DNA from: a virus
Virus record (IMG/VR): IMGVR_UViG_3300045988_094674
Coordinates: 32,001-96,000 of that record
DNA length: 64,000 nucleotides
Reading direction: 5' to 3' (one strand)
A program made the position numbers and the translations under genes. Below the pieces are notes generated by a model that saw nothing but the letters and a program-made list of their open reading frames with translations, searched no databases and was not told the DNA's origin. This document shows, piece by piece, positions 1 through 64,000 of the stretch. How positions within the stretch are numbered: position 1 is the first letter of the stretch; the number at the start of each line of letters is the position of its first letter.

Positions 1-12
1 TGGTGATGCCGT

Positions 13-225
13 ATGAACACATGTAAGAAAATATGTAACTGGTGTGGTCGTGAAATCAAGCCGATAGGTAGCGAGCAGGGAATCAGTTTTGAGTATCAAT
101 ACTCTTATGGTAGCCAACTTGATGGTTCGCTTTTGAGTTTTGATTTATGTCCTGAGTGTTCAGAACGGCTCCCAATAGTGCTCGGCGCAATGTTTGTACA
201 TAATCCCTTAAAGGACGATTTCTAA
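13..225 (+). CDS. small zinc-ribbon protein (hypothetical)
   Basis: 70-aa ORF with two Cys pairs (CNWCG ... CPEC); TAA stop. Confidence 0.4.
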   Translation: MNTCKKICNWCGREIKPIGSEQGISFEYQYSYGSQLDGSLLSFDLCPECSERLPIVLGAMFVHNPLKDDF

Positions 226-371
226 CGGCGAGTGCCGTATAAAATATAAGCCATCAATAAGCTAAACGGAGGAGAATACATAAAATGAATAGTGCATGAA
301 TTGATTCAAGACAACAAAAAAGAAACATAAATGATTATCAATGAAACAAAATTACATAAAGGAGACTTGAT

Positions 372-1475
372 ATGGCAGATAGAATTTTTAATCTTCCTCA
401 GACCCGTGGTTCTTTTGAGATGGCTGGTAAAGTTACCGGCACCCAGCGTAGTAACTTCTATAATGAGAAGGAAACTAAGAGTGGTGCTATGCGTCGTGTT
501 CTGAGCTTTGGTGTTCAGACCTCCAATGAGAATACCTTCTATGTTGATCTGGCTGGTATGCCTCGTGATAAGGTCTACTTCTTCCGCCGTGCCGATAAGG
601 ACAAGGGCATCGAGAAGGATAAGAAGGAAGTCGCTTGGAAGGATCGCATGACCTATGTTGCACCGGAAGGTTACGACATGATTGGCGTTAAGGTTGGTGT
701 TACCAAGAAGACGAATGAGTCTGGTAAGGTCGTCAATGACAACAAGACTCTGACTGATTTCGATGCAGCCAAGGAGATCTCTGAGAACCTGCATGACGGT
801 GATAACGTGTATGTCCGTGGTAACATCGAGTACAGCACTTACAACGGCAAGCACCAGATTCGCTTTGTTCCTACTCAGGTTTCTCTGAGTTCTAAGGAAA
901 TCGACTTCGATGCAGAGGGTTTTGAAGAGCTGGCTCTGTTTACCCAGACCATTGTTTACACTGGTTGCCGCAAGAGTGATGAGGGCGATGAAGTAGTTGT
1001 CGATGCAAAGATCGTGAATTACAACACTATTGAGGATGCAGAGTTCTTCATTGACTATAAGGCAAACACTCAGAATAAGGTTCTGGCCGATTCTATTCGT
1101 AAGCGTTTGAAGCCTTATACTAGTTTCGAGTGTTTTGGTCCCATCGTTAATCAGCAGAAGGTTGAGGAAGTTGAGACTGAGAATATCTGGGGTGGTCCTA
1201 ACAAGATGAAGCGTCAGAGCACTCCGGCAGTTCGTAAGCTGTATATCGAGGGTGTTAATCCTGATTCCTTTGATCCGAATCCCGGCGATAAGGATGCAGA
1301 GCCTACCTATACTGAGGACAATATCTCCGAGGCACGGGCAAAGATCGCTGCCAACGCTCAGGCTAAGAAGGACTTCGATGGCAAGGCAGCTGAGAACGAT
1401 ACTTCTTGGTGGGGTGGTTCTAACAAGTCCACTGTGACTCCTGCTGATGAGGAAGAGGATGACTGGGGAGTGTAA
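372..1475 (+). CDS. putative ssDNA-binding (OB-fold-like) protein with acidic C-terminal tail
   Basis: RBS AAAGGAGA upstream; acidic tail ADEEEDDWGV resembles SSB C-termini; adjacent to recombination-type ATPase. Confidence 0.45.
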   Translation: MADRIFNLPQTRGSFEMAGKVTGTQRSNFYNEKETKSGAMRRVLSFGVQTSNENTFYVDLAGMPRDKVYFFRRADKDKGIEKDKKEVAWKDRMTYVAPEGYDMIGVKVGVTKKTNESGKVVNDNKTLTDFDAAKEISENLHDGDNVYVRGNIEYSTYNGKHQIRFVPTQVSLSSKEIDFDAEGFEELALFTQTIVYTGCRKSDEGDEVVVDAKIVNYNTIEDAEFFIDYKANTQNKVLADSIRKRLKPYTSFECFGPIVNQQKVEEVETENIWGGPNKMKRQSTPAVRKLYIEGVNPDSFDPNPGDKDAEPTYTEDNISEARAKIAANAQAKKDFDGKAAENDTSWWGGSNKSTVTPADEEEDDWGV

Positions 1476-1485
1476 TTTTTAGTCT

Positions 1486-1506
1486 TAGCTAAGTAACACA
1501 GGATAC
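1486..1506 (+). promoter_or_regulatory. 21-nt motif TAGCTAAGTAACACAGGATAC, copy 1
   Basis: Identical 21-mer recurs at 15387-15407 and a 2-mismatch variant at 15316-15338; all lie in 5' untranslated regions. Confidence 0.5.
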
Positions 1507-1542
1507 TTATAAAAGAAAAGATTTAGAGAGGAATTTACATAT

Positions 1543-2691
1543 ATGGCTATGATTCGTAAGGCATCTGCTGTTCGTAAGAAGCTTCATATGCTGATTTATG
1601 GTGAACAGGGAACTGGTAAGTCTCGTACTGCTATGCAGCTATGCTATTTGAAGAATGCAGACGGTAAGCCGTTCCGTGTTCTGTATCTGGATACCGAGAA
1701 TGGTTCTATCGATAACTATACCGAGGAACTGGAAGCTAATGGCGTGAATCCTGACAATCTGTTGATTGTTTACACCCAGTCTCTGGCAGAAGTTCAGGAT
1801 TATATCAAGATGGTCACTAACGACGAGGACATCGAGGATGAGAATGGTGATGTCTATCTGGACGCAGATGGTAAGCCGTTCCGTGCGGATGCACTGGTTG
1901 TTGACTCCGCTTCCATTCTCAAGATGACAGCTACTCAGGGTCTCACTGCCTTCTCGCAGAAGCGTGCCAAGGTTAAGGCTGCATCTCAGGGTCTGACTGG
2001 TGACGAAAAGGCAGTTAAGATTGAGGGTGCTGGCATGGAGCTCAAGGATTTCAATACCCTGAACTTCAAGGGTCAGTCTCTGATTTTGGATCTGAATGCA
2101 TCTGGTGTAAACTACATCGTTGTTTGCCGAGAGAAGGACGAGAAGCATACTAAGGTTGTGAATGGTTCTATCGTAAGTGAGCCTACTGGTCGTAAGATTC
2201 CTGATGGGTTTGCTGGTCAGGAGTACAACGTTGATACTGAGTTCCGCCTGTATTTTCAGGATGGTCAGCAGCTCGCTTTCTTCGATAAGGATCGTACCGG
2301 TATGCATAAGGGCGGTGAGGTCGTTGAGGATCTGACCCTGCTTGAGTATCAGGATATTATCTCTAGTAGCGCAAAGAATCGGGAGAACGTCATCAAGAAC
2401 GGCTTAAACGATGCTGTTAAGACTGAGGTTAAGCTGAGTATGCGTGACCTTGGTATCGAAAACGATGAGCCGGATGATGTTCCGGCAGATAAGAGTTCCG
2501 ATAGTAAAGAGCCTTCTATGGATGACATCAAGGCAAAGCTGAATGACCTGATTGCTTCCGCTTCTCCTGTAAAGAAGAGCGCAGCGCAGAAGGCTGTTAA
2601 GGCGGCTGGCCTGTCTACTGCGTTCCGTTCTATGACTGATATTGAGGAACTGAAGAAGGTTGCCGCAATCATGGAGAAGGAACTGGCTTAA
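1543..2691 (+). CDS. AAA_24/Sak4-like RecA-fold ATPase
   Basis: Walker A IYGEQGTGKS, Walker B-like ALVVDSAS; position in replication/recombination module. Confidence 0.7.
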   Translation: MAMIRKASAVRKKLHMLIYGEQGTGKSRTAMQLCYLKNADGKPFRVLYLDTENGSIDNYTEELEANGVNPDNLLIVYTQSLAEVQDYIKMVTNDEDIEDENGDVYLDADGKPFRADALVVDSASILKMTATQGLTAFSQKRAKVKAASQGLTGDEKAVKIEGAGMELKDFNTLNFKGQSLILDLNASGVNYIVVCREKDEKHTKVVNGSIVSEPTGRKIPDGFAGQEYNVDTEFRLYFQDGQQLAFFDKDRTGMHKGGEVVEDLTLLEYQDIISSSAKNRENVIKNGLNDAVKTEVKLSMRDLGIENDEPDDVPADKSSDSKEPSMDDIKAKLNDLIASASPVKKSAAQKAVKAAGLSTAFRSMTDIEELKKVAAIMEKELA

Positions 2692-3383
2692 TGGAACTAA
2701 CCCGTAAATGCAAGATTTGCGGGAAGAACATTTTCATCGAGCGAGACCGTAGCACTTTTTTCTACGACAAGACTGGTTTTTACCACAAGGATTGTTTTGT
2801 AGAAAAAAAGAAAAATCAAAAACGCCCTTGGACAGATGATCTGCTGAGGGCATTTTTTGACAAAGTGAAGGATACTACGGACAAAAAGGTCGATGATCTT
2901 CTTTCCAAAAAGAGGGAGCAAGACCACAATCGTGAACTTGCTCATATCAAACAGGAAGAGAAAAAGATTCTTTTCGACCATATTCGAGATACATACGCCC
3001 CGGCGGTTGTTCCTGGTAGCTTCTACTCGAAACTTACGCAGTTGATTTCCGGTAATTATTACAAATATAGAGGTTCGATTCCTCCGCTAGAGCTCTACGA
3101 TATGTGGGTTCTAGCGAAACCCCGATTAGATAAGATAATTGCAGAGAAAGAAGCCAAGGGTTGCGACATGAGCCAGCGATGGAACTACGATTTGGCTGTT
3201 CTGCTGGCTCAATATCCTAGTTATCTTGAGCGAAAAGAAAGACTAGCTTCGATCCGCAGTGAAAGCGAAGATAAAACGAAGGAAAACCTGACTGAAACGG
3301 TACTGAAACGGATAAAAACAGTACCGAAGCAGAGTAAAAACGAGAACGAAATTGATATAAATGCAATTCTCGATGAAATATAA
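2691..3383 (+). CDS. hypothetical protein with N-terminal Cys/His cluster
   Basis: TAATG overlap with upstream gene; CKICGK ... HKDC. Confidence 0.5.
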   Translation: MELTRKCKICGKNIFIERDRSTFFYDKTGFYHKDCFVEKKKNQKRPWTDDLLRAFFDKVKDTTDKKVDDLLSKKREQDHNRELAHIKQEEKKILFDHIRDTYAPAVVPGSFYSKLTQLISGNYYKYRGSIPPLELYDMWVLAKPRLDKIIAEKEAKGCDMSQRWNYDLAVLLAQYPSYLERKERLASIRSESEDKTKENLTETVLKRIKTVPKQSKNENEIDINAILDEI

Positions 3384-3400
3384 AAGAGGGAGGTGGATGA

Positions 3401-4924
3401 GTGGAACTCATTTCAAATATCCCGAACGAAATTCTATTTGTTGGCGCAATTTACAAGCATCCTGACTATTTGGTCGAGTATGGGCATTATGTCAAGAGTA
3501 AGTATGATTTTGCCGATGAAGCAACAAAATTTTTCTACGATGCAGCGTTGATTATTTATGAAACTCGGACTCAAGAATTTAATAAAACGTCTGTTTTAAC
3601 GTTTATGGCTGAAGACGAGTCCAGATTGTCCCAATATAAGCGGCTGAAGGGCTGGTCAACCATTGAATACTACATGAGCCTTGCGAATGACGATGACATC
3701 AAGGGATATTTCAATATCCTGAAGAAATATTCGTTACTTCGTGAGTATCAGAGAAACGGATTTAACATTGAAGGAATCTTGAAACATCGACAGTTTGAAA
3801 TGTTTGGTGCTCAGGACATTTACAAATTGATTCGTGGCAAGGCCGATAAGATCAATACAGTTATCATTACAAACGATGATGCTGAGATTTTGAATAATGG
3901 TCTGCTGCCAATGGTCAATGAACGTCTGAGCGTTCCTGATATGGGCTTGCCGTTCCAGTATCCCATCATGAACGATTTGTTCCGAGGATTGAAGCTGGGC
4001 ACTGTGATGTTCAATGGTATGCCATCTAACGCTGGTAAGACTAGATACATGATGGCGATTGTTGCCTACGTCACATTGGTTCAAAAGCAAAAAGCTCTTT
4101 TGCTGCTGAATGAGATGGATCTTGAGTCAGTCCGGTATTGCTTATTGGTTACCGCCATCAATAATCCTGAGTTTCAAGAGTTGCATGGTCATCGCTTCCA
4201 TAAGGATGAGCGAGAAATCACCCTTGGAATGTACCGGGATGCAAATGGAAACTTCATTTTCCGAAAGCAAAACGAAGACGGAGAATACATAGAAAGCATT
4301 GATGAGTTCACCGCTCGTGTCTATGAGGAAAGCGAAGAGTACCGCAATGTGCTTGATGTTTGCCAGTGGATTGAGAACGAATCACAAGGCTTGATTATCG
4401 CAAAGGATGTTTCTGCTGATTATAGTGATAAGTCCCTGCGATTTGAAATCCAGAAAGCAGCTCTCACTCAGGGAGTTAAGTATGTGTTCTATGATACTCT
4501 AAAGAACGACATTGCATCGATTGGTGAATGGGCAGCATTCAAGGTCACGGCCACCGAGCTTGAAGAGATTGCGAAGAATCTAAAGATCTTTATCTACGGT
4601 AGTATTCAGTTGGCTGAAAATGCCCATGAGTATCTTCCTGATGAGCTGAATTCAAATAACATTGCTGAGTCAAAAATGATTAAGCATGTTGCTTGGACGA
4701 TGGTTCTATTCAAGGAGATTCCAAAAGATAAGTTCGTGAAGTATCAATACATCTCTCATGACCCTGAGTGGGGCGGTGACTGTGCCCATCGGTTGAATCC
4801 AGATAAGCGGTATTACGTTGGAAACATCGATAAAAACCGTTTTGGTGAGAAAAAGAAAATCATGTTTGAAGTGAATTTGAACCAGAATATCTGGAAAGAG
4901 GTCGGTGTCTGCACCAGAAAGTAA
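3401..4924 (+). CDS. DnaB-like replicative helicase
   Basis: 507 aa; GTG start after GGGAGGTGG; Walker A GMPSNAGKTRYMM; followed by primase. Confidence 0.65.
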   Translation: MELISNIPNEILFVGAIYKHPDYLVEYGHYVKSKYDFADEATKFFYDAALIIYETRTQEFNKTSVLTFMAEDESRLSQYKRLKGWSTIEYYMSLANDDDIKGYFNILKKYSLLREYQRNGFNIEGILKHRQFEMFGAQDIYKLIRGKADKINTVIITNDDAEILNNGLLPMVNERLSVPDMGLPFQYPIMNDLFRGLKLGTVMFNGMPSNAGKTRYMMAIVAYVTLVQKQKALLLLNEMDLESVRYCLLVTAINNPEFQELHGHRFHKDEREITLGMYRDANGNFIFRKQNEDGEYIESIDEFTARVYEESEEYRNVLDVCQWIENESQGLIIAKDVSADYSDKSLRFEIQKAALTQGVKYVFYDTLKNDIASIGEWAAFKVTATELEEIAKNLKIFIYGSIQLAENAHEYLPDELNSNNIAESKMIKHVAWTMVLFKEIPKDKFVKYQYISHDPEWGGDCAHRLNPDKRYYVGNIDKNRFGEKKKIMFEVNLNQNIWKEVGVCTRK

Positions 4925-4933
4925 GGAACTACA

Positions 4934-5956
4934 ATGGTAAATATCGCAGATCTGAAAAATTACATTCTTGAAGAACAGCAGATTGAGCCGATTTTGGAAG
5001 AGCTTGGTTGCCATCACATTAGTCATAAGACTGGTTATTACCAGTGCGCAAATCCAGATGGTGACAATAGAACGGCACTCTGCGTTTACGAGAATGAAAA
5101 TCTTACTGCGGTAGATTACACACGAGATATTGCCAATGGAAAGACCAGTTGTGATTTGATTTCTGTCGTCCAGTTCTTTCTGGAACTGTCTTTCCCAAAA
5201 GCCATTAAGCAAATCTGCGAATGGGTTGGTCTTGACTACTATCACAACTTCGAGGAAGACCTTCCTAAAAGTATGCTGATTCTAAAAGAACTCATTGCCA
5301 TGCAAAATGAAGGTGAAGAACACGAGGATGACCGTCCGATAGTCCCCATCTCCGAAGCTATCCTCGGTTATTATAAACCTTATGTGAACCAGATTTTTGC
5401 TGACGATGGGATATCTTATGAGACGCAGCAGGAGTTTGAGATTGGCTTTGATGAACTGACAAATAGAATCACGATTCCAATCAGAGATGAAATTGGCACT
5501 CTGGTTGGTGTAAAGGGAAGATATTTTGGTAAGCCTCCTGAAGGCGAATTAAAGTATCTATATCTTGAGCCGTGTGCCAGAAACCGTATTCTGTATGGTC
5601 TGTATAAGACAGAGCCATACATTAAGAATGAAGGTCTGGTATATGTTGGTGAAGCCGAAAAGTCTGTCATGCAGATGTGGAACATGGATGTTTACAACTG
5701 TGTGGCGACTGGCGGTAAGAAGGTTTCACAGAATCAAATTGAAATTTTAACACGTCTTTGCGTTGATATTTGTTTTGTATTTGATAAAGACGTTCAGCTT
5801 AGTGAGCTTATGGTTCTCGCCAATCGATTTGTCGATGGCGTAAGTGTGTATGCTGTAGTAGATGATAAAGGGATTCTGGATGAAAAGGAAGCCCCGACTG
5901 ACAATCCTGAAAAATTTAAAGCATTGATTGAGAATTATGTTAGGAGAATTAAATGA
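4934..5956 (+). CDS. DNA primase (Toprim type)
   Basis: N-terminal Cys/His cluster; Toprim-like VYVGEAEKSVM and FVFDKD. Confidence 0.65.
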   Translation: MVNIADLKNYILEEQQIEPILEELGCHHISHKTGYYQCANPDGDNRTALCVYENENLTAVDYTRDIANGKTSCDLISVVQFFLELSFPKAIKQICEWVGLDYYHNFEEDLPKSMLILKELIAMQNEGEEHEDDRPIVPISEAILGYYKPYVNQIFADDGISYETQQEFEIGFDELTNRITIPIRDEIGTLVGVKGRYFGKPPEGELKYLYLEPCARNRILYGLYKTEPYIKNEGLVYVGEAEKSVMQMWNMDVYNCVATGGKKVSQNQIEILTRLCVDICFVFDKDVQLSELMVLANRFVDGVSVYAVVDDKGILDEKEAPTDNPEKFKALIENYVRRIK

Positions 5957-7695
5957 ATGTAAAACTCTGGAAGGGGAGTAGGAACGACCTATCAGACCCG
6001 ATTGGAACGATTATGGAGAACAGAGGGGTTGAGGATTATAAGACCTACATGAACCTAGATGATTCTTGTTTGAATTCTCCGTGGGAACTGGACAACATGG
6101 AAGATGCTGTCCGGCTGTTGAACAAACATATTTGGAATAAGTCTATTATCTCTATCCTTGTAGACTGTGATGTGGATGGATTCACAAGTGCTTCAATGAT
6201 GTTTCAGTATTTGAAGACGATTGGTTATTTTGGAAAAATTAATGTTCTGCATCATAGTGGCAAGGAACATGGACTCTCTAAAGAAATTGAGATCCCACCT
6301 GAAACTACCTTGCTGATTATTCCTGATGCTGGTAGTAACGATGTTGAGCAGTGCAAGGAACTTCGTGATAAGGGCATCGATATTCTGATCCTTGACCATC
6401 ACATCTGCGACAGAGAGAATCCTTACGCAGTAATCGTCAATAACCAGAATGGTACATATCCTAATAAGGAACTGTCTGGTGCTGGCGTTGTGTATAAGTT
6501 CCTTCAGGCTGTTGATGAATATAATTGGACTGATGTTGCAGATAGGTATCTTGATCTAGTGGCTATCGGAAATATCGGTGATGTTATGGATATGCACTCG
6601 CATGAGACAAAGCGCCTTTGCACAAAAGGTCTGGCGCGAATTGTAAATCCGATGATTTGTGCTTTGGTTGAGGCGAATAGCTTCAACATCAAGGGTGATC
6701 CGACTATCAATGATGTTCAGTTCTATATCGTTCCGATGATGAACGCACTGATTCGCGTTGGCTCATCCGAGCAAAAGAAGCGGATGTTCCGTGCGATGGT
6801 TGGAGAGGAACAGACCTTCCAGTATACTCCGACTCGTGGCAAGAATGCCGGTGTTACGATTGATGAGAATCTGGCGCAGCATGTAGCTCGTGAGTGCTCC
6901 TCTTGTAAGTATCAGCAAAACAAGACAAAGGACAAGGCTGTCGCAGAGCTTCAAAACTGGATTTCTAAGTATGGAGCGGACAGAAGTAAAGTTTTGTTTT
7001 GTAATTCCACTGGCATTCTGGACAGTAATTTGACTGGCGTTGTAGCAATCAAGCTGGCTGAAATATATGGTAAACCTTGCGTACTACTTCGAGAGATGGC
7101 CTGCCCTGAAGAACCAGACGAGAATCAAGAGTATTTTGGTGGTTCAATGAGAAATCCTGACGGTTCTCCGATTGAAAGTTTAAAGGAGTTCTTGATGAGT
7201 ACCGGAGATTTCGAGTCTGTTCTTGGTCATGACAACGCTGCTGGCGTGAAAATTAAGAAAGAAAACGTGCCAAAGGCGATTGCGGATTGTGACGAACTGC
7301 TTAAAGATGTCACTATGAGTAAGGCGATTGTAGTTGATTTTGATTTTAACTACAACAAATTGACTGTTGCATTGCCGAAGATCATGTACGAGATGCATAA
7401 AGTCTGGGCTCAGGGTATTTCCGAGCCGTATTTCTACATTAAAAACATTCCGCTGATTCATAGTGGATGTGCTCCGATGGGCAAGAACGGCAATATGTGG
7501 AAATATTCTGACGAAGAAAAAGGCATTGATTTTGTGTGCTTTGCAGATAATGGCCGGATGATTGACTGGATCAACAATGACTTCTATGGTGGTCAGGAAG
7601 AGAAATATATCAATGCTGTATGCCGGTTATCTTTAAATCAGTACGGAAACAAGGTGACTCCGCAAGCACAGATTGTTGATTTTGAGGTGATTTGA
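5953..7695 (+). CDS. RecJ-like DHH-family ssDNA exonuclease
   Basis: DCDVDGFTS, PDAGSND, ILDHHI (DHH) motifs. Confidence 0.7.
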   Translation: MNVKLWKGSRNDLSDPIGTIMENRGVEDYKTYMNLDDSCLNSPWELDNMEDAVRLLNKHIWNKSIISILVDCDVDGFTSASMMFQYLKTIGYFGKINVLHHSGKEHGLSKEIEIPPETTLLIIPDAGSNDVEQCKELRDKGIDILILDHHICDRENPYAVIVNNQNGTYPNKELSGAGVVYKFLQAVDEYNWTDVADRYLDLVAIGNIGDVMDMHSHETKRLCTKGLARIVNPMICALVEANSFNIKGDPTINDVQFYIVPMMNALIRVGSSEQKKRMFRAMVGEEQTFQYTPTRGKNAGVTIDENLAQHVARECSSCKYQQNKTKDKAVAELQNWISKYGADRSKVLFCNSTGILDSNLTGVVAIKLAEIYGKPCVLLREMACPEEPDENQEYFGGSMRNPDGSPIESLKEFLMSTGDFESVLGHDNAAGVKIKKENVPKAIADCDELLKDVTMSKAIVVDFDFNYNKLTVALPKIMYEMHKVWAQGISEPYFYIKNIPLIHSGCAPMGKNGNMWKYSDEEKGIDFVCFADNGRMIDWINNDFYGGQEEKYINAVCRLSLNQYGNKVTPQAQIVDFEVI

Positions 7696-7696
7696 T

Positions 7697-8044
7697 ATGG
7701 GAAATTGGAAACGTGCTATCGCCATCGACTTTGATGGAACTCTCTGTGAGAATAATTATCCTGATATCGGTGAGCCAAACTGGAATGTAATTTATCAAGC
7801 AATTCAGGAACAGAAGCACGGTGCTGGTCTGATTCTCTGGACTTGCCGTGAAGGAAAGCTTTTGTATGATGCAATGGAGGCTTGCTTTGATTGGGGCATT
7901 CAGTTTGATGCAATCAATGAGAGTCTTCCTGAGTGGAAAGAACATTTTGGCACTGCTCCTAGAAAGGTTGGGGCTGATGAATATTGGGATGATAAGGCTA
8001 AGGTTGTAAAAAATGGAGAGCTGATTGACAATGCTGATGCCTGA
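7697..8044 (+). CDS. HAD-superfamily phosphatase-like protein
   Basis: N-terminal IAIDFDGTL (DxDGT) motif. Confidence 0.45.
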   Translation: MGNWKRAIAIDFDGTLCENNYPDIGEPNWNVIYQAIQEQKHGAGLILWTCREGKLLYDAMEACFDWGIQFDAINESLPEWKEHFGTAPRKVGADEYWDDKAKVVKNGELIDNADA

Positions 8045-8216
8045 ACAGTTTGAAGCAGACGTTAAAGAATTTATCGCAGAATGCCAAAGCCATCCAGTGA
8101 TAGATTTATCAAAAGATGATCCATGCGAAGGATGTCGCTTTGAGGACTTTTGCGATAGGTTTTATCCGGGCGATGGTAGCACATGGCATTGGCGAGTTTA
8201 TGAGAGGGGTGAATGA
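8025..8216 (+). CDS. hypothetical protein
   Basis: 63-aa ORF packed between neighbours; TGA stop abuts next ATG. Confidence 0.4.
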   Translation: MTMLMPEQFEADVKEFIAECQSHPVIDLSKDDPCEGCRFEDFCDRFYPGDGSTWHWRVYERGE

Positions 8217-8978
8217 ATGGTTTACATTACAGGCGATATTCATGGTGATTACAATCGGTTTTTAGAATTGGAAAAGTTTTGCCATAAACACAATCTTGGA
8301 ATGAATGACTGGATTGTCTGCCTTGGCGATGTCGGTTTGAACTACTACGGCAAGGATGACCCTCGTGAATGGAGTATCAAGACTATCGCCGCAGATATTC
8401 CTGCAAATCTGTTTTGTATTTATGGCAACCACGAGCGCCGCCCGTCTCGTAAGGATGGTTATAGGACAAAGGAAATCAGTGGAGATATTTGTGGTAAGGT
8501 GTGGTATGACTCACATTATCAAAATCAGTATTTCGCTATTGATGGTGAGGTCTATCAGATTCTTGCTGACAGGGAAGTGTTAAACTGTCTTGTTTGCGGC
8601 GGAGCATATTCTGTGGACAAGTATTATCGGCTAGAGTGGGGATATAATTGGTGGCTGAACGAACAGCCGAATGATAAGACTAAGAAAAAGATCTGGAATA
8701 TTACACATGACCCTCAAATCGATGATATTGATGTTATGCTCACGCATACCTGTCCATTCCGGTTCATTCCAACTGAATTGTTTATTGGTGGTATTGATCA
8801 AAGCACAGTAGACCAGTCAACTGAAATATTCTTTGATAATATATACGAATGCTATCCTAACGATTGTAAACCATTCTGGTACTTCGGCCACTTCCATGGT
8901 AACAAGTACGCTGACGACTATGTGATGCTTTTTGATGACATTATTAAGTTTGGAGATAAGAGGAAAACGGATGATTAA
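8217..8978 (+). CDS. calcineurin-like metallophosphoesterase
   Basis: GDIHGD ... GDVGLNY ... GNHE motif series. Confidence 0.75.
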   Translation: MVYITGDIHGDYNRFLELEKFCHKHNLGMNDWIVCLGDVGLNYYGKDDPREWSIKTIAADIPANLFCIYGNHERRPSRKDGYRTKEISGDICGKVWYDSHYQNQYFAIDGEVYQILADREVLNCLVCGGAYSVDKYYRLEWGYNWWLNEQPNDKTKKKIWNITHDPQIDDIDVMLTHTCPFRFIPTELFIGGIDQSTVDQSTEIFFDNIYECYPNDCKPFWYFGHFHGNKYADDYVMLFDDIIKFGDKRKTDD

Positions 8979-9294
8979 AGATAAAAATTTACGAGTGCTT
9001 GATTATATTGATGGCAAGGAAATCCTCATTCAGATGGGTGAGGAAGGTTCTGAGTTGTCGAAAGCTGCGATAAAGTTTTATCGTGCAATCGATATGAAGA
9101 ACCCAACGCCTGTAAGCATTAACGAGGCTTATGAAAACCTCGTAGAAGAATTCGGTGATGTGCTGAACTGTATCTACGCATACTATGATGATGACGAGGA
9201 TTGCATCTTGGCGTTTACATCGAAAGCGAATGAGATTGCTAACGAGAAGCGCAAGCGTTGGATTAAGCGCTTGAAGGAACGTAATCAGTTTTAA
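8971..9294 (+). CDS. MazG-like nucleotide pyrophosphohydrolase
   Basis: ATG at 8971 overlaps upstream stop; MGEEGSELSKA and EEFGDVLNCI helices. Confidence 0.55.
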   Translation: MIKDKNLRVLDYIDGKEILIQMGEEGSELSKAAIKFYRAIDMKNPTPVSINEAYENLVEEFGDVLNCIYAYYDDDEDCILAFTSKANEIANEKRKRWIKRLKERNQF

Positions 9295-9311
9295 TGGCGG
9301 AAGGAGAATAG

Positions 9312-12300
9312 ATGTCAGATAATTTTGTAAATCTTCATGTACATACAGCGCAGGGTTCGTTACTTGACTCTATTCTTACCGTCAAGGAACTTGTAAACTT
9401 TGCCAAAGAAAACGGCCAGAAAGCAATCGCGGTTACAGACCACGGAAAAATGCACTCTTTTGTTGACCAAGTTAAGGCTTGCAAGGAAGCAGGCATTAAG
9501 CCAATCATCGGCTGTGAGGTCTACGAAGTAGATAATCAGAGCGAAAAAGCTGATACGAAAGACTATAAACAACCTCGTTATCATCTTGTTCTGCTGGCAA
9601 AAAACGAGATCGGTTTGAAAAATCTGTTCAAGGTTGTTTCAAATGCTTGCGTTGATGGCATGTATAAAAAGCCTCGAACTTCTTTGAACATCATTGAACA
9701 GAACGAGTGGGGTAAAGGTATCATCTGTCTTACGGCCTGCCAAGTTGGTCGAATGAGTAGATTGCTTGTTGATGGAAACGAGACTGAGGCATGGCAGTTA
9801 TGGAACAAACTGAAATGGATCTTTGATGACGTGTTTATGGAAATTCAGTCTCATGATACGCCAGATCAGGCTGAAGCTAATGCAAAAATTGCAGCTTTTA
9901 TCAAAAAGTACAATCTTCCGTATACCATTACAACCGATGCTCATATGCTTTCCAAGGAAGATGTTGATGCACATTCAGTTTTTGTAGAAATTGGAGAAGG
10001 ACGAGAAGTTGGAGAAAGTTATGTTGACTGCTATCTTCAAACTGAAAACGATGTTTTGAAAACATTGTCAAACCAGTTTGATGAAGACTTCATTCGAGAG
10101 GGCTGCTCAATGTCTGTGAAAATCGCAGACATGATTGATGATATCGATATCGGTCTTGGACAGCCGAACCAGATGCCAGAAGTGAAAATTGAGGGAAAAT
10201 TTGATTCTCATTTTGATTATCTTCGGCACCTTGTATATGCCACTTTTAATAAAAAATTCGGGTGGATGAGTGAAGTGGAACAGCAAACCCGGCGGAATCG
10301 TATTGAGATGGAACTGGATGTTTTGAAGTATGTTGATTATATTGACTATTTCATTATGCTGTATATGCTTTGCAAAAAGGCTGATGAACGCAAAATTCCT
10401 CGTGGGTACTCTCGTGGTTCTGGCGCAAATTGTCTTTGCCTTTTTATGGAGAATGTTACTCAGATTGACTCTGTTCGTTGGGATCTTGACTTCTCTCGCT
10501 TTGCAAACAAAGGTAGAAAGAGCCTGGCAGACTTCGACTTCGATGTCTCTAAACGTCGTCGAAAGGAACTTATTGCTATTGCAGAAGAACTTTTCGGCAA
10601 AGAAAATGTTGCTCCTATCGCTACGTTTAACTCTTTGTCTACAAAAGTTGCCATCAAAGATATTGGCAAAGTTCTGAACGAAGACCCAGAAAGCCCGTAT
10701 TATATGCAGATTCCGTATGAATTACGTAATGAGGTCGCCAAGTTAATTCCGACTGTAAAAACGCTGGATGACCTTGGCGAAGAAGTTGAAAAGGAAGTTC
10801 TACTAAAGGATATCCTCGGAAAGAGTGAACAGCTTTCTAATGTATATGACAAGTTTCCTCTATGGTTCAAATACGTTATGCGTCTTGAGGGTCTGCCTAA
10901 GAGTATGGGTCGCCATGCTGCCGGTACATTGATTACGCCCAAGCCTGTCATTGAATATTGTCCTCTTTGTATGGACAGAGAAGGCAATCAGATGTGCCAA
11001 CTTGAGATGCACAATGCCATGGATGATTTGTCGCTGGTCAAGATGGACTTCCTTGGTCTTGAGAATCTGGACATTATTGACGATACGTTAAAGATGGCTG
11101 GATTAACATGGGAAGATGTCGATATCAACCATCTTGATCTAAGTGATAAGGCTGTCTATGATACCGTCTACAAGTCGGGCAACACAATTGGCATTTTCCA
11201 GATGGAATCTGCAGAAGCACGAAAGATGTGTGTTGAAGCAAAGTGCGATAATGCTGAGGATATCATTGTTGTGAACGCAGCGAATCGTCCTGGTACTAAG
11301 GACAGCTTCCCGACGTATTGCTCCAATAAACTTCATCCAGAGACTATCAAACTACTCCATCCTGACATCAAACAGCTTTTTGCTAAGACGCAATACATTC
11401 TTCTTTATCAGGAACAGGCACTAGCGGTATTCCGCTATGCAGGATTCCCTGAAACTGAGGTTGACAATGCTCGTCGTGCTATCGGCAAGAAAAAGAAAGA
11501 TGTTATGGCATCCTTGGAAGTTCAGTTCCGAGATGGTCTTCACAAGAAAGGATGGAATGATTACCAGATTTCTGAGATGTGGGCATTGATCTTGAAACAG
11601 GCTTCTTATTCCTTCAACCGGGGCCACGCAGTTGCTTATGGGCTTCTTTCTTACCTGACAGCATACCTGAAGACTCATTATACTGAGTATTTCATGGCTG
11701 CGTGTATGATTACTAAAGAAGATGATTCTGGCAAAATGGGTGTGTTTATCAATGAATGTGACCGTTTACATATTCGGGTCCTTCCTCCAAGTGTTAACAA
11801 GTCTGATATGGAATTTAAGGCCGATGCAGAGAAGCACACAATTCTGTTTGGCTTGAAAGCCATTAAGGGAATGGGCGAGAGTGTCGCATCAGGAGTGATT
11901 GCAGATCGTCCATATTCTGGATTGGCAGACTTTGTTCAGAGAGCAAACGGTGGCAAGATTGGCACTTCAAACGTTGTCAAGTTGATTAAGGCGGGAGCTA
12001 TTCCAACAAAGGACAAGAGAAAAATCTTAATCACTTTTGCGAATATGGTTTTTGAGAACGAGTATAAAGAGAAGAGTTTCCACGAAATGGCATCTCTCCC
12101 CAAGATCTCTATTCTCAAAGACGAATACGGAATTGACACAGATTCTATTAAAGACAAACCTACCAGACTCGCCTTATATAATAAGGTAAGAAGGGAGCGC
12201 TGGGAAGCGGACACATGGAATCGAAAGAAAGAAAAAGACAAAAAGCGGAATGCCTTTATGCAGGCGTTTGCTGAAAAGTATATGCAAGACGAGCACATGT

Positions 12301-12659
12301 GGGAATTTGAAACGCTTTCAATGTTCTTGACTAGCAATCCCATTAAGGATGCTTGCACCTGTATTGATGCTGGTCTTGATACTGTAGAGGATGGCGGTGA
12401 GGCAACTGCTATTTGTGTCATCGTAGACATCCAAAAAAAGAAGGATAAACGTGGCAACCAGTTTGCATACTTACATGTTTACACGACAGGTGGTATTGTT
12501 GAAATGATTTGTTGGGCATATCAGTATGCACGATATTCAAGTCTAATTTCAAAGGGCAGCGATCTTGCAATCCTTTGCAAGAGAAAAGAAAATTCGTACA
12601 TTGTTGAGAAGATGAAGCCTTACAAACAGTGGCTGCATGATAGAGAGATAAAGCAATGA
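9312..12659 (+). CDS. dnaE: DNA polymerase III alpha subunit
   Basis: 1115 aa; PHP domain start NLHVHTAQGSLLDS; FDFD catalytic region; HhH and OB regions. Confidence 0.9.
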   Translation: MSDNFVNLHVHTAQGSLLDSILTVKELVNFAKENGQKAIAVTDHGKMHSFVDQVKACKEAGIKPIIGCEVYEVDNQSEKADTKDYKQPRYHLVLLAKNEIGLKNLFKVVSNACVDGMYKKPRTSLNIIEQNEWGKGIICLTACQVGRMSRLLVDGNETEAWQLWNKLKWIFDDVFMEIQSHDTPDQAEANAKIAAFIKKYNLPYTITTDAHMLSKEDVDAHSVFVEIGEGREVGESYVDCYLQTENDVLKTLSNQFDEDFIREGCSMSVKIADMIDDIDIGLGQPNQMPEVKIEGKFDSHFDYLRHLVYATFNKKFGWMSEVEQQTRRNRIEMELDVLKYVDYIDYFIMLYMLCKKADERKIPRGYSRGSGANCLCLFMENVTQIDSVRWDLDFSRFANKGRKSLADFDFDVSKRRRKELIAIAEELFGKENVAPIATFNSLSTKVAIKDIGKVLNEDPESPYYMQIPYELRNEVAKLIPTVKTLDDLGEEVEKEVLLKDILGKSEQLSNVYDKFPLWFKYVMRLEGLPKSMGRHAAGTLITPKPVIEYCPLCMDREGNQMCQLEMHNAMDDLSLVKMDFLGLENLDIIDDTLKMAGLTWEDVDINHLDLSDKAVYDTVYKSGNTIGIFQMESAEARKMCVEAKCDNAEDIIVVNAANRPGTKDSFPTYCSNKLHPETIKLLHPDIKQLFAKTQYILLYQEQALAVFRYAGFPETEVDNARRAIGKKKKDVMASLEVQFRDGLHKKGWNDYQISEMWALILKQASYSFNRGHAVAYGLLSYLTAYLKTHYTEYFMAACMITKEDDSGKMGVFINECDRLHIRVLPPSVNKSDMEFKADAEKHTILFGLKAIKGMGESVASGVIADRPYSGLADFVQRANGGKIGTSNVVKLIKAGAIPTKDKRKILITFANMVFENEYKEKSFHEMASLPKISILKDEYGIDTDSIKDKPTRLALYNKVRRERWEADTWNRKKEKDKKRNAFMQAFAEKYMQDEHMWEFETLSMFLTSNPIKDACTCIDAGLDTVEDGGEATAICVIVDIQKKKDKRGNQFAYLHVYTTGGIVEMICWAYQYARYSSLISKGSDLAILCKRKENSYIVEKMKPYKQWLHDREIKQ

Positions 12660-12901
12660 ATGATGTTTTATATAATGGTGTTTTATATACTATTGACGGA
12701 TTGGTTCTGTGTGAATTTCCTGAGTTTAAAATTGATTGTTACAAAGATAAAACTGTAATTAAGATACATTGTACGAATTGTTGCGTCGTTAGAAAAGTTC
12801 AGAAGTGGAAGTTTGACTGCGCAGAACAATGCGAGCTTACCACAAAATGGTTTTATTGCAGAGTGTGCGGAGGACTGACAGAATTTAGATTAGGTACATA
12901 A
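12656..12901 (+). CDS. small zinc-ribbon protein (hypothetical)
   Basis: ATGA overlap with dnaE; CTNCC ... CRVCG. Confidence 0.4.
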   Translation: MNDVLYNGVLYTIDGLVLCEFPEFKIDCYKDKTVIKIHCTNCCVVRKVQKWKFDCAEQCELTTKWFYCRVCGGLTEFRLGT

Positions 12902-12916
12902 TAAGAGGGCTATAAA

Positions 12917-15247
12917 GTGGCAGATAAAAAATTTAATGAAAATATGATCCGTTGCTACATCAGGATAAAACGAGTCTTTTATCCGAAAGATGGGAGGGAG
13001 GTGGAGCCCGGCGGCTTCGCCACTTTCTCTGCCGAGGTGGTAAAAGTCAAGCAGGGAAATCCTATCATGAGCCGATACAGCGACCTCCGGCTAAAAGGAA
13101 ACGTTCCTAGTCTCGATATGAATAAAACTTATTCGTTCTGTGGTGAGTACGTTCATCATGAAAAATTTGGTGATCAGTATAAAATCATCTACATGAATGA
13201 GTTTCAAGATATCACTGACCCGGAAGAGCAAAAAAGCTTTCTCCGTTTTATTTTGACTGACCATCAGTTTGAGATGCTCTATGAAGCATTCGACAATCCG
13301 TATGAGATTATCAAGAATGGTGATATCAAGTCTCTTTGTACTGTTAGTGGTATTACGGAAGGTCGAGCCAAGAAAATCATTGATGCCTATGAAAACAACA
13401 TTGATAACAGTGAAGCATACACAAAGCTGATTGAGTATGGCTTGACTTCTAGTGCTATTGAAAAGCTTGTCCGTCAATATCATGGTGCAGACATTCTAGT
13501 GAGAAAGATTGAAGAGAATCCTTATGTTCTGATCGATGATGCGTATGGCATCGGCTGGAAAAAAGCTGACGCTCTTGCTTTGAATATGGGCTTAAAGCAC
13601 AATTCGCAATTCAGAATCGAAGCTTATGTCATGCATTTTCTTGCCGCCCGTGCCGAAGAAGGTAACTCTATTATCCCGGCAAACCAGACAATCAATAGCT
13701 GTATTAAGGAACTTGATTTGAACGAGGGTGATCAAGAAGTCATCAAAAGGGCACTTTTCCATCTGCATGATGTCCGTGAAACGCTTTGGTGGAGTGATGA
13801 CCGTCAGGAATTTGCTTTAACTAGAGTGTGGAATCTTGAAGATGAAATTGCAAAAGAAATTAAGCGACTGGCGGATGCACCTGTTGAGCCGATTGGTCGA
13901 AACATGGATGCAGCAATCAATGAAGCTGGGAATGCGCTTGGCATCGAGTATACTGAGGAGCAGAGAGATGCTATTAAAAAGGTATGCTCTAACAATATCG
14001 CTATCGTCACAGGTCTTGGTGGATGCGGTAAAAGTACAGTTGTGGCTGGCGTCCTAAAGGTTCTTCGTGGTAAGTCTTTCGCTCAGACTGCACTCTCTGG
14101 ACGTGCCGCAGCTCGTATGCAGGAGATTACTGGTCAGGACGGTAAGACCATTCATCGTCTTCTTGGTTATGATATTGAGAATGGTGGTTTCATCCATAAC
14201 AAGGACAATCCTCTTGAAGAAGATATTATCATTCTGGATGAGACCTCTATGGTTGGAGCTCAGTTGTTCTATGACTTGATTCAGGCAATCGAGACCGGAA
14301 AGCGATTCATCATGATTGGTGATGACGGCCAGCTTGAGAGTATTGGTATGTGCAACATCTTCAAGGATATGCTTGCATCTAAGGTTGTTCCTGTGGCTCG
14401 TTTGACTAAGATCCATCGTCAGGCAGCTAAATCTGCAATTATCACAGAGAGCATTAAGGTTCGTAATGCTACGCAGTTGATTCCTTATGGCTGGGCTGGT
14501 AATGAGATTCGTGGCGAACTTCGTGATTTGGAGCTTGATATCTATAAGGACGCAAGTGAGTCATTCAACCACATCATCAATCAGTACCGTACCTTATATA
14601 ATAAGGTAGGGAATGATAGTGCGAAGATTCAGATTGTACTTCCACAGAAGCTGCGTGGTAGTATCTGTACTTATGAAGTCAATAACGCTATTCAGGAAAT
14701 TGTGAATCCGAGTCGTGGCCAAGCAGAAGCAAAAGTTACAATCTACGGTGACGGTAAAGATAGAGCGTATACTCTGCGTGAGGGCGATCAGGTCATTATT
14801 AACAAGAATAACTATGAGCTTCACACATACAATCTCAAGACAAAGAAAAAGGAAGAGAAATGTCCGGTGTTCAACGGAAACCGTGGCATTATCCGAAAGA
14901 TTGAGAGTAGTTTTATTCTGGTTGATTTTGACCAGTGGGGAACGATCTTCATTCCACATTATTTTGGTGGGAATAACATCTGGGCAACGCTTGAACTTGC
15001 TTATGCTTTAAGTTGTCATAAGTTGCAGGGCAGTGAGGCTCCGTATGTGATTGTTGGTATGGATAACTCTGCGTACCTAATGTTGACGAGAGAATGGCTC
15101 TATACGGCCATTACTCGTGCCAAGAAGTATTGTGTGATTTGTGCCGAAACTCATGCTCTTGATCGGGCTGTAAAGACTTCGAGAGTGCCATATAAGCGGA
15201 CGTTTCTGAAGGAATTTTTACGGAAAGAATTTTCAGAAAAGCATTGA
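12917..15247 (+). CDS. RecD-like SF1 DNA helicase
   Basis: GTG start; Walker A GLGGCGKST; IILDETSMV; HKLQGSEAPYVIV; YTAITRAKK. Confidence 0.85.
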   Translation: MADKKFNENMIRCYIRIKRVFYPKDGREVEPGGFATFSAEVVKVKQGNPIMSRYSDLRLKGNVPSLDMNKTYSFCGEYVHHEKFGDQYKIIYMNEFQDITDPEEQKSFLRFILTDHQFEMLYEAFDNPYEIIKNGDIKSLCTVSGITEGRAKKIIDAYENNIDNSEAYTKLIEYGLTSSAIEKLVRQYHGADILVRKIEENPYVLIDDAYGIGWKKADALALNMGLKHNSQFRIEAYVMHFLAARAEEGNSIIPANQTINSCIKELDLNEGDQEVIKRALFHLHDVRETLWWSDDRQEFALTRVWNLEDEIAKEIKRLADAPVEPIGRNMDAAINEAGNALGIEYTEEQRDAIKKVCSNNIAIVTGLGGCGKSTVVAGVLKVLRGKSFAQTALSGRAAARMQEITGQDGKTIHRLLGYDIENGGFIHNKDNPLEEDIIILDETSMVGAQLFYDLIQAIETGKRFIMIGDDGQLESIGMCNIFKDMLASKVVPVARLTKIHRQAAKSAIITESIKVRNATQLIPYGWAGNEIRGELRDLELDIYKDASESFNHIINQYRTLYNKVGNDSAKIQIVLPQKLRGSICTYEVNNAIQEIVNPSRGQAEAKVTIYGDGKDRAYTLREGDQVIINKNNYELHTYNLKTKKKEEKCPVFNGNRGIIRKIESSFILVDFDQWGTIFIPHYFGGNNIWATLELAYALSCHKLQGSEAPYVIVGMDNSAYLMLTREWLYTAITRAKKYCVICAETHALDRAVKTSRVPYKRTFLKEFLRKEFSEKH

Positions 15248-15272
15248 CAATCATATTAGTATCCTGTATAAT
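15244..15272 (+). promoter_or_regulatory. consensus sigma70-type promoter
   Basis: TTGACA (15244-15249), 17-nt spacer, TATAAT (15267-15272). Confidence 0.65.
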
Positions 15273-15315
15273 GTAGCTATAAGAAGTCTCTATCCCAGAG
15301 GCTTAAAATTTTCCC

Positions 15316-15338
15316 TATAGCTACGTGACACAGGATAC
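15316..15338 (+). repeat. variant copy of the ACACAGGATAC motif (TATAGCTACGTGACACAGGATAC)
   Basis: 2 mismatches to the 23-mer at 15385-15407. Confidence 0.5.
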
Positions 15339-15341
15339 AAT

Positions 15342-15381
15342 GAAAGAACGGCTTGCTCATAACGACAAGCCTTTCTTTATT
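15342..15381 (+). terminator. intrinsic-terminator-like hairpin in leader
   Basis: GAAAGAACGGCTTG / CAAGCCTTTCTTT stem with 10-nt loop, running into TTTCTTTATT. Confidence 0.45.
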
Positions 15382-15386
15382 AAGTA

Positions 15387-15407
15387 TAGCTAAGTAACAC
15401 AGGATAC
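15387..15407 (+). promoter_or_regulatory. 21-nt motif TAGCTAAGTAACACAGGATAC, copy 2
   Basis: Identical to 1486-1506; ends 3 nt before the ligase RBS AAGGAGG (15411-15417). Confidence 0.5.
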
Positions 15408-15420
15408 GCAAGGAGGCTTT

Positions 15421-16752
15421 ATGACAGATAAAGAGCTCATAGGTAAGCTTGATACAATGGTTAAGGCGTTGCAGAAAGCGAAGAAGAAGACGGATAAGAC
15501 CCGCATTTTGCTGGATGCACGTAAGGATTTTGGAGACGAAGCTGACGAGCTGATGGCGTTTTTCCGATTCTTGCTTGACCCGGCAATTGTTACTGGCCTA
15601 TCTGATGCAAAGATCAACAAGAAGGTAACTGCAAAGCAGGATATCGAAATTCAATATCTCAGCTGTGGATACCTTTATATTACGGGTGCTGGGCACAATA
15701 CCGGCTCTGATGCATCCATCGCAACAATCCAGAATTATTTACATAAAAATCCTGAGTATGAAGAGTTTCTGAAGCGACTATTCACTAAGAACTTGCCGAT
15801 TGGAGTCGAGGCAGCGACCATCAATAAAGTGTACGGCGAAGAAATTATTCCTGTCTGGGAGGTTCAACAGGGATACCCGATTGATAAGGTTAAGCTGAAG
15901 GATGGTATTTGGTTCAGTTTAAGCCAGAAGATGAATGGAAATAGGGGCACCATGTATAAAGGCGAGCTCATCTCTCGGCAGGCTCAGAAGTTTAAGGGAC
16001 TCGACCATATAAAGAATGACCTGCTCGCTCTATACGATGAAGACGCCTCAAGGCGAGATGCGTGGGTGTTTGATGGTGAGCTGATCTATAAGAACCCAGA
16101 AAGAATGTTGGACGGAGAGGCTTTTCGTTATGGCACTGGCCTACTTAATTCTGACAACAAGGACAAGACTGGAATCAAATTTGTGATTTTTGATGTGATT
16201 CCTGTTGTAGAGTTCGACCGTGGAAAGTGTACTATCCCATATAAAATTCGCCGTATTGGGTTAAATTGTCTTCGCGCAGAGATTACTCGCAAGAACCTTG
16301 AAAACATCGAAATTGTTCCAATGGTATATGAAGGTACTGACCAGAGTGTGATCCCGAAGTGGCTTGATTATGCTGTCGAACATGATTGGGAAGGTCTTAT
16401 GTTGAACACGGACGTCCCTTATCGCCGGGCTCGTCACAACGGATGTCTCAAAATCAAGCGATTCTACACTGTTGATCTTCGTATTACTGCAATTGAAGAG
16501 GGTCAGAACCGTCTGGCTGGTACGATGGGCGCTCTGGTTGTTGATTACAAGGGTAACGAGCTTCGTGTTGGTTCCGGTTTTGATGACGCTACGAGAGCTA
16601 CTGTGTGGGAAAATCCTGATGATTACATTGGCAAGATTGTCGAGTGCAAGTATAAAGAGGTCAGCTGCGATAAAAAGACTGGCGCTGAGTCTCTGCAATT
16701 CCCGACGTTTGTAAGATTTAGAGATGACAAGAACGAGGTGTCTTATGGCTGA
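15421..16752 (+). CDS. ATP-dependent DNA ligase
   Basis: Adenylation motif I-like KMNGNRG; WEGLMLN; LKIKR; C-terminal OB region. Confidence 0.8.
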   Translation: MTDKELIGKLDTMVKALQKAKKKTDKTRILLDARKDFGDEADELMAFFRFLLDPAIVTGLSDAKINKKVTAKQDIEIQYLSCGYLYITGAGHNTGSDASIATIQNYLHKNPEYEEFLKRLFTKNLPIGVEAATINKVYGEEIIPVWEVQQGYPIDKVKLKDGIWFSLSQKMNGNRGTMYKGELISRQAQKFKGLDHIKNDLLALYDEDASRRDAWVFDGELIYKNPERMLDGEAFRYGTGLLNSDNKDKTGIKFVIFDVIPVVEFDRGKCTIPYKIRRIGLNCLRAEITRKNLENIEIVPMVYEGTDQSVIPKWLDYAVEHDWEGLMLNTDVPYRRARHNGCLKIKRFYTVDLRITAIEEGQNRLAGTMGALVVDYKGNELRVGSGFDDATRATVWENPDDYIGKIVECKYKEVSCDKKTGAESLQFPTFVRFRDDKNEVSYG

Positions 16753-17041
16753 TGTTAGGTTGATTGACGCAAATGCTTTGCTTGACCGAAATAATTGGAC
16801 AATCAAGCAATACAGTGAAAAAGAAGCCGATGCTTGGCGAGACGGTATTGCTCTCATGAAGAAAAATATTGAAAACGCTCCGACAATTGACGCGGAATCT
16901 CTGCGGCCTAGAGGATATTGGATTCGGCGTAAAGATCGATACGATGGGGCATGGAGTTGCTCAATCTGTGGGAATGCTGTAGGACCAGTCATAGCCCTAT
17001 GTTCAAAATACTGTCTAAATTGCGGAGCAAAAATGAGGTAA
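16745..17041 (+). CDS. hypothetical protein with C-terminal zinc ribbon
   Basis: ATG 16745 after GAGGTG; CSICGN ... CLNCGAKM. Confidence 0.5.
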   Translation: MADVRLIDANALLDRNNWTIKQYSEKEADAWRDGIALMKKNIENAPTIDAESLRPRGYWIRRKDRYDGAWSCSICGNAVGPVIALCSKYCLNCGAKMR

Positions 17042-17043
17042 AT

Positions 17044-17355
17044 ATGCCTAAAAATAAGCTAAAAGATTCCTTTTATTGGATGGGCAAAAATGGGCAAGAA
17101 TGCAATGTGGATTTGTTATCCGAGCGTGTAAGCCGTTATATCAATAAAGCTAAAAATAATCTCAAGAAGACCCAGAAGGGTAAAGGAGAATTTTGCTTTA
17201 TTGCTGGCAAAGAATCACTTGTTATTGGAGTAGTAAACGAAAAGGGAGAACGCTCAATCTTTGTTATGAGAGATTATTGGGAAGCCGATTATTATCCTGA
17301 CTGCGGATGGATTAAAATGGAGAGTAAAGATGAATCTTTCAAAGAAAACGATTAA
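17044..17355 (+). CDS. hypothetical protein
   Basis: ATG 17044 after GAGG; tightly packed. Confidence 0.45.
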   Translation: MPKNKLKDSFYWMGKNGQECNVDLLSERVSRYINKAKNNLKKTQKGKGEFCFIAGKESLVIGVVNEKGERSIFVMRDYWEADYYPDCGWIKMESKDESFKEND

Positions 17356-17602
17356 ACATATTCTTCGGATTCTGGATAACAAATGTGTTGAAGTTCCTAC
17401 AAAGACATCTGCTTATAGCAATGGTGGACGTAGAATTTTGACTCGTGATTTTGAACCAAAGGTGTCACACGGAATGAATGGCTGGCAACGAATCGTTTAT
17501 GTGCCGTCCGAAGGATATTTCTACGGAATTTATAACGGAAAATCTGAAGAAGATTGGGACATTCCAGATATCTGGTCTCCTGCACAGCTTGCTGATTTGT
17601 GA
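17330..17602 (+). CDS. hypothetical protein
   Basis: RBS GGAGAG; overlaps upstream end. Confidence 0.45.
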   Translation: MNLSKKTIKHILRILDNKCVEVPTKTSAYSNGGRRILTRDFEPKVSHGMNGWQRIVYVPSEGYFYGIYNGKSEEDWDIPDIWSPAQLADL

Positions 17603-17611
17603 GGTTTTATA

Positions 17612-17836
17612 ATGTTTATTTTAACGCAGCATCGAACCGAGGTTGTTGATACTAGTAAATGTTTTGGAATTTGTATTGTAGAAGATTCGGCAGTTATTAG
17701 AGCGTATGGTAATAATACAAATGATTGGATAATGCTTGGTTTCTACGAAACAAGAAAACGAGCAAAAGAAGTAATTCAAGAGATTAACGTTGCTCTTTGT
17801 GAGAACCGTGTTAGTTTCGATATGCCGGAGGACTAA
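17612..17836 (+). CDS. hypothetical protein
   Basis: 74-aa ORF, RBS GAGG. Confidence 0.45.
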   Translation: MFILTQHRTEVVDTSKCFGICIVEDSAVIRAYGNNTNDWIMLGFYETRKRAKEVIQEINVALCENRVSFDMPED

Positions 17837-17837
17837 A

Positions 17838-18053
17838 ATGCTACTTTTAACGCAAGGCGGAGAAATTATAAATCTTGACCGTATGGCAATCATTGATACC
17901 GCAAGCCTTAATGTTTATGCAAGACAGGGCATGGGTGAGCGTGGAATTATTCTTGGTAGTTATAACTCCGAGAGTAGATGCTATGACGTTATTGCAGAAA
18001 TTTATGACGAATATGCACATGGACAGGATATGTATTCCATGCCGAAGGATTAA
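17838..18053 (+). CDS. hypothetical protein
   Basis: ATG 17838 after GGAGGA. Confidence 0.45.
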   Translation: MLLLTQGGEIINLDRMAIIDTASLNVYARQGMGERGIILGSYNSESRCYDVIAEIYDEYAHGQDMYSMPKD

Positions 18054-18055
18054 CG

Positions 18056-18295
18056 ATGAATGATTTTCAGAAAATCTCCATCCCAAAGAAAGAACGACTC
18101 GAAGTTCAACTTACCGATGGCACAGAAGAACACAATATATTGTACATAATTACATCTCTAGCCACTATTAAAGGTGCTGAGATTTTTAAAAATTTTCGTT
18201 TGTATTCTGTAGGCTCCGCCGGGGAGCTCAACTTATTAGAGAAGCGAGACGGCGATCCCTACTTTGATAAGCTGAAAGGAACAGAATATGAGTAA
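18056..18295 (+). CDS. hypothetical protein
   Basis: 79-aa ORF, RBS AAGGA. Confidence 0.45.
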   Translation: MNDFQKISIPKKERLEVQLTDGTEEHNILYIITSLATIKGAEIFKNFRLYSVGSAGELNLLEKRDGDPYFDKLKGTEYE

Positions 18296-18635
18296 TTCGA
18301 TGAATCGAGAAGACCGACGCAGAGAACAGCGTAAGGCACGAATCCTTGCCCGGCGAATCAAGAAGGCCGGTGGTCCCGACTTTCTGGTCGGAATGCCAGC
18401 AGAGGAATGGGAGCCAAAGATTGGTGATGAAGTCACTATCAAGGTAAAGAGAATTCAAGGAAAGAAGGATTTCTTTAAGATGAGTCCTCAATATCAGGAC
18501 TTTATCAATAGCCTTGAGGACGGAAAACCTTACAAAATCACCAGTACCGGCATGAAGGGTCAGGTTTACGGCATTGACGCACATCCTTATTTTCAGATTT
18601 GGAAGGGTGATATGGAACCCTACAAGGAGCCCTAA
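18288..18635 (+). CDS. hypothetical protein (basic N-terminus)
   Basis: 115 aa; RBS AAGGAA; REDRRREQRKARILARRIKK. Confidence 0.45.
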   Translation: MSNSMNREDRRREQRKARILARRIKKAGGPDFLVGMPAEEWEPKIGDEVTIKVKRIQGKKDFFKMSPQYQDFINSLEDGKPYKITSTGMKGQVYGIDAHPYFQIWKGDMEPYKEP

Positions 18636-18880
18636 TGAAGATGTACTTCAGGACGGACTATTATGCCGATGTTGGCATAGATGAAGTCGTTCGGCTTCAA
18701 AGAGGAATTACATACGAAGTGGTTTCAGAAACTGAATTTTTTTATTTTATCGTAACTGATAATGAATCATTCAGAAAAATGCTAAACATTGTCATGATTC
18801 CCAAAGAAGACCTTGAAGATGATGTATATGTCGTGACTGGTAAGAGCGAAAAACTTAAGGAAGGAGGTGGGGCGATATGA
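18635..18880 (+). CDS. hypothetical protein
   Basis: TAATG overlap; RBS AAGGAG. Confidence 0.45.
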   Translation: MKMYFRTDYYADVGIDEVVRLQRGITYEVVSETEFFYFIVTDNESFRKMLNIVMIPKEDLEDDVYVVTGKSEKLKEGGGAI

Positions 18881-19080
18881 TTGGTATTGACCATCGTGAG
18901 CAGGGTCGTAAGGAACGAGCCCTTGCAGAATATTACAGAACCTTGGCTAGATATCCTACTGAGTGTGGAGATCCGATTACATATCAGTTGTCAGAAGAGC
19001 AGCTTAAACAGGTTCTTTGTGGAGAGGTTACTGTTGATGAATTGATTGGAAGAGGTGAGGTAAGTGAGAGACAGGATTAA
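18877..19080 (+). CDS. hypothetical protein
   Basis: ATGA overlap; RBS GGAGGTGG. Confidence 0.45.
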   Translation: MIGIDHREQGRKERALAEYYRTLARYPTECGDPITYQLSEEQLKQVLCGEVTVDELIGRGEVSERQD

Positions 19081-19081
19081 G

Positions 19082-19228
19082 ATGTGGATCGCTTTCATTA
19101 AGATTTTTAAAGATTATCTTATTGCGGTCGGAATCATGATTGCGTTGTGGCTGCTGTCTTGCCTTATCAAATATGGGATTTCAGTATCCAGTTTTCCAGA
19201 TTGGTTTAAGTTTGCACTTCTAAAGTAA
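19082..19228 (+). CDS. small membrane protein (48 aa, below ORF-track cutoff)
   Basis: Hand translation MWIAFIKIFKDYLIAVGIMIALWLLSCLIKYG...; fills the gap between genes. Confidence 0.35.
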   Translation: MWIAFIKIFKDYLIAVGIMIALWLLSCLIKYGISVSSFPDWFKFALLK

Positions 19229-19239
19229 TGGAGGATTAA

Positions 19240-19464
19240 ATGGTAACCGATATTCTTAACAGAGAAATTCATGTTGGCGACACAGTTCTTAGAGCTAGAA
19301 CTCAAAAAAGTCGAGGAGTTCTTTGGAGTATTCATAAAGTTGTCGCCATTATGAACGTAATGATTAAAGTTCAAGATGGTCAGTACACTTTAAATGTCGC
19401 ACAAAAAAATTGCATTGTAATTGGTGAGAATGACATTCCTGAAAACTGGTGTGATGAAGATTAA
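19240..19464 (+). CDS. hypothetical protein
   Basis: RBS GGAGGA. Confidence 0.45.
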   Translation: MVTDILNREIHVGDTVLRARTQKSRGVLWSIHKVVAIMNVMIKVQDGQYTLNVAQKNCIVIGENDIPENWCDED

Positions 19465-19475
19465 GGAGAATAAAT

Positions 19476-20192
19476 ATGACTGTTGATTTGATTGCATATT
19501 CCCGGCGGCCGGGATTTCAAGAGGACCAGAACCCGCTGAGTATCGTAGAGGAAGCGGCGAGTATCTGTTATGATTCGCAGCCAACAGAGACTTTCCGGAT
19601 CGCTAAGGGATGTAAAGCAACCGGGCATCAGAGTGTACTTGAACATATCTCATTTACATTCTGTGTGACTGGTGTAAGCCGAGCACTTCTAGCTCAGTTG
19701 AGTCGTCATCGGCATATCAGTCTGAGCGTGCGCAGCCAGCGTTACTGCTCGGAGGATAATTTTAATTATGTCAATCCGTTTGGTGAGCAACATGGCGGCG
19801 ACGTATTTGACGATATGATGAGCAATATTGCTAATGATTACAAGCTGCTTAAAAATCTCGGTGCTACCAATGAAGACGCTCGTGCTGTTCTGCCGAATGC
19901 CTGCTGCACTGAGTTCTATGTCACCATCAATGCTCGGTCGCTGATTGAAATGAGTCACCTGCGACTTTGTACTCGCGCCCAAGCAGAAATCCGATCCATG
20001 TTTACCATGATGAAGAAAGCTGTCGCCACAATTTGTCCTGAACTTGCCGCATGGATGGTTCCGAGCTGTGAGGCTAATCCGAAGTATCCGTTCTGCCCAG
20101 AGGGTCGTGGTTGTTGTGGTCGTCACCCTCGGTTGGCAGATGTTTATAAGCCTATTGAAAAAAATAAGGAGGTTATTGATGGAAACACTTGA
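19476..20192 (+). CDS. thyX: flavin-dependent thymidylate synthase
   Basis: ThyX signature RHRHISLSVRSQRY. Confidence 0.9.
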   Translation: MTVDLIAYSRRPGFQEDQNPLSIVEEAASICYDSQPTETFRIAKGCKATGHQSVLEHISFTFCVTGVSRALLAQLSRHRHISLSVRSQRYCSEDNFNYVNPFGEQHGGDVFDDMMSNIANDYKLLKNLGATNEDARAVLPNACCTEFYVTINARSLIEMSHLRLCTRAQAEIRSMFTMMKKAVATICPELAAWMVPSCEANPKYPFCPEGRGCCGRHPRLADVYKPIEKNKEVIDGNT

Positions 20193-20637
20193 TGAAATTA
20201 AGAAGAACGTAGACCATCCGTCTCACTACGGCGGTGCAGACAATCCCTACGAAGCAATTAAAGTGTTGCGAGAATGGCAGCTGGACAAGGATGCTTATCT
20301 TTGGAATGTTGGCAAGTATCTGAGTAGGGCAGGACACAAAGATGGCAATTCTCAGCTTCAAGATTTGACGAAGGCACGTTGGTATTTGGACTATAAAATC
20401 CGGCTTTTAGAGGAACAGCAGAAGGTTGCTGAAAGTGTCGCAGATACGCTCAAGAAGATTCCTGATAAGGTTAATGATAAGCTGGCTACGATTCCAAAGA
20501 AGGACATTAACGATTATCTTCCTAATTTGGTTTGTCGCCATGATGATTCATTCAAAGAAAAGCTGGCAGAAGCAGAGCCGATGTGCAACATCGAAACTGC
20601 CGTAGTTCCTGATTGTGCCGATGAGGTCAAGTTTTAA
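20179..20637 (+). CDS. DUF3310-like phage protein
   Basis: ATG 20179 after AAGGAGG; HPSHYGG ... YEAIKVLREW ... KYLSRAGHK ... DLTKARWYL. Confidence 0.65.
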   Translation: METLDEIKKNVDHPSHYGGADNPYEAIKVLREWQLDKDAYLWNVGKYLSRAGHKDGNSQLQDLTKARWYLDYKIRLLEEQQKVAESVADTLKKIPDKVNDKLATIPKKDINDYLPNLVCRHDDSFKEKLAEAEPMCNIETAVVPDCADEVKF

Positions 20638-20650
20638 GAGGTTTACATAA

Positions 20651-21208
20651 ATGAGATACAACTGGAAGTTATCTATTATCGTTATTTGTGTCGTGTTGAT
20701 TTCCATTCTTGGCATGACCTTTATGGTGCAGGGGCCTAAGAACACGGCCATCTCTTATGAAGAGCAGATTCAGGAAGCTAAGTCTGGCATTGGAAATCAG
20801 GAGAAGCGCAGAGCTGATCTGATTCCAAATCTGGTTGAAACCGTCAAGGCTTATGATCAACATGAGTATCAGACTTTGATGGACGTTGTGAATGCTCGTG
20901 GCACTTCCGGCCAGACCGCTCAAGAAATTACGACTCAGATTGCAGCTATTGCGGAAGCATATCCTGAACTGAAGTCAAGTGATAACTACAAAGAGCTTAT
21001 GAATGAGCTATCCGTCACTGAAAATTTGATTGCAAACTATCGTGGCGATTACAATCGTGTCGTGAAAGAATATAAGCAGAGCGTTCGTAAGTTTCCGAAC
21101 TCCTTTCTGCTGGGTCTGACTGGATATGAGGTTCAGAATTATGAGTATCTGTCCTATGAGGGGAATGAGGCGGCACCGGCAGTCGGTGACCTTTTTGGAA
21201 ATCGGTAA
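20651..21208 (+). CDS. lemA: LemA-family membrane protein
   Basis: N-terminal TM; EKRRADLIPNLVETVKAYDQHE; typical LemA length. Confidence 0.8.
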   Translation: MRYNWKLSIIVICVVLISILGMTFMVQGPKNTAISYEEQIQEAKSGIGNQEKRRADLIPNLVETVKAYDQHEYQTLMDVVNARGTSGQTAQEITTQIAAIAEAYPELKSSDNYKELMNELSVTENLIANYRGDYNRVVKEYKQSVRKFPNSFLLGLTGYEVQNYEYLSYEGNEAAPAVGDLFGNR

Positions 21209-21932
21209 TGCCGAAATTACTTATCGTGAATTGATCGTCAGTGTTGGTATTGTGTTTATTATGCTGATACTTGGTAGCGTTATCGCTGGAAATATCACCA
21301 GAGATTCGCTTGAGCAGAAAAAAGAATATAATACAGCAATTTCGATTGAGTCCGAAAATATGTTCGATTATGGAATGAGAACCAACGTAGGTAATGCGTT
21401 TTGCCAAGGCGCACTAGAAGCAGTAGATACTGTAAGCGATCCACGTATCGACGGTCAGTGGATGTATATCTATTGCGAAGAAAAGCATTACACGATGCAT
21501 ACACGAACTGTCACTACTACGGATAGCAAAGGCCATACAAAAACAAGAGTCGAAACGTACTGGACTTGGGATTATTACAGTTCTGAAGAACACAATTCTA
21601 AGAATATTACGTTTCTTGGCAAAGAATTTGAGTATGGTGACATTAAGATGCCATCCAGCAAGTACCTGACTACGGTACAAGTCAGTTCTCATGTAAAGTT
21701 CGAGTTTTATGTCAAAGATGTTCATTATGATGGTACATTATACGCGAATTTGAGCGATAAAAGTATACATAATGCGCAGTTCATTAAGGATAAAAACATC
21801 GAAGAAGCACGAGACTATATGATTTCTGCAGCTGGTACACGAGTGATTTGGTTTTATGTATTCTGGATCGTATTGATTGTAGCTATGGTCGGAGTTTTTT
21901 ATGTGGCCGAAAATCGTTGGTTGGAAGATTAA
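21195..21932 (+). CDS. membrane protein downstream of LemA (start uncertain)
   Basis: TM segments at both ends; TTG 21195 or an earlier ATG 21126 are both possible starts. Confidence 0.45.
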   Translation: MEIGNAEITYRELIVSVGIVFIMLILGSVIAGNITRDSLEQKKEYNTAISIESENMFDYGMRTNVGNAFCQGALEAVDTVSDPRIDGQWMYIYCEEKHYTMHTRTVTTTDSKGHTKTRVETYWTWDYYSSEEHNSKNITFLGKEFEYGDIKMPSSKYLTTVQVSSHVKFEFYVKDVHYDGTLYANLSDKSIHNAQFIKDKNIEEARDYMISAAGTRVIWFYVFWIVLIVAMVGVFYVAENRWLED

Positions 21933-21943
21933 GAGGTGATTGC

Positions 21944-24145
21944 ATGGAATATGTGATTAAACGCGATGGAACGAAAGTTCCTTTTGACAAAAATAAGATT
22001 GTAAATGCGATTGAGAAGGCGATGACCTGTACGCCGGGTGGTATCGACGCTCGTGTGTCGAATGCGATTGCTGACTATGTCGCAGACATGCCGGACATTC
22101 TTTCTGTTGAGCAGATTCAGGATATCGTAGTGGACAGTCTAGCAAATAGCCCGTTCATTGATGTTGCAGATGCATATAGTCAGTGGCGGCAGTATCGTCA
22201 GGAAATTCGAGATAAAGAGAAAACCAACGCAAGTATTCTTGAAATTCTTGATGCTCAGAACGACGCAATCAATCAGGAAAACAGTAATAAGAACGCAACC
22301 ATCAATAGCACGCAACGTGATTACATGGCCGGAGAGGTATCTAAGGAACTAACTGACAGACTTCTACTTCCAAAGGATATCCGAGATGCACACAAAAATG
22401 GTTTAATTCATGTGCATGATAAAGATTATTTTGTGATGCACTGCCATAATTGCGATCTGGTCAATCTGGAAGATATGCTCCAGAACGGCACCGTCATCTC
22501 CGGCACCTATATCGAGAAGCCCCACAGCTTTTCCACCGCCTGCAACATTGCCACCCAGATCATTGCACAGGTGGCTTCGATGCAATTTGGAGGTCAGAGT
22601 ATTACACTTTCACATCTGGCTCCATTCGTAGATGTTTCCCGCAAGAAGATCACAAGTGAAGTACACCAAGAATTTTACGAGATGGTTCAGAGTAATGAAA
22701 TCGATAAGATGCCGGAGTCTGAAACTATCAATCGAATTGTAGAAGAGCGTTTACATAAAGAAATTGCTCGTGGCGTGCAGACCATCCAGTATCAGGTTGT
22801 CACTTTGATGACGACAAACGGTCAGGCCCCTTTTATCACCGTGTTTATGTACCTTGATGAAGTTCCAGAAGGTCAGACTCGTGATGATTTGGCTCTAATT
22901 GTTGAAGAAGTATTAAAACAGCGCATTCAGGGTGTAAAGAATGAAGTTGGTGTATGGGTCACTCCGGCCTTCCCAAAGCTCATTTATGCTCTTGATGAGG
23001 ATAATATTTATCCTGATTCTAAGTATTATTACCTGACTGAGCTGGCAGCTAAGTGTACTGCCAAGCGAATGGTTCCTGATTATATTTCCGCAAAGGTTAT
23101 GAAGGAGCTTAAAGGCGGTGTGTGGCCTAGCATGGGCTGTAGATCCTTCCTTACTCCTGACCGCACCACTGAGAACGTAGCTAATGCCAAGAATTGGGTT
23201 AAGGGGCATAAGTATTATGGCCGCTTTAACCAGGGTGTGGTCACTATCAATCTGGTAGATGTGGCTTGCAGTTCAGAAGGGGACAAGGATAAATTCTGGA
23301 AAATCTTTGATGAACGACTCGAATTGTGTCATCGAGCTCTACAGATTCGTCACAAGCGTCTACTCGGCACTCCTTCTGATATGGCCCCTATCCTGTGGCA
23401 GTACGGTGCATTAGCTCGTCTAAAGAAGGGCGAGAAGATCGACAAGTTGCTCTTCGGCGGCTACTCCACCATCAGCCTGGGTTATGCCGGTCTGTATGAG
23501 TGTGTGAAGTATATGACCGGCAAGAGCCACACCGATCCTGATGCTAAACCTTTTGCTCTCGAAATTATGCAGCACATGAATGATAAGTGTAACGAGTGGA
23601 AGGCCGCTGAAAACATCGATTACTCCCTGTATGGTACTCCTTTGGAGTCCACTACATATGAATTTGCACGTTGCTTGCAGAAGCGGTTCGGTATGATTCC
23701 AGATGTTACTGACCATGACTACGTAACAAATTCTTATCATGTCGTTGTCCGTGAACATATCGATGCTTTCACTAAGCTAAAGTTTGAGAGCGAGTTCCAG
23801 AAGCTTTCTCCCGGAGGGGCGATTAGCTATATCGAGGTGCCAAATCTGCAGCAGAACATTCCTGCGGTGCTTAGTGTTATGCAGTTCATTTACGACAACA
23901 TCATGTATGCGGAGCTGAACACCAAGTCCGACTACTGCCAGTGCTGTGGTTACGACGGCGAAATTAAAATTGTAGAAGATGAGAAAAACCACAAGCTTGT
24001 ATGGGAGTGCCCGAATTGTGGTAATCGTGACCAGAACAAAATGAATGTCGTAAGACGTACTTGCGGTTACCTGGGAACTAATTTTTGGAATCAGGGGCGC
24101 ACTCAGGAAATCAGAGATCGAGTGGTCCATCTGAGCGACAATTAA
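21944..24145 (+). CDS. nrdD: anaerobic ribonucleoside-triphosphate reductase
   Basis: ATP-cone start VIKRDGTKVPFDKNKI; C-terminal CQCCGY...CPNCGN zinc site; glycyl-radical RRTCGYLG. Confidence 0.95.
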   Translation: MEYVIKRDGTKVPFDKNKIVNAIEKAMTCTPGGIDARVSNAIADYVADMPDILSVEQIQDIVVDSLANSPFIDVADAYSQWRQYRQEIRDKEKTNASILEILDAQNDAINQENSNKNATINSTQRDYMAGEVSKELTDRLLLPKDIRDAHKNGLIHVHDKDYFVMHCHNCDLVNLEDMLQNGTVISGTYIEKPHSFSTACNIATQIIAQVASMQFGGQSITLSHLAPFVDVSRKKITSEVHQEFYEMVQSNEIDKMPESETINRIVEERLHKEIARGVQTIQYQVVTLMTTNGQAPFITVFMYLDEVPEGQTRDDLALIVEEVLKQRIQGVKNEVGVWVTPAFPKLIYALDEDNIYPDSKYYYLTELAAKCTAKRMVPDYISAKVMKELKGGVWPSMGCRSFLTPDRTTENVANAKNWVKGHKYYGRFNQGVVTINLVDVACSSEGDKDKFWKIFDERLELCHRALQIRHKRLLGTPSDMAPILWQYGALARLKKGEKIDKLLFGGYSTISLGYAGLYECVKYMTGKSHTDPDAKPFALEIMQHMNDKCNEWKAAENIDYSLYGTPLESTTYEFARCLQKRFGMIPDVTDHDYVTNSYHVVVREHIDAFTKLKFESEFQKLSPGGAISYIEVPNLQQNIPAVLSVMQFIYDNIMYAELNTKSDYCQCCGYDGEIKIVEDEKNHKLVWECPNCGNRDQNKMNVVRRTCGYLGTNFWNQGRTQEIRDRVVHLSDN

Positions 24146-24183
24146 ATAACGTATAAGTGGTGGGTTGGTGGGATTAAATATAC

Positions 24184-24660
24184 ATGGACAGACTAAGCAA
24201 GAAGCTGCAAGAAGAGAAAGATAAAGAATCCAAGGTCATGAAATATTACCATTATAAGGACATGGATATTAAAACGCCTTATTGGTTTCTGTATCCGCTT
24301 CTTATTGCTATGTATTGGGTAGAAAGATTTCGTACTAAGATCGAAATGTTTCGCCGCAAAAAGCTGAATAAATGGAGCGACAAGCGAACTGACCGTATCC
24401 TAAAATATGTGTTCCCAAAAGCGTGCAAGGTAAACACTTTAAACAACAGTTTTTATTTTACTTGCCGTGACAACGCATATCTTCTTCATTGGTCACTATG
24501 GAGTAGGCCATGGGATTGGTATTACTGTAACCTTCATAATGTTGAAATTCTAAATTATCTTGCGTGGGATTTTGAAATGCCCGGATATATGAAAACAACA
24601 GAGGAAGAAGAGGATTATCCAGATAACTGGATTACGGTTATATTCAAAAAGGAGCTATAA
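24184..24660 (+). CDS. hypothetical protein (Trp/Tyr-rich)
   Basis: 158-aa ORF after a G-rich SD-like tract. Confidence 0.45.
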   Translation: MDRLSKKLQEEKDKESKVMKYYHYKDMDIKTPYWFLYPLLIAMYWVERFRTKIEMFRRKKLNKWSDKRTDRILKYVFPKACKVNTLNNSFYFTCRDNAYLLHWSLWSRPWDWYYCNLHNVEILNYLAWDFEMPGYMKTTEEEEDYPDNWITVIFKKEL

Positions 24661-24661
24661 A

Positions 24662-24883
24662 ATGAAAATTCTAAAACAAAAAATTAACGAGATGGTGAAT
24701 TTTGATTCTTTAGCTGGTGGTGAACCATTTTATTTTGAAGATAATTTGTGGATTAAGGCGAAGAATTATAGAGATTGTGATTTAAATACAGTCCGGGTCT
24801 CGGATGGATTGTTGACTACACTTGAAAATAATCCATTGGTTGAAGTTGCTCACGTTCATGTTGAAGATGATAAAGACGATTAA
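24662..24883 (+). CDS. hypothetical protein
   Basis: RBS AAGGAG. Confidence 0.45.
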   Translation: MKILKQKINEMVNFDSLAGGEPFYFEDNLWIKAKNYRDCDLNTVRVSDGLLTTLENNPLVEVAHVHVEDDKDD

Positions 24884-24889
24884 AGGAAG

Positions 24890-25117
24890 GTGATTAACAT
24901 AGAAGCATGGAAGAGTTTCTTTAAGGCACTTGGTTCTTTTCTCGGAATCATTCTGATTCTGGCGGCTACATATTTTACCTCGTGGATTATCACGATTGGT
25001 ATCATCTGGCTGATTTTCAAGCTGCTGAATATCACTTTTACCGTTAAAGTGGCGACAGGCATCTGGCTGGCTCTAGTTCTTATGGAACGATTCATTAAGG
25101 GTAGCCAAGGAAAGTAA
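24890..25117 (+). CDS. small two-TM membrane protein (start uncertain)
   Basis: Hydrophobic 75-aa ORF; the GTG start abuts its SD, so the true start is unclear. Confidence 0.4.
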   Translation: MINIEAWKSFFKALGSFLGIILILAATYFTSWIITIGIIWLIFKLLNITFTVKVATGIWLALVLMERFIKGSQGK

Positions 25118-25153
25118 ATAACAAGCAGGGTGGGTGTGGTGGCATGAAAGGGT

Positions 25154-25669
25154 GTGATGTATATAGATATCCAAAGACAGTGGGCAATGCCAAACAAGAA
25201 TACATTTGATATAAAGCCAATTAAGGAGCTGATTCAGTCAGAACTAACCAATGGGATATGGATCGACCCGTTTGCTAATCAAAATAAGCTTGCAACAGTT
25301 ACGAATGATCTAAATCCTGTGTTTGATACGGACTATCATATGGACGCTCTCGATTTTCTGAAGATTTTTGGCGATAGTTCTGTGGATGGCGTCCTATATG
25401 ATCCTCCGTATTCTCCACGACAAGTAACGGAGTGCTATCAAGGCATCGGTATGAATGTCACGAATGAAACAACTCGTGCATCGTTCTGGGGAAACCAAAA
25501 GAAGGAAATATCCAGAATTGTAAAGTCCGGCGGTAAGGTTATCACGTTTGGTTGGAACTCCGGTGGTATCGGACGTAAATATGGATTTGAGATTACTCGC
25601 ATTCTTTTAGTCCCACATGGCGGATGGCACAACGATACAATTTGTACGGTTGAAGTAAAAGTAGCATAA
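25154..25669 (+). CDS. small DNA N6-adenine/N4-cytosine methyltransferase-like protein
   Basis: VDGVLYDPPYS (DPPY motif IV), then SGGKVITFGWNSGG. Confidence 0.55.
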   Translation: MMYIDIQRQWAMPNKNTFDIKPIKELIQSELTNGIWIDPFANQNKLATVTNDLNPVFDTDYHMDALDFLKIFGDSSVDGVLYDPPYSPRQVTECYQGIGMNVTNETTRASFWGNQKKEISRIVKSGGKVITFGWNSGGIGRKYGFEITRILLVPHGGWHNDTICTVEVKVA

Positions 25670-25806
25670 GGAGGGTTCATGTTTGAGTGAACATTATGCA
25701 ATTGTTTTTGATTTTATGTGGCTTATATTCAAATATTTTAATGTTACTAAAGAGGATATAAAGATGATTGTAGAAGATATCGAATCTTTTAAATAAGGAG
25801 AATTAT

Positions 25807-25983
25807 ATGGATTATTGGTCTGTTGAAGTAATGTACTACGATGATGGACATCAGGCGTTCAATACATATATGGTCAAAGCGCAGGATCAAAACGATGCCA
25901 TGAACAAAGCACATCATCGTTTTGAAAAATCTCATCCCGGTATGAGCTGCATGGTTCAGAATGTAGAAAAGGCAGGTGACTGA
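25807..25983 (+). CDS. hypothetical protein (58 aa, below ORF-track cutoff)
   Basis: RBS AAGGAGAA; hand translation MDYWSVEVMYYDDGHQAF... Confidence 0.4.
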   Translation: MDYWSVEVMYYDDGHQAFNTYMVKAQDQNDAMNKAHHRFEKSHPGMSCMVQNVEKAGD

Positions 25984-26332
25984 GGTGGACTTTAAATGTA
26001 AGTGTGGCAGTAAATCTTTCTTTATCCAGAGCAAAGGAAATCAGATTGGATTGTATTGTTCTGTTTGTGGCAAGTGGCAGAAATGGCTAACTAAGAATGA
26101 AGTAAGACAGTTTGAGTACGAGACGAATACATTGGACTCAAAAGACAACAATCCAGAAGATGATTTTTATGAAAAATTCGCCTTAACTCCATGGGGTTGC
26201 CTACACTGTGCCTTTAGAGATTTTGGACTAGACCTTCCTGAAATTCCTGGTAAGATGGCCGATGCTCTTATAGAAGATTTCTTCGAGATTATGAAAAAAC
26301 ACGGATTGTGGAGAAAGAGTAAGAATGATTGA
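25976..26332 (+). CDS. zinc-ribbon protein (hypothetical)
   Basis: CKCGS ... CSVCGKW; GTG start. Confidence 0.45.
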   Translation: MTEVDFKCKCGSKSFFIQSKGNQIGLYCSVCGKWQKWLTKNEVRQFEYETNTLDSKDNNPEDDFYEKFALTPWGCLHCAFRDFGLDLPEIPGKMADALIEDFFEIMKKHGLWRKSKND

Positions 26333-26510
26333 AAACATTGAACACAAAAACAATCAAAATAACCAGACAGATTTGTACAATCGACTACTGGCTAGAATCA
26401 GCCAAAGCGCTATTAGAGTATCAACCGTGAAAGAGCCTCATACTTATATGAAAGCAGTTGGAACAAATGAGCTCAAACGAATTCTAGCGGAAGAATTTAA
26501 TATCCAATAA
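26325..26510 (+). CDS. hypothetical protein
   Basis: 61-aa ORF overlapping upstream stop. Confidence 0.4.
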   Translation: MIENIEHKNNQNNQTDLYNRLLARISQSAIRVSTVKEPHTYMKAVGTNELKRILAEEFNIQ

Positions 26511-26577
26511 AAGTGCCGTTTTATCGTGAAATTCTATTAAATTTATAACGTAGATACGTTAAATAACAGGAGACAAA

Positions 26578-27012
26578 ATGAAGAAGTGGACAGAAAAGCT
26601 GCTTGAAGCTGAAGGATACGAGATCCGAAATGTACAAATCAAGAATGTTAGCCTTAACATGGCCGATCATGGAGTTTTGACTTCTGATTTGACGTTGGAT
26701 GGTCATGGATGGGGCGTTTGCTATGGAGGATATGTTCTTGGTAAAGGATATGTAGGAGCAAAAACTTTCAAAGGATATGCTTCTGGTATGGAAGCCATCA
26801 TGCGAATCATGGACACTGTTGGCTGCGATAAGTACGAGAACATGAAAGACAAGTATATCCGTGTGGCAACTAAAGGCGGGGGTAGTACAGTAAAAATTAT
26901 CGGCAATATTCTTGAGGATAAGTGGTTTGATTATGAATCTTTCTTTGATGATATGAAAAACGACACTGCCGATGATAAGGGTACTGAGGTAATATGGAGA
27001 AGAAATACGTAA
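26578..27012 (+). CDS. hypothetical protein
   Basis: RBS AGGAGA; 144 aa. Confidence 0.5.
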   Translation: MKKWTEKLLEAEGYEIRNVQIKNVSLNMADHGVLTSDLTLDGHGWGVCYGGYVLGKGYVGAKTFKGYASGMEAIMRIMDTVGCDKYENMKDKYIRVATKGGGSTVKIIGNILEDKWFDYESFFDDMKNDTADDKGTEVIWRRNT

Positions 27013-27248
27013 AAATCTTTAAATGCCGTGGATGCAATCGCAATATCATTAAAAATGATGTTGATTTATCTATTGCTGAGAAATGGACTCTTTCAGGAAT
27101 GTTTCAAAATGGGTGTAAACCCGTTGAAGTGTCTGGCGGGTCTAGGCTTTCTGGACAGAACAAATTCCTGCTTCATCGGTGTGATCCAGAAAAGCTTTGT
27201 ATTTGTGATTTCATTGGATGGAAAGAAATCGAGGCTAAAAATGATTAA
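26994..27248 (+). CDS. hypothetical protein (CxxC)
   Basis: RBS GAGG; CRGCNR. Confidence 0.4.
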   Translation: MEKKYVKIFKCRGCNRNIIKNDVDLSIAEKWTLSGMFQNGCKPVEVSGGSRLSGQNKFLLHRCDPEKLCICDFIGWKEIEAKND

Positions 27249-27579
27249 CGATCCTTTTGCAGAAGATGGTATCGTCTCCTGTCAGTGCTGTGGCAGTGGT
27301 GAGTACCTTTATAACGAAGATGGAAACCAGAACGGCTACTGCGGAAATTGCGGAGCTAGAATCGACTGGCCGGAGGACGACAATAAACGCTGGCGTAAAG
27401 TTTCGAGCGAAACTCCGTATGTGAGTCCATCTGTGATGTGTTCTGATGATGTTGAAGTAAAATTCAAAGACGGTCATACATCAGTCGGATTTATCTCGTT
27501 TGATGGTCGATGGTTTGACCATGATTGCGATGAGATTAAAAGACCAGATTGTTGGAGACCATTAGAAGATAATAACTAA
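27241..27579 (+). CDS. zinc-ribbon protein (hypothetical)
   Basis: ATG 27241; CQCCGS ... CGNCGA. Confidence 0.45.
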   Translation: MINDPFAEDGIVSCQCCGSGEYLYNEDGNQNGYCGNCGARIDWPEDDNKRWRKVSSETPYVSPSVMCSDDVEVKFKDGHTSVGFISFDGRWFDHDCDEIKRPDCWRPLEDNN

Positions 27580-27607
27580 AATTCCGCTTTTAACAGAAAG
27601 GAAAAGT

Positions 27608-27916
27608 ATGTTTAAGACTTTCAAAAATACTGCCGTATGCGTACTTCTAGCAGCGATTATACTGACTGGATGCAGTACAAGTGTGAAAGACTCAGTAGGG
27701 AATGTAGCCAAAGAGAATGACTGGTTCTATCGTATTGTTGACACTCCTGTGGTGTACGACAAGGATACACACGTTATGTATTACTTGTTCAGTAAAAGTG
27801 GAGGCAACCATGCTTACGGCTACATGTCTCCTTATTATAATGAGCACGGTCAGATGTGCTACTACGTTGATGGTCAGATTATTCCTGTCGAGGAGGTGTT
27901 AATCGATGTGGACTGA
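27608..27916 (+). CDS. putative lipoprotein
   Basis: Signal peptide with lipobox LTGC. Confidence 0.55.
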   Translation: MFKTFKNTAVCVLLAAIILTGCSTSVKDSVGNVAKENDWFYRIVDTPVVYDKDTHVMYYLFSKSGGNHAYGYMSPYYNEHGQMCYYVDGQIIPVEEVLIDVD

Positions 27917-28106
27917 GATTGCTTGGCTTATGACCAAGGCTTATATTATTTTGATTTTTACAGCAACTATGATTCGCTCTGAACAGATTCTGTATGATGC
28001 CTCTACATATATTTTCCGAGGTGATAGGAAGAACGGAATGTATGGCTGTATTGTGACGAATATTTTTATTATCGTATATGCGAGTCTATGGACGAGGTTT
28101 ATTTGA
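27906..28106 (+). CDS. small membrane protein
   Basis: RBS GAGGAGGTG; two hydrophobic segments. Confidence 0.45.
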   Translation: MWTEIAWLMTKAYIILIFTATMIRSEQILYDASTYIFRGDRKNGMYGCIVTNIFIIVYASLWTRFI

Positions 28107-28107
28107 G

Positions 28108-28758
28108 ATGGGATATTTTGAAGATTATAGCTGGTGCGAGCCAGAGGCAGAGTCTCAAGCTGACCAAATTGTATCTAGTGCAATCGAACAACTAAAAAAT
28201 CTTGTTTCTGATAGCACTAAGGTTACCATGAAAGAATATCAAGATTTAGAAGCGAGAAAACTCAAACTGCAACATGAAGTTAATGAGCTTGAATACAAAA
28301 AACATAAGTCCGAAGAAGAACTTTATAAGCGAATGAACGAACATGATTTACCAAAAGACTTTGTAAATAAAATCGTTGGTGCGTTGATTGGTGATTTCAA
28401 AATTGGAGACGATGCTTGGACGATAGAATCTAAGTATAAGAGTTCCGAGTGCCCATTATGTCATGGAAAAGGAGTTGTCTCTGCAAAAATCAATGAAAGC
28501 ATAGACTGTGATATCCAATGTCCTAAATGTAACGGATATAAAACAGTCTCAAATCTTTTTTATTATGCACAAAAAAGAAAGATTGTAAGATTTGATATAA
28601 GGCTTAATTTTAATAATCTTAACCAAATGTGGGTGGCTGACGAAGATCACATTGTCTTTTATGACGGATATTATCACAGATGCAAAGGCGGCCTTTACAA
28701 AACTGAACAGGATGCTATTGACGCAGCCGCCAAGAAGAATGCAGAGGTGGTCAAATGA
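28108..28758 (+). CDS. coiled-coil protein with DnaJ-type zinc finger
   Basis: CPLCHGKGVV and CPKCNGYKTV. Confidence 0.45.
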   Translation: MGYFEDYSWCEPEAESQADQIVSSAIEQLKNLVSDSTKVTMKEYQDLEARKLKLQHEVNELEYKKHKSEEELYKRMNEHDLPKDFVNKIVGALIGDFKIGDDAWTIESKYKSSECPLCHGKGVVSAKINESIDCDIQCPKCNGYKTVSNLFYYAQKRKIVRFDIRLNFNNLNQMWVADEDHIVFYDGYYHRCKGGLYKTEQDAIDAAAKKNAEVVK

Positions 28759-28916
28759 GAACATTAGAACAAGTAGACCGAGATATTGAAATTGTAAGAC
28801 ATGATATGCGCGAACTCATGAGAATGCGTCAACCGATTTCTGTCGTTGCCGAAGATTTATTTGAACTTTATGACGAACGAAATGAAATCTTGGAATCGAT
28901 GGGTGATACAAAATGA
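28755..28916 (+). CDS. hypothetical protein (53 aa, below cutoff)
   Basis: RBS GAGGTGG; ATGA overlaps at both ends. Confidence 0.4.
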   Translation: MRTLEQVDRDIEIVRHDMRELMRMRQPISVVAEDLFELYDERNEILESMGDTK

Positions 28917-29467
28917 ACTACGCTAAAATTGTTCCATGTGATATAGCGAATGGCGAAGGGGTGCGCGTCACACTTTTTGTGCAGGGTTGTGATCACCATT
29001 GCCCCAGCTGTCAGAATCCTACTACATGGGACCCGAATGGTGGTCAGCTATTCACAGATGAAACGCTCGATAAAATTATAGATTTACTTCGACCTGATTA
29101 TATTCAGGGGCTTACACTTACTGGTGGAGATCCACTGTATCCAGAGAACAGGGAGATGATTTGCAAAATTCTAATAAGAGTCAGACACGAGTTTGAAGGA
29201 AGCAAAGACATTTGGATGTGGACTGGATATACATGGGAAGAATTGATTCAACAGGCGGCAGAAGAATTGAAATATCAAACTATTCCGACAACTGTAACAA
29301 TTATTCGAAACATAAACGTGCTAGTCGATGGCCCATATATCGAATCTAAACGAGATATCTCTTTGCCGTACATGGGGAGTTCCAATCAACGTGTAATCGG
29401 CTGTAATAAGAGTTTTGCTTTACGAAGACCAGTCCTTTGGTGGGCTCCAGAAGAGAAAGGAAAATAA
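28913..29467 (+). CDS. nrdG: anaerobic RNR activating radical-SAM protein
   Basis: CDIANGEGVRVTLFVQGCDHHCPSCQN. Confidence 0.9.
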   Translation: MNYAKIVPCDIANGEGVRVTLFVQGCDHHCPSCQNPTTWDPNGGQLFTDETLDKIIDLLRPDYIQGLTLTGGDPLYPENREMICKILIRVRHEFEGSKDIWMWTGYTWEELIQQAAEELKYQTIPTTVTIIRNINVLVDGPYIESKRDISLPYMGSSNQRVIGCNKSFALRRPVLWWAPEEKGK

Positions 29468-29468
29468 T

Positions 29469-30017
29469 ATGGATTTAGGAAACGCAACTAAGTATTTTTA
29501 TGGGCGTCACGGGGCCGTAGAGTCTGTCACTCCAGTTTATCGCCCCAACATTAAAATTAACAAATTACACGACGATGCTCATCTGCCGACTTATGGCTCT
29601 AAAAACGCTACTTGTGCAGACCTGTATGCATACATCGATTTTGATGACGCAACGATTGTAAATAAGAATGGTGACCGTTGCATTATGATTCAGCCTCATG
29701 AGACTGTTAAAGTACATACTGGTCTGCGGATGGCACCGCCGGAAGGTTGGTATGTCGCTATCTATGCTCGCAGCGGTTTAGCAACTAAGCTTGGACTTGC
29801 TCCTGCGAACAAAATTGGCGTGTGCGATCAAGATTACCGTGGAGAGTATATCGTTGCGCTACATAACCACTCCAATATCCCGCAGATGATTACTCATGGT
29901 TACCGTATTGCTCAGATGGCAGTTGTTCCGTTCTGGCAGGCTGATTTTGAAGAAGTTTCCGAATTGGACGAAACTGAACGTGGGGCCGGTGGGTTTGGTT
30001 CTACTGGGGTGAAGTAA
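29469..30017 (+). CDS. dut: dUTP diphosphatase
   Basis: YARSGLA, GVCDQDYRGE, ERGAGGFGSTG motifs. Confidence 0.9.
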   Translation: MDLGNATKYFYGRHGAVESVTPVYRPNIKINKLHDDAHLPTYGSKNATCADLYAYIDFDDATIVNKNGDRCIMIQPHETVKVHTGLRMAPPEGWYVAIYARSGLATKLGLAPANKIGVCDQDYRGEYIVALHNHSNIPQMITHGYRIAQMAVVPFWQADFEEVSELDETERGAGGFGSTGVK

Positions 30018-30029
30018 TGGAGAGTGTAT

Positions 30030-30353
30030 ATGAAGTATTATACGGTTGAATCTCATGCCGAGAAAGAAGCTCCATTTGGAATTGCATGGCAAGTAAAGCT
30101 GTTTGACGAGCATACTCTTCTGGAGGAATACGACCATATCTTTTATAACGAGATCGCTGGCTACTGCAAATGCCTTGAGGATATGGGGTTTATTGAAAAT
30201 GTTGAAGTCAAAGTTGATATTAAAAGCGAATTGAAGAAGCTACAGGACTTCCAGAAGAGTATCGATGAAATCACGGCGAAGGCCGCGATGCTGGAAAATC
30301 CTGCAAAAAGTGTAGAAACACCTTCAATTAGAACGAAATATTCATTCTGGTAA
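30030..30353 (+). CDS. hypothetical protein
   Basis: ATG 30030 after GGAGAG. Confidence 0.45.
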   Translation: MKYYTVESHAEKEAPFGIAWQVKLFDEHTLLEEYDHIFYNEIAGYCKCLEDMGFIENVEVKVDIKSELKKLQDFQKSIDEITAKAAMLENPAKSVETPSIRTKYSFW

Positions 30354-30380
30354 AAGGTAAATTTTACGGAGGAAGTTTCT

Positions 30381-30713
30381 ATGGCATACGCAGGCAAAAA
30401 TGGATACGATAAAGACACTGATATTTTATTTCCGATAGCTACTAATATTATTGGGTGGGTAGGTAAAGCAGATAGAGAAGAGATTCTTGATCTCAGTTTT
30501 GAACGAATTTCCCTTTATCAAGTAGGGAAGATCCTTGAAAAACTTGGCTATCAGAATATTGATATGAGCGAAAACGGATGGGAAATGGATTACTGGTGGG
30601 AGTACGAACTTGCCAATAACGCCAATGATATTCCAAACCTTCCTTATCGAGTTCAAATTAAAGGAAGTTGCGCAGAGGGCACAATGATGCTTAATGTTTT
30701 AGATAACGAATAA
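30381..30713 (+). CDS. hypothetical protein
   Basis: RBS GGAGGAAG. Confidence 0.45.
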   Translation: MAYAGKNGYDKDTDILFPIATNIIGWVGKADREEILDLSFERISLYQVGKILEKLGYQNIDMSENGWEMDYWWEYELANNANDIPNLPYRVQIKGSCAEGTMMLNVLDNE

Positions 30714-30749
30714 CTCTAATAGTAGTGGTGGGTGGGAGGAATAAATAAT

Positions 30750-30995
30750 ATGAAACGAAACATCACAATAAATCAGACTTGCACTTGTAATGGTGATAAC
30801 TGTACTCAAATTGGAATCATTCGCAACGATGAAGTGTATGTCATGCAAACAAGTTCTCCGAAAAGAGAGGGCCCAGCGGAATTTACATGCAGTATGTCTG
30901 AGCCAAAACCTCATTTGAAGGATTCCCTTTATAAGATTGTAGAAAAACTAAATAGTCTTATTGGATTGATTATAGATGTGTTTAACGATATCTGA
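30750..30995 (+). CDS. hypothetical protein
   Basis: ATG 30750 after GGGAGG. Confidence 0.4.
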   Translation: MKRNITINQTCTCNGDNCTQIGIIRNDEVYVMQTSSPKREGPAEFTCSMSEPKPHLKDSLYKIVEKLNSLIGLIIDVFNDI

Positions 30996-31008
30996 TCAAG
31001 GAGATAGT

Positions 31009-31245
31009 ATGAAAGCACATATTCGAGAAGAAAAGAAAACAGCTCCATTAAAACTTGGTAAAGGAACGCTGTTTCAAAATAAAGACGGCAAAATGTATAA
31101 GGTCTGCGACACAGCAGAATATGATGAGACACATACCGACGATGAAGTTATTAAAGTTGCTCTATCTGAAGAAAATAAGGTTCAAGAAAAAAATCTTAAA
31201 GATATTTTTAATAGGTCGTTTGTGTTTGCGGCGAATAATATTTGA
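31009..31245 (+). CDS. hypothetical protein
   Basis: ATG 31009 after AAGGAGA. Confidence 0.4.
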   Translation: MKAHIREEKKTAPLKLGKGTLFQNKDGKMYKVCDTAEYDETHTDDEVIKVALSEENKVQEKNLKDIFNRSFVFAANNI

Positions 31246-31255
31246 GGAATAAAAT

Positions 31256-31609
31256 ATGGTTTACGACATTAAAACAGTTCCAGAAGATACTCCTATATGG
31301 TGTACTGGATTTAGATTTGACGATACAAAGGCTGGCATCAAATGTGAGCCTGTCTTTGGTACTTTTGAAGAAAGAAGTTGCTATTCTAAGTTCCATACCT
31401 TGAGTAACAAAACGAGATCAAAAACTTTTAGCGTTGGGGCAAATCCTGATTGTTATCGTTTCGCAGACACTTATGAAGAAGCGGCAACTGAATATAATGG
31501 TATGATTTTTGCTGCCAAATACGAGCTTATTAAAAAACAAGAATATCTAGAGCAGTGCTTGCTGGCTGATAAGAATGGGTCAGTATATAATCGTGTAAGT
31601 ATGCAGTAA
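31256..31609 (+). CDS. hypothetical protein, paralog A
   Basis: Shares VPED..WCTGFRFDDTKAGI.C.PV.G and FADTYEEAA with 32662-32997. Confidence 0.55.
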   Translation: MVYDIKTVPEDTPIWCTGFRFDDTKAGIKCEPVFGTFEERSCYSKFHTLSNKTRSKTFSVGANPDCYRFADTYEEAATEYNGMIFAAKYELIKKQEYLEQCLLADKNGSVYNRVSMQ

Positions 31610-31638
31610 AATGTATGTTTTAGAAAGAGTTAAGAATA

Positions 31639-32037
31639 ATGGAAATTTGGGAGTTGAATCTTTTACATGATGGGGATATAGAACGAATATGTATGTGCTC
31701 TGACGAGCAACCACTATTTGAAATGGCAATCGATAGAGCATTTAATTTATTTGCAAAAATAAATGAGTGGCCGCTTGAACAAGATCATTGCCATACTTCT
31801 ATAAATGTAAACGCGCATCTTCATTCTGTTTTTGTAAAAATCAGTACACAAGGTGACAACACAGTTGAACTCTGGGAGTATAAATGGGAATGTATTTATA
31901 AAGAACCTCATGAAGACAAGTCTAGTGACACCTTACTTCAAAAAGTTGTTTCTCATGTACGAGACATTCCAAAACTATTTTATGATTGGGCAGATAATTT
32001 CTGCTGGAAAGCGAGAAAAAATGGCTATTTGCAGTAA
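31639..32037 (+). CDS. hypothetical protein
   Basis: 132-aa ORF. Confidence 0.45.
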   Translation: MEIWELNLLHDGDIERICMCSDEQPLFEMAIDRAFNLFAKINEWPLEQDHCHTSINVNAHLHSVFVKISTQGDNTVELWEYKWECIYKEPHEDKSSDTLLQKVVSHVRDIPKLFYDWADNFCWKARKNGYLQ

Positions 32038-32404
32038 ATGTCTACATAAAGAAGTATGCGCTTTTAAGAAGCAAACAAGAGATAGTTGCGCCGAATCTTG
32101 CGAATACTTCCTCGGTTGGGTCAAGGTCTGTGATGAACGTCCGATCCTTTTAAAAGACAACGTTGTAATAAGCGATTACGGTATGTCGTTTATTGGATAT
32201 TACGATTACAATAAGAGAGATCGAGAACACTTTTGCGATTCAAACACCCTCGAAAAAATTTATGAATGTCCATCTTACTGGCTGAAAGGACTTGCTTTAC
32301 ATGAGCAGGAAAAAATCGCTAACAAAGAATATAAACAACGATTGGTGGCTCGCAAAGAATCGGAGAGCGTACTTCAAACTGTTCCTGATGCAGACGATAG
32401 TTGA
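32021..32404 (+). CDS. hypothetical Cys-rich protein
   Basis: ATG 32021; CSKCLHKEVC...C..SC. Confidence 0.4.
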   Translation: MAICSKCLHKEVCAFKKQTRDSCAESCEYFLGWVKVCDERPILLKDNVVISDYGMSFIGYYDYNKRDREHFCDSNTLEKIYECPSYWLKGLALHEQEKIANKEYKQRLVARKESESVLQTVPDADDS

Positions 32405-32458
32405 CTTTTTTGACGCAATTTGCAGAGCGTGTGAGAGAATCGAAGGATGGTGTAAGAG

Positions 32459-32611
32459 ATGAGAAAGATGTCACTAAAAGAGATGAACAGAATGTACCAT
32501 CTTCGAGAGCATGGCCGTTCTAAAAAGGTTCGTAAAAAGAATCATCATCGGGCGCAAAAATATCTTAATAGATTTGGTGCCATTCCTTACGATTACGAAA
32601 AATACATTTAA
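32459..32611 (+). CDS. small basic protein (50 aa, below cutoff)
   Basis: Hand translation MRKMSLKEMNRMYHLREHGRSKKVRKKNHHRAQ... Confidence 0.3.
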   Translation: MRKMSLKEMNRMYHLREHGRSKKVRKKNHHRAQKYLNRFGAIPYDYEKYI

Positions 32612-32661
32612 GAACTAGACTTTTATGAGGTAACTTATGGGTTGGAGAAAGGAATAAATAT

Positions 32662-32997
32662 ATGACTTATACATTCGATACTGTTCCAGAAGATAAAGAA
32701 GTCTGGTGCACTGGATTTCGATTTGACGATACGAAAGCCGGCATCAATTGCAAGCCGGTACAAGGGACTATTCATGACAAGGATTATTGGAAGTCGAAGT
32801 TTAAAACAAAAAATCGCACAATCAGCGTGAGTACAAATCAATCGTATTATGCATTTGCTGATACTTACGAAGAGGCCGCACATATTTATAATGAGATGAT
32901 AAACACATTTCTTGTTGAGCTTGATAATAGATACCACAAAATCGCAAGTTCATTAGAAGGCTGCTATCTATCAAATGATCGTGGTGTGATGTATTAA
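32662..32997 (+). CDS. hypothetical protein, paralog B
   Basis: RBS GGAGAAAGGA; paralog of 31256-31609. Confidence 0.55.
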   Translation: MTYTFDTVPEDKEVWCTGFRFDDTKAGINCKPVQGTIHDKDYWKSKFKTKNRTISVSTNQSYYAFADTYEEAAHIYNEMINTFLVELDNRYHKIASSLEGCYLSNDRGVMY

Positions 32998-33075
32998 AAA
33001 AGATCATCTGTTGCAGGTAGAGACACTAACTCCAAGATTGAAGGAAAAATATTTGAGCAGATTGGGGTACTTACT

Positions 33076-33276
33076 GTGACAAGAAAACGATATATTAAAT
33101 TGATTATGTCTTTGCTGTATACACGAAACGAAGCTATCGCTCAAGCAAAATACATTAACGATTTAATGAAAACAGATCCACGTTGCACTTATCAAGTTTC
33201 GTGTGATGTTATCGATGAATATGATAATCATTGTATTGAAGTGATAAACAAAAAGAAAGCGAAAGAATATGGCTAA
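33076..33276 (+). CDS. hypothetical protein (start uncertain)
   Basis: GTG-start 66-aa ORF. Confidence 0.35.
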   Translation: MTRKRYIKLIMSLLYTRNEAIAQAKYINDLMKTDPRCTYQVSCDVIDEYDNHCIEVINKKKAKEYG

Positions 33277-33469
33277 AGAATTAGGGTTTTATAAAGACCA
33301 AACAGAATATTATAAAAGATCAATCGAAGATCTACTGCAACATTATACTGATAGCTGTGGCATGTGTACGGTTAATTTAGATTGTAGTGAATGCGTTGTG
33401 GATGATTTTATCAATCAGCTACGAAATATTCTGTATAGTAGTAGTGAGTATAAAGGGGAAAACATATGA
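33269..33469 (+). CDS. hypothetical protein
   Basis: 66-aa ORF overlapping neighbours. Confidence 0.4.
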   Translation: MAKELGFYKDQTEYYKRSIEDLLQHYTDSCGMCTVNLDCSECVVDDFINQLRNILYSSSEYKGENI

Positions 33470-33876
33470 AGCTGCTTTTACAGTCTAATGGAGGGTTTTC
33501 TGGATTCTATAGTAGATTTATTTTGATTGATACAGACCTACACAAAATGGTAAAAACGGATGGCCTTATGAAAGATGGTCTAACTAGAATAAAATATATT
33601 TTGGACTATATCGATAATGAGAAGATTCCAGATGTTGATGATTTTGGCAAATCTCTTTGTCAGGATTTCAATTATGATATTTCACTACTTGAATGTTTTT
33701 TACCGACCGCCAAAGTTGTCACTAATGAATCCGTCATAATGGACGACATCAATTATGATGTTTATCTATCATCTGAAAACGTTCCGTACAGAAAGTTCAG
33801 ATTGAATTCTTCATCATATCTTGAAAATGACGCTCTCAGCGTAAAGCTTAGGGAACTATTTCAGACATTTTTATAA
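33466..33876 (+). CDS. hypothetical protein
   Basis: ATGA overlap; 136 aa. Confidence 0.45.
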   Translation: MKLLLQSNGGFSGFYSRFILIDTDLHKMVKTDGLMKDGLTRIKYILDYIDNEKIPDVDDFGKSLCQDFNYDISLLECFLPTAKVVTNESVIMDDINYDVYLSSENVPYRKFRLNSSSYLENDALSVKLRELFQTFL

Positions 33877-33887
33877 ACTAGTGTTTT

Positions 33888-34364
33888 ATGAAGCGTGAAA
33901 ATAATATTTATGTACAAAGAGCAAAAGCTACAGCAAAAACAAAACCACTTGTAGATGACATCGTTAAAACACTATCTTCAGAGGAACAGCGGATGCTTGG
34001 TGTTTATAACGATGAATATCTAACAATTCCGGCAGGGGGACATGTTATAAAAAGATTTTTAAAAATCAGTGACAATACTCCTGTTGCGTTTTTTGACCTG
34101 TTTGAAGAATGGTCATATATAGATGTAGCGGTTGCAACAAGAAACGATAAAAACTATCGAGGACATGGATATGCATTGAATCTTGCACAATCGGCAATTA
34201 AATGGTATACAGCTCACAGATCCGATTTTGATAATAAACCGCTATTGTGGATAACTCGAAAAGATAATATGGCATCAAATCAATTGGCTTTGAAAATTGG
34301 GATGCATCCAGATGATACTTACAATAAATCCAACGAAGTTTGGAATTGCTACAGATACTCGTAA
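33888..34364 (+). CDS. GNAT-like N-acetyltransferase
   Basis: NYRGHGYALNLAQSAIKWY resembles GNAT motif A. Confidence 0.5.
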   Translation: MKRENNIYVQRAKATAKTKPLVDDIVKTLSSEEQRMLGVYNDEYLTIPAGGHVIKRFLKISDNTPVAFFDLFEEWSYIDVAVATRNDKNYRGHGYALNLAQSAIKWYTAHRSDFDNKPLLWITRKDNMASNQLALKIGMHPDDTYNKSNEVWNCYRYS

Positions 34365-34401
34365 TTTTATAAAACTTGAATTCTTATAAAGGAGGTTCAC
34401 A

Positions 34402-35232
34402 ATGATTATTGACTGCAAATCTATTGCACAAGATATCAAAAATAAAATCAAGAATATTATCGCAGAAGCTGACTATGCTCCTGTTTTATATATTTATCAA
34501 GTAGGGGACAACCCTGCGTCTAACGCCTATATTCGTGGTAAGCTGCGTGACTGTGAAGAGGTGGGAATCGAAGCGGAGCTTATCAAACTGCCAGAAGATA
34601 TTACGGATGATGAATTAAATAACAAGATACTGGAAGATTATAATTATAATTGGGAAGATGTGGACGGTATCATCGTCCAGCTTCCACTGCCAAAACATGT
34701 CGATCCTAAAAATATTTGTATTCCAGACGCGGTTGATGTTGATGGTTTTAATTCTACATCTCCATTTCAGCCGTGCACTCCGCTGGGCGTTATGAAGATT
34801 TTCGACGCGATTGGTTACGATTTGGATGGCAAGAATGTGCTTGTGTGTGGTCAATCTGATATTGTGGGTCGTCCACTGGTTGATATGCTGATTAAGCGGC
34901 ACTGTAATGTGATCTCTGTGAATAGTACGGGGGATTATATGAAGAATACTGCTTACGTTACAAAACTAGCAAATGTTGTCATCTCTGCGGTTGGAAAACG
35001 TAATTTTATTTCTCATATAGATCTATTCAACACAGATGTCTGCATTGATGTTGGTATCAACTATGACGAGAATGGCAAACAACATGGTGATTGTTCTGAC
35101 GATATTTATGAGATGAAAGATATCAAGGTAACCCCTCGTATCGGCGGAGTTGGCCTCATGACCCGTGCCATGCTCTTATATAATGTATGTGTGGCTAGAT
35201 ATGGTGAACATAAGATGGAGAGCATCCTATAA
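34402..35232 (+). CDS. folD: bifunctional methylene-THF dehydrogenase/methenyl-THF cyclohydrolase
   Basis: YIRGKLRDCEEVGI, VQLPLPKHVD, DVDGFN, PCTPLGVMKI, GQSDIVGRPL, PRIGGVGLMTRAMLL. Confidence 0.9.
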   Translation: MIIDCKSIAQDIKNKIKNIIAEADYAPVLYIYQVGDNPASNAYIRGKLRDCEEVGIEAELIKLPEDITDDELNNKILEDYNYNWEDVDGIIVQLPLPKHVDPKNICIPDAVDVDGFNSTSPFQPCTPLGVMKIFDAIGYDLDGKNVLVCGQSDIVGRPLVDMLIKRHCNVISVNSTGDYMKNTAYVTKLANVVISAVGKRNFISHIDLFNTDVCIDVGINYDENGKQHGDCSDDIYEMKDIKVTPRIGGVGLMTRAMLLYNVCVARYGEHKMESIL

Positions 35233-35259
35233 TATAGATGATAAGAAGTGGAGAACATT

Positions 35260-35454
35260 ATGGAAAGTAAAGAAGCAAAGTTGGTGTACACACCAAAAGA
35301 CATTCAGAAGATGCTGTCACTCAGCAAGAGTGCGGTATACAATCTCATTCGAGACGGCTCTATTCCGTCTGTTAAAATCGGACATTCCTATAGAGTCGGT
35401 GTAACCCAGTTTAATCAATGGTGTAAAGACAATGCAATCGACAAAATTTGCTGA
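35260..35454 (+). CDS. xis: excisionase-family HTH DNA-binding protein
   Basis: ATG 35260 after GGAGAA; YTPKDIQKMLSLSKSAVYNLIRDGSIPSVKIGHSYRV. Confidence 0.7.
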   Translation: MESKEAKLVYTPKDIQKMLSLSKSAVYNLIRDGSIPSVKIGHSYRVGVTQFNQWCKDNAIDKIC

Positions 35455-35480
35455 TGCGACATGGGTTCTTTGTCGTGGCT

Positions 35481-35512
35481 AGGTTACATCTGGGTTACAT
35501 TTTAGGTTACAT
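35481..35512. repeat. three direct GGTTACAT repeats (candidate integrase arm-type sites, left arm)
   Basis: Copies at 35482, 35493 and 35505, spaced 11-12 bp. Confidence 0.65.
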
Positions 35513-35523
35513 AATGCCAAAAA

Positions 35524-35613
35524 GACAATATGGACTATATGGAAAGAATGGACAATATGCGCCGATTTTCAACAAAGATTTACTGAATTATCTGCACTAT
35601 ATGGACAATATGC
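35524..35613. repeat. TATGGAC(A/T)ATATG repeats x3 in attP
   Basis: ATGGACAATATGC at 35548-35560 and 35601-35613, plus TATGGACTATATGG near 35530. Confidence 0.5.
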
Positions 35614-35630
35614 ACTAAAAAGACCGATTT

Positions 35631-35659
35631 GATGGCAGTTCGACTCCCATCGCCTCCAC
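35631..35659 (+). other. tRNA/tmRNA 3'-end mimic = candidate attP core
   Basis: GTTCGACTCCCAT (T-loop and 3' T-stem) + CGCCTCC (acceptor 3' strand, U70-type) + A; no upstream D or anticodon arms. Confidence 0.6.
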
Positions 35660-35663
35660 TTCT

Positions 35664-35712
35664 AACGGCTAGAAATTGACGTTAATTCGTTGGTTTCTAG
35701 CCGTTTTCTTTG
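35664..35712 (+). terminator. intrinsic terminator following the tRNA-like core
   Basis: 12-bp stem AACGGCTAGAAA/TTTCTAGCCGTT followed by TTCTTTG. Confidence 0.7.
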
Positions 35713-35717
35713 TAAAA

Positions 35718-35745
35718 ATGTAACCGGTTACATTTTAGGTTGCAT
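35718..35745. repeat. palindrome ATGTAACCGGTTACAT plus variant GGTTGCAT
   Basis: Perfect 16-bp palindrome built from two inverted GGTTACAT units. Confidence 0.6.
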
Positions 35746-35768
35746 TTTATTTTGGAATTTGTTACAAT
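35740..35768 (+). promoter_or_regulatory. candidate integrase promoter overlapping arm repeats
   Basis: TTGCAT, 17-nt spacer, TACAAT. Confidence 0.5.
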
Positions 35769-35789
35769 GGTGTCGTGAAGATTTTTCTC

Positions 35790-35821
35790 GGTTACATTTC
35801 AGGTTACATAGCTGGTTACAT
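35790..35821. repeat. three direct GGTTACAT repeats (right arm, in int 5' UTR)
   Basis: Copies at 35790, 35802 and 35814, spaced 12 bp. Confidence 0.65.
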
Positions 35822-35855
35822 CAACTGGCGAGATTTTCAAAAAGGAGAGTCTAAA

Positions 35856-37001
35856 ATGAGAGAGAAAGTTGTGCAGAACATCTATTACGACCGAGAAAAG
35901 AAAACCTATATTGTCTACTTCAACTACGGCAAAGATCCTTCTGGTAAGTATATTCGTAAGACTAAAACCTATAAGGACATCCGCACAGCAAAGCGTGAAT
36001 TGAAGAATTTTGAGGCAGAAAAGGTCAACCAAGAGCTTGTCGATCCTTCTGACATCGCATTCAAGGAGTACGCAGAACAATGGCTCAAGTATAAGACGTC
36101 AAGCTGCGAGGCCACCACAATATATGGCTACACCCAGTTTTTAAATAAACACATCTATCCATTCATGGGCGATATGCCACTCCAAAGCATCACGTCTGAC
36201 ACAATCAACGATTATATTTATTTCAAAACTCACTGCGACAAGAAAGACAATCCACTCAGCTTGAACTCGATTCGCAAACACTATGACCTGTTAAAACAGC
36301 TTTTTGATCGAGCGGTCGATTCAGACAGAATAAAAAAGAACCCTGTAAACAATGTTGCACCACCCAAGAAGACAGACGCTGAAATATCTGTGTATACCGC
36401 AGAACAGTTGCAGATGCTATTTTCGATTATAAGCGGTACAAGAATGGAACCCATTGTAAAACTTGCAGGATACCTCGGCCTTCGTAGAGAGGAAATATGT
36501 GGACTAAAATGGGAATCAGTGAATTTTGAAAAGAACGTAATCTATATCAATAACGCAAGAACGTTTGCCGGTACTACTGTAGAGAAGGGAACAAAAAGTA
36601 AACGCAGCACTCGTGTTCTGGCAATGCCGCAGGATTTGGCAAAAACTCTAAAAGAGATCAAAGCAGAGCATGACGACTACAAAGCAAAACTTCAAGCTGA
36701 CCATGGATTTGAGTATGTGATAAGCATGGAAAACGGGATGCCTATGCGCCCAAACTACGTCAGCGATTGCTTTAAGAAAACGATTGATGATGCACATCTG
36801 CCACACATAACCCTTCATGGTATTCGTCATAGTTTCGCTTCTGTTGCAAACGAACTTGGGATTCCTCTTTATGAAATATCCACATCCCTTGGTCATTCCA
36901 ATACAACTATCACAGAGCAGATTTATGTAAAGCTGTTTGATGCAAAGCATACGGACACTATAAACACAGTTGCTGATGCGCTCGCCACAAAAGATAAATA
37001 A
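35856..37001 (+). CDS. int: tyrosine recombinase / phage integrase
   Basis: ATG 35856 after AAAGGAGAG; SAM-like N-domain; catalytic GLRREE, HGIRHSF, LGHSNTTITEQIY. Confidence 0.9.
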   Translation: MREKVVQNIYYDREKKTYIVYFNYGKDPSGKYIRKTKTYKDIRTAKRELKNFEAEKVNQELVDPSDIAFKEYAEQWLKYKTSSCEATTIYGYTQFLNKHIYPFMGDMPLQSITSDTINDYIYFKTHCDKKDNPLSLNSIRKHYDLLKQLFDRAVDSDRIKKNPVNNVAPPKKTDAEISVYTAEQLQMLFSIISGTRMEPIVKLAGYLGLRREEICGLKWESVNFEKNVIYINNARTFAGTTVEKGTKSKRSTRVLAMPQDLAKTLKEIKAEHDDYKAKLQADHGFEYVISMENGMPMRPNYVSDCFKKTIDDAHLPHITLHGIRHSFASVANELGIPLYEISTSLGHSNTTITEQIYVKLFDAKHTDTINTVADALATKDK

Positions 37002-37039
37002 TCTAATTAAGGTGCATGAACACTCTCCGACGCCTTTTA

Positions 37040-37068
37040 TTGAATCGCAACAGAATAAGTGGCATAAT
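37040..37068 (+). promoter_or_regulatory. sigma70-type promoter of the int-adjacent operon
   Basis: TTGAAT, 17-nt spacer, TGgCATAAT (extended -10). Confidence 0.55.
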
Positions 37069-37097
37069 ATAAAAAACCGACTTGGAGGTTTCGCACA

Positions 37098-37532
37098 ATG
37101 ACTGAATTTGAAGTTGAACGTATCAAGCAAGCGCTCGCAGTTTTAAAAGAACAAAAACTTAAAACATATGAAGATCAGGTCGGTAGATGTGATAACCCCA
37201 AACAATTGGCTAGAGAAGTCAAAAAGTATACCAGTGCTATAAATGATGTTGAGGCACTGCTTAAAAATTATGGTCTTCTTACGGCGGGCGTATCGCAAAC
37301 AGCAGAGCAGTTAAATAGCCCTGAAAAAGAGCACATGTATCGCTTTGGTGTTAAATACAAAGCATATGCACCAGAAGAATATGCTGATTGGGCTTATAAC
37401 GAAGTCCGCACCCAAATCGGTTGTACGGAAAATGAAGCAAAAGAATATTTAGAATCACATTTGCAGTTTGAATATTGCAACGATAAAACCTTCCGTGACT
37501 TACAAATCGAATTGATTGATCAATTTTATTGA
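37098..37532 (+). CDS. hypothetical protein
   Basis: RBS GGAGG; 144 aa. Confidence 0.5.
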   Translation: MTEFEVERIKQALAVLKEQKLKTYEDQVGRCDNPKQLAREVKKYTSAINDVEALLKNYGLLTAGVSQTAEQLNSPEKEHMYRFGVKYKAYAPEEYADWAYNEVRTQIGCTENEAKEYLESHLQFEYCNDKTFRDLQIELIDQFY

Positions 37533-37539
37533 GGCTATC

Positions 37540-38577
37540 ATGAAGAAAGAAATGTATCTGCCACTTGAGATGTTAAAGAAAATTACAGAACAATATCCAA
37601 AAGCATGGGAGCAAATGGCAATGTTTCATAGTGAAAATGGGTCACCAGAACTTGGATCATGGCCTGAATGGTGCTATACTCCAATGAGCGCTGCGTTGGC
37701 AGTAGCATCCAAAGGGTATGATTTAAACAAGCTTCCTATTGATATAAGAATGGGAATAACATCCGTGGCTCAGGCAATATTTGCATTAGCTCCGTGGCGA
37801 TTAAATAAAGAGGTCTATGTCGTCGATGAAGATTTAAAGAATCTTTTATTTGAGCAAGACGGAGAACTCGATGTCCCTGACGAAATATTATTACAGCTTC
37901 CATATCCGTGTTTTTATGTAGAACTGCCAAACACATACTATAGGGCAGATAAGATTCATGGATTCTTTGTGACGCTGGAATATGACATTATTAACGGTGA
38001 CAAAGAGTTAAAACCTGTTTTTCTTACGGAAGATGGAAGCGTATTCAGCTATTCCATTCATATTGGAGCAAAAACAATAGAGGAAAGTGTGGATATGCTC
38101 GATAAACAGGCTCTTGAAAATACGAACGGAAATAAAGAACTAAAACGTTTGGCGCTAAGAGCGATACAGGATTCAGCAGAAACAAAAATATTCTTAAAAC
38201 GAATCCTCCAAGTGATATTATATATTCTTGCACAAAACGCAGAAATTACGCAAAATTTTGAGCAGTCATTTATCACAAAAAGAGGAAAAACAATCAAGGA
38301 TAAATATTCAGAAATACGCAAGTGGGATGTTGGTATTCGTGTTGGGGCTGCAATAAGGCAGCAGAAAATGCGCGAGCAGTCTGAACAACCAGAACGAAAT
38401 CAAAATGGGCATAATTCTCCAAGACCTCATATGCGTCGTGGTCATTGGCATCATTTCTGGACCGGACCAAAGACACAACCTGAAGAACGCAAACTTATTT
38501 TAAAATGGCTATCACCTATGACGGTTGCAACAAACACGGATGATACGCCTGTTGTAATTCATAAGGTGGGACTATGA
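37540..38577 (+). CDS. hypothetical protein with basic His/Arg/Trp C-terminal motif
   Basis: ATG 37540; 345 aa; C-terminal RPHMRRGHWHHFWTGP...LKWLSPMTV. Confidence 0.5.
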   Translation: MKKEMYLPLEMLKKITEQYPKAWEQMAMFHSENGSPELGSWPEWCYTPMSAALAVASKGYDLNKLPIDIRMGITSVAQAIFALAPWRLNKEVYVVDEDLKNLLFEQDGELDVPDEILLQLPYPCFYVELPNTYYRADKIHGFFVTLEYDIINGDKELKPVFLTEDGSVFSYSIHIGAKTIEESVDMLDKQALENTNGNKELKRLALRAIQDSAETKIFLKRILQVILYILAQNAEITQNFEQSFITKRGKTIKDKYSEIRKWDVGIRVGAAIRQQKMREQSEQPERNQNGHNSPRPHMRRGHWHHFWTGPKTQPEERKLILKWLSPMTVATNTDDTPVVIHKVGL

Positions 38578-38789
38578 ATAATCCAGCAATCCTTGATATC
38601 GCTCTCGGCTTCGTTCTGCACAAACATAGCCGAGATGAATTCGGTCGTAAAAATAATAAAGCACAGGCTATCCGTGAGATGTCAGATAATGAACTGGCCG
38701 CGTTCTTAAATGAGCTTGTCGCACAGCAAGATAATTGCCCGCAAACAATCGACGGCTGGAAAGAATGGCTGACAGAGGAAATAAAATGA
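38574..38789 (+). CDS. hypothetical protein
   Basis: ATGA overlap; RBS AAGGTGGG. Confidence 0.45.
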   Translation: MNNPAILDIALGFVLHKHSRDEFGRKNNKAQAIREMSDNELAAFLNELVAQQDNCPQTIDGWKEWLTEEIK

Positions 38790-38944
38790 ATAAAATAGAA
38801 GTAATTTGTTGTAAGGACTGCGATCTTTGGAACGCATGGGATAAACATGGAAATCTATGTAGTTGTACCCACTTTACACAAGATGATGCAGCGCCTGTAT
38901 ATACTAAACCTGACGATTTCTGTAGTTACGCAGAAAAGAAGTAA
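38786..38944 (+). CDS. small Cys-rich protein (52 aa)
   Basis: ATGA overlap; CCKDCDLW...CSCTH. Confidence 0.4.
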   Translation: MNKIEVICCKDCDLWNAWDKHGNLCSCTHFTQDDAAPVYTKPDDFCSYAEKK

Positions 38945-38954
38945 ATGCTAAAAA

Positions 38955-38998
38955 ATGGGGTACTGGTCCAATTAAGGATCAATACCCCATCTGTTTTT
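38955..38998 (+). terminator. terminator between convergent units
   Basis: ATGGGGTA/TACCCCAT stem, followed by CTGTTTTT and preceded by AAAAA. Confidence 0.55.
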
Positions 38999-39233
38999 AT
39001 ACTAGTTCAATATCACTTGGCTCTACGTAGCCCGATACATTCACTGAGATTGGATACTTGCCAATGCGACTTTCAAGATTTGTCACTCGATAGCGACCAT
39101 TGACTAGTTTTCCATCATAGATAAACCATTCTCCCCGGCGGCGCATACCGCAATGAGTCTGGCTGTTTGAAAATAATACTCCGTCTAATTTAATTTTGTC
39201 TCCTGCGCACAATGTATTCTTGTTATCTGCCAT
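38997..39233 (-). CDS. small protein coupled to endolysin (possible wall-binding module)
   Basis: ATG shares 1 nt with the endolysin TAA (TAATG); 78 aa, beta-rich. Confidence 0.45.
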   Translation of the reverse strand: MADNKNTLCAGDKIKLDGVLFSNSQTHCGMRRRGEWFIYDGKLVNGRYRVTNLESRIGKYPISVNVSGYVEPSDIELV

Positions 39234-39880
39234 TAAAACGAATTCCAAGTTGCTGGCCCACAAATACCGTCAGCCGACAATCCATGTGCTTTCTGCCATT
39301 CCACTAACTTAGCTTTTGTGCCAGCGCCAAAGATACCATCCACTTTCAAGCCAAGATGTCGCTGCAACACAGTGACAGCATAAGACGTGCCACTAGTGCA
39401 GTCCTTAGAACCCTGACGAATTGTAGGCATGATTTTACTCACGACATGATAAGCAGTACCGCTCTTACTAATCCAACGGCTTGAAGCCTCACGCACATCG
39501 ACGTGAACGAAACCGCCTGTCACTTGTGCACGACTATAATAGCCAATACCGCCGTGCTTCTGAAAGTAGGGGAGGGAAGCCACATACAGTGCAATACGGA
39601 TTGGATCGATACCAGCGATGTGAATATCTGCCGCTGTACCCAGACAATGCTGGCTGCGAGAACTGCCACCGATTGAAATATTGTACGCAGGAGTACGGTA
39701 GGCAGAACTAATCAGAACTGGTTTGCCAAAGTGATCACGAATCTGTTGTAGAGTCTCTACCAGCTCGGTTGCCACCTTGAATTCATCACTCTTATCATTG
39801 CAAGCAAATTCATAAGCGCAGAAATTCTTAGACAATTTTTTATTCCAGTCCTTTTTCATGGAATATGTAATAATACCCAT
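39233..39880 (-). CDS. endolysin: M15-type peptidase + peptidoglycan-binding domain
   Basis: SAYRTPAYN...SQHCLGTAADI...HVD zinc-peptidase motifs; C-terminal LQRHLGLKVDGIFGAGTKAKL...GLSADGICGPATW. Confidence 0.8.
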   Translation of the reverse strand: MGIITYSMKKDWNKKLSKNFCAYEFACNDKSDEFKVATELVETLQQIRDHFGKPVLISSAYRTPAYNISIGGSSRSQHCLGTAADIHIAGIDPIRIALYVASLPYFQKHGGIGYYSRAQVTGGFVHVDVREASSRWISKSGTAYHVVSKIMPTIRQGSKDCTSGTSYAVTVLQRHLGLKVDGIFGAGTKAKLVEWQKAHGLSADGICGPATWNSF

Positions 39881-39892
39881 GGAAACACACCT

Positions 39893-40213
39893 TCAATCCT
39901 TCTTGAGTTCGGTTTCAATTTTTTCGTTCTGAATATCCAGTTCCTTAACAGCAGCTTCAATCATCATCTCAATAACAGGAGTAACCTTTACACCCATCTT
40001 CTCCAGAATAGTAATAACGTACTTCTTTTTATCGGCTTTCTTGATCGCTCCGGTAAGACCAAGCTTTTCAGCTGCACGGACAGCCATCTGGACAATCTTG
40101 TACATACCAATCTGCTTCAGGTAAGGAATCCCATAGGCGATAAAGGCAGTGCCTGCACCAGTGATAACCAGCTTGACAACAACAGAAATAATCTGATTCA
40201 TATAATCCATCAT
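39893..40213 (-). CDS. holin (LL-H-like)
   Basis: 106 aa; N-terminal TM; immediately upstream of endolysin. Confidence 0.6.
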   Translation of the reverse strand: MMDYMNQIISVVVKLVITGAGTAFIAYGIPYLKQIGMYKIVQMAVRAAEKLGLTGAIKKADKKKYVITILEKMGVKVTPVIEMMIEAAVKELDIQNEKIETELKKD

Positions 40214-40281
40214 AATAAACCTCCTGATAAAAATAAAAGACCTACTAAAAAATCAATAGGTCATAGTTGATATATTAAATT

Positions 40282-40716
40282 TTATCCATTCTTTGGGTTG
40301 TTTTGACCGTCGATTAAATAGTTCTCAAGGGCAGCTTTTGCTTCCTTCATTGGCTCGATAGCATTTCCATCAATACCATGACTGAGCAGGGCAAGAAGAG
40401 CCTTCATAGTTACATTGCTTCCGTGTTCACTTTTATTGATGCGTTGCTCCGCCTCGACAATTTTGTGTTCGTGAACTTCAATCGTAATGGCATTTTCTTT
40501 CTGACGCTCTTCTAACTGAACAATCTTTGACTGAAAAAGGTCAAATCGATCTTTGTCAGCGGCAAGTTTCTTATCAATCGAATCGAACTTCTTGTCATGT
40601 TCTTCCAAATGTTCGTTCTGTTTGTTGTCTGGCTCCTTGATTTTACTGACAAATTTCATGATGACGGCGATAGCAGCCGAGATAGCAGTAATACCGCCAC
40701 AGATGCTTAAAATCAT
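40282..40716 (-). CDS. N-terminally anchored coiled-coil protein of the lysis module
   Basis: TM ILSICGGITAISAAIAVIM; no SD before ATG 40716; same frame is open through TAG 40720-40722 up to ATG 40782. Confidence 0.5.
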   Translation of the reverse strand: MILSICGGITAISAAIAVIMKFVSKIKEPDNKQNEHLEEHDKKFDSIDKKLAADKDRFDLFQSKIVQLEERQKENAITIEVHEHKIVEAEQRINKSEHGSNVTMKALLALLSHGIDGNAIEPMKEAKAALENYLIDGQNNPKNG

Positions 40717-40778
40717 GGTCTACAGTTGATGCATGGTAAAGGTGTATACGTGTGGTGCGGCATTCAATAGGACTGTAC

Positions 40779-40919
40779 TCATACTGTTGCGTCACCTCCG
40801 TTCTTAGCCTTCAGTGTCTCGTTGATGGCGGTAAGCTGGTTTGCAGCCGCATTCGGTGCCACGACAATCTCTTTCCCGGTCTCATCGAGGATAAAGGGCT
40901 TTAGTATTTCTTGTGCCAT
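40779..40919 (-). CDS. small protein (46 aa, below cutoff)
   Basis: RBS AAGGAGG 6 nt before ATG 40919. Confidence 0.5.
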   Translation of the reverse strand: MAQEILKPFILDETGKEIVVAPNAAANQLTAINETLKAKNGGDATV

Positions 40920-40935
40920 ACATTCCTCCTTTTTA

Positions 40936-40964
40936 TTGACAAAATTCTATCAACGTGATATGGT
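40936..40964 (+). promoter_or_regulatory. candidate plus-strand promoter in a minus-strand region
   Basis: TTGACA, 17-nt spacer, TATGGT. Confidence 0.4.
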
Positions 40965-40972
40965 TAAGTTAA
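40944..40972 (-). promoter_or_regulatory. candidate promoter for the lysis cassette
   Basis: TTAACT, 17-nt spacer, TGaTAGAAT (extended -10) on the minus strand. Confidence 0.4.
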
Positions 40973-41060
40973 ACATTCAATGTCGAGCGTGCATTACCTC
41001 ATTTATACGGGAAGAGTCTCTGTGCCCACAGCGGGTAATAGAGGCTCTTCCCTTTTATTT
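40971..41060 (+). ncRNA. candidate ~90-nt plus-strand small RNA
   Basis: Lies between the promoter at 40936-40964 and the terminator hairpin at 41009-41052 plus TTTTATTT. Confidence 0.3.
41009..41060 (+). terminator. intrinsic terminator (better formed on plus strand)
   Basis: 13-bp stem GGGAAGAGTCTCT/AGAGGCTCTTCCC; its single non-Watson-Crick pair is U-G on the plus strand and A-C on the minus strand; followed by TTTTATTT. Confidence 0.55.
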
Positions 41061-41495
41061 ACATATGGTTCTCCAGTGATAGTGCGGTTTATCCTCGTGG
41101 AATAACAAGTGTCGCAGCCAATCGTCAACATAGATGCACAACAACGAAAGAAAGAACCATAGCACTGTAAACGGTAGACAGATTTGACCTAGCAAATTGA
41201 AGGGTAGGGAAGAGTAGTCCCAGATATGTAACCCCAGCATCAGATTCAGCGGGATGCCCACGACAAGTTCCATTGCAGTCACAAATAACGCACCGACAAG
41301 ACCCTGTTCCCACATCGGCATCTCCCATGGAATATAATTGTTCAGACCGCCGATCACAACAAAGCAGATGCCACCCACTACAGCCATAGTCCAGTGTGAA
41401 TAACCACGCCACAATATTTCAATGCAATAATAAAGCGCCCCTCCTATCAAAAAGAGAAGGATGCACTTTAGATATTCTTTAACTTTACTCTTCAT
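41055..41495 (-). CDS. polytopic membrane protein, CmpB/'ABC-transporter type IV'-like
   Basis: 4-5 TM segments; CIEILWRGYSHWTM motif. Confidence 0.5.
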   Translation of the reverse strand: MKSKVKEYLKCILLFLIGGALYYCIEILWRGYSHWTMAVVGGICFVVIGGLNNYIPWEMPMWEQGLVGALFVTAMELVVGIPLNLMLGLHIWDYSSLPFNLLGQICLPFTVLWFFLSLLCIYVDDWLRHLLFHEDKPHYHWRTICK

Positions 41496-42025
41496 GATCT
41501 GACTACCTGAGCAACGCTGTCGTACTCGATTTTAATAGCATTAAGCTGTTCTAAAGTGTTACATTCCTTAATGCTCAATTCCAACTCCTGTTGATGAGAA
41601 ACAAATGGTTTAACATATACACCAATTTCTAGAGCTAACGCAGCTAAATTTTCATACGTCTACTCTACACATTCGGCACCAGTGCTATTCCATGTTAGCT
41701 TAAACGGCTGTGCGGTGGCTACAGAAATTTGATATAGAGCAAGATTTGAAGTCAACAAGGATTGCTTCTCACTTGTAACAGAATAATATTTACCATCTGT
41801 CCATTGTAATGGATGATTTTCAAGATATGTAGCTAGAATAGTTTTACTTTCTGAAACCTTTTTTTCTTTCTGAATCTTTAATGTATTTTCAGGATTGTTT
41901 TCAGTGAGTTCTGTGTATTCTTCTTTTGTTAATTTCCCTGCTAAATAAAAAGTATCTAATTTTGCAGTAAAATTATTTGTTTTTCCGGAAGCGATTACTT
42001 TTTTACATAGTTCATAAATGCTCAT
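41492..42025 (-). CDS. XkdX-like tail-module protein read through an in-frame TAG
   Basis: N-terminus FYLAGKLTKEEYTELT is XkdX-like; 55 sense codons follow TAG 41660-41662 and end in an ATGA overlap with the next gene. Confidence 0.6.
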
Positions 42026-42052
42026 AATAAATTACACTCTCCTCCTTTCTCT

Positions 42053-42235
42053 TTATTTAGCAGTTTCATCATCTGTCACGCCCAGCTCAAGAAGAGTCAG
42101 ACGGTAGTCCTGATCAAGGTTCAAAGCGTCCGCGTCCGCCAGAGCGGATTTCAGTGCTACTACCATTTCTGGCAACCTTTCTCTTATTTCCTTCTCCTGC
42201 CGGGTGGCCAGATTATCCTTTTTCCACTGAATCAT
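42053..42235 (-). CDS. hypothetical protein
   Basis: 60-aa ORF, GC-rich. Confidence 0.45.
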   Translation of the reverse strand: MIQWKKDNLATRQEKEIRERLPEMVVALKSALADADALNLDQDYRLTLLELGVTDDETAK

Positions 42236-42249
42236 AGTGACTGTCCTCC

Positions 42250-43509
42250 TTACTGGAATGCGCCGGAGACGGCTTTGATGTAGCCGCCGGTGCCGGATGC
42301 ACTGCGGCTGGCGCTGATGCGGAAATTGAATGCTGAACCGTTGGCAACAGTCTTGTTGGTGAACACGATGTTCATGCCTTTCTTCACCTCAGTGGTAGCA
42401 TCCTGCCAGGCTGGGGACGGGTCGTTGGCGTTGTTCGTGACCTCCGCCTTAAACACAGCATCATCGGGAATGCTACCCGTCACCTGAAGGACGGCAACGG
42501 TAATGTCACCATCCACTGCCAGCGGGGTGGTCAGGGTCACACTTGCGGCGTGGACGGCCTTGGTGAAGGTTGCGGACGCGCTGGTGGTTCCCTTGCCGTC
42601 GCTCACCTCAACCGTCATGGTGTGGTTGCCGTTCAGGATGCGCTGGAATCCGGCAGCATCGGCGACCTGCTCAAAGGTCAGGACCGTGCCGCTGGCAACA
42701 CCGGCGCGAGTTTTAGTGGTCTTGCCGTCCAGCTTTTCGGTGACAGTCAGCGTGTCGCCGTCGGCATCGGTAACGGTATACTTCCATGCAAAGACCGTGT
42801 TCTTCTCGCCAAGAGCTGCGCCGTCCGTGCTGACGGTAGGTGCAGTGTTGACACCGACCGTGCCGTCGTCAGAGACCGCGAGTGAAGAGGGCAGTACAAA
42901 AGCGGGGCGAACACCATAGGAGTAGCCGTACCAGTAGTTGCCGGTCTAGCCATTGATGTCAACGCCAAAGATGTTGGTGCCACTGCTGACGTCCGGAGAG
43001 CGCAGCCACCAAATGGCAGCGCTGCCGCCGTTGTAGGCGACACGCTTGTTGATGCCGTCAGAGCTGTTGTCGAAGTACGCCAGCCGAACACCCTCCTCGG
43101 GGAAATAGCTGTCGTCTCTGGTCGTAAAGCCAACCTCATAACCAGACAGCAGGAATACTTTCGTGCTCATGCCATTGGAGCCGGTGGCAAGGCTTCCGCC
43201 GCTGCCAACGCCGTTCTGGTACGGAATCTTGACCTATTTGATGACGTTGCGAATGTCCGTATCAATCAGGTTGTAGAATGTTCCGTTCAGGTATGTATCG
43301 ATGCTGGAACCCTTGTAGGAGTTATTGTTGCTGAACACAGACGTTGTGTAGATGTCCTTCATCAGCAGCTACGTCCCGGCACAACTCGAATCATAGGTGC
43401 TGGTATTCGGATTACCCTGCTGCACAACAATAAAATCTTTGGACGCGCCGTTGACCTTGATTTTAACGGTGCTGCCAACAGCCTTCATGCCGAGATTTAC
43501 ATTTGCCAT
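42250..43509 (-). CDS. receptor-binding/tail-fibre-like protein (DUF6273-like) with 3 in-frame TAG
   Basis: RBS AAGGAGGTG before ATG 43509; one frame through TAGs at 43369, 43234 and 42946; WWLRSP ... YGVRPAF; Ig-like DADGD region. Confidence 0.75.
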
Positions 43510-43527
43510 AAAAATTCACCTCCTTAC

Positions 43528-45402
43528 TCAAAATTCAATCCTTGCCTGTTCGGCGTTCCAAACGCCGGCAACGGTCAGGCCGTCCAGACTGCTGAATGTG
43601 GCGCTGAACGGATTCTTGGTCACGTTCGTGCCGAATTTGAGATCAATTGATTTTATAAGATTTTTAATTTCATCATACTTTGTATCAACAAGATCTTTAA
43701 GAACCTTGCCTTGTGCGGCACTCAAACTTTGATCTGTGTCTGTACTCGTTAAATTGTTTTGAATTCCACGCCAAGTATCGGTAAACTTTGCATCACTTGG
43801 TACGCTTTTCTCTAATGTGTAAGTACATGCAACAGGTTTACCACCAGAAAAATAAACTGGCTGAGATGCTGAACCAGCAGTTGCTGTATCAAGCTTAACA
43901 GCACTTATAGCGGAACCACCTACACTTGAAGATCCAGCGTAATTATGGGTATGATTGATAGGACTTTTTCCTGCCAGCGCATCACCGGTCGCTTTTGCAT
44001 CGGCAGGCGCACCAGAAATAGACAAAGTAGAATCTACAGCAATAGCGTTTTTTACTTTATCCGAATATTTTTTTGCATTTGCTTCAGATGCGGCCGCTGC
44101 CACAGCACTACTTTCTGCGTCATTTTTATTCATTTCGGACTCTTTTGCATAATTTGCTGCAGATTTGGCACTCTCGCTTGCCGCATTTTTATTCTTTTCA
44201 GTAACTAAAATCGAATCAGCTGCTTTTGTTGCACTTTCGCTTGCACTATTTGCAGATGCTAAAGCCGCTTCTTCACTAGCCTTTGATGCAGTTTCACTTG
44301 CTTTCGCATTAACTTCAGACGTGGACGCTGCTAGTTTAGATGTTTCAGCTGCTTTTTCTGATGCCTGAGCGTTAGATGCACTTTTGCTGGCAGCCGTCTC
44401 ACTTGCAGCGGAAGCAACTTCACTCGACTTTGCATTAGCTTCAGATTGTTTCGATGCGAGTTCACTGTTCTTGGAATTTGTTTCTGATTCTTTTGAATTT
44501 AGTTCTGATTTCTTTGCGTTATTTTCAGACGCGAGAGCCTTATCTTCAGAAATTTTCGCTTTGTTCTCACTATCCTCTGCGGCTAGTTCACTCTGTTTCG
44601 CAGCGTCTTTACTGTCGCTGGCTTCATGTGCAGAGGTTGCAGCACCTGTTTCAGATTGAGAAGCTGCTAACTCTGATTCTTTTGAAGCCAGCGCACTAGC
44701 TTTGGATGCGTCTTCACTATTTTTTGCCTTAACCGCACTTGTTTCGGCAGCATCGGCATATCCTTTAGATAAGTCACGATTTATTTCTGTCTTTGAGATA
44801 CTTTCTTTTGCTCGTTGTTCAATCTCTGCAAACCGGGCTGTCAAAATCTCCAAGTCAGACGGATCAACTTTTACTCCAGTTCCAGTTACGTTAATAGTCT
44901 CTTTAATTGGTAGGGAAGAGGGAAGTGTGTTAAAATTGTATGAAAACTCTTTTTTCCCGCTTTCGTTTGTTTCCAGACTATAAAAACGAATAGAGAACTT
45001 CACGATTCCATTGTGTGCAGTAACATCGTTTAGAATAGTCCATCCAAATAAAATCTTACCGGGAACAGTATCGATATCAATTTTAGTAATTGGATAAAAA
45101 CCGTCAGAGAGAACAGTTTCATATGCACCTTCATCACTGACCGATTCAAACTGAACTACGCACATTTCTGTGCTTAAATCATGCTGGTCAAAATATCTGT
45201 CGATCTCGAAATAAATAGTTTCCGCTGCATGATCATTTTCAACACCAAGGAATGTAAATTCATCAGGAACAGAAATTGTACGACTGTCAGCATCAATGAT
45301 AAAACGTGGCTCATCAGAGGGCAACATAACGAGTTCTTTTAATTGAGATTGATTTTGAATATCATCAAGTCGTTGTAGATATTCTTCTTTTGATGTGATC
45401 AA
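43528..45402 (-). CDS. tail fibre / upper-baseplate (BppU-N-like) protein with Ser/Ala/Glu-rich shaft
   Basis: TTG start after GAGGAGGTG; N-terminal ~190 aa paralogous to 45403-46176. Confidence 0.65.
   Translation of the reverse strand: MITSKEEYLQRLDDIQNQSQLKELVMLPSDEPRFIIDADSRTISVPDEFTFLGVENDHAAETIYFEIDRYFDQHDLSTEMCVVQFESVSDEGAYETVLSDGFYPITKIDIDTVPGKILFGWTILNDVTAHNGIVKFSIRFYSLETNESGKKEFSYNFNTLPSSLPIKETINVTGTGVKVDPSDLEILTARFAEIEQRAKESISKTEINRDLSKGYADAAETSAVKAKNSEDASKASALASKESELAASQSETGAATSAHEASDSKDAAKQSELAAEDSENKAKISEDKALASENNAKKSELNSKESETNSKNSELASKQSEANAKSSEVASAASETAASKSASNAQASEKAAETSKLAASTSEVNAKASETASKASEEAALASANSASESATKAADSILVTEKNKNAASESAKSAANYAKESEMNKNDAESSAVAAAASEANAKKYSDKVKNAIAVDSTLSISGAPADAKATGDALAGKSPINHTHNYAGSSSVGGSAISAVKLDTATAGSASQPVYFSGGKPVACTYTLEKSVPSDAKFTDTWRGIQNNLTSTDTDQSLSAAQGKVLKDLVDTKYDEIKNLIKSIDLKFGTNVTKNPFSATFSSLDGLTVAGVWNAEQARIEF
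44062..44760 (-). repeat. low-complexity Ser/Ala/Glu/Lys coding repeats
   Basis: About 230 aa of SE..A..S-type units (SKESELAASQSE, SKNSELASKQSEANAKSSE ...). Confidence 0.7.
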
Positions 45403-46176
45403 TTATGTCACCTCCTCATTTTGCGCTGACCAAATACTATTTAACTCTTCATATTGCGGTGTAACATCGCTATACATATCCGACACCTTTTTAAATAAGA
45501 CAAGCATTAGATTTTTTTCGTTTTGAGTTAGAGTAAACTTTTCTGCATTGGTGACAGCTGTATTGGCTCTCACAACATCTTTCCCAATGTTTTTTGCCAT
45601 AGTTGTAAATTTTTCAACTAAGCCTTCGACTTCTGCAGGCGGAATCTCTTTATCTGCGTCCATGGTGTCCAAAGAATCTTTTACGGGTAGCTCGACAGGA
45701 AGGGTATTGAAATTGTAAGCAAAAACAATAGTATCGTTTTCAGTTTTTGTCTCATAAAATCGAATAGAAAATCTTACATTTACAGCATAAGCCGTAACAT
45801 CGTTTTGAATCTCCCATCCAAAAATAATCTTACCATCTGCCGTATCTACATCCATTTTTACAACAGGATAAAACCCCGAACTGATTACCTGTTCTGAACC
45901 TTCAGTCGTATCAATAGACTCAAATTGAACGATACAAGTTTTCTCACTTAAATCTGCTTTATCAAAATATCGATCGATTTCAAAATAGATAGTCTCTGCT
46001 TTGTGGTCGTTTTTTACTCCAAGAAAAGTAAACTCGTCTGGAATCGTAATGGTGCGCTGATTTGCGTCAATAATGAAACGAGACTCGTTGCCCGGTAACA
46101 TAACCAACTGCTTTAGTCCTGCCTGATTCTGGATATCGTTAAGCCGCTCCATATACTCACTAGAAGAAGTAATCAC
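45403..46176 (-). CDS. BppU-N-like baseplate protein (short paralog)
   Basis: GTG start after GGAAGGAG; MITS..EY..RL.DIQNQ...LVMLP...RFIIDA shared with the downstream gene. Confidence 0.6.
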   Translation of the reverse strand: MITSSSEYMERLNDIQNQAGLKQLVMLPGNESRFIIDANQRTITIPDEFTFLGVKNDHKAETIYFEIDRYFDKADLSEKTCIVQFESIDTTEGSEQVISSGFYPVVKMDVDTADGKIIFGWEIQNDVTAYAVNVRFSIRFYETKTENDTIVFAYNFNTLPVELPVKDSLDTMDADKEIPPAEVEGLVEKFTTMAKNIGKDVVRANTAVTNAEKFTLTQNEKNLMLVLFKKVSDMYSDVTPQYEELNSIWSAQNEEVT

Positions 46177-46661
46177 TTAGTAACCACTCCTTCCTTGCTT
46201 AAAATCTCCGCATTCAGATTTGACATCTCTACGACACCATTGTACATAGATAGAATTTTATTATAGATATTAGCTGCGTTCTGATTGAATTCTTCCAACA
46301 TTGAAATTTGAGCCTTGAAATTGTAGATATCATTTTTTACATTCAACTCAAAATTCGGAGTTGAAACTTCAATAGAACCTGTCGCTGGATCAATGCCAAA
46401 CAGGCTAATAGTGCACTTTCCGTCTTTTGCCTTCGTAGGGAAGTCCATAGAACAAATATAATTATAATAAGAAGCACTTGTGCTGTTTGTTTGTTTCAAT
46501 CTGAGTAGGTCGATTTTGCCAGTATGGTCCTTAACTACACAATAAAATTGCAGATTTACATACTTCTTTTCAATGAAAAAAGTGATCTGGTCAAAGCTGT
46601 ATGTCTCAGAACAGGAAAACTTGGTTGACTTTAACTCACCATTCGAGAAAATTAGATTCAT
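46173..46661 (-). CDS. hypothetical baseplate-module protein
   Basis: RBS AAAGGAGTGG; 162 aa. Confidence 0.5.
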   Translation of the reverse strand: MNLIFSNGELKSTKFSCSETYSFDQITFFIEKKYVNLQFYCVVKDHTGKIDLLRLKQTNSTSASYYNYICSMDFPTKAKDGKCTISLFGIDPATGSIEVSTPNFELNVKNDIYNFKAQISMLEEFNQNAANIYNKILSMYNGVVEMSNLNAEILSKEGVVTK

Positions 46662-46678
46662 AATACCACTCCTTTCAT

Positions 46679-49624
46679 TTATGATTTTGGCTCAACATAT
46701 TTATTTGCCGATGCGCTCAGATATGTGATGTACGGGTAGTACGGATAATAGCGGCTCATGGTAACATTCATAACGCCCTCACCCAGATTGGTATCTATCT
46801 TTTTTGTAATCCATTCTACGGGGGTATCATTCTTTAGATAGCGAGCTGCATATTTTATTTTCTGATTAACGTCCAACCACGGAATTAAATGCATACGAAG
46901 CGTTATAGTGTCGGTTAGTCTACAGTTTTTCCAAAGCTGATATTCTGTTGCGAGCATCAAATCCTCGTCATTCGTGTAAGCATCAAACTCTCCACCGGAA
47001 CATACGAGATTTCTGCGTCCAATTTTATCAATCGTAAAGCGACTATTATAAAGGTTCGTCAAATCCTTCGGGTCTGTAACAACGATATACTTCAAATTGT
47101 CACAGCCTTCAATTTCTTTATCTTTTTCAATCTCCGCATCTGTAGGCATCTTATCTACAAATTTCGCCATAGCATGAGACTGAGATTGACCAAGAAAATA
47201 GATCCGGCTCTCTTTTATGAGGGCAGGATCTTCAATCTTTTCTGTATGTTTTCCTTCTTCAGTATTTGTTACCTTGTAATAATGCGTTTCGTACATTTTT
47301 GTTTCTTCGTTGTACTCTTCTTTTACGATATACTGAATCTTTGGATTTATCTCAGTCTTGTCATATTCACCAGTTGTAGAATTGAACACCCATTTATAAG
47401 CACCTTCGTCTGCCTGGTCAAGATATTTTTCTCCATACTGTACAACATAGTAACGTCCTTTTTTCATAACATTTGTATCAATAGGAATATCATTACCATT
47501 TTGATCTGTTGATGCCTTATATACCATCATTGGACCATATACTTGTAACGCGTGATCTTTATATTGCGCTCCATCTTTGTCAACAGCGGTTGTGTAAACA
47601 TCATTTACAATATACATATGAGTATTAAGCGGGATATTTACTGGACAGATGAAAGATAAGCGTGACCCGTCCGATATAATTGCGTTTTTTAGTTTTAAAA
47701 CTATAATAGAGTTTCCAATGTTATTGATATCAAGCTGAATTTCGAAATCATCGTATTTGTCTTTTGGAATCCCTAATATTTCGGCAACAGAGTCTTTCCA
47801 TTTTGATGCTGACATGCCATTATCTCGTGCCTTATAAAACACTCTGCCAGTACCTTCTGGGTCGTCTTCCTCTAGTTTATCCTTGCAGAAATAATCGCTG
47901 GTGATAGTAGAACCCCATGCCTCAACACAATTATGTACCTGCGTATAATCAACCGTCGAATTTTCTGTGATAACAAGACTTTTGAAAATATCAGGGCTAA
48001 TTACAACAGGGTCATCATACCCGTTTGGAATCTCTTTGCATACAAAAGTATCATCATCAAAGTACATCTCAAACGGGTAATATAGGTCACGCAACTCTGT
48101 TAGAATCGTCCAAACAGTAGTTCCAGTATTATACTCCATGTCGTGTGGAATGCGCCGCTTCCAATAATCAATCACGCATTTTGTCATACCGGAAAGCTCG
48201 AAAGTATTCTTGATAACATCTCGCACATAATACGGTTTTGATTTGTCCTCTGTGTAAATCTTATCTCCATTCGCATCCTTGCTCTCAGTAAGTTTATACA
48301 TTGGAATTCGTGTCGAGTACCCAGTCAATGTTCCACCCAGTGTTCCATCAAGCAGGGATACTAAATCTACACACGACAAGTCAAGCTTGTTAGTCATTGC
48401 ATCATACGAGATACCATTCGACTGAATCGCGTAAACCCCGACTGAGAACCAATGTACGCCATCCTCATCGATATAATTTGCACAATTCCTGATAACTTTA
48501 TCCTTCGCAACTGTTTGGATAATAAACTGCTGAATCTGTCCCAGACCATCTTTTAGTTCCCATATGTGGCCCTGAATATCATGCATAGAATATCCGACAA
48601 ATGGACTCGTCTTTTTATACTGGTTCTTTAATTCTGGCTCGCTCCAACCGGCAATTGCCGAAACATCAACTGGCTCTAAGACTCTATTCGCAATCGTTTC
48701 TCCTTCAATGGCAGCGATCATATTTTTTAGATAGATAGACTTTCCATCTATTGTACATGTGAGACCTTTTGCGTCATAAGATAAAACAGCGTCGTTAAAT
48801 TCTAGGTCTTTCGTTGTCCATGATTTTAAATCAAACACAAAACCAGCAACAGGCTTAACATCTTCAGTTTTCTAAGTCAAATCTGATAAGTTGTTTGAAT
48901 TGTAGACTTTATTGTAAGCAAGCTTATAAACCTCAGAAATATAATCTATAACACCGTTACGACTAACTGGAATTAACTCGTCTCCATCCTCTAAAAACAG
49001 CGTATATGCAATTCTCCGAGTTACTGTGACGCCAACCGCCTCATTATCAGCAGTCCAAGCATCGTCGCAACCGCAAGCGGTAGAATAGTCACCAATTTCA
49101 AATGGGCCATTTTCAGTTGAGAAATCCTTATAGAGATTTAAATTGCGTGCAGTCCAAATGATTCGTGGTCGATTTATATTGTTAATATTTGAATATAGGT
49201 CATGCTTTGTTGCTTTGATTTTTGCAATATAAGTCAGCAACTCTTTGTTCTTTAAATCGTATTCTATATTATTTTTTACAATAGAATCAATCGAATCGCC
49301 GTCAATGTCTCCATCATATGTTAAAATACTGACATCTTTCTCTGAAGTTGGGGCTTTCATACCGATATAGATACGAACTTTTTTATCAATCTAATCTTCC
49401 GCTTCAAACTGAGAGATAGAAAAACCCATCATTGGGAAAATAGACAAACTGTATGTACGGCGAATATCAGAATCTGCATCGTTAGAACCGGAACCATCCA
49501 AAGTCAGGCCCTCAATGCTATCAATGATTTGAGACTCTTTGTTCAATAATTCTACTCGTGTAAACAGACTCTTGGAATGACTGGTAAGCAAAGCCAAGTC
49601 TTCTTGTGTTGGCAAATAAGTCAT
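46679..49624 (-). CDS. large tail-tip/baseplate (Tal-like) protein with 2 in-frame TAG
   Basis: RBS AAGGAGGTGG before ATG 49624; ORFs 49391-49624, 48872-49360 and 46679-48838 share one frame, joined by TAGs at 49391 and 48872. Confidence 0.75.
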
Positions 49625-49636
49625 GGCTCCACCTCC

Positions 49637-50995
49637 TTAAATTAAATCCGAATTTTTCAAAGTATCAGAATCCTTTAGATCTCCGGTCTCTACAAAATCA
49701 AACGCGATTTCAACTTTATTGTAGTGTTCGTCATCAGAATACGAAATATTGTCAACTACATTGATGAGCCACGCACGGCCATCCCACATTTTCAGAACTT
49801 TCGGCTTCTGATTCGTCAGCCAATTGATATATTGCTCACGATAATCGATCGACGCATCAAAGTCAAAATAATCACGAGAACGGTCATATTTAATAATTGT
49901 TCCAGAAAAGTTACCACTATAATAATTTGTCTTACTGCCATAAAATACGATTGGATATTTACTGGACAAAGTAGTTTCTACAGCTGAATTCTGTACACGG
50001 TCCACATTTGATACTTTTGCATCCAATCCAATAAAATATGTAGTGTCTTTGTCCATAAGGTAGGCACCCTCAAATTCACTTACGACAGTTGTAGTGACAC
50101 CCTTTTGCTCGATTCCATCAATTACAGGAACAATAGTGTACTGATATTTCGTTCCACGACCACGAGCATATCGGTCATACACAACAGTAGAAATAGTTCC
50201 AATCAAATTACTGACATCTCGTTCATATACAATGGTCCAATTATATGTTCCGACCTCTCTACGTTTAATGCGTAGTAAACTATATTCCGTTCTTTCAGTT
50301 GTCCTCAAAATAGAAGTGAGCTTAATACGACCTTCATATTTTTCATTCTTGACAATCAAATTTAAATTCTCTAGCTGTCCGTTATATTCAATCTTAAAAG
50401 GACAATAACCTGTATCCAGGAAATATCCATTTACTGTTTCACCGGTTGCACGAACATAATAGGACGTGTTGTTATCAAGACCTTCTACCATAAAACTTTG
50501 AGAAAGAGAACCATAATGAGCTTCTGATGTAAGTAGGTTCTTCTCCTCATCGTATAAGAAATATTTATACCATGTTAAACTTTCGCCCTCTTCTTCGTCT
50601 GCTGCATAAGATGTATCAAAAGAATAAGCTGGAAAGGGGACAACAAACGAGCTACTGTTCTGCGACACATCCTTAAAACTTAAACTTGGTCTCTTATGAC
50701 AATAAAAGAGAACGGCGTCACTAAGTTCGCTAGTTTTGCCGCTCTGATTATGTACACTGATTTTAATATAATAGGGGAGAAATCGATTATGAATCGTGCC
50801 AGCGGGGAACGTAAAAGTTCGCATTGATGAGGAACCACTTGTTTGAATAGTCTGGTCAACAATAATATTACCGGAGGCATTATCATAGATCACATATTCG
50901 ACCTCATCAACAGTATCGTCGTAACAGACATAACTGACAATATTATTTTGGTCAGCATCAATTACGGAAAATTTTGAAATAATCGGTTTTGCCAA
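49637..50995 (-). CDS. tail/baseplate structural protein
   Basis: TTG start after AAGGAGG; 452 aa, beta-rich. Confidence 0.55.
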   Translation of the reverse strand: MAKPIISKFSVIDADQNNIVSYVCYDDTVDEVEYVIYDNASGNIIVDQTIQTSGSSSMRTFTFPAGTIHNRFLPYYIKISVHNQSGKTSELSDAVLFYCHKRPSLSFKDVSQNSSSFVVPFPAYSFDTSYAADEEEGESLTWYKYFLYDEEKNLLTSEAHYGSLSQSFMVEGLDNNTSYYVRATGETVNGYFLDTGYCPFKIEYNGQLENLNLIVKNEKYEGRIKLTSILRTTERTEYSLLRIKRREVGTYNWTIVYERDVSNLIGTISTVVYDRYARGRGTKYQYTIVPVIDGIEQKGVTTTVVSEFEGAYLMDKDTTYFIGLDAKVSNVDRVQNSAVETTLSSKYPIVFYGSKTNYYSGNFSGTIIKYDRSRDYFDFDASIDYREQYINWLTNQKPKVLKMWDGRAWLINVVDNISYSDDEHYNKVEIAFDFVETGDLKDSDTLKNSDLI

Positions 50996-51023
50996 TTTAA
51001 CGCCTCCTTTGTTTTGTTAAGAT

Positions 51024-51299
51024 TTATTTATATTCAATTTCACTTCCATCATCAATGACCGTATATTCTGTCTGATTATCAGAATTTATCGGGCTGTATA
51101 CAAGCTCATTGTTGATAAAAATAAAATCATTGCAACTCACACCATTTCCCTCATTGGGCTGACCTTTCTGTGGAAATTCTTCAAAAATTATTTCGTCTTC
51201 TAAAGGCTTTGGCAAAACACTTTTATGATACCATGCTCCATTATAAAGCCTTCCGTTTTTGTCTATTTTACACAGATATTTAAATCCTTCTTTTTTCAT
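51024..51299 (-). CDS. hypothetical protein
   Basis: ATG 51299 directly after the upstream TGA. Confidence 0.45.
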   Translation of the reverse strand: MKKEGFKYLCKIDKNGRLYNGAWYHKSVLPKPLEDEIIFEEFPQKGQPNEGNGVSCNDFIFINNELVYSPINSDNQTEYTVIDDGSEIEYK

Positions 51300-51300
51300 C

Positions 51301-53064
51301 TCACATAAACCCATAAATCTTGTACGGTACACACATACCGTTGGATTGATTCCAACCGTCACTTGACGGGGCTTCCAGACCGAAAAAAGTTGCTACGCCA
51401 GCAACACCAGTCGCGTATTTAGATGTTCGTTCATAACCGACTCCAAATTCAATACGATCAGAATAAGCTGTTACCGACCGTTTATGTACGGTGTTCCATG
51501 GATATACCATAGACATTTCTACGCCATTGACCGGAACAATTAAAGAAACAAGACCAGCGTTACCACCACCGGAAAACCATGTTCCGTTCTTCTGACTACG
51601 GAAAAGAATCAATATTGCGCTATAATTTCCTAATCCATCAAGCCGTACTGTCTGTGATGTGAAACTATCGGAATTATTTTCATATAGTTCTTGCTTATTT
51701 CGAATACCTTTAAAAATAATACCTTCGCCTGTAATAGCACAACCAGCACCTCCGCTATTTTTAATTGTAACACCGTCAGATGACATTTTTACAAAATTGT
51801 TTCCGTAAATAATGTCCACACCACTATCAGAGATTTCAACTTTTTTTGTTCCGCTTCCGATTGTAATATTTCCAGTAAGATCAAGATGAATAGCACTAAT
51901 TTTACCAGCCTTAATCACACTCGCATCCAAACCAGCAGTTGCAATAGAATCTGTTGTAACAGCGCCTTTTAGATTGATTTTACTAGCACTAATGCTGACA
52001 TTATCAGCCTGCTGATTTATCATTGAAGCAATCTTTTTACCAGTGTAGTCGGTGGCAGACACTTTAGAGGTGATATTCGTTGCGTTTTGTTTAATGCTCG
52101 ATTCTGCCGTACTAAGTCTTGTACTGATTCCGTTAATACCTTGCTGATATTTTGTTTCTGTTACTCTGGCCTCAATAGCCTCTTTGGTCACTTTCAAATC
52201 AGAATCGTACTTGGTCTTAAAACTGGATAGGTCTGTATTGGCCTTATCTGCTTTCTCTTCGGCACGGTCGGCAACAAAATCATCCGTATATTTAGATGCC
52301 ACAACCCAGTCTGTGCGTTGGTAACTATCTTCAATCATGCGTCCAGTCTGGCAAATCAGCATAAAGCCATCAGAAGTTACACGTGCCCACACATCACCTT
52401 GGTCATATGGGGTAGTAGGAGTCCCATAAAACACCCGGCGTTTTCCGTCAACAGTGTCATTGTCACGACTTGCTGCATTAAGAACCTTTAGAATGTCCTT
52501 GTTTGTAATTTCACTCCAACTGTATGAACCACCACTTTCAACCCACTTGTAAGCTGTTCCACCTACCTTATTATAATAGAGGTCTCCAACGTGTACCTTT
52601 TTAGCGTCAGCGGTCGTCCAGTCCTTGGCAGGGGAGTTAGATATAGTTGGCTCTGCACTTTCAAACCAAATGATATAGCTACCATCGATCTGGTCTTTTA
52701 CATCATTGAACTTAATAATCGTATCAGCAAAATCATTCCCAATAAAATTGTCTACCTTATCGCCAATAACATTTACCTTACTGTCAACGGTCTTCATTGT
52801 TCCGATATTATCAGGAGAGCACACGAGCCGTTTCATATCACCCTGTAATGCGGTAACGACAACGTTCTGACCAACCGTAAATACCTGATCGGATGTGATG
52901 GTATACTGGCTACCGAACACGGCAATCGTATAGTCGTTCCCATTTACTGCGACAACTGTACCTACTTGTGACTTATCAAAGTTTGCATCATCTAGTTTTT
53001 TGTCAATTGTATCCACGACCACCTGAGCAATCACGTCAAGTGCGTCAGAATTTGTTTGAGACAT
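51301..53064 (-). CDS. tail structural protein downstream of tape measure
   Basis: RBS AAGGAGGGATGAG; 587 aa. Confidence 0.55.
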   Translation of the reverse strand: MSQTNSDALDVIAQVVVDTIDKKLDDANFDKSQVGTVVAVNGNDYTIAVFGSQYTITSDQVFTVGQNVVVTALQGDMKRLVCSPDNIGTMKTVDSKVNVIGDKVDNFIGNDFADTIIKFNDVKDQIDGSYIIWFESAEPTISNSPAKDWTTADAKKVHVGDLYYNKVGGTAYKWVESGGSYSWSEITNKDILKVLNAASRDNDTVDGKRRVFYGTPTTPYDQGDVWARVTSDGFMLICQTGRMIEDSYQRTDWVVASKYTDDFVADRAEEKADKANTDLSSFKTKYDSDLKVTKEAIEARVTETKYQQGINGISTRLSTAESSIKQNATNITSKVSATDYTGKKIASMINQQADNVSISASKINLKGAVTTDSIATAGLDASVIKAGKISAIHLDLTGNITIGSGTKKVEISDSGVDIIYGNNFVKMSSDGVTIKNSGGAGCAITGEGIIFKGIRNKQELYENNSDSFTSQTVRLDGLGNYSAILILFRSQKNGTWFSGGGNAGLVSLIVPVNGVEMSMVYPWNTVHKRSVTAYSDRIEFGVGYERTSKYATGVAGVATFFGLEAPSSDGWNQSNGMCVPYKIYGFM

Positions 53065-53080
53065 CTCATCCCTCCTTTAT

Positions 53081-53132
53081 AAAACAAAATATACCCGGGC
53101 TCAACCTACCCAACCCACCCTGAGCCGGGTAT
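53081..53132 (-). terminator. intrinsic terminator after tape-measure ORF
   Basis: Stem ATACCCGG(G)CTCA/TGAGCCGGGTAT, followed on the minus strand by ATTTTGTTTT. Confidence 0.55.
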
Positions 53133-53167
53133 AATTCGTTTTCGTTTAAAATTTACTTCTATCTGAT

Positions 53168-56100
53168 TTATCGTTTGTTCAATCTCTGAACCATCTTGTT
53201 TGGAAGCTGTTGTACGATTTGACGAGCCAACGCATCTGTGTCGCCAACGGGGTTATTCACATTCACGTCGCCGATAGTCATACTGATACCGCCAGGATTA
53301 CGAGACTGTACCATTGTAGCTGTGCTATGCTTTGCCATCTGGTCAGTAAACCACTTATCAGGATTTCCACCCATCTCAAACAGGCGAGAAGTAATGTCTG
53401 CAGGAACAACACCATCACCTGTTTCAAGATACGTATAACGACCGGATTGTGGTTGACGGACAATCAATTCGGAGCCTTGTTCATCGACATTGTAAGTGCC
53501 GGTATGTTTAACTCCTTTATCACCGACAGCTTTCTTTCCCCAGTTCCAGAACCAGAATTTAGAACCCCACAGTTTATCCCAGAATGATTGCTGTTTTTGC
53601 TGACCATTCGATACAGAAGAGCTAGAAGAGCTAGAAGAACCAGAAGAATCGGAAGTTTTATTTCCGTTATTAACTGTCGTCTGAACCGCATTGACAGTAA
53701 TATTGGTCTTATTTTTCTTCTTTTTTACATCATTTGCCGTATCTTTGGTATTTTTGGACACATCGTCCAGCTGGCTAGTTGTCTTTTTACCCCAGTTCCA
53801 GAACCAAATAGGCCACTCATAAACTTTTTCGGCCAGTGTCTTGGATGTGGTTCCATTTTTCTTATCGTTAGCTCTTCCGATAGTATCATGAATAAGAGCA
53901 GCGATTGAGAGGACACCACCTGACGAGTTAAAGACAGTAGAAAATAAGGACTTTCCAATCTTTGTCCCAGTATCATCATTACTTTTCCAGATTTTGTTCA
54001 AACCAGCAAAATGATTGACACCCACGCCGAGGCCGGCGAGGACTGCACCAACTATTGGAACAGCAGCCAGCAAACTACTTCCACCAGCAGCCGCAACAGC
54101 TGTACCGCCTGCGCCAGCTACGTTTGCTCCAATAGCTCCGTCAGCCATCAGCTTACTAAGACCAGTTAATCCTGCAGTATTCGTGGCTGTCATTGCAGGA
54201 ACACTAGAAAGAGATACACCACCGATCCCAAGTAAGTTTCCAAGCCATCCTAAAATGCCACTTCCACCGCTTGTTCCAGCACCTTTTCCTCCAAATGCAT
54301 TCGAGATAATTTTTCCGATATTGCTGATGCCATCAGAGAAAATAGAGGTTAGACTATTAGAAGAACTATTACTGAACAACGATTTTGCGCCAGATCCAAT
54401 GGCATCCCATGCGTTTTGAAATACGCCAATGAGTCCGTTCTTAGTTGTAGCAGAGCCAAGCTCCTTCTGTGCGTTAACAACAGCATTCTTTACGCCATCG
54501 GTCATAGAGTTGTTGATAACGCCAGTAATGCCGTTTCCACCGAAAGTGACTTCCGTAGCGTCCGTAATCGTATCAAGGCTATTCGTGATAGTCTTTGTAA
54601 TACTTGTAGAGGAGTTCTTTCCGAAAACTTTCTTAACGGTATTTACAAGGCCAACAAAGCCACCATCTGTATATGTACCTGTCTGCAGGAAATTATAAAC
54701 ATTGTTCAGCTTTTCAAGAGTACCAATCAAAGACTCAAGATTGCTAATAACAGTCTGAATGCCAGAAATTGTGCCACTGTTTTGCAAACTAGCGATAATC
54801 TTATTGTGATATCCATCAAGACTACCTGCCATCTGGCCGAGAGTCATTTCTTGAATCTGGGCAGTGTATTGGAGTTTCTTATTATAATCGTCCCAACTAG
54901 TCCCAATATCTTCCATGACCTCAGACAACTTGTCCTTGAATTCGTTGTACTTTTTGATTTGGTCGTCAATGGCTTTCTCAGCATCTTCCTTATTCCACTG
55001 ACGCTGTTTATCATTTAAATCCTGACGAGCAGTGCGCACAGCTTCGGGGTCAGCCTGCCACTCGTAACCATTCTCTGTATACACACGGCTGGTGCGCTGC
55101 TGTTCTGCACGGGCGAGTTCGTCCTGAGCTTTTGCCAATTCAATAGCACGCTCAGTTGCATCATTGTTTTCTTCAAGCGCTTCCTTCTGTTTGTTCAGAG
55201 CTTCAATACGCTTGTCGATAACATCACCCATCACATCGCCCCAAAGTTTGAGGTCGTTGGAATTGTTGGTATTGAACTTTTCAATAAGAGAGAGGAAAGA
55301 ATTTAGAATGTCTTTTACATCAGATAGTGCATTCTTGAAGTTATCGATTACAGATTCTACGCCTTCCCAGTGTTTTTTAAGCTTTGTCGTGACCTGAGCA
55401 TCAGTTTCCTGAACTTCAAGTAAAGATTCCTGTAAAGCACCATCTAATTCGGCTTGAGCTTCTTCCTTCTGTTGAAGTGCTTCATCTTCAGTTAAATCCT
55501 TATTAGAATTGATTTTAGAAATCTTTCTAGTATACCGAGCCAGAGCCTTTTGGTAAGTAAGAGTCTTTTTCGCCAACTTCTCATATTCTTCAGGAGTAGG
55601 CTCGCGGACATCCTCGATTGCAGCTTCGGCCTGAATACCGATTGGTTTACCCTCGAATTCCTTTGCAAGCTCTTTGAGCTGTTTGACGTAATTGTCACGC
55701 AAAGTTTTTACATCAAGCTTTGCATTACCATCTTCATCGTAGCCCAACAGGCTAGAGAATTCGTCAGGCAAGGCCATCAAGTTTTGCATTGTGTCCTGAG
55801 TGAGCTGACCAGTCTCGTTCCACTCGTCCATTGCGTCTTTCAGAGTATTCCAATTAGACTGGTAACGATCAAGAACATCATTAGCATTGCTTAAATCAGT
55901 TCCAAGACCACTCGCCCAATCAGTCGGTGTTATTTTTCCTTGACTAATATTTTGAGATGCGCTATGATACGCATTGTAGAGAGCATCAGCTCCTGCGCCG
56001 CCCGTTTCCTTTGCAGTATTTGCAAGATCTTCTAACGTTTTAGCTAGAGCATTTTTAAACGCTTCGGTATTCAGATTGATATTTCCGTTTTCATCCACAA

Positions 56101-58405
56101 TGTTATTGAGAAGATCAGGGTAATCCTTATACTGAGTAACAAGATTACGAATCGCATCTGTTTGTTTATCGATAGAATCTGCATCAGCAATACCAAACTG
56201 ACTATCACCCAACGTTTTGATAACGTCTTTTAACCCAGAAAATGCGGATTTTATAGCATCCGTCTTTTCCTTAGCCTTGTCCATCGCAGTGCCGTAGCCC
56301 TTGATAGCGTCAGTCAACTGCTCAAAAGAGATGGTTTCAGAATCAACACTAGAATTCAACCAGTCGAGAATCTTCTTCATCTCGCCAGCAGACTTGCCAC
56401 CATCATTAGCCGCATTTGCTTCCTTGAGTTGTGCCTTAATAAATGTGCGGAATTTGGCTGTATTAAGTTCAAGTTTTCCGTTTTGCTCCGTCAAACAAGC
56501 AGTAAACTTGTCATCGACACCAATCAGTGACTTCATTGTATCAGCACAGATATAACCATATTGGTTATATTCTTTCATGGCCTTTGTTAAGGTATCAAAA
56601 GCAGAAGCAATATCAGTCACAGACTTCGCAGTAGACTTGTTGTTCTTGCTGGCCTTATTTGTCGGGAACCCATTCAACTGATTTGTTAATGCTCGCCCAC
56701 CCTTTAAAGCGGCATTCATATTGGTGTACAGCAAAGAAAGCTGAGTATTTGTGCGAGTCGTGATTTCCTCTAGTTTTGCAGGATCTACGCCGCGTTCGCC
56801 GGCCTTCTCTACTTCGTTTGCAAACTCCTGAGCTGCACTGTATGTCGCAGTAGCCGCAGTAGCATTTTTCAAAGCAGGAAGAAGATTTTCCAGAGCAGTC
56901 TTTTCAGCCTCTGTTTTCTCTTTTAAATCATCAGTGCTTTCAGCCGTGTCATCTGCAGTAAGGTTTGCGACCTCATGTTGTGCGTTAGAAAGAATTGTGG
57001 CGGCAGCTTCTGCGTATTCAGCAGCAAGTAACTCGGCATAACTCTGTTTATTTATCTGGAGCTTACCATTAACAAGCTCAAGGCAATTCAGATATTCGGT
57101 GTTCATCGTCAGTAAAGACTGAAGAGAATCAAGACTCATGTAACCATACTGATTGTACTCTTCCATTGCACTGGTAGAAGCTTTATACGCAGACTGGATT
57201 TCATCCATTTTGGAAGAAATATCTTCCATCTTCTGTGCGCCAGCAGCCAATGCGTCAACACCATTTGCAGAAGACTGAGCTACAATACCAACTTGAACAA
57301 GTGCTTGGATAAACGCATTCACACCGTTTGTGTCAGCAGAGAAGTCCATGTCGGTCAGAGCTTTGCGAAGATTTGCAAGGGCTTGAGCTTGCTCGTCGGA
57401 TAATCCTTCGTTTGTACCCCACAAGAGTTCATTCAGCTTACTTGCATCAAATCCATCAATCGTATCTTCCAGAGTTTGAACAGCAGAATTTACCTTATCG
57501 AAAGTAAAACTGACATCCATACTGTTATTATTGTCATTCTGCCAAAAATCAACTGCTTGAAGTTTTCTACGAGCGTTTGTATTGTTGTTGATAGCATCCG
57601 TTGAGTCGTTGTAAGAATCTACATCATCACGGAGAGCAGATTGTTCATCAAGCAAGAATTGATACAGACTATGATACGTTCCACCGGCAGCTCGTTCAGC
57701 CTCAGTTGTGTTATCAATGATATATTTTAATGCTTTGCCAACTTCGTTGTAATAATCAACAATTGAATCCGCATCATTTAACTTGTCAGGTCCATAACCA
57801 CCGAACTTGTTAAAGACATCAATGCCAGCATTTTTAATCTGGTCTCCCATATCCATTTCAGGAGCCGACCAAACAGTAAGATAATGCGTCCGATTATTCT
57901 TCTTGGCTGTATCAACAAGCTTATCGCCTTGAGCATCTTTGTTCTGTGTCAACTCATAACGAGATGCCTCTAACTGCTCCGCTGTAATATCCTGAAGTAA
58001 TCCAAGCTGCTCTTCATACTTGCCATTTTGAAGGTCAAGTTTACCAAGTTTATTTTCATCAAGCGTTCTTTGTTCTTTCGCAAGATCAAGAATCTCTGCC
58101 TGAATGTCTTTTGCTTGATCAAAGTCCTCTGTATCCCAACCAGACTTGTCGCCAAGTTCTTCATAAGCACTGACCAAATCCTTTAAAGAGGAAGTGGTGC
58201 TCTGTGCAGCATCGGCGGCTTCCTTGGATTTCGTTGCGACATTTTGCACTCGTTGTGCCGCTTCCGTAATCTTCTTAGTGCCCCAAGAGACAAGCAGGCC
58301 AATTCCAACACCCAGCGCGGCATTGAGCAGTAAAGCTTCAGCTCTTAACGCAATCATTTTCAACCGCGTTCCTTCAAGTTCAAGTTTAGCTTGACCTGAT
58401 AACAT
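53168..58405 (-). CDS. tape-measure-like protein, large distal part
   Basis: 1745 aa coiled-coil protein with Gly/Ala-rich hydrophobic block; no SD before ATG 58405; frame stays open upstream to 58633. Confidence 0.7.
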   Translation of the reverse strand: MLSGQAKLELEGTRLKMIALRAEALLLNAALGVGIGLLVSWGTKKITEAAQRVQNVATKSKEAADAAQSTTSSLKDLVSAYEELGDKSGWDTEDFDQAKDIQAEILDLAKEQRTLDENKLGKLDLQNGKYEEQLGLLQDITAEQLEASRYELTQNKDAQGDKLVDTAKKNNRTHYLTVWSAPEMDMGDQIKNAGIDVFNKFGGYGPDKLNDADSIVDYYNEVGKALKYIIDNTTEAERAAGGTYHSLYQFLLDEQSALRDDVDSYNDSTDAINNNTNARRKLQAVDFWQNDNNNSMDVSFTFDKVNSAVQTLEDTIDGFDASKLNELLWGTNEGLSDEQAQALANLRKALTDMDFSADTNGVNAFIQALVQVGIVAQSSANGVDALAAGAQKMEDISSKMDEIQSAYKASTSAMEEYNQYGYMSLDSLQSLLTMNTEYLNCLELVNGKLQINKQSYAELLAAEYAEAAATILSNAQHEVANLTADDTAESTDDLKEKTEAEKTALENLLPALKNATAATATYSAAQEFANEVEKAGERGVDPAKLEEITTRTNTQLSLLYTNMNAALKGGRALTNQLNGFPTNKASKNNKSTAKSVTDIASAFDTLTKAMKEYNQYGYICADTMKSLIGVDDKFTACLTEQNGKLELNTAKFRTFIKAQLKEANAANDGGKSAGEMKKILDWLNSSVDSETISFEQLTDAIKGYGTAMDKAKEKTDAIKSAFSGLKDVIKTLGDSQFGIADADSIDKQTDAIRNLVTQYKDYPDLLNNIVDENGNINLNTEAFKNALAKTLEDLANTAKETGGAGADALYNAYHSASQNISQGKITPTDWASGLGTDLSNANDVLDRYQSNWNTLKDAMDEWNETGQLTQDTMQNLMALPDEFSSLLGYDEDGNAKLDVKTLRDNYVKQLKELAKEFEGKPIGIQAEAAIEDVREPTPEEYEKLAKKTLTYQKALARYTRKISKINSNKDLTEDEALQQKEEAQAELDGALQESLLEVQETDAQVTTKLKKHWEGVESVIDNFKNALSDVKDILNSFLSLIEKFNTNNSNDLKLWGDVMGDVIDKRIEALNKQKEALEENNDATERAIELAKAQDELARAEQQRTSRVYTENGYEWQADPEAVRTARQDLNDKQRQWNKEDAEKAIDDQIKKYNEFKDKLSEVMEDIGTSWDDYNKKLQYTAQIQEMTLGQMAGSLDGYHNKIIASLQNSGTISGIQTVISNLESLIGTLEKLNNVYNFLQTGTYTDGGFVGLVNTVKKVFGKNSSTSITKTITNSLDTITDATEVTFGGNGITGVINNSMTDGVKNAVVNAQKELGSATTKNGLIGVFQNAWDAIGSGAKSLFSNSSSNSLTSIFSDGISNIGKIISNAFGGKGAGTSGGSGILGWLGNLLGIGGVSLSSVPAMTATNTAGLTGLSKLMADGAIGANVAGAGGTAVAAAGGSSLLAAVPIVGAVLAGLGVGVNHFAGLNKIWKSNDDTGTKIGKSLFSTVFNSSGGVLSIAALIHDTIGRANDKKNGTTSKTLAEKVYEWPIWFWNWGKKTTSQLDDVSKNTKDTANDVKKKKNKTNITVNAVQTTVNNGNKTSDSSGSSSSSSSSVSNGQQKQQSFWDKLWGSKFWFWNWGKKAVGDKGVKHTGTYNVDEQGSELIVRQPQSGRYTYLETGDGVVPADITSRLFEMGGNPDKWFTDQMAKHSTATMVQSRNPGGISMTIGDVNVNNPVGDTDALARQIVQQLPNKMVQRLNKR

Positions 58406-58553
58406 CCATTTGATAAAATCAGAAATAGAAAGATTAGTTTCGCCAGGAATACTCTTGTAAGCTTTATATTTTTCAATTAAAGCAACTAACGAAGTACCTA
58501 CTTGGTTAAAAGCACTTATCTGTAATTCTTTTTCTTTGGAGTCAACCGTAAAG

Positions 58554-58564
58554 AAAGTTAATAT
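58554..58564. repeat. left copy of 11-bp inverted repeat AAAGTTAATAT
   Basis: Exact reverse complement of 60816-60826. Confidence 0.5.
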
Positions 58565-58588
58565 CGATTTCGAGGAGATGTGAAATCT

Positions 58589-59002
58589 ATGGAAAAATAT
58601 GTACGGTATTGTCCATTTTGCGATAAATACTATTCAAGATGGGACTTATTATGTGCTTTTTGTATTCGAGACAATATTTTGCTTATAGAATGGAACGAAA
58701 TGACAAAAAAACAAAAAGAAGAATGGAAAAATAAAACTAAGCCAAGGAGAAGTATTTCTGAAATAAATCCAGATACTCTCAAAAAACTTCAAAAGAATGC
58801 CAATACTTTCGATTCCCAATATAGAGCAGAACTGGAAGAAAAGGAACATCCTAAATACACCCCAAAATGCCCTACATGCGGCTCGCCAGACCTAGAAAAG
58901 ATCGGAACCGCTTCTAAAGTCTTGGATGTTGCTTTCTGGGGATTTGCCAGTGGAAAAGTGAAGAAAACTTTCCATTGTAAGAATTGTGGATATGAGTGGT
59001 GA
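58589..59002 (+). CDS. zinc-ribbon protein (opposite strand to the tail genes)
   Basis: RBS GAGGAG; CPFCDK...CAFC and CPTCGS...CKNCGYEW. Confidence 0.6.
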   Translation: MEKYVRYCPFCDKYYSRWDLLCAFCIRDNILLIEWNEMTKKQKEEWKNKTKPRRSISEINPDTLKKLQKNANTFDSQYRAELEEKEHPKYTPKCPTCGSPDLEKIGTASKVLDVAFWGFASGKVKKTFHCKNCGYEW

Positions 59003-59036
59003 TAAAAGAAAAGCCCTACTACACAAAGTAGCAGGG
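59003..59036 (-). terminator. hairpin terminator after the membrane-protein gene
   Basis: CCCTACTAC/GTAGCAGGG stem, followed on the minus strand by CTTTTCTTTTAT. Confidence 0.45.
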
Positions 59037-59053
59037 TAGTGGTCGTATTCGTT

Positions 59054-59659
59054 TTAGCGTAGAACGTATTTCGCAGTTTCGGAATCCAGATTGTCGTACA
59101 TGAACTCGAATCGTTTTACGTGAGACATTGGGACACATAAAGCTGTATCATCATTTAAATGAGAAACAGCTTCATCCATCTTATCTCCGTTCCGATCAGT
59201 TGCTGTGGCATGGTAAGTCAAAACGATATAGTCATTATCGGCGTTTTCGATTGTGCCATAAATATAGGTTCCATCGTCCATATGAAGCATCACATCGGTT
59301 TGCCCACTAAAATCGATATGGCGAGTCCAAATATTGTCGCCAGTATCGTAGCCGAGATGATTACTAAACCACTTTCTTACCGGAATAGAGTTTTTGATTT
59401 TGTAAAACAAGGAAGAGCATACAATGCCAGTTACAATATAAACAATAACGATAGGAAAACCCTTGATAGTGAATCTTCCAAGTAAATGGTCAGCGTAATC
59501 AACGATATACTTGATAGTAAATCCAAAAGCAATACTTAATGAAAGAAACCCTTGGTATTCAATTTTCTTTAAAGAAAGCTTTGTGTAAAACCAAACACAA
59601 AGAGCTCCTGGAACAAATACATTGAATAGTGTTTCGACATTATTTACTAGTTCCTTCAT
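59054..59659 (-). CDS. membrane protein with soluble C-terminal domain
   Basis: ATG 59659 after GGAGGG; 3-4 TM segments then a ~90-aa beta-rich domain. Confidence 0.55.
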   Translation of the reverse strand: MKELVNNVETLFNVFVPGALCVWFYTKLSLKKIEYQGFLSLSIAFGFTIKYIVDYADHLLGRFTIKGFPIVIVYIVTGIVCSSLFYKIKNSIPVRKWFSNHLGYDTGDNIWTRHIDFSGQTDVMLHMDDGTYIYGTIENADNDYIVLTYHATATDRNGDKMDEAVSHLNDDTALCVPMSHVKRFEFMYDNLDSETAKYVLR

Positions 59660-59834
59660 TCGACCCTCCATTCCCTCGTTGTTTATCGCGGTTTCTAAGA
59701 TAAGAGCCGCCATGTGTTTTTACCGAATCTGTACCGGAATAAGTATAAGTATTCCTTGGAGACTGACGTTCTTGAGTCGGTGCCCCATACGTAGAGATTT
59801 CATAATTCGGCACATGCTTTTTATTGTTTTCCAT
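59640..59834 (-). CDS. small hydrophilic protein
   Basis: RBS AAAGGAG 10 nt before ATG 59834; overlaps next start by 20 nt. Confidence 0.4.
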   Translation of the reverse strand: MENNKKHVPNYEISTYGAPTQERQSPRNTYTYSGTDSVKTHGGSYLRNRDKQRGNGGSNEGTSK

Positions 59835-59890
59835 GGTTCAACACTCCTTTTACAAGAGTGTATCACAGACTGTCGTAAAAAGCAACGCAA

Positions 59891-59929
59891 ATTAAAACGC
59901 CCGGCCTCCCAGTAGTAGGGAAGTCGGGC
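59891..59929 (-). terminator. GC-rich hairpin terminator
   Basis: GCCCGGCCTCCC/GGGAAGTCGGGC stem with T-rich tracts on both sides. Confidence 0.55.
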
Positions 59930-59954
59930 TTATTTTATGATGACTGCGCCGTTG

Positions 59955-60287
59955 TTATTTCAGAAGTTCAGCGATTTCTTCAGCAGTCATACCATTTGCC
60001 AGTGCGTTAGCAACGATATCTTCTGCCTTTTTACGATTCAGCTCTGCGGCAATCTTTTCATCGGCATCAGCCTTTTTCTTTTCGAGCTTTACAATCTCTT
60101 TATTGATTTTCTTCAATTCAGCTTCCTTAGCTTTTTTATCAGCATTCAGTGCAGCAATATTGGTGCCGAGTGCTGTGATTTCTTCAGCAAGAGATTCTGC
60201 GGCAGTATTCTTTTCAGCAATCTGTGCTGCGTAATCAATACCATCAAGAACCTTTGCTTTATTCTTACTTCCCTTGGGTCTAGCCAT
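59955..60287 (-). CDS. AT-hook-like N-terminus + coiled-coil small protein (DUF4315-like)
   Basis: ATG 60287 after GGAGGTG; MARPKGSKNK; ends GMTAEEIAELLK. Confidence 0.55.
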   Translation of the reverse strand: MARPKGSKNKAKVLDGIDYAAQIAEKNTAAESLAEEITALGTNIAALNADKKAKEAELKKINKEIVKLEKKKADADEKIAAELNRKKAEDIVANALANGMTAEEIAELLK

Positions 60288-60330
60288 AATAAAACACCTC
60301 CGTATATTTTGGATACGCGATTGTAATATT

Positions 60331-60359
60331 ATTATAGCCAGAATATCGTATGTAGTCAA
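60331..60359 (-). promoter_or_regulatory. near-consensus sigma70 promoter inside the cassette
   Basis: TTGACT, 17-nt spacer, TATAAT on the minus strand, ~37 nt before ATG 60287. Confidence 0.65.
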
Positions 60360-60537
60360 CGAATATTTTGTTTTCTCCTATTTTGTATCGCGCCAGAGAG
60401 TAGCGCGTCTCCTCATTTCCACCTACTTCTTTAAGTCGTCTGGTTACGTCTGAGGTGGACTTCTGAACTTTCGCCCAGAACTGACTATCCTTCCAGTGGT
60501 TGCTCACTGACCCTTTTTAGTCGATGAACCTTCCACC

Positions 60538-60553
60538 TTCCTACATTATATAA
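60538..60553 (-). promoter_or_regulatory. 16-nt repeat TTATATAATGTAGGAA (minus strand), copy 1
   Basis: Contains TATAAT; identical copy 152 bp upstream; TATAATGTAG is also the -10 region at 15267-15276. Confidence 0.4.
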
Positions 60554-60689
60554 TAGGGGAGTGGATCGGCTGCTGACCGCCCATTGTAAACGCTACTTAG
60601 CACTCGATTATTACCATATTTTGGCAATACGATAAAACCGAGCTTTTATCTCAGCATATAGCATCCATATCCTTGTTTCTATCTTTCGA

Positions 60690-60705
60690 TTCCTACATTA
60701 TATAA
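60690..60705 (-). promoter_or_regulatory. 16-nt repeat TTATATAATGTAGGAA (minus strand), copy 2
   Basis: Identical to 60538-60553. Confidence 0.4.
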
Positions 60706-60790
60706 ATATAACAATAGGCGATATGGCTCTTAGGGTTTCCCAGCACTCTAGGGGCTATTTTATTTTTACATGGTGCCGCATCCTATATTT

Positions 60791-63238
60791 TTATACGCAA
60801 CAAATATAAGAGGGCATATTAACTTTACCCGCACCATTTTTGAGCTTTCCGCTCATCTGCATTACAGACAACACGCCGGAAATGGCGGCTGTCAGAGTTG
60901 GTAATGCGCCAGCAAATTTTACAGCACTATCTGCACCGTCAACAAAAACAGTAGCAAGGCTTATAAAGAACTTCGGGATATCAGACTTCATCAAGTCCGT
61001 ACTAAACTTCTGGAATGCAGAATCAAGCTGATTAAGCTTCGCCTGCAAGGAGTCCATGTACGTCTGGTTCTCACGCATTGCGCTGCCACTAGAATTGAGT
61101 GCCTGCTTCATAGCGTCTTCAGCAACACTAAAATTATTCAGCAGGGCAGATGTACTCTGACCTCCTCTCTTTCCAGAGATCAGCTCAGTAATATTTGCCT
61201 GTGTTGTGTCAGACAGATCTTTCCAAACCTCAGAAAGTTCCTTCATAATCTGATAGGTTGATTTGAAGGTATTATTATCCTTCATAATATCAACACCAGC
61301 AAGTTGCTTCAACTCAGATCGAAGTTCGGACACAGAATCTGCCATCCCATCTGTTGCGATACCGGCATTTTCTGCATCTGTTTTTGAAGCACGAAGGTAC
61401 ATACTCAAAGTTTTTAGGTAAGTGCCACTCGTATCTGCGTCCTGAAGTACACCGTTTACAGCAGACGCCAAACTAAGCGTCTCCTGATATGTATTTCCGG
61501 CGGCAGACATCGCAGCGGAACTTTTCTGCATGATAATTCCAAGGTCGTTCATACTGACTGGTTCAGTATTAGCGATTTGGTTCATGCAGTCCAGAAGACG
61601 CTCTGCATCATCAGCAACCAACCCAAAACCTTGCATTGCAGAAATCAGGTAAGAAGAAGCAGTTGTTGCATTATCTATCTGGTCTCCAACATTAGCCATA
61701 AGAGCAGACACACGAGCAAGCTCTTCAGAGTCTTTGTCCGTATATCCAAGTCGCTTCTAATCGGCAGTGCTACTTACAAGATCAGAAATATTAGCACCAA
61801 GATTACGAGCGTTTGTTGCAGTTCTATCGAGATATTCGTTCATCTCGTCGTCAGTCATTTTACTGACTTTTTTAAGCTCTGTTACAGCCGTATCAAGTTC
61901 CAGAACATTATTATAAACCTCTCGCAGACCTTGTTTGACCATAGCCACGCCAGCCATAGCAATAGCTGTCTGGAAGTGCTCCTTAAACAGACGAGACAGT
62001 TTTTGACCAAGAGTTTCTGTAGTGGCCCCACATCTGCTGGCCTCAACCTCAAGATTTGATAGTCTTGCACTAAGATCAGTAACATTGCCTTCACAGCCAG
62101 CAGCAGAAGCTTTTATTCCGTTTAAACTATCAATTAGCCAAGAATATTTACTTTTATTTGCAATAGAGTCTTCTAACTTCGTTGCACGTTCATAAACACT
62201 CTTAAACTTCGTCATATCAACATTGGCTTGATTTATATCTCTAAAATCAAATCCAAGTTCTTTTAAATGTTGACTTGTAGAATCAATAGTTGTATCAAGA
62301 GTCTTGCATTTTTTATCAAAGTCTTGAATTGCTTTCCCTGGTGTAGTGTTCTCAATAGAAGCAAGCTGATCTCGTAACTCTTTTAACTTTCCAGAAGTTT
62401 TTCCAGTTCCATCTTCTCCATATAAATATTTTTTGATATTATCATTTTTATAGTTGGAGTTATTCTTAGAATAGTTTTCAAGAGACTGAATCTTTTTTTG
62501 ATATTTTTCATACTCGGATTCTTGAGATATGAGAGTCTTTTTTAAATCATCTGCAATTTCTTGATTTTGTTTTTTTAGTTCTTTTGCAGCCGAATCAGCA
62601 CCTTTTGCAGTATTCCTGTCAGCATTGAATTTTCCGGTTTTTTCGATATCCTCAAGCTTTAACTTCTGAGTTTCCGTAATTACATCTTTTGTTTTTGTCT
62701 TGAGTTTATCCATCTCATCGTTGATTGCGCTCAATCTAGTCTGTACCGCTTTCAACTCAGATGATTTGTTTCCATTAGCAATTAACAATGCTTCATCCGC
62801 TTTTAACTTTGCTTGACGATTTGCAAGGCTGAAAAGGCGAGAAATATCACTTTTTGAAGTATCTTGCGGTTTTGCAGAACCAGACTTTCCGGTATCAACC
62901 TTAACTGTCTGCTTTGCTGCAGATTGCATAGCTTTTTTAAGCTGTGCGGTTACTTTACTCTGGTCAACCTTAACATCAAGTGTAACCTTTGGAGTTCTTA
63001 ATTTTCCACTCTTGACCACCTTGTCAAGTGCGTCATTTATATTGCGGATTGTATCGTTTTGATTCACTCCGAAAGCAATTTTTACTGGTTTTTCTTTATA
63101 ATACTCTTTAACAGAATTAAATTGCTTGTCTAACTCTGCTTTATTTGCGTCAATAACAACCTTAACCTTGATAGCTGTTACAGAGGAAGTATCAGCACTA
63201 CTTGCGGTGTTTGTATTATCCGCCATACCGTTGGTCAC
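60791..63238 (-). CDS. tape-measure protein, proximal part with TP901-type core, read through an in-frame TAG
   Basis: ORFs 61757-63238 and 60791-61711 share one frame joined by TAG 61757-61759; core ANVGDQIDNATTASSYLISAMQGFGL...; start at 63238 (GTG) or 63226 (ATG). Confidence 0.75.
60816..60826. repeat. right copy of 11-bp inverted repeat (ATATTAACTTT)
   Basis: Reverse complement of 58554-58564; lies where the upstream TMP ORF stops looking protein-like. Confidence 0.5.
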
Positions 63239-63356
63239 CTCTCTTTTCCATTTTCAACATTCCTTTCAAAACAAAAAAGAGAAGCGGCCAGCTCCTTAAA
63301 GCCAGCCCTCCTCTCATTTAATTTTAATCCAAATAAATTCTCATAAAAGATGGCTT

Positions 63357-63914
63357 TTACAATCCATGTAAAGCCGTCTTAACAATCATTGCCGCCTCGA
63401 CTTGCGCAGGAGCAATAAACGGACGTGCAGGGCGATATTCTTTCTGCCCACCAGACCGAAGATAATAACTCAAATCCATCCAAAGACCATTCTCAATCCA
63501 GTTCGCAAACATAGTTCCACCAACAGCCGCATTCTCACGTTCATCAAATAAAACATTCGCTCCACCATTCTCATTCCAAACAAGTGGAGAATTACCATGA
63601 TGGTATTCCCTGTATAACAAAGTATCTGATGCTCTTTGAGAATCAAAATTCTTTCTACCAAGAAAATAAGACGGTTGCGGTTTTGCGATATCTTTCACAA
63701 TCATCGTAACAGTGTTTCCATCACGAGTTACACTACTCACAATATTACTTGCATCTTCGATTCCAGCAGAACGGGCGGATTGTGACTGAATATTTTTCTT
63801 TGCACTTGCCTGAAGCACAGTTTCTATTTGCGGAGCTACATCCTGCATAATCTGCTCCACACCATCTGCCACATCACTCAATAGGTCATCAAAATTTGTG
63901 TATGACTGTTTCAT
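63357..63914 (-). CDS. virion-module protein upstream of tape measure
   Basis: 185-aa ORF; TAA stop. Confidence 0.45.
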   Translation of the reverse strand: MKQSYTNFDDLLSDVADGVEQIMQDVAPQIETVLQASAKKNIQSQSARSAGIEDASNIVSSVTRDGNTVTMIVKDIAKPQPSYFLGRKNFDSQRASDTLLYREYHHGNSPLVWNENGGANVLFDERENAAVGGTMFANWIENGLWMDLSYYLRSGGQKEYRPARPFIAPAQVEAAMIVKTALHGL

Positions 63915-64000
63915 TCACTCCACCTCAAATCTCAAACCGATCCTTTGCAGACTGAATCTTTGTCGTATCCTTTTTGATGTAATACTTGTTGGTCACATCC

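What the first reader, a model, noticed from the sequence alone, without database searches (positions are those of the whole stretch)
1..64000. TAG codons are confined to the virion/lysis arm; the replication arm, integrase and moron operon are TAG-free
All + strand genes (1-38.9 kb: replication, nucleotide metabolism, xis, int, int-adjacent operon) are intact under the standard code and end in TAA or TGA. All in-frame TAGs lie in minus-strand tail, baseplate, tape-measure and possibly lysis-module genes. This early/late split matches the proposed use of recoding as a timing lock: late proteins can only be completed once a suppressor is expressed. No suppressor tRNA, release factor or aminoacyl-tRNA synthetase is visible in these 64 kb, so the switch component must be elsewhere in the genome or come from the host.
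Basis: inference. Interest (0 to 1): 0.75.

Follow-up and report, generated by a model that had tools for sequence, protein, structure and literature searches.

The report
Gut phage reads TAG as tryptophan
This is half of a large temperate phage of the gut bacterium Faecalibacterium whose tail genes contain a few in-frame TAG "stop" codons. These are most likely read as tryptophan by a phage-encoded suppressor tRNA, a known kind of trick (stop-codon recoding of late genes) but with an unusual amino acid and an unusually sparse, strain-variable form.

Summary
The 48 + strand genes (replication, nucleotide metabolism, xis, int) have 178 TGG and no in-frame TAG. The 19 − strand late genes have 90 TGG and 7 in-frame TAG, in four tail genes (Fisher p = 6e-4). 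None of the 67 genes ends in TAG, and the window holds no tRNA.

The window is the excised form of a ~124–135 kb SPβ-like temperate phage of Faecalibacterium that integrates into the host tmRNA gene.

Five of the 7 TAGs align with Trp in homologues. Across relatives, TAG replaces TGG at 17 sites; TGA does so at only 2.

Relatives carry a tRNA-Trp-derived CUA tRNA in a variable tRNA array at the head of the late operon, about 17 kb beyond the window. In-frame TAGs occur in 32 of 38 genomes with this tRNA and 1 of 37 without it (p = 6e-14). Early genes stay TAG-free even in genomes that have the tRNA.

So recoding is real, the suppressor lies elsewhere in the genome, and the codon reads as Trp, not the usual Gln. 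The window's own tRNA array could not be retrieved.

The "timing lock" is plausible but unproven. Holin and endolysin are TAG-free, TAG use is sparse and polymorphic, and the pattern may simply reflect where a suppressor is available.

The parts
1..38946 (+). Early and lysogeny arm. Sak4-like protein, DnaB, primase, RecJ, Pol III alpha-like polymerase (9312-12659), ExoV/Dda helicase, ligase, thymidylate synthase, NrdD/NrdG, dUTPase, FolD, HTH_17 excisionase-like gene, integrase, AcrVA2-like gene. No in-frame TAG and no TAG terminator.
   Evidence: PHROG hits; Pfam labels on identical genes; codon counts; no TAG-joined ORFs.
35638..35658 (+). attP core, GTTCGACTCCCATCGCCTCCA, identical to the 3' end of the Faecalibacterium tmRNA gene.
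   Evidence: window against lysogen contig L404; tmRNA at L402:9456-9803 directly upstream of int.
35856..37001 (+). Tyrosine integrase (381 aa from the ATG). TAG-free.
   Evidence: phrog_1 at 1.7e-67. The exact protein is found next to smpB-ssrA in Faecalibacterium contigs.
60791..63238 (-). Tail tape measure protein, 815 codons, one in-frame TAG.
   Evidence: phrog_4211 at 1.2e-68, a single stretch over residues 400-796 that spans codon 494.
61757..61759 (-). In-frame TAG, TMP codon 494. Aligns with Trp in a 50%-identical TMP (STAEWSRLGYT against STAD#KRLGYT).
   Evidence: TAG in all 5 related contigs that cover the site.
46679..49624 (-). Tal-like baseplate/tail-tip protein (981 codons, DUF5048 in the C-terminal part), two in-frame TAGs. 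Standard-code gene callers split it into 77 + 162 + 719 aa.
   Evidence: Homologues P0077-P0082 cover 100% of the N-terminal 443 aa as single ORFs.
49391..49393 (-). In-frame TAG, codon 78. The column is Trp in all 13 homologues that span it.
   Evidence: TAG in 10 of 10 related contigs.
48872..48874 (-). In-frame TAG, codon 251. Trp in the 71%-identical homologue P0074; the region is deleted in more distant homologues.
   Evidence: TAG in 10 of 10 related contigs.
42250..43509 (-). DUF6273 / Hoc-like protein (419 codons, G+C 51%), three in-frame TAGs. Probably a receptor-binding or decoration module.
   Evidence: phrog_10993 at 2.4e-120; phrog_9958 over residues 58-215 spans two of the TAGs. 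An intact 419-aa DUF6273 ORF exists in L014.
43369..43371 (-). In-frame TAG, codon 47. TGG (Trp) in L014, L018, L403 and L411.
43234..43236 (-). In-frame TAG, codon 92. CAG (Gln) in L014, L403 and L411. This is one of the sites that does not align with Trp.
42946..42948 (-). In-frame TAG, codon 188. TAG in most strains; TCC (Ser) in the divergent L014 copy.
41492..42025 (-). 177-codon late protein (weak tail-fibre PHROG hits), one in-frame TAG.
   Evidence: phrog_3811 over residues 36-168 and phrog_1348 over 31-170 both span codon 122.
41660..41662 (-). In-frame TAG, codon 122. Aligns with Trp in a homologous segment of P0079 (ECTEW-EYEDLAALAMAIGTYVQPF against ECVE#TYENLAALALEIGVYVKPF).
   Evidence: Read by eye (P0079, columns about 690-760). 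TAG in 4 of 4 related contigs.
39233..40213 (-). Endolysin (39233-39880) and holin (39893-40213). Both are TAG-free.
   Evidence: phrog_894 and phrog_6918; codon counts.
38950..38998 (.). Hairpin-like sequence between the two convergent arms (ggggtac...N...gatcaatacccc followed by a T run). Probably a shared terminator.
   Evidence: Read directly from the sequence. Not tested with a tool.

Best explanation
What the element is. The window is about half of the excised, circular form of a ~124–135 kb SPβ-like temperate siphophage of Faecalibacterium. The phage integrates into the 3' end of the host tmRNA gene (ssrA).

What the TAGs are. In this phage lineage TAG is no longer used as a terminator. 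In strains that carry a phage-encoded amber suppressor, TAG serves as a rare alternative tryptophan codon in late (virion) genes.

What the suppressor is. It is a tRNA with anticodon CUA, discriminator G73 and the acceptor stem and anticodon arm of the phage's own tRNA-Trp(CCA). It most likely arose from that tRNA by a C35-to-U change. It sits in a hypervariable tRNA array on the late strand, downstream of a YonO-like phage RNA polymerase gene and immediately upstream of the terminase and structural genes. That is about 17–18 kb beyond window position 64000.

What follows. Full-length tape measure, Tal-like, DUF6273 and 177-aa proteins can be made only when this tRNA is present and charged. 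Charging is presumably by the host TrpRS. Early, replication and lysogeny genes must be translated before the tRNA is available, or without it, and are kept TAG-free.

Shown: the in-frame TAGs; their alignment with Trp; the early/late split; the tRNA in relatives and its co-occurrence with TAG.

Inferred: that this exact genome carries the tRNA; that it is charged with Trp; when it is expressed.
For: 1. TAGs are sense codons. Profiles and uninterrupted homologues span them. They are conserved as TAG in independent assemblies. In the related tail-arm and adjacent loci mapped onto the window's late genes, every in-frame stop found is TAG, never TAA or TGA.

2. TAG reads as Trp.
- Five of the 7 window sites align with W.
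- With curated coding ORFs as queries, TAG aligns with W at 17 distinct sites (108 cells) and with Q at 4 sites (7 cells).
- The equally likely G-to-A change TGG to TGA is seen at only 2 sites (3 cells).
- CAA to TAA, at 10 sites (18 cells), gives the background rate of nonsense changes. Fisher p = 6e-4.

3. The suppressor.
- tRNAs with anticodon CUA occur in array B of relatives and in array A of a sister clade.
- For 16 of 17 variants, the most similar of 328 other phage tRNAs is tRNA-Trp(CCA).
- The family folds as a cloverleaf; 16 of 21 pairs show compensatory changes, and G1-U72, G73 and the loop CU-CUA-AA are invariant.

4. Co-occurrence. At least one TAG at 8 polymorphic Trp sites is found in 32 of 38 CUA-carrying genomes and 1 of 37 without (p = 5.9e-14). 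A second collection replicates this: 13 of 20 against 0 of 12 (p = 4.5e-4).

5. Early/late split.

6. TAG terminators are almost absent clade-wide.

7. Host and lifestyle.
Against: - The window's own array B could not be retrieved, so presence of the suppressor in this genome is inferred. The inference rests on its 7 TAGs and on its two nearest relatives.
- Two of the 7 window TAGs do not align with Trp: Gln at 43236 and Ser at 42948. One strain has TAG at a Gln position. A GAG/TAG polymorphism occurs in the TMP.
- Counts of cells are not phylogenetically independent.
- Six of 38 suppressor-carrying genomes have no TAG at the surveyed sites, and one genome without a detected suppressor has one.
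- From my own knowledge, the anticodon is a major identity element for bacterial TrpRS, so charging of a CUA tRNA with Trp may be inefficient. No charging or proteomic data exist here.
- No release factor or aminoacyl-tRNA synthetase gene was seen.
Confidence: 0.78

Rival explanations
1. Adaptive timing or lysogeny lock. On this view TAGs in late genes were selected because they block completion of virion proteins until the suppressor is expressed. That would prevent leaky late-gene expression in lysogens and set the order of events after induction.
For: - The early/late split is strict, and the integrase, excisionase and replication genes are TAG-free.
- The TAGs sit in essential, low-copy structural proteins: TMP, the Tal-like protein and, in relatives, terminase.
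- The phage is truly temperate.
- The same pattern was proposed as a lysis/lysogeny switch for TAG-recoded prophages (Borges et al. preprint).
Against: - Holin and endolysin have no TAG.
- Only about 7% of late Trp codons are TAG. The sites differ between closely related strains, and about half of the relatives have neither the tRNA nor any TAG. The lock is therefore dispensable.
- The suppressor lies within the late gene block rather than in an early operon, so it would be made together with its targets.
- No expression data exist.
Confidence: 0.35
2. Passive tolerance (drift). On this view TAG was freed as a terminator in the lineage. Once a tRNA-Trp(CUA) is present, TGG-to-TAG transitions are nearly neutral, but only in genes translated while that tRNA is abundant. 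They therefore accumulate in late genes and are purged elsewhere, and they are purged everywhere when the tRNA is lost. The split would be a by-product, not a device.
For: - TAG density is low and sites turn over fast.
- TAG presence is tightly coupled to tRNA presence, with both states common in one phage population.
- TAG terminators are depleted even in suppressor-less genomes.
- There is no concentration in lysis genes.
Against: - It does not explain why suppressors are retained in about half of the genomes, in several divergent variants and at two different array positions. That suggests some benefit.
- Several TAGs are fixed in all sampled strains that carry this tail module.
Confidence: 0.4
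3. TAG is read as glutamine (genetic code 15), as in crAss-like phages, Lak phages and phAss-1.
For: - Code 15 is the only TAG reassignment reported for phages in Borges et al. and for phAss-1.
- One window site (43236) and one strain-specific site align with Gln.
- From my own knowledge, E. coli su7 tRNA-Trp(CUA) is mischarged with Gln.
Against: - W is aligned at 17 sites and Q at 4, and the Q sites are mostly singletons at the same level as CAA-to-TAA nonsense changes.
- An invariant Trp column lies at 49393.
- The tRNA resembles tRNA-Trp, not the phage's tRNA-Gln(UUG).
- From my own knowledge, most Firmicutes lack GlnRS.
Confidence: 0.08
4. The TAGs are genuine stops. On this view they are nonsense mutations in decaying prophages, assembly errors, or boundaries between separately translated small genes that happen to be in frame.
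For: - Standard-code gene callers split the genes into 77 + 162 + 719 aa and 493 + 306 aa.
- Start codons lie 10–15 codons after some of the TAGs.
Against: - The TAGs fall inside conserved domains at Trp columns.
- They are identical in many independent assemblies.
- Only TAG, never TGA or TAA, reaches appreciable frequency.
- They associate strongly with a CUA tRNA.
- Excised circular forms and lysogens are both abundant in metagenomes.
Confidence: 0.04

Closest known systems
Stop-codon-recoded gut phages and prophages (crAss-like, Lak, Garnet, Topaz and others; Borges et al., bioRxiv 10.1101/2021.08.26.457843; Peters et al. 2022, PMC9523058)
   Same: - In-frame TAG in structural and late genes, with early genes and the integrase compatible with the standard code.
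- A phage-encoded suppressor tRNA(CUA).
- A standard-code host.
- Depletion of the reassigned codon as a terminator.
- Some members are temperate.
   Different: - Those papers report only TAG to Gln and TGA to Trp. Here TAG aligns with Trp and the tRNA derives from tRNA-Trp.
- Recoding here is very sparse: 7 codons in 25 kb, with little gene fragmentation.
- Lysis genes are not enriched in TAG.
- The suppressor is present in only about half of otherwise closely related genomes.
Theta-ribozyme-associated phage tRNA-Sup with predicted Trp isotype (Kienbeck et al. 2024, PMC10879173)
   Same: That paper reports that 19.4% of 180 examined CUA suppressor tRNAs of gut phages score as the Trp isotype, and calls this the "rarely reported code 32".
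   Different: - In the passages I read, that was a tRNA isotype prediction without codon-level evidence.
- No ribozyme family matched near the arrays here in the Rfam scans.
- The data here add Trp-aligned TAG sites and tRNA/TAG co-variation.
NCBI genetic code 32, Balanophoraceae plastid code (TAG = Trp). The code table is from my own knowledge; it is named.
   Same: The same codon-to-amino-acid reassignment.
   Different: That is a plastid genome with a complete reassignment. Here it is a virus using the code only for part of its genes, in a standard-code host.
phAss-1 / proposed Phassvirus (Babkin et al. 2023, PMC10607447)
   Same: A human-gut phage of about 136 kb with in-frame TAGs in TMP, terminase, portal and fibre genes, tRNA-Sup-CTA genes and no dedicated aminoacyl-tRNA synthetase.
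   Different: - TAG reads as Gln, and 28% of ORFs are interrupted, including some DNA-processing genes.
- It has 36 tRNAs.
- No close DNA similarity to the first 25 kb of the window was found in the phage collection.
Bacillus phage SPβ (SPbeta-like phages)
   Same: - Genome of about 130 kb and temperate lifestyle.
- Pfam families YonD_N, YonB, YomW and YomU_Tube.
- A YonO-like two-barrel RNA polymerase (PF05183).
- A Pol III alpha-like replicase.
   Different: - From my own knowledge, SPβ uses the standard code and a serine recombinase. Here there is a tyrosine integrase targeting ssrA, and TAG recoding.
- The nearest isolated phage by polymerase is Clostridium phage Amboise, at 47% identity.
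E. coli su7 (supU) amber suppressor, a tRNA-Trp with anticodon CUA (my own knowledge)
   Same: An amber suppressor made from tRNA-Trp by a single anticodon change.
   Different: - su7 is largely mischarged with Gln by GlnRS.
- Here the comparative data point to Trp.
- The host group generally lacks GlnRS (my own knowledge, not tested).

Membership tests
Stop-codon-recoded (alternative-code) phages | In-frame copies of one stop codon at conserved positions of essential genes | tested here: met
   There are 7 TAGs in 4 late genes. Profiles and uninterrupted homologues span them.
Stop-codon-recoded (alternative-code) phages | The reassigned codon is not used as a terminator | tested here: met
   None of 67 window genes ends in TAG. 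TAG terminators are nearly absent clade-wide: 1 of 634 late ORFs and 5 of 224 early ORFs in genomes without the suppressor.
Stop-codon-recoded (alternative-code) phages | A phage-encoded suppressor tRNA matching the codon | tested here: inconclusive
   None is present in the window. One is present in 38 of 75 relatives, including the two closest. This genome's own tRNA array could not be retrieved.
Stop-codon-recoded (alternative-code) phages | The host uses the standard code | tested here: inconclusive
   The host is Faecalibacterium. Of 21 flanking host genes, 1 ends in TAG and the rest in TAA or TGA. Standard code for this genus is established knowledge and was not tested here.
Stop-codon-recoded (alternative-code) phages | Recoded codons enriched in late genes and depleted in early and lysogeny genes | tested here: met
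   In-window p = 6e-4. At site level, 0 of 73 early against 15 of 142 late Trp sites carry TAG (p = 0.003).
Stop-codon-recoded (alternative-code) phages | Marked gene fragmentation and low coding density under the standard code | tested here: not met
   Late-arm coverage by ORFs of 100 aa or more is 0.90 under the standard code and 0.94 with TAG read-through. Only 4 genes are split.
Genetic code 15 (TAG = Gln) | TAG aligns with Gln in homologues | tested here: not met
   W is aligned at 17 sites and Q at 4. An invariant W column lies at codon 78 of the Tal-like protein.
Genetic code 15 (TAG = Gln) | The suppressor tRNA has Gln identity | tested here: not met
   The nearest other tRNA is tRNA-Trp(CCA) for 16 of 17 variants. 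G73 is present. The phage's tRNA-Gln(UUG) is not among the top matches.
Code-32-like decoding (TAG = Trp) | TAG aligns with Trp in homologues and varies with TGG between strains | tested here: met
Code-32-like decoding (TAG = Trp) | The CUA tRNA is charged with Trp, and Trp is found in the protein at TAG positions | not testable with these tools
   This needs aminoacylation assays or LC-MS/MS of virions or induced lysogens.
SPβ-like phages | Yon/Yom structural proteins, a YonO-like RNA polymerase, a Pol III alpha-like replicase and a temperate genome of about 130 kb | tested here: met
   Pfam YonD_N, YonB, YomW and YomU_Tube; PF05183; PHP/DNA_pol3_alpha; contig lengths of 124–139 kb; lysogens.
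Pyrrolysine decoding of UAG (ARAGORN labels the tRNA "Pyl") | pylS/pylBCD genes, and a tRNA-Pyl architecture rather than a standard cloverleaf | tested here: not met
   The tRNA is a standard cloverleaf close to tRNA-Trp. No Pyl genes appear among the annotated ORFs. The label reflects the anticodon only.

The most novel reading that the evidence does not exclude
This may be the first codon-level case of UAG = Trp (code-32-like) decoding in a virus. It would have been produced by a single anticodon change in a phage-borne tRNA-Trp.

It appears to be caught in mid-evolution. Within one abundant population of Faecalibacterium phages, the suppressor and the TAG codons are gained and lost together. 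TAG has already been abandoned as a terminator, and only late genes are allowed to use it.

In that reading the TAGs act both as a late-gene lock and as a compatibility tag. Recombining tail and head modules would work only in genomes that keep the tRNA.
Probability: 0.45. Interest if true: 0.78.

Novelty: new variant of a known kind. Interest (0 to 1): 0.62.

Why it matters
Stop-codon recoding of late genes in gut phages is established, but it has been described as TAG to Gln or TGA to Trp. This case matters for four reasons.

1. A TAG-to-Trp version in a very common temperate phage of Faecalibacterium, a keystone gut commensal, widens the set of codes that annotation pipelines must consider. 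Code 15 would mistranslate these proteins. Standard-code callers split the tape measure and baseplate genes.

2. Suppressor-positive and suppressor-negative genomes of the same phage coexist, and TAG codons track the tRNA. This population is therefore a natural experiment on how a codon reassignment starts and is lost.

3. The case can separate "adaptive lock" from "passive tolerance", provided a lysogen can be induced.

4. ARAGORN and the Rfam tRNA model at its gathering score both miss one common suppressor variant. Surveys of "recoded phages without suppressor tRNAs" may therefore overcount.

Tried and rejected
1. Counting ORF merges under read-through of each stop as a recoding score. Rejected: TGA and TAA "merges" were dominated by off-frame open frames.

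2. A first tblastn tally using all six-frame ORFs as queries. It gave Q as the top partner of TAG. Rejected as an artefact of non-coding frames; restricting to curated coding ORFs reversed the result.

3. A first classification of relatives by ARAGORN alone. It suggested many genomes with TAGs but no suppressor. This was wrong: the pattern scan and flank mapping showed a 75-nt variant inside array B that ARAGORN and Rfam miss. Reclassification gave the clean association.

4. Apparent TAGs at 55756 and 55702 in L016 and L004. Probably local misalignment in the 1745-aa protein, because those genes are called uninterrupted. They were not used.

5. Retrieving this strain's own tRNA array. The homologue search returned only a 97% cluster representative. 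IMG/VR and the metagenome collection hold no copy more than 97.4% identical over the adjacent region.

6. Searching for the prophage in species-representative genomes with the integrase. Only distant actinobacterial integrases were found. The host was instead identified from flanking genes in metagenome contigs.

7. An IMG/VR search with the 452-aa tail protein. It found 1 locus. This tail module is rare there, so the tail-arm TAGs could be compared only in about 20 metagenome contigs.

8. Other tRNA arrays. Array A (Leu, Leu, Pro, Gln, Leu, Gly, Met/Ile) never holds a CUA tRNA in the close clade. No further arrays lie between arrays A and B.

9. Pyrrolysine, sequencing error and pseudogene explanations. 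These were considered and rejected; see the rival explanations.

Full report
**1. What the window is**

PHROG searches place replication and nucleotide-metabolism genes on the + strand from 1 to about 38.9 kb. They include:
- a Sak4-like protein, DnaB, primase and RecJ;
- a 1115-aa Pol III alpha-like polymerase, an ExoV/Dda helicase and a ligase;
- thymidylate synthase, NrdD/NrdG, dUTPase and FolD;
- a tyrosine integrase.

The − strand from about 39 to 64 kb holds a tape measure protein, tail and baseplate proteins, a tail fibre, a DUF6273 protein, a holin and an endolysin.

Contigs that carry identical proteins extend the map. Beyond position 64000 lie structural genes with the Pfam families YonD_N, YonB, YomW and YomU_Tube, and further on a YonO-like two-barrel RNA polymerase (PF05183). 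This is therefore an SPβ-like phage. Related contigs are 124–139 kb long and very common in human gut data. The coordinates of one scaffold imply a circularly permuted genome of about 124 kb.

In most metagenome contigs the integrase is flanked by DnaX-YbaB-RecR-SmpB and a tmRNA gene. RecR, YbaB and SmpB are identical to proteins named "MULTISPECIES ... [Faecalibacterium]". The window shares a 21-nt core with the tmRNA 3' end. In the window the integrase is preceded by phage genes (FolD and an HTH_17 excisionase-like gene), as in locus L408, so the window is the excised form. Host DNA is 56–60% G+C and the phage about 41%.

**2. Checking the observation**

Under TAG read-through, four − strand genes become continuous:
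- the tape measure protein (TAG at 61759);
- a 981-codon Tal-like protein (49393 and 48874);
- the DUF6273 protein (43371, 43236 and 42948);
- a 177-codon protein (41662).

Other TAGs in open frames lie upstream of start codons or in non-coding frames. I checked these against the gene calls on near-identical contigs.

On the + strand no ORFs are joined through TAG.

| Arm | Genes | Codons | TGG | In-frame TAG | Terminators |
|---|---|---|---|---|---|
| Early (+) | 48 | 11,530 | 178 | 0 | 31 TAA, 17 TGA |
| Late (−) | 19 | 7,545 | 90 | 7 | 14 TAA, 5 TGA |

Fisher p = 5.9e-4 for TAG against TGG between the arms. Off-frame TAG is equally frequent in both arms. The window contains no tRNA or other Rfam family.

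The holin and endolysin are TAG-free. Only four genes are affected. The gain in coding coverage is small.

**3. Are the TAGs translated, and as what?**

The phrog_4211 tape-measure profile matches residues 400-796 as one stretch across codon 494. A 50%-identical tape measure protein from a related contig is uninterrupted and has Trp at that position.

For the Tal-like protein, homologues at 46–48% identity cover the whole N-terminal 443 residues as single ORFs. Codon 78 aligns with a Trp in all 13 homologues that span it. Codon 251 aligns with Trp in a 71%-identical homologue. A homologous segment in one of these proteins also places Trp at the TAG of the 177-codon protein.

In the DUF6273 gene, other strains have TGG at codon 47, CAG at codon 92 and TCC at codon 188. 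So 5 of the 7 sites are Trp positions.

All 7 sites are TAG in nearly all independent assemblies. In the related tail-arm and adjacent loci mapped onto the window's late genes, the only in-frame stops are TAG.

I also used curated coding ORFs as tblastn queries against about 400 related loci:

| Change seen in a relative | Distinct sites | Cells |
|---|---|---|
| W aligned to TAG | 17 | 108 |
| Q aligned to TAG | 4 | 7 |
| W aligned to TGA | 2 | 3 |
| Q aligned to TAA | 10 | 18 |

TGG to TAG and TGG to TGA are both G-to-A transitions, so mutation alone would produce them at similar rates. Selection therefore removes TGA but tolerates TAG at Trp codons. Q-to-TAG occurs at the same level as ordinary nonsense background (Fisher p = 6e-4). 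This argues for Trp and against Gln.

**4. The suppressor**

The genome has two tRNA arrays outside the window.

Array A lies 3–4.5 kb before window position 1. It holds Leu, Leu, Pro, Gln, Leu, Gly and Met/Ile tRNAs and is conserved. It never holds a CUA tRNA in this clade.

Array B lies about 17–18 kb beyond position 64000 on the late strand. It sits downstream of the YonO-like polymerase, an Ant-like protein and a protease, and immediately upstream of the terminase and structural genes. It is extremely variable. In many relatives it holds a tRNA with anticodon CUA. In others the array instead holds a tRNA-Trp(CCA), though not always in the same order within the array.

The properties of the CUA tRNAs point to a Trp origin:
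- They share the acceptor stem, the G1-U72 pair, discriminator G73 and the anticodon arm of the Trp tRNA.
- For 16 of 17 variants the closest of 328 other phage tRNAs is tRNA-Trp(CCA).
- The family folds as a cloverleaf with compensatory changes in 16 of 21 pairs.

ARAGORN and Rfam miss one common 75-nt variant.

After reclassification, 38 of 75 relatives carry the CUA tRNA, 10 carry Trp(CCA) and 27 carry neither. At 8 polymorphic Trp sites in the adjacent structural genes, at least one TAG occurs in 32 of 38 CUA-positive genomes and 1 of 37 CUA-negative genomes (Fisher p = 5.9e-14). A second collection gave 13 of 20 against 0 of 12 (p = 4.5e-4).

No further tRNA arrays lie between arrays A and B. 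A sister clade (RlaP 58% identical) carries the same kind of suppressor, but in array A.

The window's own array B could not be read. Its two nearest relatives over the adjacent 10.5 kb, at 97.4% and 96.1% identity, both carry the suppressor.

**5. The early/late split at population level**

Mapping the window's early genes (372-11400) onto 80 relatives covered about 238,000 codon cells. The only in-frame TAG is one CAG-to-TAG singleton, alongside occasional TAA and TGA changes, mostly singletons or alignment artefacts near gene ends.

At Trp positions:

| Gene class | Trp sites with TAG in some genome | Counts in CUA-positive genomes |
|---|---|---|
| Early | 0 of 73 | 657 TGG / 0 TAG |
| Late | 15 of 142 | 1620 TGG / 44 TAG |

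The site-level comparison gives p = 0.003. The cell-level comparison gives p = 5.6e-7, but the cells are not independent.

TAG as a terminator is almost absent in the whole clade, including suppressor-less genomes: 1 of 634 late ORFs and 5 of 224 early ORFs.

**6. Mechanism**

The best-supported reading has four parts:
1. The lineage has given up TAG as a terminator.
2. A phage tRNA-Trp acquired a CUA anticodon.
3. Where that tRNA is present, TAG works as a minor Trp codon.
4. This happens only in genes translated when the tRNA is available, that is, in the late block that contains the tRNA array.

In this strain the tape measure and baseplate proteins cannot be completed without suppression, so virion assembly depends on the tRNA.

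Whether this dependence was selected as a lock or is a by-product of where suppression is available cannot be decided from sequence.

Against a dedicated lysis or lysogeny lock:
- the holin and endolysin are TAG-free;
- about 7% of late Trp codons are TAG;
- the sites are polymorphic;
- half of the relatives do without the system;
- the suppressor is co-located with its targets rather than in an early operon.

For some benefit:
- the suppressor persists in several divergent variants and at two array positions;
- several TAGs are fixed in this tail module.

Charging by host TrpRS and the timing of expression are both inferred.

**7. Comparison with known systems**

Borges et al. describe the same architecture: late genes recoded, an integrase compatible with the standard code, and a suppressor tRNA. 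They state that only TAG to Gln and TGA to Trp were observed in phages. phAss-1 is a gut phage of similar size using TAG to Gln, with far denser recoding. Kienbeck et al. report that 19.4% of ribozyme-associated phage CUA tRNAs score as the Trp isotype and call this the "rarely reported code 32". A full-text search for phrases describing TAG or UAG as tryptophan found nothing.

The system here fails the tests for code 15 and meets the testable ones for a code-32-like reading. It lacks the heavy gene fragmentation typical of recoded phages. I therefore file it as a new variant of a known kind.

**8. Verdict**

- The added value is Trp rather than Gln decoding, the Faecalibacterium/ssrA/SPβ-like identity, and the strain-level co-variation of the tRNA with TAG codons.
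- The main gap is that this exact genome's tRNA array and any protein-level evidence are missing.

Noticed in passing
window 42250-43530 (also L017, L403, L411): Many independent assemblies end at about 43.4–43.5 kb, the start of the DUF6273 gene, which has 51% G+C against about 40% around it. Some relatives carry an opposite-strand 366–441 aa gene there, overlapping the end of the tail fibre gene. This looks like a swapped or invertible receptor-binding cassette.
   Followed up: no
L023:11394-11735; L055:4806-5161: A group I intron (78 bits) lies in the structural region next to a DUF723/HNH ORF. A weaker intron-like match (34 bits, below the family threshold) falls where the terminase large subunit is split into 122-aa and 439-aa ORFs.
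   Followed up: partly
L024:3207-3281 (array B): A common 75-nt CUA suppressor variant with a short D arm and an atypical T loop is missed by ARAGORN and by the Rfam tRNA model at its gathering score. Surveys that report recoded phages without suppressor tRNAs may be affected.
   Followed up: yes
L007:1666-5356 and L009:197-949 (3–10 kb before window position 1): Next to tRNA array A lie a PemK-family toxin, an RlaP nucleotidyltransferase and a 737-aa protein with kinase, phosphoesterase and T4 Rnl1-type ligase domains. This looks like a tRNA repair kit of the kind phages use against anticodon nucleases.
   Followed up: no
L023:2926-3002 and equivalents: Array B usually ends with an initiator-like tRNA (anticodon CAT, C1 opposite A72). 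The two arrays together supply about 15 tRNAs, mostly for A/U-ending codons. That fits a 41% G+C phage in a 56–60% G+C host.
   Followed up: no
window 37516-38577: The gene after the integrase carries the Pfam family AcrVA2-like (PF26125) on identical copies in other contigs.
   Followed up: no
L342-L384 (sister clade, RlaP 58% identical): Nearly all members (33 loci) carry the Trp-like CUA suppressor in array A, ahead of the early arm, instead of array B. Whether their early genes then contain TAG was not examined systematically.
   Followed up: partly
window 43236 and codon 30 of the DUF6273 gene in L403; TMP codon about 201 (L024:19518): Some TAGs alternate with CAG (Gln) or GAG (Glu) rather than TGG, one of them at high frequency. 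Either these are real Q/E-to-W replacements in variable proteins, or decoding is not purely Trp.
   Followed up: partly
window 58580-59002 (+ strand): A + strand ORF of about 140 aa (called as 137 aa on near-identical contigs) sits inside the − strand late arm, between the tape-measure region and the 1745-aa protein. It has no family match. The neighbouring cargo differs between strains (DUF3800, aspartic-protease-like genes).
   Followed up: no
L008 (ERZ28639119 scaffold_8, 283,565 bp) and L404 (303,000 bp): Very long scaffolds carry the phage. L404 is a lysogen with Faecalibacterium flanks. L008 was not checked and could be a second integration context or a misassembly.
   Followed up: no

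What the first reader, a model, noticed from the sequence alone, without database searches (positions are those of the whole stretch)
40282..63238. Amber (TAG) stop-codon recoding: in-frame TAGs in late genes and no TAG terminators anywhere
Seven TAG codons sit inside otherwise continuous minus-strand reading frames. They are at 41660-62, 42946-48, 43234-36, 43369-71, 48872-74, 49391-93 and 61757-59. An eighth possible one is at 40720-22. In each case I hand-translated across the TAG. The same frame continues with sense codons, the downstream fragment has no RBS or ATG of its own, and recognisable domains span the TAG (WWLRSP ... TAG ... YGVRPAF, and the TP901-type tape-measure core). No TAA or TGA interrupts any gene. 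Every terminator I checked for about 95 CDS is TAA or TGA. Pseudogenisation would not be TAG-specific. Stop-codon recoding of TAG, usually to Gln (code 15), is known from gut phages, but the standard-code ORF track hides it here.
Basis: partly seen in the sequence, partly recalled or inferred. Interest (0 to 1): 0.9.

Follow-up and report, generated by a model that had tools for sequence, protein, structure and literature searches.

The report
Gut phage reads TAG as tryptophan
The late genes of this large, SPbeta-like phage from the human gut contain eight in-frame TAG stop codons that are most likely translated, mainly as tryptophan, by a phage tRNA derived from tRNA-Trp; the known phage recoding of TAG is to glutamine.

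Summary
All eight TAGs are at the stated coordinates, in frame, in five minus-strand late genes. No TAA, TGA or frameshift interrupts any gene. None of 73 curated genes ends in TAG. The 53 early genes contain no TAG.

TAG is a sense codon here, but it is not code 15 (Gln).
- Five of the eight TAGs fall on conserved Trp columns of homologs: 99/113, 60/60, 117/120, 141/150 and 97/111.
- One falls on a conserved Gln (119/120).
- Two fall in variable stretches where homologs have Ser.

The window has no tRNA. About 15 kb beyond its end, related contigs carry a tRNA cluster.
- 45 of 80 relatives have a tRNA(CUA) there.
- 9 of 80 have a tRNA-Trp(CCA) in the same slot, with the same acceptor stem, G73 and anticodon loop.
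- One relative is 99.4% identical to the window over the tape-measure (TMP) region and shares its TMP TAG. It carries the tRNA(CUA).
- In-frame TAGs occur in 11 of 12 contigs with tRNA(CUA) and in 0 of 19 without it.

I found no report of TAG-to-Trp coding in phages, only a passing tRNA isotype prediction. The recoding is too sparse for coding-density screens. The inserted amino acid is inferred, not measured.

The parts
61757..61759 (-). In-frame TAG, codon 494 of the tape measure protein
   Evidence: TAG verified. In 120 homologs the column is W 99, F 11, others 3, gaps 7. The same TAG is present in L084-L086.
49391..49393 (-). In-frame TAG, codon 78 of the 981-aa DUF5048 baseplate-like protein
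   Evidence: W in 60 of 60 aligned family members. TGG in the 98%-identical strain L203.
48872..48874 (-). In-frame TAG, codon 251 of the same protein
   Evidence: Shared with L203. It lies in a poorly aligned, lineage-specific stretch: a gap in MAFFT, S 25 of 27 in local BLAST alignments. Ancestral residue undetermined.
43369..43371 (-). In-frame TAG, codon 47 of the DUF6273/Ig-domain protein
   Evidence: W in 117 of 120 homologs. TGG in Toutatis gp82 and in L203.
43234..43236 (-). In-frame TAG, codon 92 of the DUF6273 protein
   Evidence: Q in 119 of 120 homologs. CAG in Toutatis and L203. This is the clearest non-Trp site.
42946..42948 (-). In-frame TAG, codon 188 of the DUF6273 protein, inside the stretch that is the DGR variable region in phage Toutatis
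   Evidence: S in 94 of 120 homologs. Toutatis has TCC in both its variable region and its template repeat. The TAG is shared with L203 and with P0005, whose gene call stops exactly here.
41660..41662 (-). In-frame TAG, codon 122 of a 177-aa late protein of unknown function
   Evidence: W in 141 of 150 representatives, F 5, Y 1. TAG also in L203.
40720..40722 (-). In-frame TAG, codon 21 of a 166-aa membrane/coiled-coil protein next to the holin
   Evidence: RBS GGAGGTG lies before the ATG at 40782. Homologs have W 97 and Q 14; the closest ones (95-98% identical) have Q.
60791..63238 (-). Tape measure protein gene (815 aa, TP901-type core), one TAG
   Evidence: PF10145, E = 2e-22, spans the TAG. 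Standard-code ORFs split it into 493 + 306 aa.
46679..49624 (-). 981-aa baseplate-like protein gene (C-terminal DUF5048), two TAGs
   Evidence: PF16467. Relatives of 830-965 aa are uninterrupted or carry TAGs at other Trp columns.
42250..43509 (-). DUF6273 + Ig-like protein gene (419 aa), three TAGs; homolog of the DGR target (Hoc-like decoration protein) of Faecalibacterium phages Toutatis and Lelie
   Evidence: PF19789 and Big_9. About 82% nucleotide identity to Toutatis and Lelie.
41492..42025 (-). 177-aa late gene, one TAG
   Evidence: 653 homologs at E <= 1e-3; alignments span the TAG.
40282..40782 (-). 166-aa membrane protein gene in the lysis region, one TAG
   Evidence: Its neighbours are the holin at 39893-40213 (Phage_holin_6_1) and the endolysin at 39233-39880 (Peptidase_M15).
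38997..63914 (-). Late (lysis, tail, baseplate) module: 20 genes, 91 TGG and 7 TAG (8 counting the site at 40720), all terminators TAA or TGA
13..38944 (+). Early/replication module, TAG-free: 53 genes, 171 TGG, 0 in-frame TAG, 0 TAG terminators
   Evidence: Includes PolIII alpha, RecD2, DNA ligase, NrdD, ThyX, FolD and an integrase.

Best explanation
The window is about half of a temperate SPbeta-like phage of roughly 130 kb from the human gut. In this phage TAG is a rare sense codon confined to late genes.

**Proposed mechanism**
1. The phage carries an amber-suppressor tRNA with anticodon CUA. It lies in a tRNA cluster about 15 kb beyond window position 64000, on the late-gene strand and upstream of the structural genes.
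2. The tRNA descends from a phage tRNA-Trp(CCA) through a C35-to-U change in the anticodon.
3. When the tRNA is expressed, ribosomes read through the one to three TAGs in each of five late genes: the tape measure, the baseplate-like protein, the DUF6273 decoration/adhesin protein, a 177-aa protein and a membrane protein next to the holin. They insert mainly tryptophan.
4. Without the tRNA, for example in a lysogen or early in infection, host RF1 would truncate these proteins. TAG would then act as a late-gene gate, as proposed for TAG-to-Gln and TGA-to-Trp phages.

**Shown here**
- The TAGs are in frame.
- TAG is not used as a terminator.
- TAGs are restricted to late genes.
- TAGs sit mostly on Trp columns of homologs.
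- The tRNA exists, resembles tRNA-Trp, and co-occurs with in-frame TAGs.

**Inferred**
- That the window's own genome carries the tRNA.
- That the tRNA is charged with Trp.
- The timing and gating role.
For: **1. TAG sits on Trp columns.** Window sites: W 99/113, 60/60, 117/120, 141/150, 97/111. Family-wide, 33 distinct TAG columns include 16 that are W-majority and 5 more that are W-containing mixes, against 2 that are Q-majority.

**2. TGG and TAG interchange between near-identical strains.** Between the window and L203 (98% identical) there are three TGG/TAG swaps in about 12 kb, as expected for near-synonymous codons.

**3. The suppressor tRNA.**
- 45 of 80 syntenic loci carry a tRNA(CUA); 9 of 80 carry tRNA-Trp(CCA) in the same slot.
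- Both kinds share a GCGCC... acceptor stem, G73, an encoded CCA end and the anticodon loop CU-NNN-AA.
- For 20 of 24 CUA variants, the nearest non-CUA tRNA in the loci is tRNA-Trp, at 71-78% identity.
- The L204 tRNA folds as a cloverleaf and scores 40.9 bits on the Rfam tRNA model.

**4. Own lineage.** L204 is 100% identical to L086 over their 3.9-kb overlap. L086 is 99.4% identical to the window over the tape-measure region and has the same TAG. L204 carries tRNA(CUA) at 4391-4465.

**5. Co-occurrence.** 11 of 12 contigs with tRNA(CUA) have validated in-frame TAGs, 34 in all. None of 19 contigs with tRNA-Trp(CCA) or neither tRNA has one (Fisher p = 1.4e-7, not corrected for phylogeny).

**6. 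Terminators and distribution.** No TAG terminator among 73 window genes, and no in-frame TAG in 53 early genes. TAG terminators are rare across the whole family, 8 of 393 in the clade without in-frame TAGs (its paired contigs carry tRNA-Trp(CCA) or neither tRNA in all but one case), against 5 of 25 in Toutatis and Lelie.

**7. Only TAG interrupts genes.** No TAA, TGA or frameshift does.
Against: - Three of the eight window TAGs are not on Trp columns. Codon 92 of the DUF6273 gene is Q in 119 of 120 homologs. Codons at 42946 and 48872 align with Ser. The closest homologs of the 40720 site have Q.
- A few family columns are Q- or E-majority.
- In E. coli, a tRNA-Trp with a CUA anticodon loses recognition by TrpRS and is charged by GlnRS (PMC2965240, citing Yaniv et al. 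1974). Descent from tRNA-Trp therefore does not prove charging with Trp.
- The suppressor tRNA is not in the window. It was found only in close relatives, not in the identical strain.
- No phage TrpRS, release factor or RF1 inhibitor was found in the proteins I scanned.
- There is no proteomic or expression evidence.
- The co-occurrence statistic is not corrected for shared ancestry.
Confidence: 0.78

Rival explanations
1. Code 15: TAG is read as glutamine through a Gln-accepting suppressor, as in crAss-like and Lak phages.
For: TAG-to-Gln is the only amber recoding reported for phages. One window TAG (43234) is on a Gln conserved in 119 of 120 homologs. The closest homologs at 40720 have Q. 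E. coli tRNA-Trp(CUA) is charged with Gln.
Against: Five of eight window TAGs, and 16 of 33 family columns, are on conserved Trp; only 2 family columns are Gln-majority. CAG is about twice as common as TGG in these genes, so a Gln meaning should give mostly Q columns. W-to-Q at invariant Trp positions, inherited across lineages, would be selected against. The tRNA resembles tRNA-Trp more than the phage's own tRNA-Gln(UUG).
Confidence: 0.05
2. Ambiguous decoding: the Trp-derived tRNA(CUA) is charged partly with Trp and partly with Gln, like E. coli su+7, or competes with near-cognate tRNA-Gln. TAG then yields a Trp/Gln mixture and can replace either codon.
For: Between near-identical strains TAG swaps with both TGG (three times) and CAG (once). 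At the 40720 column the residues are W 97 and Q 14, with TAG in the window and CAG in the closest relatives, which suggests a TGG -> TAG -> CAG path. DUF6273 codon 92 is an invariant Q. The E. coli precedent is.
Against: Trp columns greatly outnumber Gln columns even though CAG codons are more abundant. The Q-column cases are terminal-branch or single-lineage events that could be slightly deleterious polymorphisms. There is no direct evidence on charging. Whether the host has a GlnRS is unknown.
Confidence: 0.13
3. The TAGs are plain nonsense mutations in a decaying or defective prophage, or come from G-to-A / C-to-T hypermutation by a deaminase, and are not translated.
For: TGG -> TAG and CAG -> TAG are both single transitions. 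Three TAGs cluster in one horizontally acquired gene, on W, Q and S columns.
Against: No TAA, TGA or frameshift occurs in any gene. TAG sites are shared by lineages whose proteins are only 35-38% identical to the window's. Random nonsense hits would fall mostly on the far more common CAG, AAG, GAG, TTG, TCG and TAY codons, not on TGG. There is near-perfect co-occurrence with a tRNA(CUA). TAG terminators are avoided. Essential genes such as the tape measure and baseplate are affected in many abundant, independently assembled genomes.
Confidence: 0.03
4. Another route to a sense reading: either pyrrolysine insertion (ARAGORN labels the tRNA 'Pyl'), or A-to-I mRNA editing of UAG to UIG, which is read as Trp.
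For: A CUA anticodon is also the anticodon of tRNA-Pyl. UAG-to-UIG editing would also give Trp; the known example is the hepatitis delta virus amber/W site (my own knowledge).
Against: The tRNA has a 5-bp anticodon stem and a normal-sized D arm, and it shares its acceptor and anticodon arms with tRNA-Trp. No pyl genes were seen in the annotated parts. Pyl would not track conserved Trp columns. The known bacterial TadA mRNA editing needs a tRNA-Arg-like UACG loop (my own knowledge), which does not fit the TAG contexts. A dedicated tRNA(CUA) makes editing unnecessary.
Confidence: 0.01

Closest known systems
Alternatively coded gut phages with TAG->Gln (code 15) or TGA->Trp (code 4): crAss-like, Lak, and the Garnet/Topaz/Agate/Jade clades (Borges et al. 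2021/2022; Peters et al. 2022)
   Same: A stop codon is read as sense in late structural and lysis genes while early genes and the integrase stay compatible with the standard code. The phage encodes the suppressor tRNA. The recoded stop is depleted as a terminator, also in non-recoded relatives. The phages are temperate or from the gut.
   Different: - The amino acid differs. [quoted passage not shown]
- Usage is very sparse: 8 TAGs in 64 kb, about 8% of late-gene Trp codons, whereas up to 28% of ORFs are affected in a phage such as phAss-1. Screens based on coding density would miss it.
- The phage belongs to an SPbeta-like lineage.
E. coli su+7 (supU) amber suppressor: tRNA-Trp with a C35-to-U anticodon change
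   Same: An amber suppressor made from tRNA-Trp by a single anticodon change, keeping G73 and a weak 1-72 pair.
   Different: su+7 is a laboratory mutant of a host tRNA and is charged by GlnRS. Here the tRNA is natural and phage-borne, has diversified into at least six sequence types, and the codon evidence points to Trp.
Genetic code 32 (Balanophoraceae plastids, TAG->Trp)
   Same: The same codon reassignment, TAG to Trp. As far as I know and as far as my literature searches show, it is the only catalogued code with this meaning.
   Different: It is a genome-wide code of a reduced, AT-rich plastid genome. The case here is a conditional, late-gene-only reading imposed by a virus on a host that presumably uses the standard code. 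The two are evolutionarily unrelated.
Phage tRNA-Sup(CUA) with predicted Trp isotype next to theta ribozymes (Kienbeck et al. 2024, PMC10879173)
   Same: That study reported that 19.4% of 180 phage amber-suppressor tRNAs had a tRNAscan-SE Trp isotype and called this 'rarely reported code 32'. These are probably tRNAs of the same kind.
   Different: It was an isotype prediction only and was still read as supporting code 15. No codon-level evidence, phage family or CCA/CUA allelism was described. I found no theta or HDV-like ribozyme by Rfam next to the L204 tRNA, and I did not search with their motif.
Bacillus phage SPbeta and relatives
   Same: - Genome size: related contigs are 125-150 kb.
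- Pfam families YonD_N, YonB, YomW and YomU_Tube, and a 'yomI'-named tape-measure homolog.
- Temperate lifestyle with recombinases.
   Different: The host is a gut anaerobe, probably Faecalibacterium or a relative, not Bacillus. The phage carries two tRNA clusters and the amber suppressor. To my knowledge no stop-codon recoding is described for SPbeta itself.

Membership tests
Stop-codon-recoded ('alternatively coded') phages | In-frame copies of one stop codon inside conserved, essential genes, with homology continuing across them | tested here: met
   Eight TAGs in five late genes. Pfam domains and homolog alignments span them.
Stop-codon-recoded ('alternatively coded') phages | The recoded stop is not used, or hardly used, as a terminator | tested here: met
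   0 of 73 window genes end in TAG. Family-wide the figure is about 2%.
Stop-codon-recoded ('alternatively coded') phages | Phage-encoded suppressor tRNA matching the recoded stop | tested here: inconclusive
   Absent from the window. Present in 45 of 80 syntenic relatives and in L204, the same phage as L086 (L086 is 99.4% identical to the window over the tape-measure region). The window's own genome outside the 64 kb could not be read.
Stop-codon-recoded ('alternatively coded') phages | Coding density rises markedly (at least 5-10%) under the alternative code, the criterion used by screening pipelines | tested here: not met
   Minus-strand ORFs of at least 100 aa in the late region sum to 7141 aa under the standard code and 8038 aa with TAG as sense. 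That difference is about 4% of the window. It is smaller once short fragments are also called as genes.
Genetic code 15 (TAG = Gln) | TAG positions align with Gln in homologs | tested here: not met
   Window sites: 5 Trp, 1 Gln, 2 Ser. Family columns: 16 W-majority against 2 Q-majority.
Genetic code 15 (TAG = Gln) | Suppressor tRNA of Gln type | tested here: not met
   The nearest non-CUA tRNA is tRNA-Trp(CCA) for 20 of 24 variants. It shares the genomic slot, acceptor stem and anticodon arm with tRNA-Trp(CCA). tRNAscan-SE isotype models were not available.
TAG = Trp coding (the codon meaning of code 32) | TAG positions align with conserved Trp in homologs | tested here: met
   W at 99/113, 60/60, 117/120, 141/150 and 97/111.
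TAG = Trp coding (the codon meaning of code 32) | Trp is physically inserted at TAG | not testable with these tools
   This needs proteomics or aminoacylation assays.
tRNA-Pyl / pyrrolysine decoding | The atypical tRNA-Pyl architecture (6-bp anticodon stem, tiny D loop, 3-nt variable loop; my own knowledge) together with pylS/pylBCD genes | tested here: not met
   The tRNA has a 5-bp anticodon stem and arms like tRNA-Trp. No pyl-like Pfam hits appear in the annotated window or flanking genes. That annotation was not exhaustive.
Diversity-generating retroelement (for the DUF6273 gene) | Reverse transcriptase, Avd and a template repeat matching the variable region | tested here: not met
   The homolog of the variable region is at 42865-43059. 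No second copy exists in the window, and no RT, Avd or template repeat exists in any fetched family locus. About 45 kb of the genome was not seen.
SPbeta-like phages | SPbeta structural gene families and a genome of about 130 kb | tested here: met
   Precomputed Pfam hits to YonD_N, YonB, YomW and YomU_Tube on contigs continuous with the window; related contigs of 125-150 kb. No phylogeny was made.

The most novel reading that the evidence does not exclude
This phage family may have caught a genetic-code change in progress. The same tRNA gene slot holds either tRNA-Trp(CCA) or an amber-reading CUA derivative in otherwise similar phages. The CUA form may be charged with both Trp and Gln, as in E. 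coli su+7. TAG would then be a naturally ambiguous codon that swaps with both TGG and CAG and gates late-gene expression in a temperate phage. That would be a living example of the ambiguous-intermediate route to codon reassignment.
Probability: 0.15. Interest if true: 0.9.

Novelty: new variant of a known kind. Interest (0 to 1): 0.74.

Why it matters
- **A second meaning for TAG in phages.** Stop-codon recoding in phages is currently treated as two cases, TAG-to-Gln and TGA-to-Trp. Annotation tools such as Prodigal-gv, Pharokka-gv and Mgcod test only those tables, and they rely on gains in coding density.
- **Annotation errors.** A Trp meaning used sparingly would be invisible to those screens. 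Tape measure, baseplate and lysis genes would be split or mistranslated in a common group of human-gut phage genomes of about 130 kb. I saw more than 100 related IMG/VR contigs and 62 ENA contigs carrying this tRNA family.
- **A natural amber suppressor.** The tRNA is Trp-derived and apparently keeps Trp-compatible function despite the C35U change. In E. coli that change switches identity to Gln. This bears on tRNA identity rules and on the design of orthogonal tRNAs.
- **A test system.** Sister phages with the CCA or the CUA allele form a natural experiment on how codon reassignment starts.

Tried and rejected
1. **First family-wide census of TAG columns gave mostly Gln. This was an artefact.** Antisense 'shadow' ORFs turn synonymous Leu CTA/CTG changes into apparent TAG/CAG columns. 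I confirmed this at L006 20423-21529. Some TAGs also lie just upstream of true start codons. After removing shadows, Trp dominates.
2. **tRNA in the window or the nearest flanks.** None in the window or in the baseplate loci. tRNA cluster 1, about 4 kb before the window start, has 7-8 tRNAs but none with CUA.
3. **My first tRNA search pattern had the wrong gap lengths.** It missed the known variants, but it turned up a further tRNA(CUA) type in 28 other contigs. Those contigs gave too few TAG columns to tell what TAG means there.
4. **Base after the TAG.** In the window 6 of 8 TAGs are followed by A. Family-wide this does not differ from TGG codons (15/29 against 131/297, p = 0.44). Dropped.
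5. **DGR mutagenesis as the source of the TAG at 42946.** The Toutatis template repeat has TCC there, with no adenine. No RT or template repeat was found. Not supported.
6. **Host identification.** GTDB representative genomes gave only distant hits, at most 50% identity over part of the protein (Lachnospiraceae MAG 42%, Anaerovorax 39%, Paenibacillus 47-50%). GenBank phages include no close relative. Homologs of the p166 lysis-region gene and the DUF6273 decoration gene that carry Faecalibacterium names are only a hint.
7. **Rfam.** No hit at gathering threshold in the window. No ribozyme next to the L204 tRNAs. No repeated spacer motif.
8. **phAss-1.** This 136-kb TAG-recoded gut phage is a different, TAG-to-Gln group.

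Full report
**1. What the window is**

The window has 40.9% G+C and two convergent gene blocks.

- **Early block, + strand, 13-38944.** It encodes replication and nucleotide-metabolism functions: PolIII alpha, RecD2, DNA ligase, RecJ-like, NrdD, ThyX, FolD and a tyrosine integrase.
- **Late block, - strand, 38997-63914.** It encodes the endolysin, the holin, a DUF6273/Ig protein, a tail fibre, a DUF5048 baseplate-like protein, a 1745-aa protein and a TP901-type tape measure.

Contigs continuous with the window carry Pfam families of Bacillus phage SPbeta: YonD_N, YonB, YomW and YomU_Tube. Related IMG/VR contigs are mostly 125-150 kb. The window is therefore about half of an SPbeta-like temperate phage from human gut metagenomes. 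GenBank phages and GTDB representative genomes contain no close relative.

**2. The observation**

- All eight coordinates are TAG on the minus strand.
- With only TAA and TGA as stops, five genes become continuous: 815, 981, 419, 177 and 166 aa.
- Pfam domains span the TAGs.
- The eighth TAG (40720) lies in a gene that starts at the ATG at 40782, behind a GGAGGTG ribosome-binding site. The ATG just after the TAG has no such site. Full-length homologs cover the position.
- No TAA, TGA or frameshift interrupts any gene.
- Stop codons of the 73 curated genes are TAA 45, TGA 28, TAG 0.
- Early genes have 171 TGG and 0 TAG. Late genes have 91 TGG and 7 TAG (8 counting the site at 40720).
- Independent assemblies show the same TAGs.

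**3. What TAG stands for**

I aligned each affected protein with homologs.

| Window TAG | Gene, codon | Residue in homologs |
|---|---|---|
| 61757 | tape measure, 494 | W 99, F 11 of 113 |
| 49391 | baseplate-like, 78 | W 60 of 60 |
| 43369 | DUF6273, 47 | W 117 of 120 |
| 41660 | 177-aa protein, 122 | W 141 of 150 |
| 40720 | 166-aa protein, 21 | W 97, Q 14 |
| 43234 | DUF6273, 92 | Q 119 of 120 |
| 42946 | DUF6273, 188 | S 94 of 120; inside what is the DGR variable region in phage Toutatis |
| 48872 | baseplate-like, 251 | poorly aligned: gap in MAFFT, S in local BLAST |

Relatives carry TAGs at other positions of the same genes, and those positions are again Trp columns. After grouping TAG sites into 33 distinct alignment columns, 16 are W-majority and 5 more are W-containing mixes (with C, F, Y, T or G). 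Two are Q-majority. Several of the rest are artefacts, such as ORFs lying over tRNA clusters or stretches upstream of the true start.

An early version of this census gave mostly Q. That came from antisense ORFs, where synonymous Leu CTA/CTG changes mimic TAG/CAG.

Trp is about 1.3% of codons and CAG is about twice as frequent as TGG. The excess of Trp columns therefore cannot be chance, and it contradicts a Gln meaning.

Between the window and a 98%-identical strain (L203), TAG swaps with TGG three times and with CAG once.

**4. The suppressor tRNA**

- The window has no tRNA.
- A first tRNA cluster lies about 4 kb before the window start, next to a Pnkp-like RNA-repair gene. It has no CUA anticodon.
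- A second cluster lies 5-7 kb upstream of the YonD-like gene, which is about 15 kb beyond window position 64000.
  - In 45 of 80 relatives it holds a tRNA with anticodon CUA. ARAGORN missed some variants with unusual T loops.
  - In 9 of 80 relatives it holds a tRNA-Trp(CCA) in the same slot.
- The two kinds share the acceptor stem (GCGCC.../...G(G/A)CGU), discriminator G73, an encoded CCA end and the anticodon loop (CU-CUA-AA against CU-CCA-AA).
- For 20 of 24 CUA variants, the most similar other tRNA in all fetched loci is tRNA-Trp.
- L204 (ODTB01000052.1, 127 kb) is 100% identical to L086 over their overlap. L086 is 99.4% identical to the window across the tape-measure region and has the same TAG. 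L204 carries the tRNA(CUA), on the late-gene strand and upstream of the structural genes. It folds as a cloverleaf.
- On contigs where both regions were fetched, 11 of 12 with tRNA(CUA) have validated in-frame TAGs, and 0 of 19 with tRNA-Trp(CCA) or neither do.
- TAG terminators are rare in the whole family, including the clade without in-frame TAGs, whose paired contigs mostly lack the CUA tRNA. This fits the idea that depletion of a stop codon precedes its recoding.

**5. Mechanism and its limits**

The best-supported reading is that a phage tRNA-Trp gene acquired a C35U anticodon change. Its product suppresses amber codons that arose mainly from TGG in late genes. This gives a conditional TAG = Trp reading that could tie tail, baseplate and lysis-region proteins to expression of the phage tRNA.

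The gating role and the charging with Trp are inferences. In E. coli the equivalent mutant tRNA is charged by GlnRS. Three window TAGs are not on Trp columns. A mixed Trp/Gln reading therefore remains possible.

Plain nonsense mutation, hypermutation, pyrrolysine and RNA editing fit the data poorly (see the rival explanations).

**6. Relation to what is known**

- Phage stop-codon recoding is well described, but only as TAG-to-Gln and TGA-to-Trp. Borges et al. say so explicitly.
- TAG-to-Trp is catalogued only for Balanophoraceae plastids (code 32).
- The only phage-related hint I found is a sentence reporting that 19.4% of 180 phage amber-suppressor tRNAs have a predicted Trp isotype. Those authors still took this as support for code 15.
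- Six full-text literature searches found no description of TAG-to-Trp coding in a phage. The searched library does not include most subscription journals.

I rate this a new variant of a known kind. It is notable for three things: the amino acid, the sparse use that escapes density-based screens, and the CCA/CUA alleles at one tRNA locus.

Noticed in passing
window 42250-43509 (variable-region homolog at 42865-43059): The DUF6273/Ig gene is about 82% identical in nucleotides to the DGR target ('Hoc-like head decoration') of Faecalibacterium phages Toutatis and Lelie. The rest of the late-region stretch searched (40000-64000) has no match in those phages. This looks like a horizontally acquired, possibly orphaned DGR target: no RT, Avd or template repeat was found in the window or in any fetched locus. 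The variable region still differs between the window and strain L203.
   Followed up: partly
L087-L090 about 5350-7100 (about 3-4.5 kb upstream of window position 1): A first tRNA cluster of 7-8 genes (Leu-CAA, Leu-UAA, Pro-UGG, Gln-UUG, Leu-UAG, Gly-UCC twice) sits next to a Pnkp-like gene (AAA_33-Metallophos-RNA_lig_T4_1), a PemK toxin and a DNA methylase. The last slot holds tRNA-Ile(UAU) in L087 and L088 but tRNA-Met/Ile2(CAU) in L089 and L090. This is a second anticodon polymorphism at one tRNA locus.
   Followed up: no
L090 6599-6665: A weak tRNA-like element (Rfam tRNA model, 30 bits) that ARAGORN does not call. Read by eye, its anticodon loop seems to have only 5 nt and its acceptor stem looks degenerate. 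It may be a pseudo-tRNA.
   Followed up: no
window about 58400-60790: The island between the tape measure gene and the 1745-aa gene is mosaic. Strains that are otherwise 95-99% identical carry different genes here (DUF3800 and retropepsin-like in L084-L086). The window's own ORFs here have no Pfam or PHROG match. Both strands show overlapping ORFs; a JGI gene call supports the minus-strand ones.
   Followed up: partly
window 53168-58405: This 1745-aa late protein has no PHROG hit and was not scanned against Pfam. Its apparent counterparts in relatives (1700-2070 aa, at the same place in the gene order) carry several of the family's TAG codons, while the window copy has 27 TGG and no TAG.
   Followed up: no
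window 35775-37001; L083-L086 9001-9990: There are two tyrosine recombinases. One lies at the early/late junction in the window. A second, XerC-like one lies immediately beyond the window end, between the tail-tube region and the gene at 63357-63914. Contig L203 ends just past the first integrase, which suggests that attP lies in the 35454-35775 intergenic region.
   Followed up: no
L171-L198 and most of L205-L265 (other contigs of 70-190 kb; two on 0.57-Mb and 1.5-Mb contigs): A fourth type of tRNA(CUA) with the same GCGCC...GGGCGUGCCA frame and a canonical GGTTCGAATCC T arm occurs in many other gut contigs. Two of these contigs are very long (0.57 and 1.5 Mb) and may contain integrated prophages. 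What TAG means in those genomes could not be determined.
   Followed up: partly
window as a whole; tRNA clusters in L087-L090 and L092-L170: The phage is AT-rich (41% G+C). Most of its roughly 13 tRNAs have U at the wobble position and so read A-ending codons. This would fit a much more GC-rich host such as Faecalibacterium, as also hinted by the names on homologs of the p166 lysis-region gene and the DUF6273 decoration gene. The host is unproven.
   Followed up: no

Follow-up and report, generated by a model that had tools for sequence, protein, structure and literature searches.

The stretch of viral DNA analyzed here (64,000 nt, hereafter the window) belongs to a temperate, ~130-kb, 41%-GC phage of the human gut, whose family is represented by more than 150 IMG/VR contigs. 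In the translation of the window, a single minus-strand frame at 42250-43509 runs from an ATG at 43507-43509 through 419 sense codons to a TAA at 42250-42252 and contains no TAA or TGA, while TAG occurs three times within it, in the residue contexts DSSCAGT[TAG]LLMK, NVIK[TAG]VK and DING[TAG]TGNYWYGYSYGVR (Table 1). A Shine-Dalgarno sequence, AAGGAGGTG, precedes the start codon, and the TGA stop of the upstream tail-fibre gene lies 18 nt before it. Under the standard code the frame is represented by four ORFs (43369-43509, 43234-43362, 42946-43170 and 42250-42618). Its GC content is 56%, compared to 41% for the window and ~40% for the flanks. The first-pass annotation had described a GC-rich gene hidden as fragments, beginning at ATG 43509 behind a ribosome-binding site and continuing through TAGs at codons 47, 92 and 188; the translation agrees with it in all these respects.

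Table 1. Features at and around the TAG-containing frame, in window coordinates.
Feature	Coordinates	Strand	Evidence or remark
Lysis cassette, downstream	39233..41495	-	Holin-like 41055-41495, endolysin 39233-39880; Pfam and PHROG
Late gene, 177 aa, downstream	41492..42025	-	In-frame TAG at codon 122 (41660-41662)
Complete tentaclin gene	42250..43509	-	Pfam DUF6273 and Big_9, PHROG 10993, homologues, AF2 pLDDT 93.1
C-terminal Ig-like domain, aa 321-419	42253..42549	-	Model; presumed virion anchor
Ig-like domain 1, aa 217-318, with DADGD motif	42556..42861	-	Pfam Big_9; beta-sandwich in model
N-terminal C-type-lectin-like DUF6273 domain, aa 1-212	42874..43509	-	Pfam, Foldseek; C-lec assignment from PMC10743442
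Former DGR variable region (VR), aa 163-205	42896..43022	-	Aligns to Lelie VR; beta-hairpin E179-183/E189-193
In-frame TAG, codon 188	42946..42948	-	TCC in homologues; within former DGR VR, template position non-adenine
In-frame TAG, codon 92	43234..43236	-	CAG in homologues; variable polar position
In-frame TAG, codon 47	43369..43371	-	TGG in all standard-code homologues; core beta-strand E46-50 (model)
Shine-Dalgarno sequence	43517..43525	-	7 nt 5' of tentaclin ATG; read from sequence
Tail-fibre gene, upstream	43528..45327	-	Pfam Phage_fiber_rpt and tail-fibre PHROGs
Tail/baseplate gene	46679..49624	-	In-frame TAGs at codons 78 (49391-49393) and 251 (48872-48874)
Late gene	60791..63226	-	In-frame TAG at codon 490 (61757-61759)

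Homology treats the frame as one unit. A Pfam DUF6273 match (aa 45-208, E=6e-32) covers all three TAGs, the product matches PHROG 10993 (E=5e-121), and uninterrupted homologues of 419 aa number in the thousands. The best 120 are without exception uninterrupted, ~419 aa long and aligned over their full length, so that similarity crosses every TAG junction and the earlier proposal of a single hidden gene, rather than separate small proteins, is upheld. Furthermore, five relatives (L003-L006 and L489, at 93-99.9% nucleotide identity) retain all three TAGs, with no TAA, TGA or frameshift. We are nearly certain that 42250-43509 is an intact gene read through its three TAGs, which appears fragmented because TAG encodes an amino acid in this phage family.

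We are likewise highly confident that the product is a tentaclin, consisting of a C-type-lectin-like domain and two Ig-like domains. Tentaclins were named, and proposed to be receptor-binding proteins, in PMC10743442, and the protein encoded here is the orthologue of the FP_Toutatis protein that served its authors as seed sequence. A full-length structure prediction, which the first-pass annotation had called for, gave a single coherent fold (AlphaFold2 pLDDT 93.1 over the entire chain). The input alignment mattered: the value of 93.1 was obtained with 29 diverse sequences, and 18 near-identical sequences gave a pLDDT of 37. Foldseek matched the model to phage DUF6273 proteins and, best among solved structures, to the N-terminal DUF6273 domain of ThomasA (PDB 9qa6; E=3e-6, with an rmsd of 3.7 A over 305 columns), an IgA peptidase of Thomasclavelia ramosa; no lectin was present among its top matches. 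Unlike the phage protein, the ThomasA domain belongs to a bacterial metallopeptidase, in which it is dispensable for IgA cleavage. The Ig-like half is supported by Ig/FN3 and tail-fibre PDB matches, including a profile match of Ig-like domain 1 to 'Tail fiber protein' 31he_AAA (E=4e-15), and the length of 419 aa fits a tentaclin. A lysozyme PDB match, from a shallow-profile sequence search, was dismissed as noise. The DUF6273 plus Ig, adhesin- or tail-fibre-like architecture read in the first pass is thus supported by Pfam, the model, the structural matches and the position between tail-fibre genes and the lysis cassette. Two details of that reading need correction: the C-terminal half consists of two Ig-like beta-sandwich domains, and the supposed DADGD repeats come down to a single DADGD motif.

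In the Ig-like domain at the C terminus, N359, N360, D363, P366, W368, D370 and R402 are conserved among 29 diverse homologues, with N360, D363, P366, W368 and R402 invariant. For tentaclins, PMC10743442 describes a consensus of seven residues in this domain. Anchoring to the virion by this domain is a proposal of PMC10743442. We infer both the virion location of the tentaclin and its ligand; attachment to the virion, close to the tail fibres, is probably through the last Ig-like domain. The label of PHROG 10993, a T4 Hoc-like head decoration, fits poorly: such a protein is a chain of Ig-like domains that has a capsid-binding C-terminal domain and no lectin domain, but here the N-terminal domain is lectin-like and the gene lies in the tail-fibre/lysis module; tentaclin topology differs from that of Hoc (PMC10743442). 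Nor is there support for the suggestion that host range most likely depends on this gene, since a pair of dedicated tail-fibre genes is found immediately upstream and most relatives lack the tentaclin.

Window genes end in TAA (69) or TGA (35) and none in TAG, which is not a terminator in this phage. In-frame TAGs amount to 3/419, 2/981, 1/811 and 1/177 codons in the credible genes that have them, the tentaclin having the most and the highest density in the window, as the first pass had noted. All are late genes; the integrase and the early genes are TAG-free. The same restriction of TAG to late structural and lysis genes, with TAG-free integrase and early genes and with TAG never used as terminator, is found in the code 15 gut phages (crAss-like, Lak, Garnet, Topaz and others; Borges et al., Peters et al.), where a tRNA(CUA) is phage-encoded, as in relatives of the window, and a temperate recoded phage is likewise known. 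Across the family, codon columns were compared after a clean-context filter, which left no in-frame TAA or TGA in 4368 columns; those seen in relatives beforehand were frame artefacts induced by gaps and disappeared under the filter.

These data bear on whether the gene is instead a decaying pseudogene, that is, a foreign standard-code gene that has acquired three nonsense mutations or is expressed as short fragments. It is indeed foreign by its 56% GC and accessory, its DGR is already lost (see below), and dN/dS after TAG47 (0.35-0.46) slightly exceeds that among standard-code homologues (0.29-0.32). Even so, dN/dS downstream of the first TAG stays well under 1, and six genomes differing by no more than 7% of nucleotides share the three TAGs with not one TAA, TGA or frameshift. 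Essential late neighbours also carry TAGs, TAG terminates no gene, and the 4368 clean family columns are free of TGA and TAA. Decay is consequently an extremely improbable account.

No suppressor tRNA was found within the 64-kb window. A tRNA(CUA) is encoded upstream of the late genes in 36/80 relatives' loci, in a slot that corresponds to ~17 kb past the window's right end (e.g. L152:2169-2243, in a contig 93-97% identical in nucleotides to the window). The acceptor stem and G73 of this suppressor are the same as those of the family tRNA-Trp(CCA), with identity up to 78%, and tRNA-Trp(CCA) fills the same slot in sister genomes. The suppressor has U35 and a weak G1-U72 pair, and it has no D-arm of the kind that the phage's own tRNA-Gln carries. 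With its gene leading the late-gene block, it would read the three TAGs of the tentaclin, and translation would halt at codon 47 if it were missing; full-length adhesin would therefore be made only after suppressor expression. This timing of tentaclin expression is presumed, as is the synthetase that would charge the tRNA(CUA). Among the relatives, the presence of tRNA(CUA) in the slot bore no relation to TAG count, and relatives with no detectable tRNA(CUA) there also have in-frame TAGs. An ORF following the suppressor (L152:2342-2699), with TAG/CAG alternation, was judged non-coding, having an implausible translation and no Rfam match.

As to the amino acid inserted, the first-pass annotation had offered a TAG-to-Q translation, and in the literature phage TAG recoding is taken to mean Gln, TAG-to-Gln being the only reassignment of this codon reported where phage and host codes differ. 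Our comparisons point elsewhere. Among family columns, TAG appears as a variant at 6/35 TGG, 1/191 Gln and 3/4333 other columns, an excess in TGG columns with p=6e-5 and 1e-11, and neither CAG nor CAA occurs in any TGG/TAG column. For the seven solid TAGs of the window, relatives have TGG at four, CAG at one and TCC at one. The TGG sites include codon 122 of the 177-aa gene, in the context CVE[TAG]TYENLAALALEIGVYVK, which is TGG in 75/75 relatives (~72% identity) with alignments running past the TAG; codon 490 of the gene at 60791..63226, TGG in 79/79 relatives; and codon 78 of the tail/baseplate gene, TGG in L007. Within the tentaclin, homologues have W, Q and S opposite the three TAGs, and Q, expected in the first pass, is found at codon 92 only. 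Codon 47 is W in every non-recoded homologue and in 139/164 distant domains (85%), the remainder having L, V, I or C. Codon 92 is Q in 120/120 close homologues and in all homologues down to 47% identity; in the 164 distant domains it is Q in 77, T in 26, E in 18 and S in 10. Codon 188 varies across distant domains among S, G, N, D, A and T.

The columns thus show, at the level of codon alternation, that TAG and TGG are equivalent across the phage family. TAG most likely stands for Trp, because of the excess in TGG columns, the conservation of Trp at codon 47 and the Trp-like tRNA(CUA), and we regard a mainly Trp reading as likely. Insertion of Trp would restore the conserved core Trp47 and would add new tryptophans at two variable positions, 92 and 188, of which 188 lies in the aromatic-rich predicted binding hairpin.

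A few columns have a different character. One of the relatives (L005) carries an additional tentaclin TAG at codon 98, which is CAG elsewhere, and the family has two GAG-to-TAG columns; the CAG-to-TAG changes at codons 92 and 98 and the two GAG-to-TAG columns are easier to reconcile with Gln than with Trp.

The intact gene might then be read with Gln at TAG, as in the standard phage code 15 that gene callers assume. The uniform Q of close homologues at codon 92, the CAG counterpart of the L005 codon 98 and the conservative GAG-to-TAG columns agree with this, as does the literature, in which phages unlike their host have only TAG-to-Gln. Also, a Trp-like tRNA body is no proof of Trp charging, because the E. 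coli amber suppressor su+7, a tRNA-Trp derivative with the CUA anticodon, inserts mainly Gln. Against Gln, however, codon 47 is W or aliphatic in 164/164 distant domains and polar in none, and TAG variants appear in 17% of TGG columns compared to 0.5% of Gln columns, even though about 50% of columns alternate between CAG and CAA. TGG/TAG columns hold neither CAG nor CAA, relatives have TGG at four of the window's seven solid TAGs, and the suppressor does not have the D-arm of the phage's own tRNA-Gln. A Gln reading is accordingly unlikely, and the TAG-to-Q translation is probably wrong; across the family TAG behaves like TGG, and the suppressor looks Trp-derived.

Less likely still is ambiguous decoding, in which a Trp-derived tRNA(CUA) of dual identity inserts both Trp and Gln and each TAG would yield a mixed protein population. 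The model would be su+7, which Knowlton, Soll and Yarus reportedly found in 1980 to have dual Gln/Trp specificity. Coexisting TGG-type and CAG/GAG-type TAG columns, along with a Trp-like tRNA body that has U35 and a weak G1-U72 pair, are compatible with such a mixture, which on sequence alone is inseparable from pure Trp decoding. The strong excess of TGG-type columns nevertheless points to Trp as the reading that matters functionally.

Taken with the suppressor, Trp decoding makes it probable that this ~130-kb human-gut phage family reads amber as Trp in its late genes by means of a tRNA-Trp-derived suppressor. The gene itself belongs to known kinds, and the Trp decoding is an interesting variant. 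In contrast to the code 15 phages, TAG aligns here with Trp, and the suppressor is kin to tRNA-Trp and not to tRNA-Gln. The code 4 phages (Agate, Jade, Sapphire) offer a second likeness, with a stop codon reassigned to Trp via a tRNA-Trp derivative, a large genome (~130 kb) and a degree of recoding that differs among close genomes; there TGA (UCA) is reassigned, whereas here it is TAG (CUA), and TGA is still a terminator. TAG=Trp itself is known as genetic code 32 of Balanophoraceae plastids, which is a plastid code. For phages, Kienbeck et al. 2024 (PMC10879173) predicted a Trp isotype for 19.4% of 180 phage tRNA-Sup genes; theirs is an isotype prediction only, compared to the codon alternation and residue conservation described here. 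Codon-level documentation of a code-32-like TAG=Trp is probably new for phages.

If Trp decoding is correct, it would be a third phage stop reassignment, beside the accepted TAG to Gln and TGA to Trp, and it would show that a tRNA-Trp carried by a phage can become a suppressor through a single change of its anticodon. There is also a practical consequence for annotation. Standard-code calling splits the tentaclin gene into four, and code-15 calling probably misplaces Gln for Trp: the database proteins of close relatives (P0001-P0007) have Q at all three sites, assigned by gene callers, even at the conserved core Trp. Public gene callers would then be mistranslating TAG as Gln throughout the family.

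The hidden gene and its architecture were correctly perceived in the first pass, while Gln and a host-range role were not sustained and a DGR ancestry was missed. The tentaclins of FP_Toutatis (gp82, 'Hoc-like head decoration') and Lelie (orf31), likewise 419 aa long and 81% identical in nucleotides (PMC10743442, PMC11792537), share its layout, with a variable beta-hairpin in the C-lec/DUF6273 domain, Ig-like domains and a conserved C-terminal Ig, and occupy the same gene slot, with tail-fibre genes before and lysis genes after. Both lie directly after Avd, TR and RT, RT and Avd are directly upstream in about 55/80 IMG/VR homologue loci, and a DGR adjoined every tentaclin gene examined in PMC10743442. 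Unlike these, the window has no Avd-TR-RT, its VR has drifted at non-adenine positions, and its tentaclin has three in-frame TAGs. The predicted surface hairpin (strands E179-183 and E189-193) coincides with aa 163-205, the potential VR, and would form the site at which the ligand is bound. A comparable protein is Mtd of Bordetella phage BPP-1, which has a lectin-fold binding domain with a surface shaped by adenine-directed mutagenesis and a presumed receptor or adhesion role on the virion; the VR of Mtd is at its C terminus, whereas that of the tentaclin is in the N-terminal domain. From these alignments, the tentaclin descends from a DGR variable protein and the DGR is absent here.

Neither RT, Avd nor TR was found in the 64-kb window by repeat search, blastn at word size 7 or tblastn with Lelie RT and Avd. 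Tblastn with the same two proteins found neither in 311 family loci, the sequence inspected amounting to about half of the genome of the window's clade, and a degenerate TR pattern returned VRs but no TR from IMG/VR and JGI metagenomes and only the VR from a 127-kb contig 99.6% identical to the window. The VR of the window has 19 A-site and 11 non-A mismatches to the nearest known TR, as compared to 16-17 A-site and 1-2 non-A mismatches for L007, Lelie and Toutatis; in Lelie, 17/19 TR/VR mismatches are at adenines. The VR, 10% of the gene, holds 9/141 within-clade variable sites and hence no excess. By this comparison, the former VR has drifted and is no longer hypervariable, and loss of the DGR at the tentaclin gene is very likely.

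An active DGR could still diversify the gene in trans, from an RT and TR in the half of the genome outside these loci. The literature does describe remote DGR targets, template-adenine-equivalent positions account for 6/9 within-clade variable VR sites, and the window differs from L003 at three VR sites only. Within-clade VR differences are mostly transitions, however, and variability in the VR is no greater than in the remainder of the gene. With RT, Avd and TR unseen in the 64 kb and in every family locus, and the exact degenerate TR pattern missing from the 127-kb sister contig and IMG/VR, action in trans is very improbable. We therefore favor a lost DGR: with the retroelement gone, the tentaclin would no longer be diversified, and diversification, a property of DGR variable proteins such as Mtd, would have ended.

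The tentaclin gene was acquired horizontally, as judged by its 56% GC in a 41% GC genome and its absence from most relatives; it is present in 1/80 family loci only. The recipient phage (41% GC, ~130 kb) differs markedly from the ~54-kb, 55% GC Faecalibacterium phages. Capture was probably from phages of this Faecalibacterium type, in which Avd-TR-RT lies directly upstream, and the three TAG codons would have been gained afterwards. Because the gene would have arrived without its DGR, the predicted binding site would have been fixed and evolved thereafter by ordinary mutation. The copy in L007 is free of TAG and over its 5' half nearly identical to Lelie. The loci form a series that starts with a standard-code gene linked to a DGR, passes through a captured gene with neither DGR nor TAG (L007) and ends with the captured gene that has three TAGs, and the series indicates the pace at which foreign genes adapt to a recoded genome. 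If this order is right, a standard-code gene was naturalised with three TAGs within ~10% divergence, L007 being the surviving TAG-free intermediate. It would also mean that a hypervariable adhesin can be retained with a frozen binding site.

Megablast with 19 kb of the late region found no relatives among GenBank phages, the family is absent from INPHARED, and no link could be made to phAss-1, a TAG-recoded phage of 136 kb. A search for hosts in GTDB genomes left a conserved phage protein unmatched and gave integrase matches of 22-27% identity in unrelated phyla. The partial near-identity of the L007 and Lelie tentaclins hints that this phage family may share hosts with Faecalibacterium phages.

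Read from the ATG at position 43509 of the minus strand, which is preceded in the sequence by AAGGAGGTG, a single frame runs for 419 codons to the TAA at 42250. Codons 47, 92 and 188 are in-frame TAGs, as the first-pass annotation had described, and neither TAA nor TGA occurs inside the frame. The standard-code ORF listing shows this gene only as fragments. Its GC content is 56%, compared with 41% for the window. Pfam DUF6273 (aa 45-208, E=6e-32) spans all three TAGs, confirming that similarity extends across the TAG junctions, and matches were also obtained to Pfam Big_9 (aa 221-315) and PHROG 10993 (E=5e-121). A search against 5.8 billion proteins returned thousands of homologues, the best 120 of which are all uninterrupted and ~419 aa long. 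In the seven closest (92-99% identity) each of the three sites reads Q, but only as a result of gene calling under code 15; the underlying DNA is TAG. Six clade genomes (93-99.9% nucleotide identity) keep the three TAGs, with no other stops or frameshifts found in their tentaclin genes, and beyond the first TAG their dN/dS amounts to 0.35-0.46, versus 0.29-0.32 among standard-code homologues. The full-length structure prediction that had been recommended was carried out with AlphaFold2 from a diverse 29-sequence alignment; the confident single-chain model (pLDDT 93.1, pTM 0.70) shows two beta-sandwich domains besides a globular domain at the N terminus. TAG47 falls within strand 46-50, whereas the hairpin formed by 179-183 and 189-193 has TAG188 at its turn. 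Sequence and model together indicate that this is almost certainly a real, intact gene that is read through its TAGs, and the original suspicion of a hidden adhesin-like gene was well founded.

The gene has 81% nucleotide identity to the "Hoc-like" gene of the Faecalibacterium phages FP_Toutatis and Lelie, in which Avd, a template repeat (TR) and a reverse transcriptase (RT) directly precede it. FP_Toutatis is one seed of the tentaclin family, for whose members a role as receptor-binding proteins or adhesins has been proposed (PMC10743442). Structural matches were found to phage DUF6273 proteins and to the T. ramosa IgA peptidase (9qa6), in its N-terminal DUF6273 domain. A sequence-profile search matched a solved "Tail fiber protein" (31he_AAA, E=4e-15) in an Ig-like region. 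We assign the product to the tentaclins with high confidence; the gene is a further member of these known families, here in a recoded phage. To call it the gene most likely to set host range was an overstatement. In eight tentaclin-free members of the phage family, the corresponding site immediately before the 177-aa gene holds a distant DUF6273 domain (29-30% identity), which probably forms the C-terminal portion of a tail-fibre protein.

What the first interpretation missed is an ancestry in a diversity-generating retroelement (DGR). In Lelie, whose DGR has been described (PMC11792537), 17 of 19 mismatches between the TR and the variable region (VR, aa 163-205) fall at template adenines; this element is a bona fide DGR. 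In ~55 of 80 IMG/VR homologue loci, RT and Avd lie immediately upstream. Neither the 64-kb window nor 311 loci of the phage family yielded an RT, an Avd or a TR. A degenerate pattern designed to fit any cognate TR recovered nothing but VRs, including one from a 127,214-bp contig that shares 99.6% identity with the window. Relative to the Lelie TR, the window VR has 19 adenine-site and 11 non-adenine mismatches, compared with only 1-2 of the latter in L007, Lelie and Toutatis. Of 141 variable sites in the clade, 9 fall within the VR, which does not exceed the fraction of the gene that it occupies. The DGR has very likely been lost from the window's tentaclin. Separately, 6 of 9 variable sites in the VR equivalent (clade L003-L006, L382, L489) are at positions equivalent to template adenines, where ~2.5 would be expected, and the window differs from clade member L003 over 1260 nt at three VR sites only. 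This excess may reflect diversifying selection on binding residues or a DGR relic.

The tentaclin gene is foreign: only 1 of 80 holin-anchored family loci carries it, and its flanks have ~40% GC. L007, of the same phage family, carries a TAG-free copy with TGG, CAG and TCC at the three sites. Its 5' half is nearly identical to Lelie (no differences over codons 48-91, and only VR differences over codons 93-187), whereas its 3' half agrees with the window clade. Nearly all departures of its VR from the Lelie TR are at adenines. From these sequences it looks like a recent capture; the pattern marks a recent recombination and hints at hosts common to this phage family and the Faecalibacterium phages.

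Inspection of the residues aligned to the three TAGs gave W, Q and S. Among 164 DUF6273 domains (representatives of 50%-identity clusters), 139 have W at position 47 and the remainder L, V, I or C. Polar residues vary at position 92 (Q 77, T 26, E 18 and others), and position 188 is variable, small or polar. We then considered gap-free codon columns from 26 late genes (the window late region plus the first 12 kb of L152, a related locus) aligned with family loci. TAG appears as a variant in 6 of 35 columns with a TGG majority, in 1 of 191 for Gln and in 3 of 4333 others (Fisher p=6e-5 and 1e-11), which makes the TAG-to-Q reading of the first-pass annotation probably wrong; in-frame TAA or TGA was found in none of these columns. 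CAG and CAA are absent from every TGG/TAG column, even though about half of all columns show synonymous transitions. The TAG of the 177-aa gene is TGG in 75/75 relatives, that of the 811-aa gene in 79/79, and codon 78 of the 981-aa gene, TAG in the window, is TGG in L007. TAG thus behaves in the family as a near-synonym of TGG, and the product is therefore read as W47, W92 and W188.

The window's family comprises >150 IMG/VR contigs of 110-140 kb. No tRNA genes were found within the window. A tRNA with anticodon CUA (Rfam tRNA model, 40.9 bits) is present in 36 of 80 related loci (L152-L231), upstream of the late genes and on the same strand, within a cluster (Thr, Thr, Tyr, Ser, Lys, Met) that heads the late-gene block. 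It occurs in five variants, constant in acceptor stem, G73 and anticodon loop and differing elsewhere. In six sister loci the same slot holds a tRNA-Trp(CCA), which shares with the suppressors an unusual acceptor stem (GCGCC.../...GGCGU) and G73, at up to 78% identity; the suppressors lack the D-arm of the phage's tRNA-Gln. We consider it likely, on these comparisons, that TAG is mainly decoded as Trp. Decoding as Gln is improbable, but it is favoured by the change from CAG to TAG at tentaclin codons 92 and 98, as well as by two columns with GAG-to-TAG, and in E. coli su+7 a tRNA-Trp(CUA) inserts Gln. Counting against Trp decoding by tRNA(CUA), TAGs also occur in relatives without a detected copy: loci with none detectable in the cluster, including those with tRNA-Trp(CCA), have 1-4 in-frame TAGs in the aligned late genes, and a second suppressor gene or other read-through mechanism must exist.

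The probable decoding of TAG as Trp is a new form of phage stop-codon recoding. Borges et al. described only TAG-to-Gln and TGA-to-Trp in phages; Kienbeck et al. (PMC10879173) predicted a Trp isotype for 19.4% of 180 phage tRNA-Sup genes, a "rarely reported code 32"; and full-text literature searches found no explicit report of TAG-to-Trp in a phage. In the proposed mechanism, the suppressor tRNA and the late mRNAs that bear TAGs would both come from late transcription. Tentaclin would stop after 46 residues if the suppressor were missing, whereas its presence would allow synthesis of the full-length lectin-Ig protein, which probably joins the virion near the tail fibres, where a hairpin now fixed and aromatic-rich (...DING-W-TGNYWYGYSYG...) may bind glycan or protein.

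Coordinates of features in the window and in related loci
Feature	Location	Strand	Remark
FolD-like gene	window 34402-35232	+	
345-aa protein and adjoining tyrosine integrase	window 37540-38577 and 35856-37001	+	at strand-switch region
177-aa gene	window 41492-42025	-	
Tentaclin gene	window 42250-43509	-	
VR equivalent	window 42896-43022		
Upstream gene pair	window 43528-46152	-	123-nt direct repeat at 44980/45754
981-aa gene	window 46679-49624	-	
TAG-containing "ORF"	window 58649-58975	-	probably non-coding
"ORF", first 43 codons	window 59955-60416	-	probably non-coding
811-aa gene	window 60791-63226	-	
tRNA(CUA) example	L152:2169-2243		relative; ~17 kb beyond window's right end
Conserved stretch right after suppressor tRNA	L152:2244-2700		
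Second tRNA cluster	L072-L151, ~3-5 kb left of window start		Leu-caa, Leu-taa, Pro, Gln-ttg, Leu-tag, Gly, Met/Ile/His
TAG-free tentaclin copy	L007:10001-11260		
127-kb sister contig	L489:8353-13165		99.6% identical to window
Region compared with L489	window 39000-41072		
Distant DUF6273 domains	L474, L476, L477, L479, L481, L483, L485, L487 (~5640-6260)		

The plus-strand genes (1-38.6 kb), an integrase among them, contain no credible in-frame TAG; the minus-strand genes (39.2-64 kb) comprise lysis, tail-fibre, baseplate and tape-measure genes, several of these late genes having in-frame TAGs. Terminators are TAA (69) and TGA (35), and no coding-strand ORF of at least 60 aa ends in TAG once pieces of interrupted genes and out-of-frame ORFs nested in others are set aside. 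Two "ORFs" were left out of the TAG statistics, one with an implausible sequence and the other an N-terminal extension with a better start at codon 44.

An ORF with three TAGs in the stretch after the suppressor tRNA has an implausible translation and looks non-coding; theta (HDV-like) ribozymes are reported beside phage suppressor tRNAs, and here neither one of these nor any Rfam family match was detected. Some tRNA-Gln and tRNA-Thr calls in the second cluster are 88-90 nt long and may contain introns or insertions. The two genes upstream of tentaclin share a duplicated N-terminal module (~170-180 aa, 57% identity), and the 599-aa fibre has a repetitive coiled region rich in Ala/Ser/Glu. In orthologous contigs the 345-aa protein has a Pfam AcrVA2-like match. 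The FolD-like methylene-THF dehydrogenase/cyclohydrolase, whose L007 orthologue matches Pfam THF_DHG_CYH, is a possible auxiliary metabolic gene. The sister contig matches the window at 99.6% identity over the tail-fibre, tentaclin and 177-aa genes; its homology at this stringency stops at the holin gene, and the lysis module has therefore been exchanged. Many family contigs (L411-L488) stop 1.5-6 kb downstream of the holin gene, in the strand-switch zone (~38.6-39.2 kb) between the integrase/early and lysis genes, where cumulative GC skew also peaks; this region could be a genome terminus, attachment site or replication landmark.
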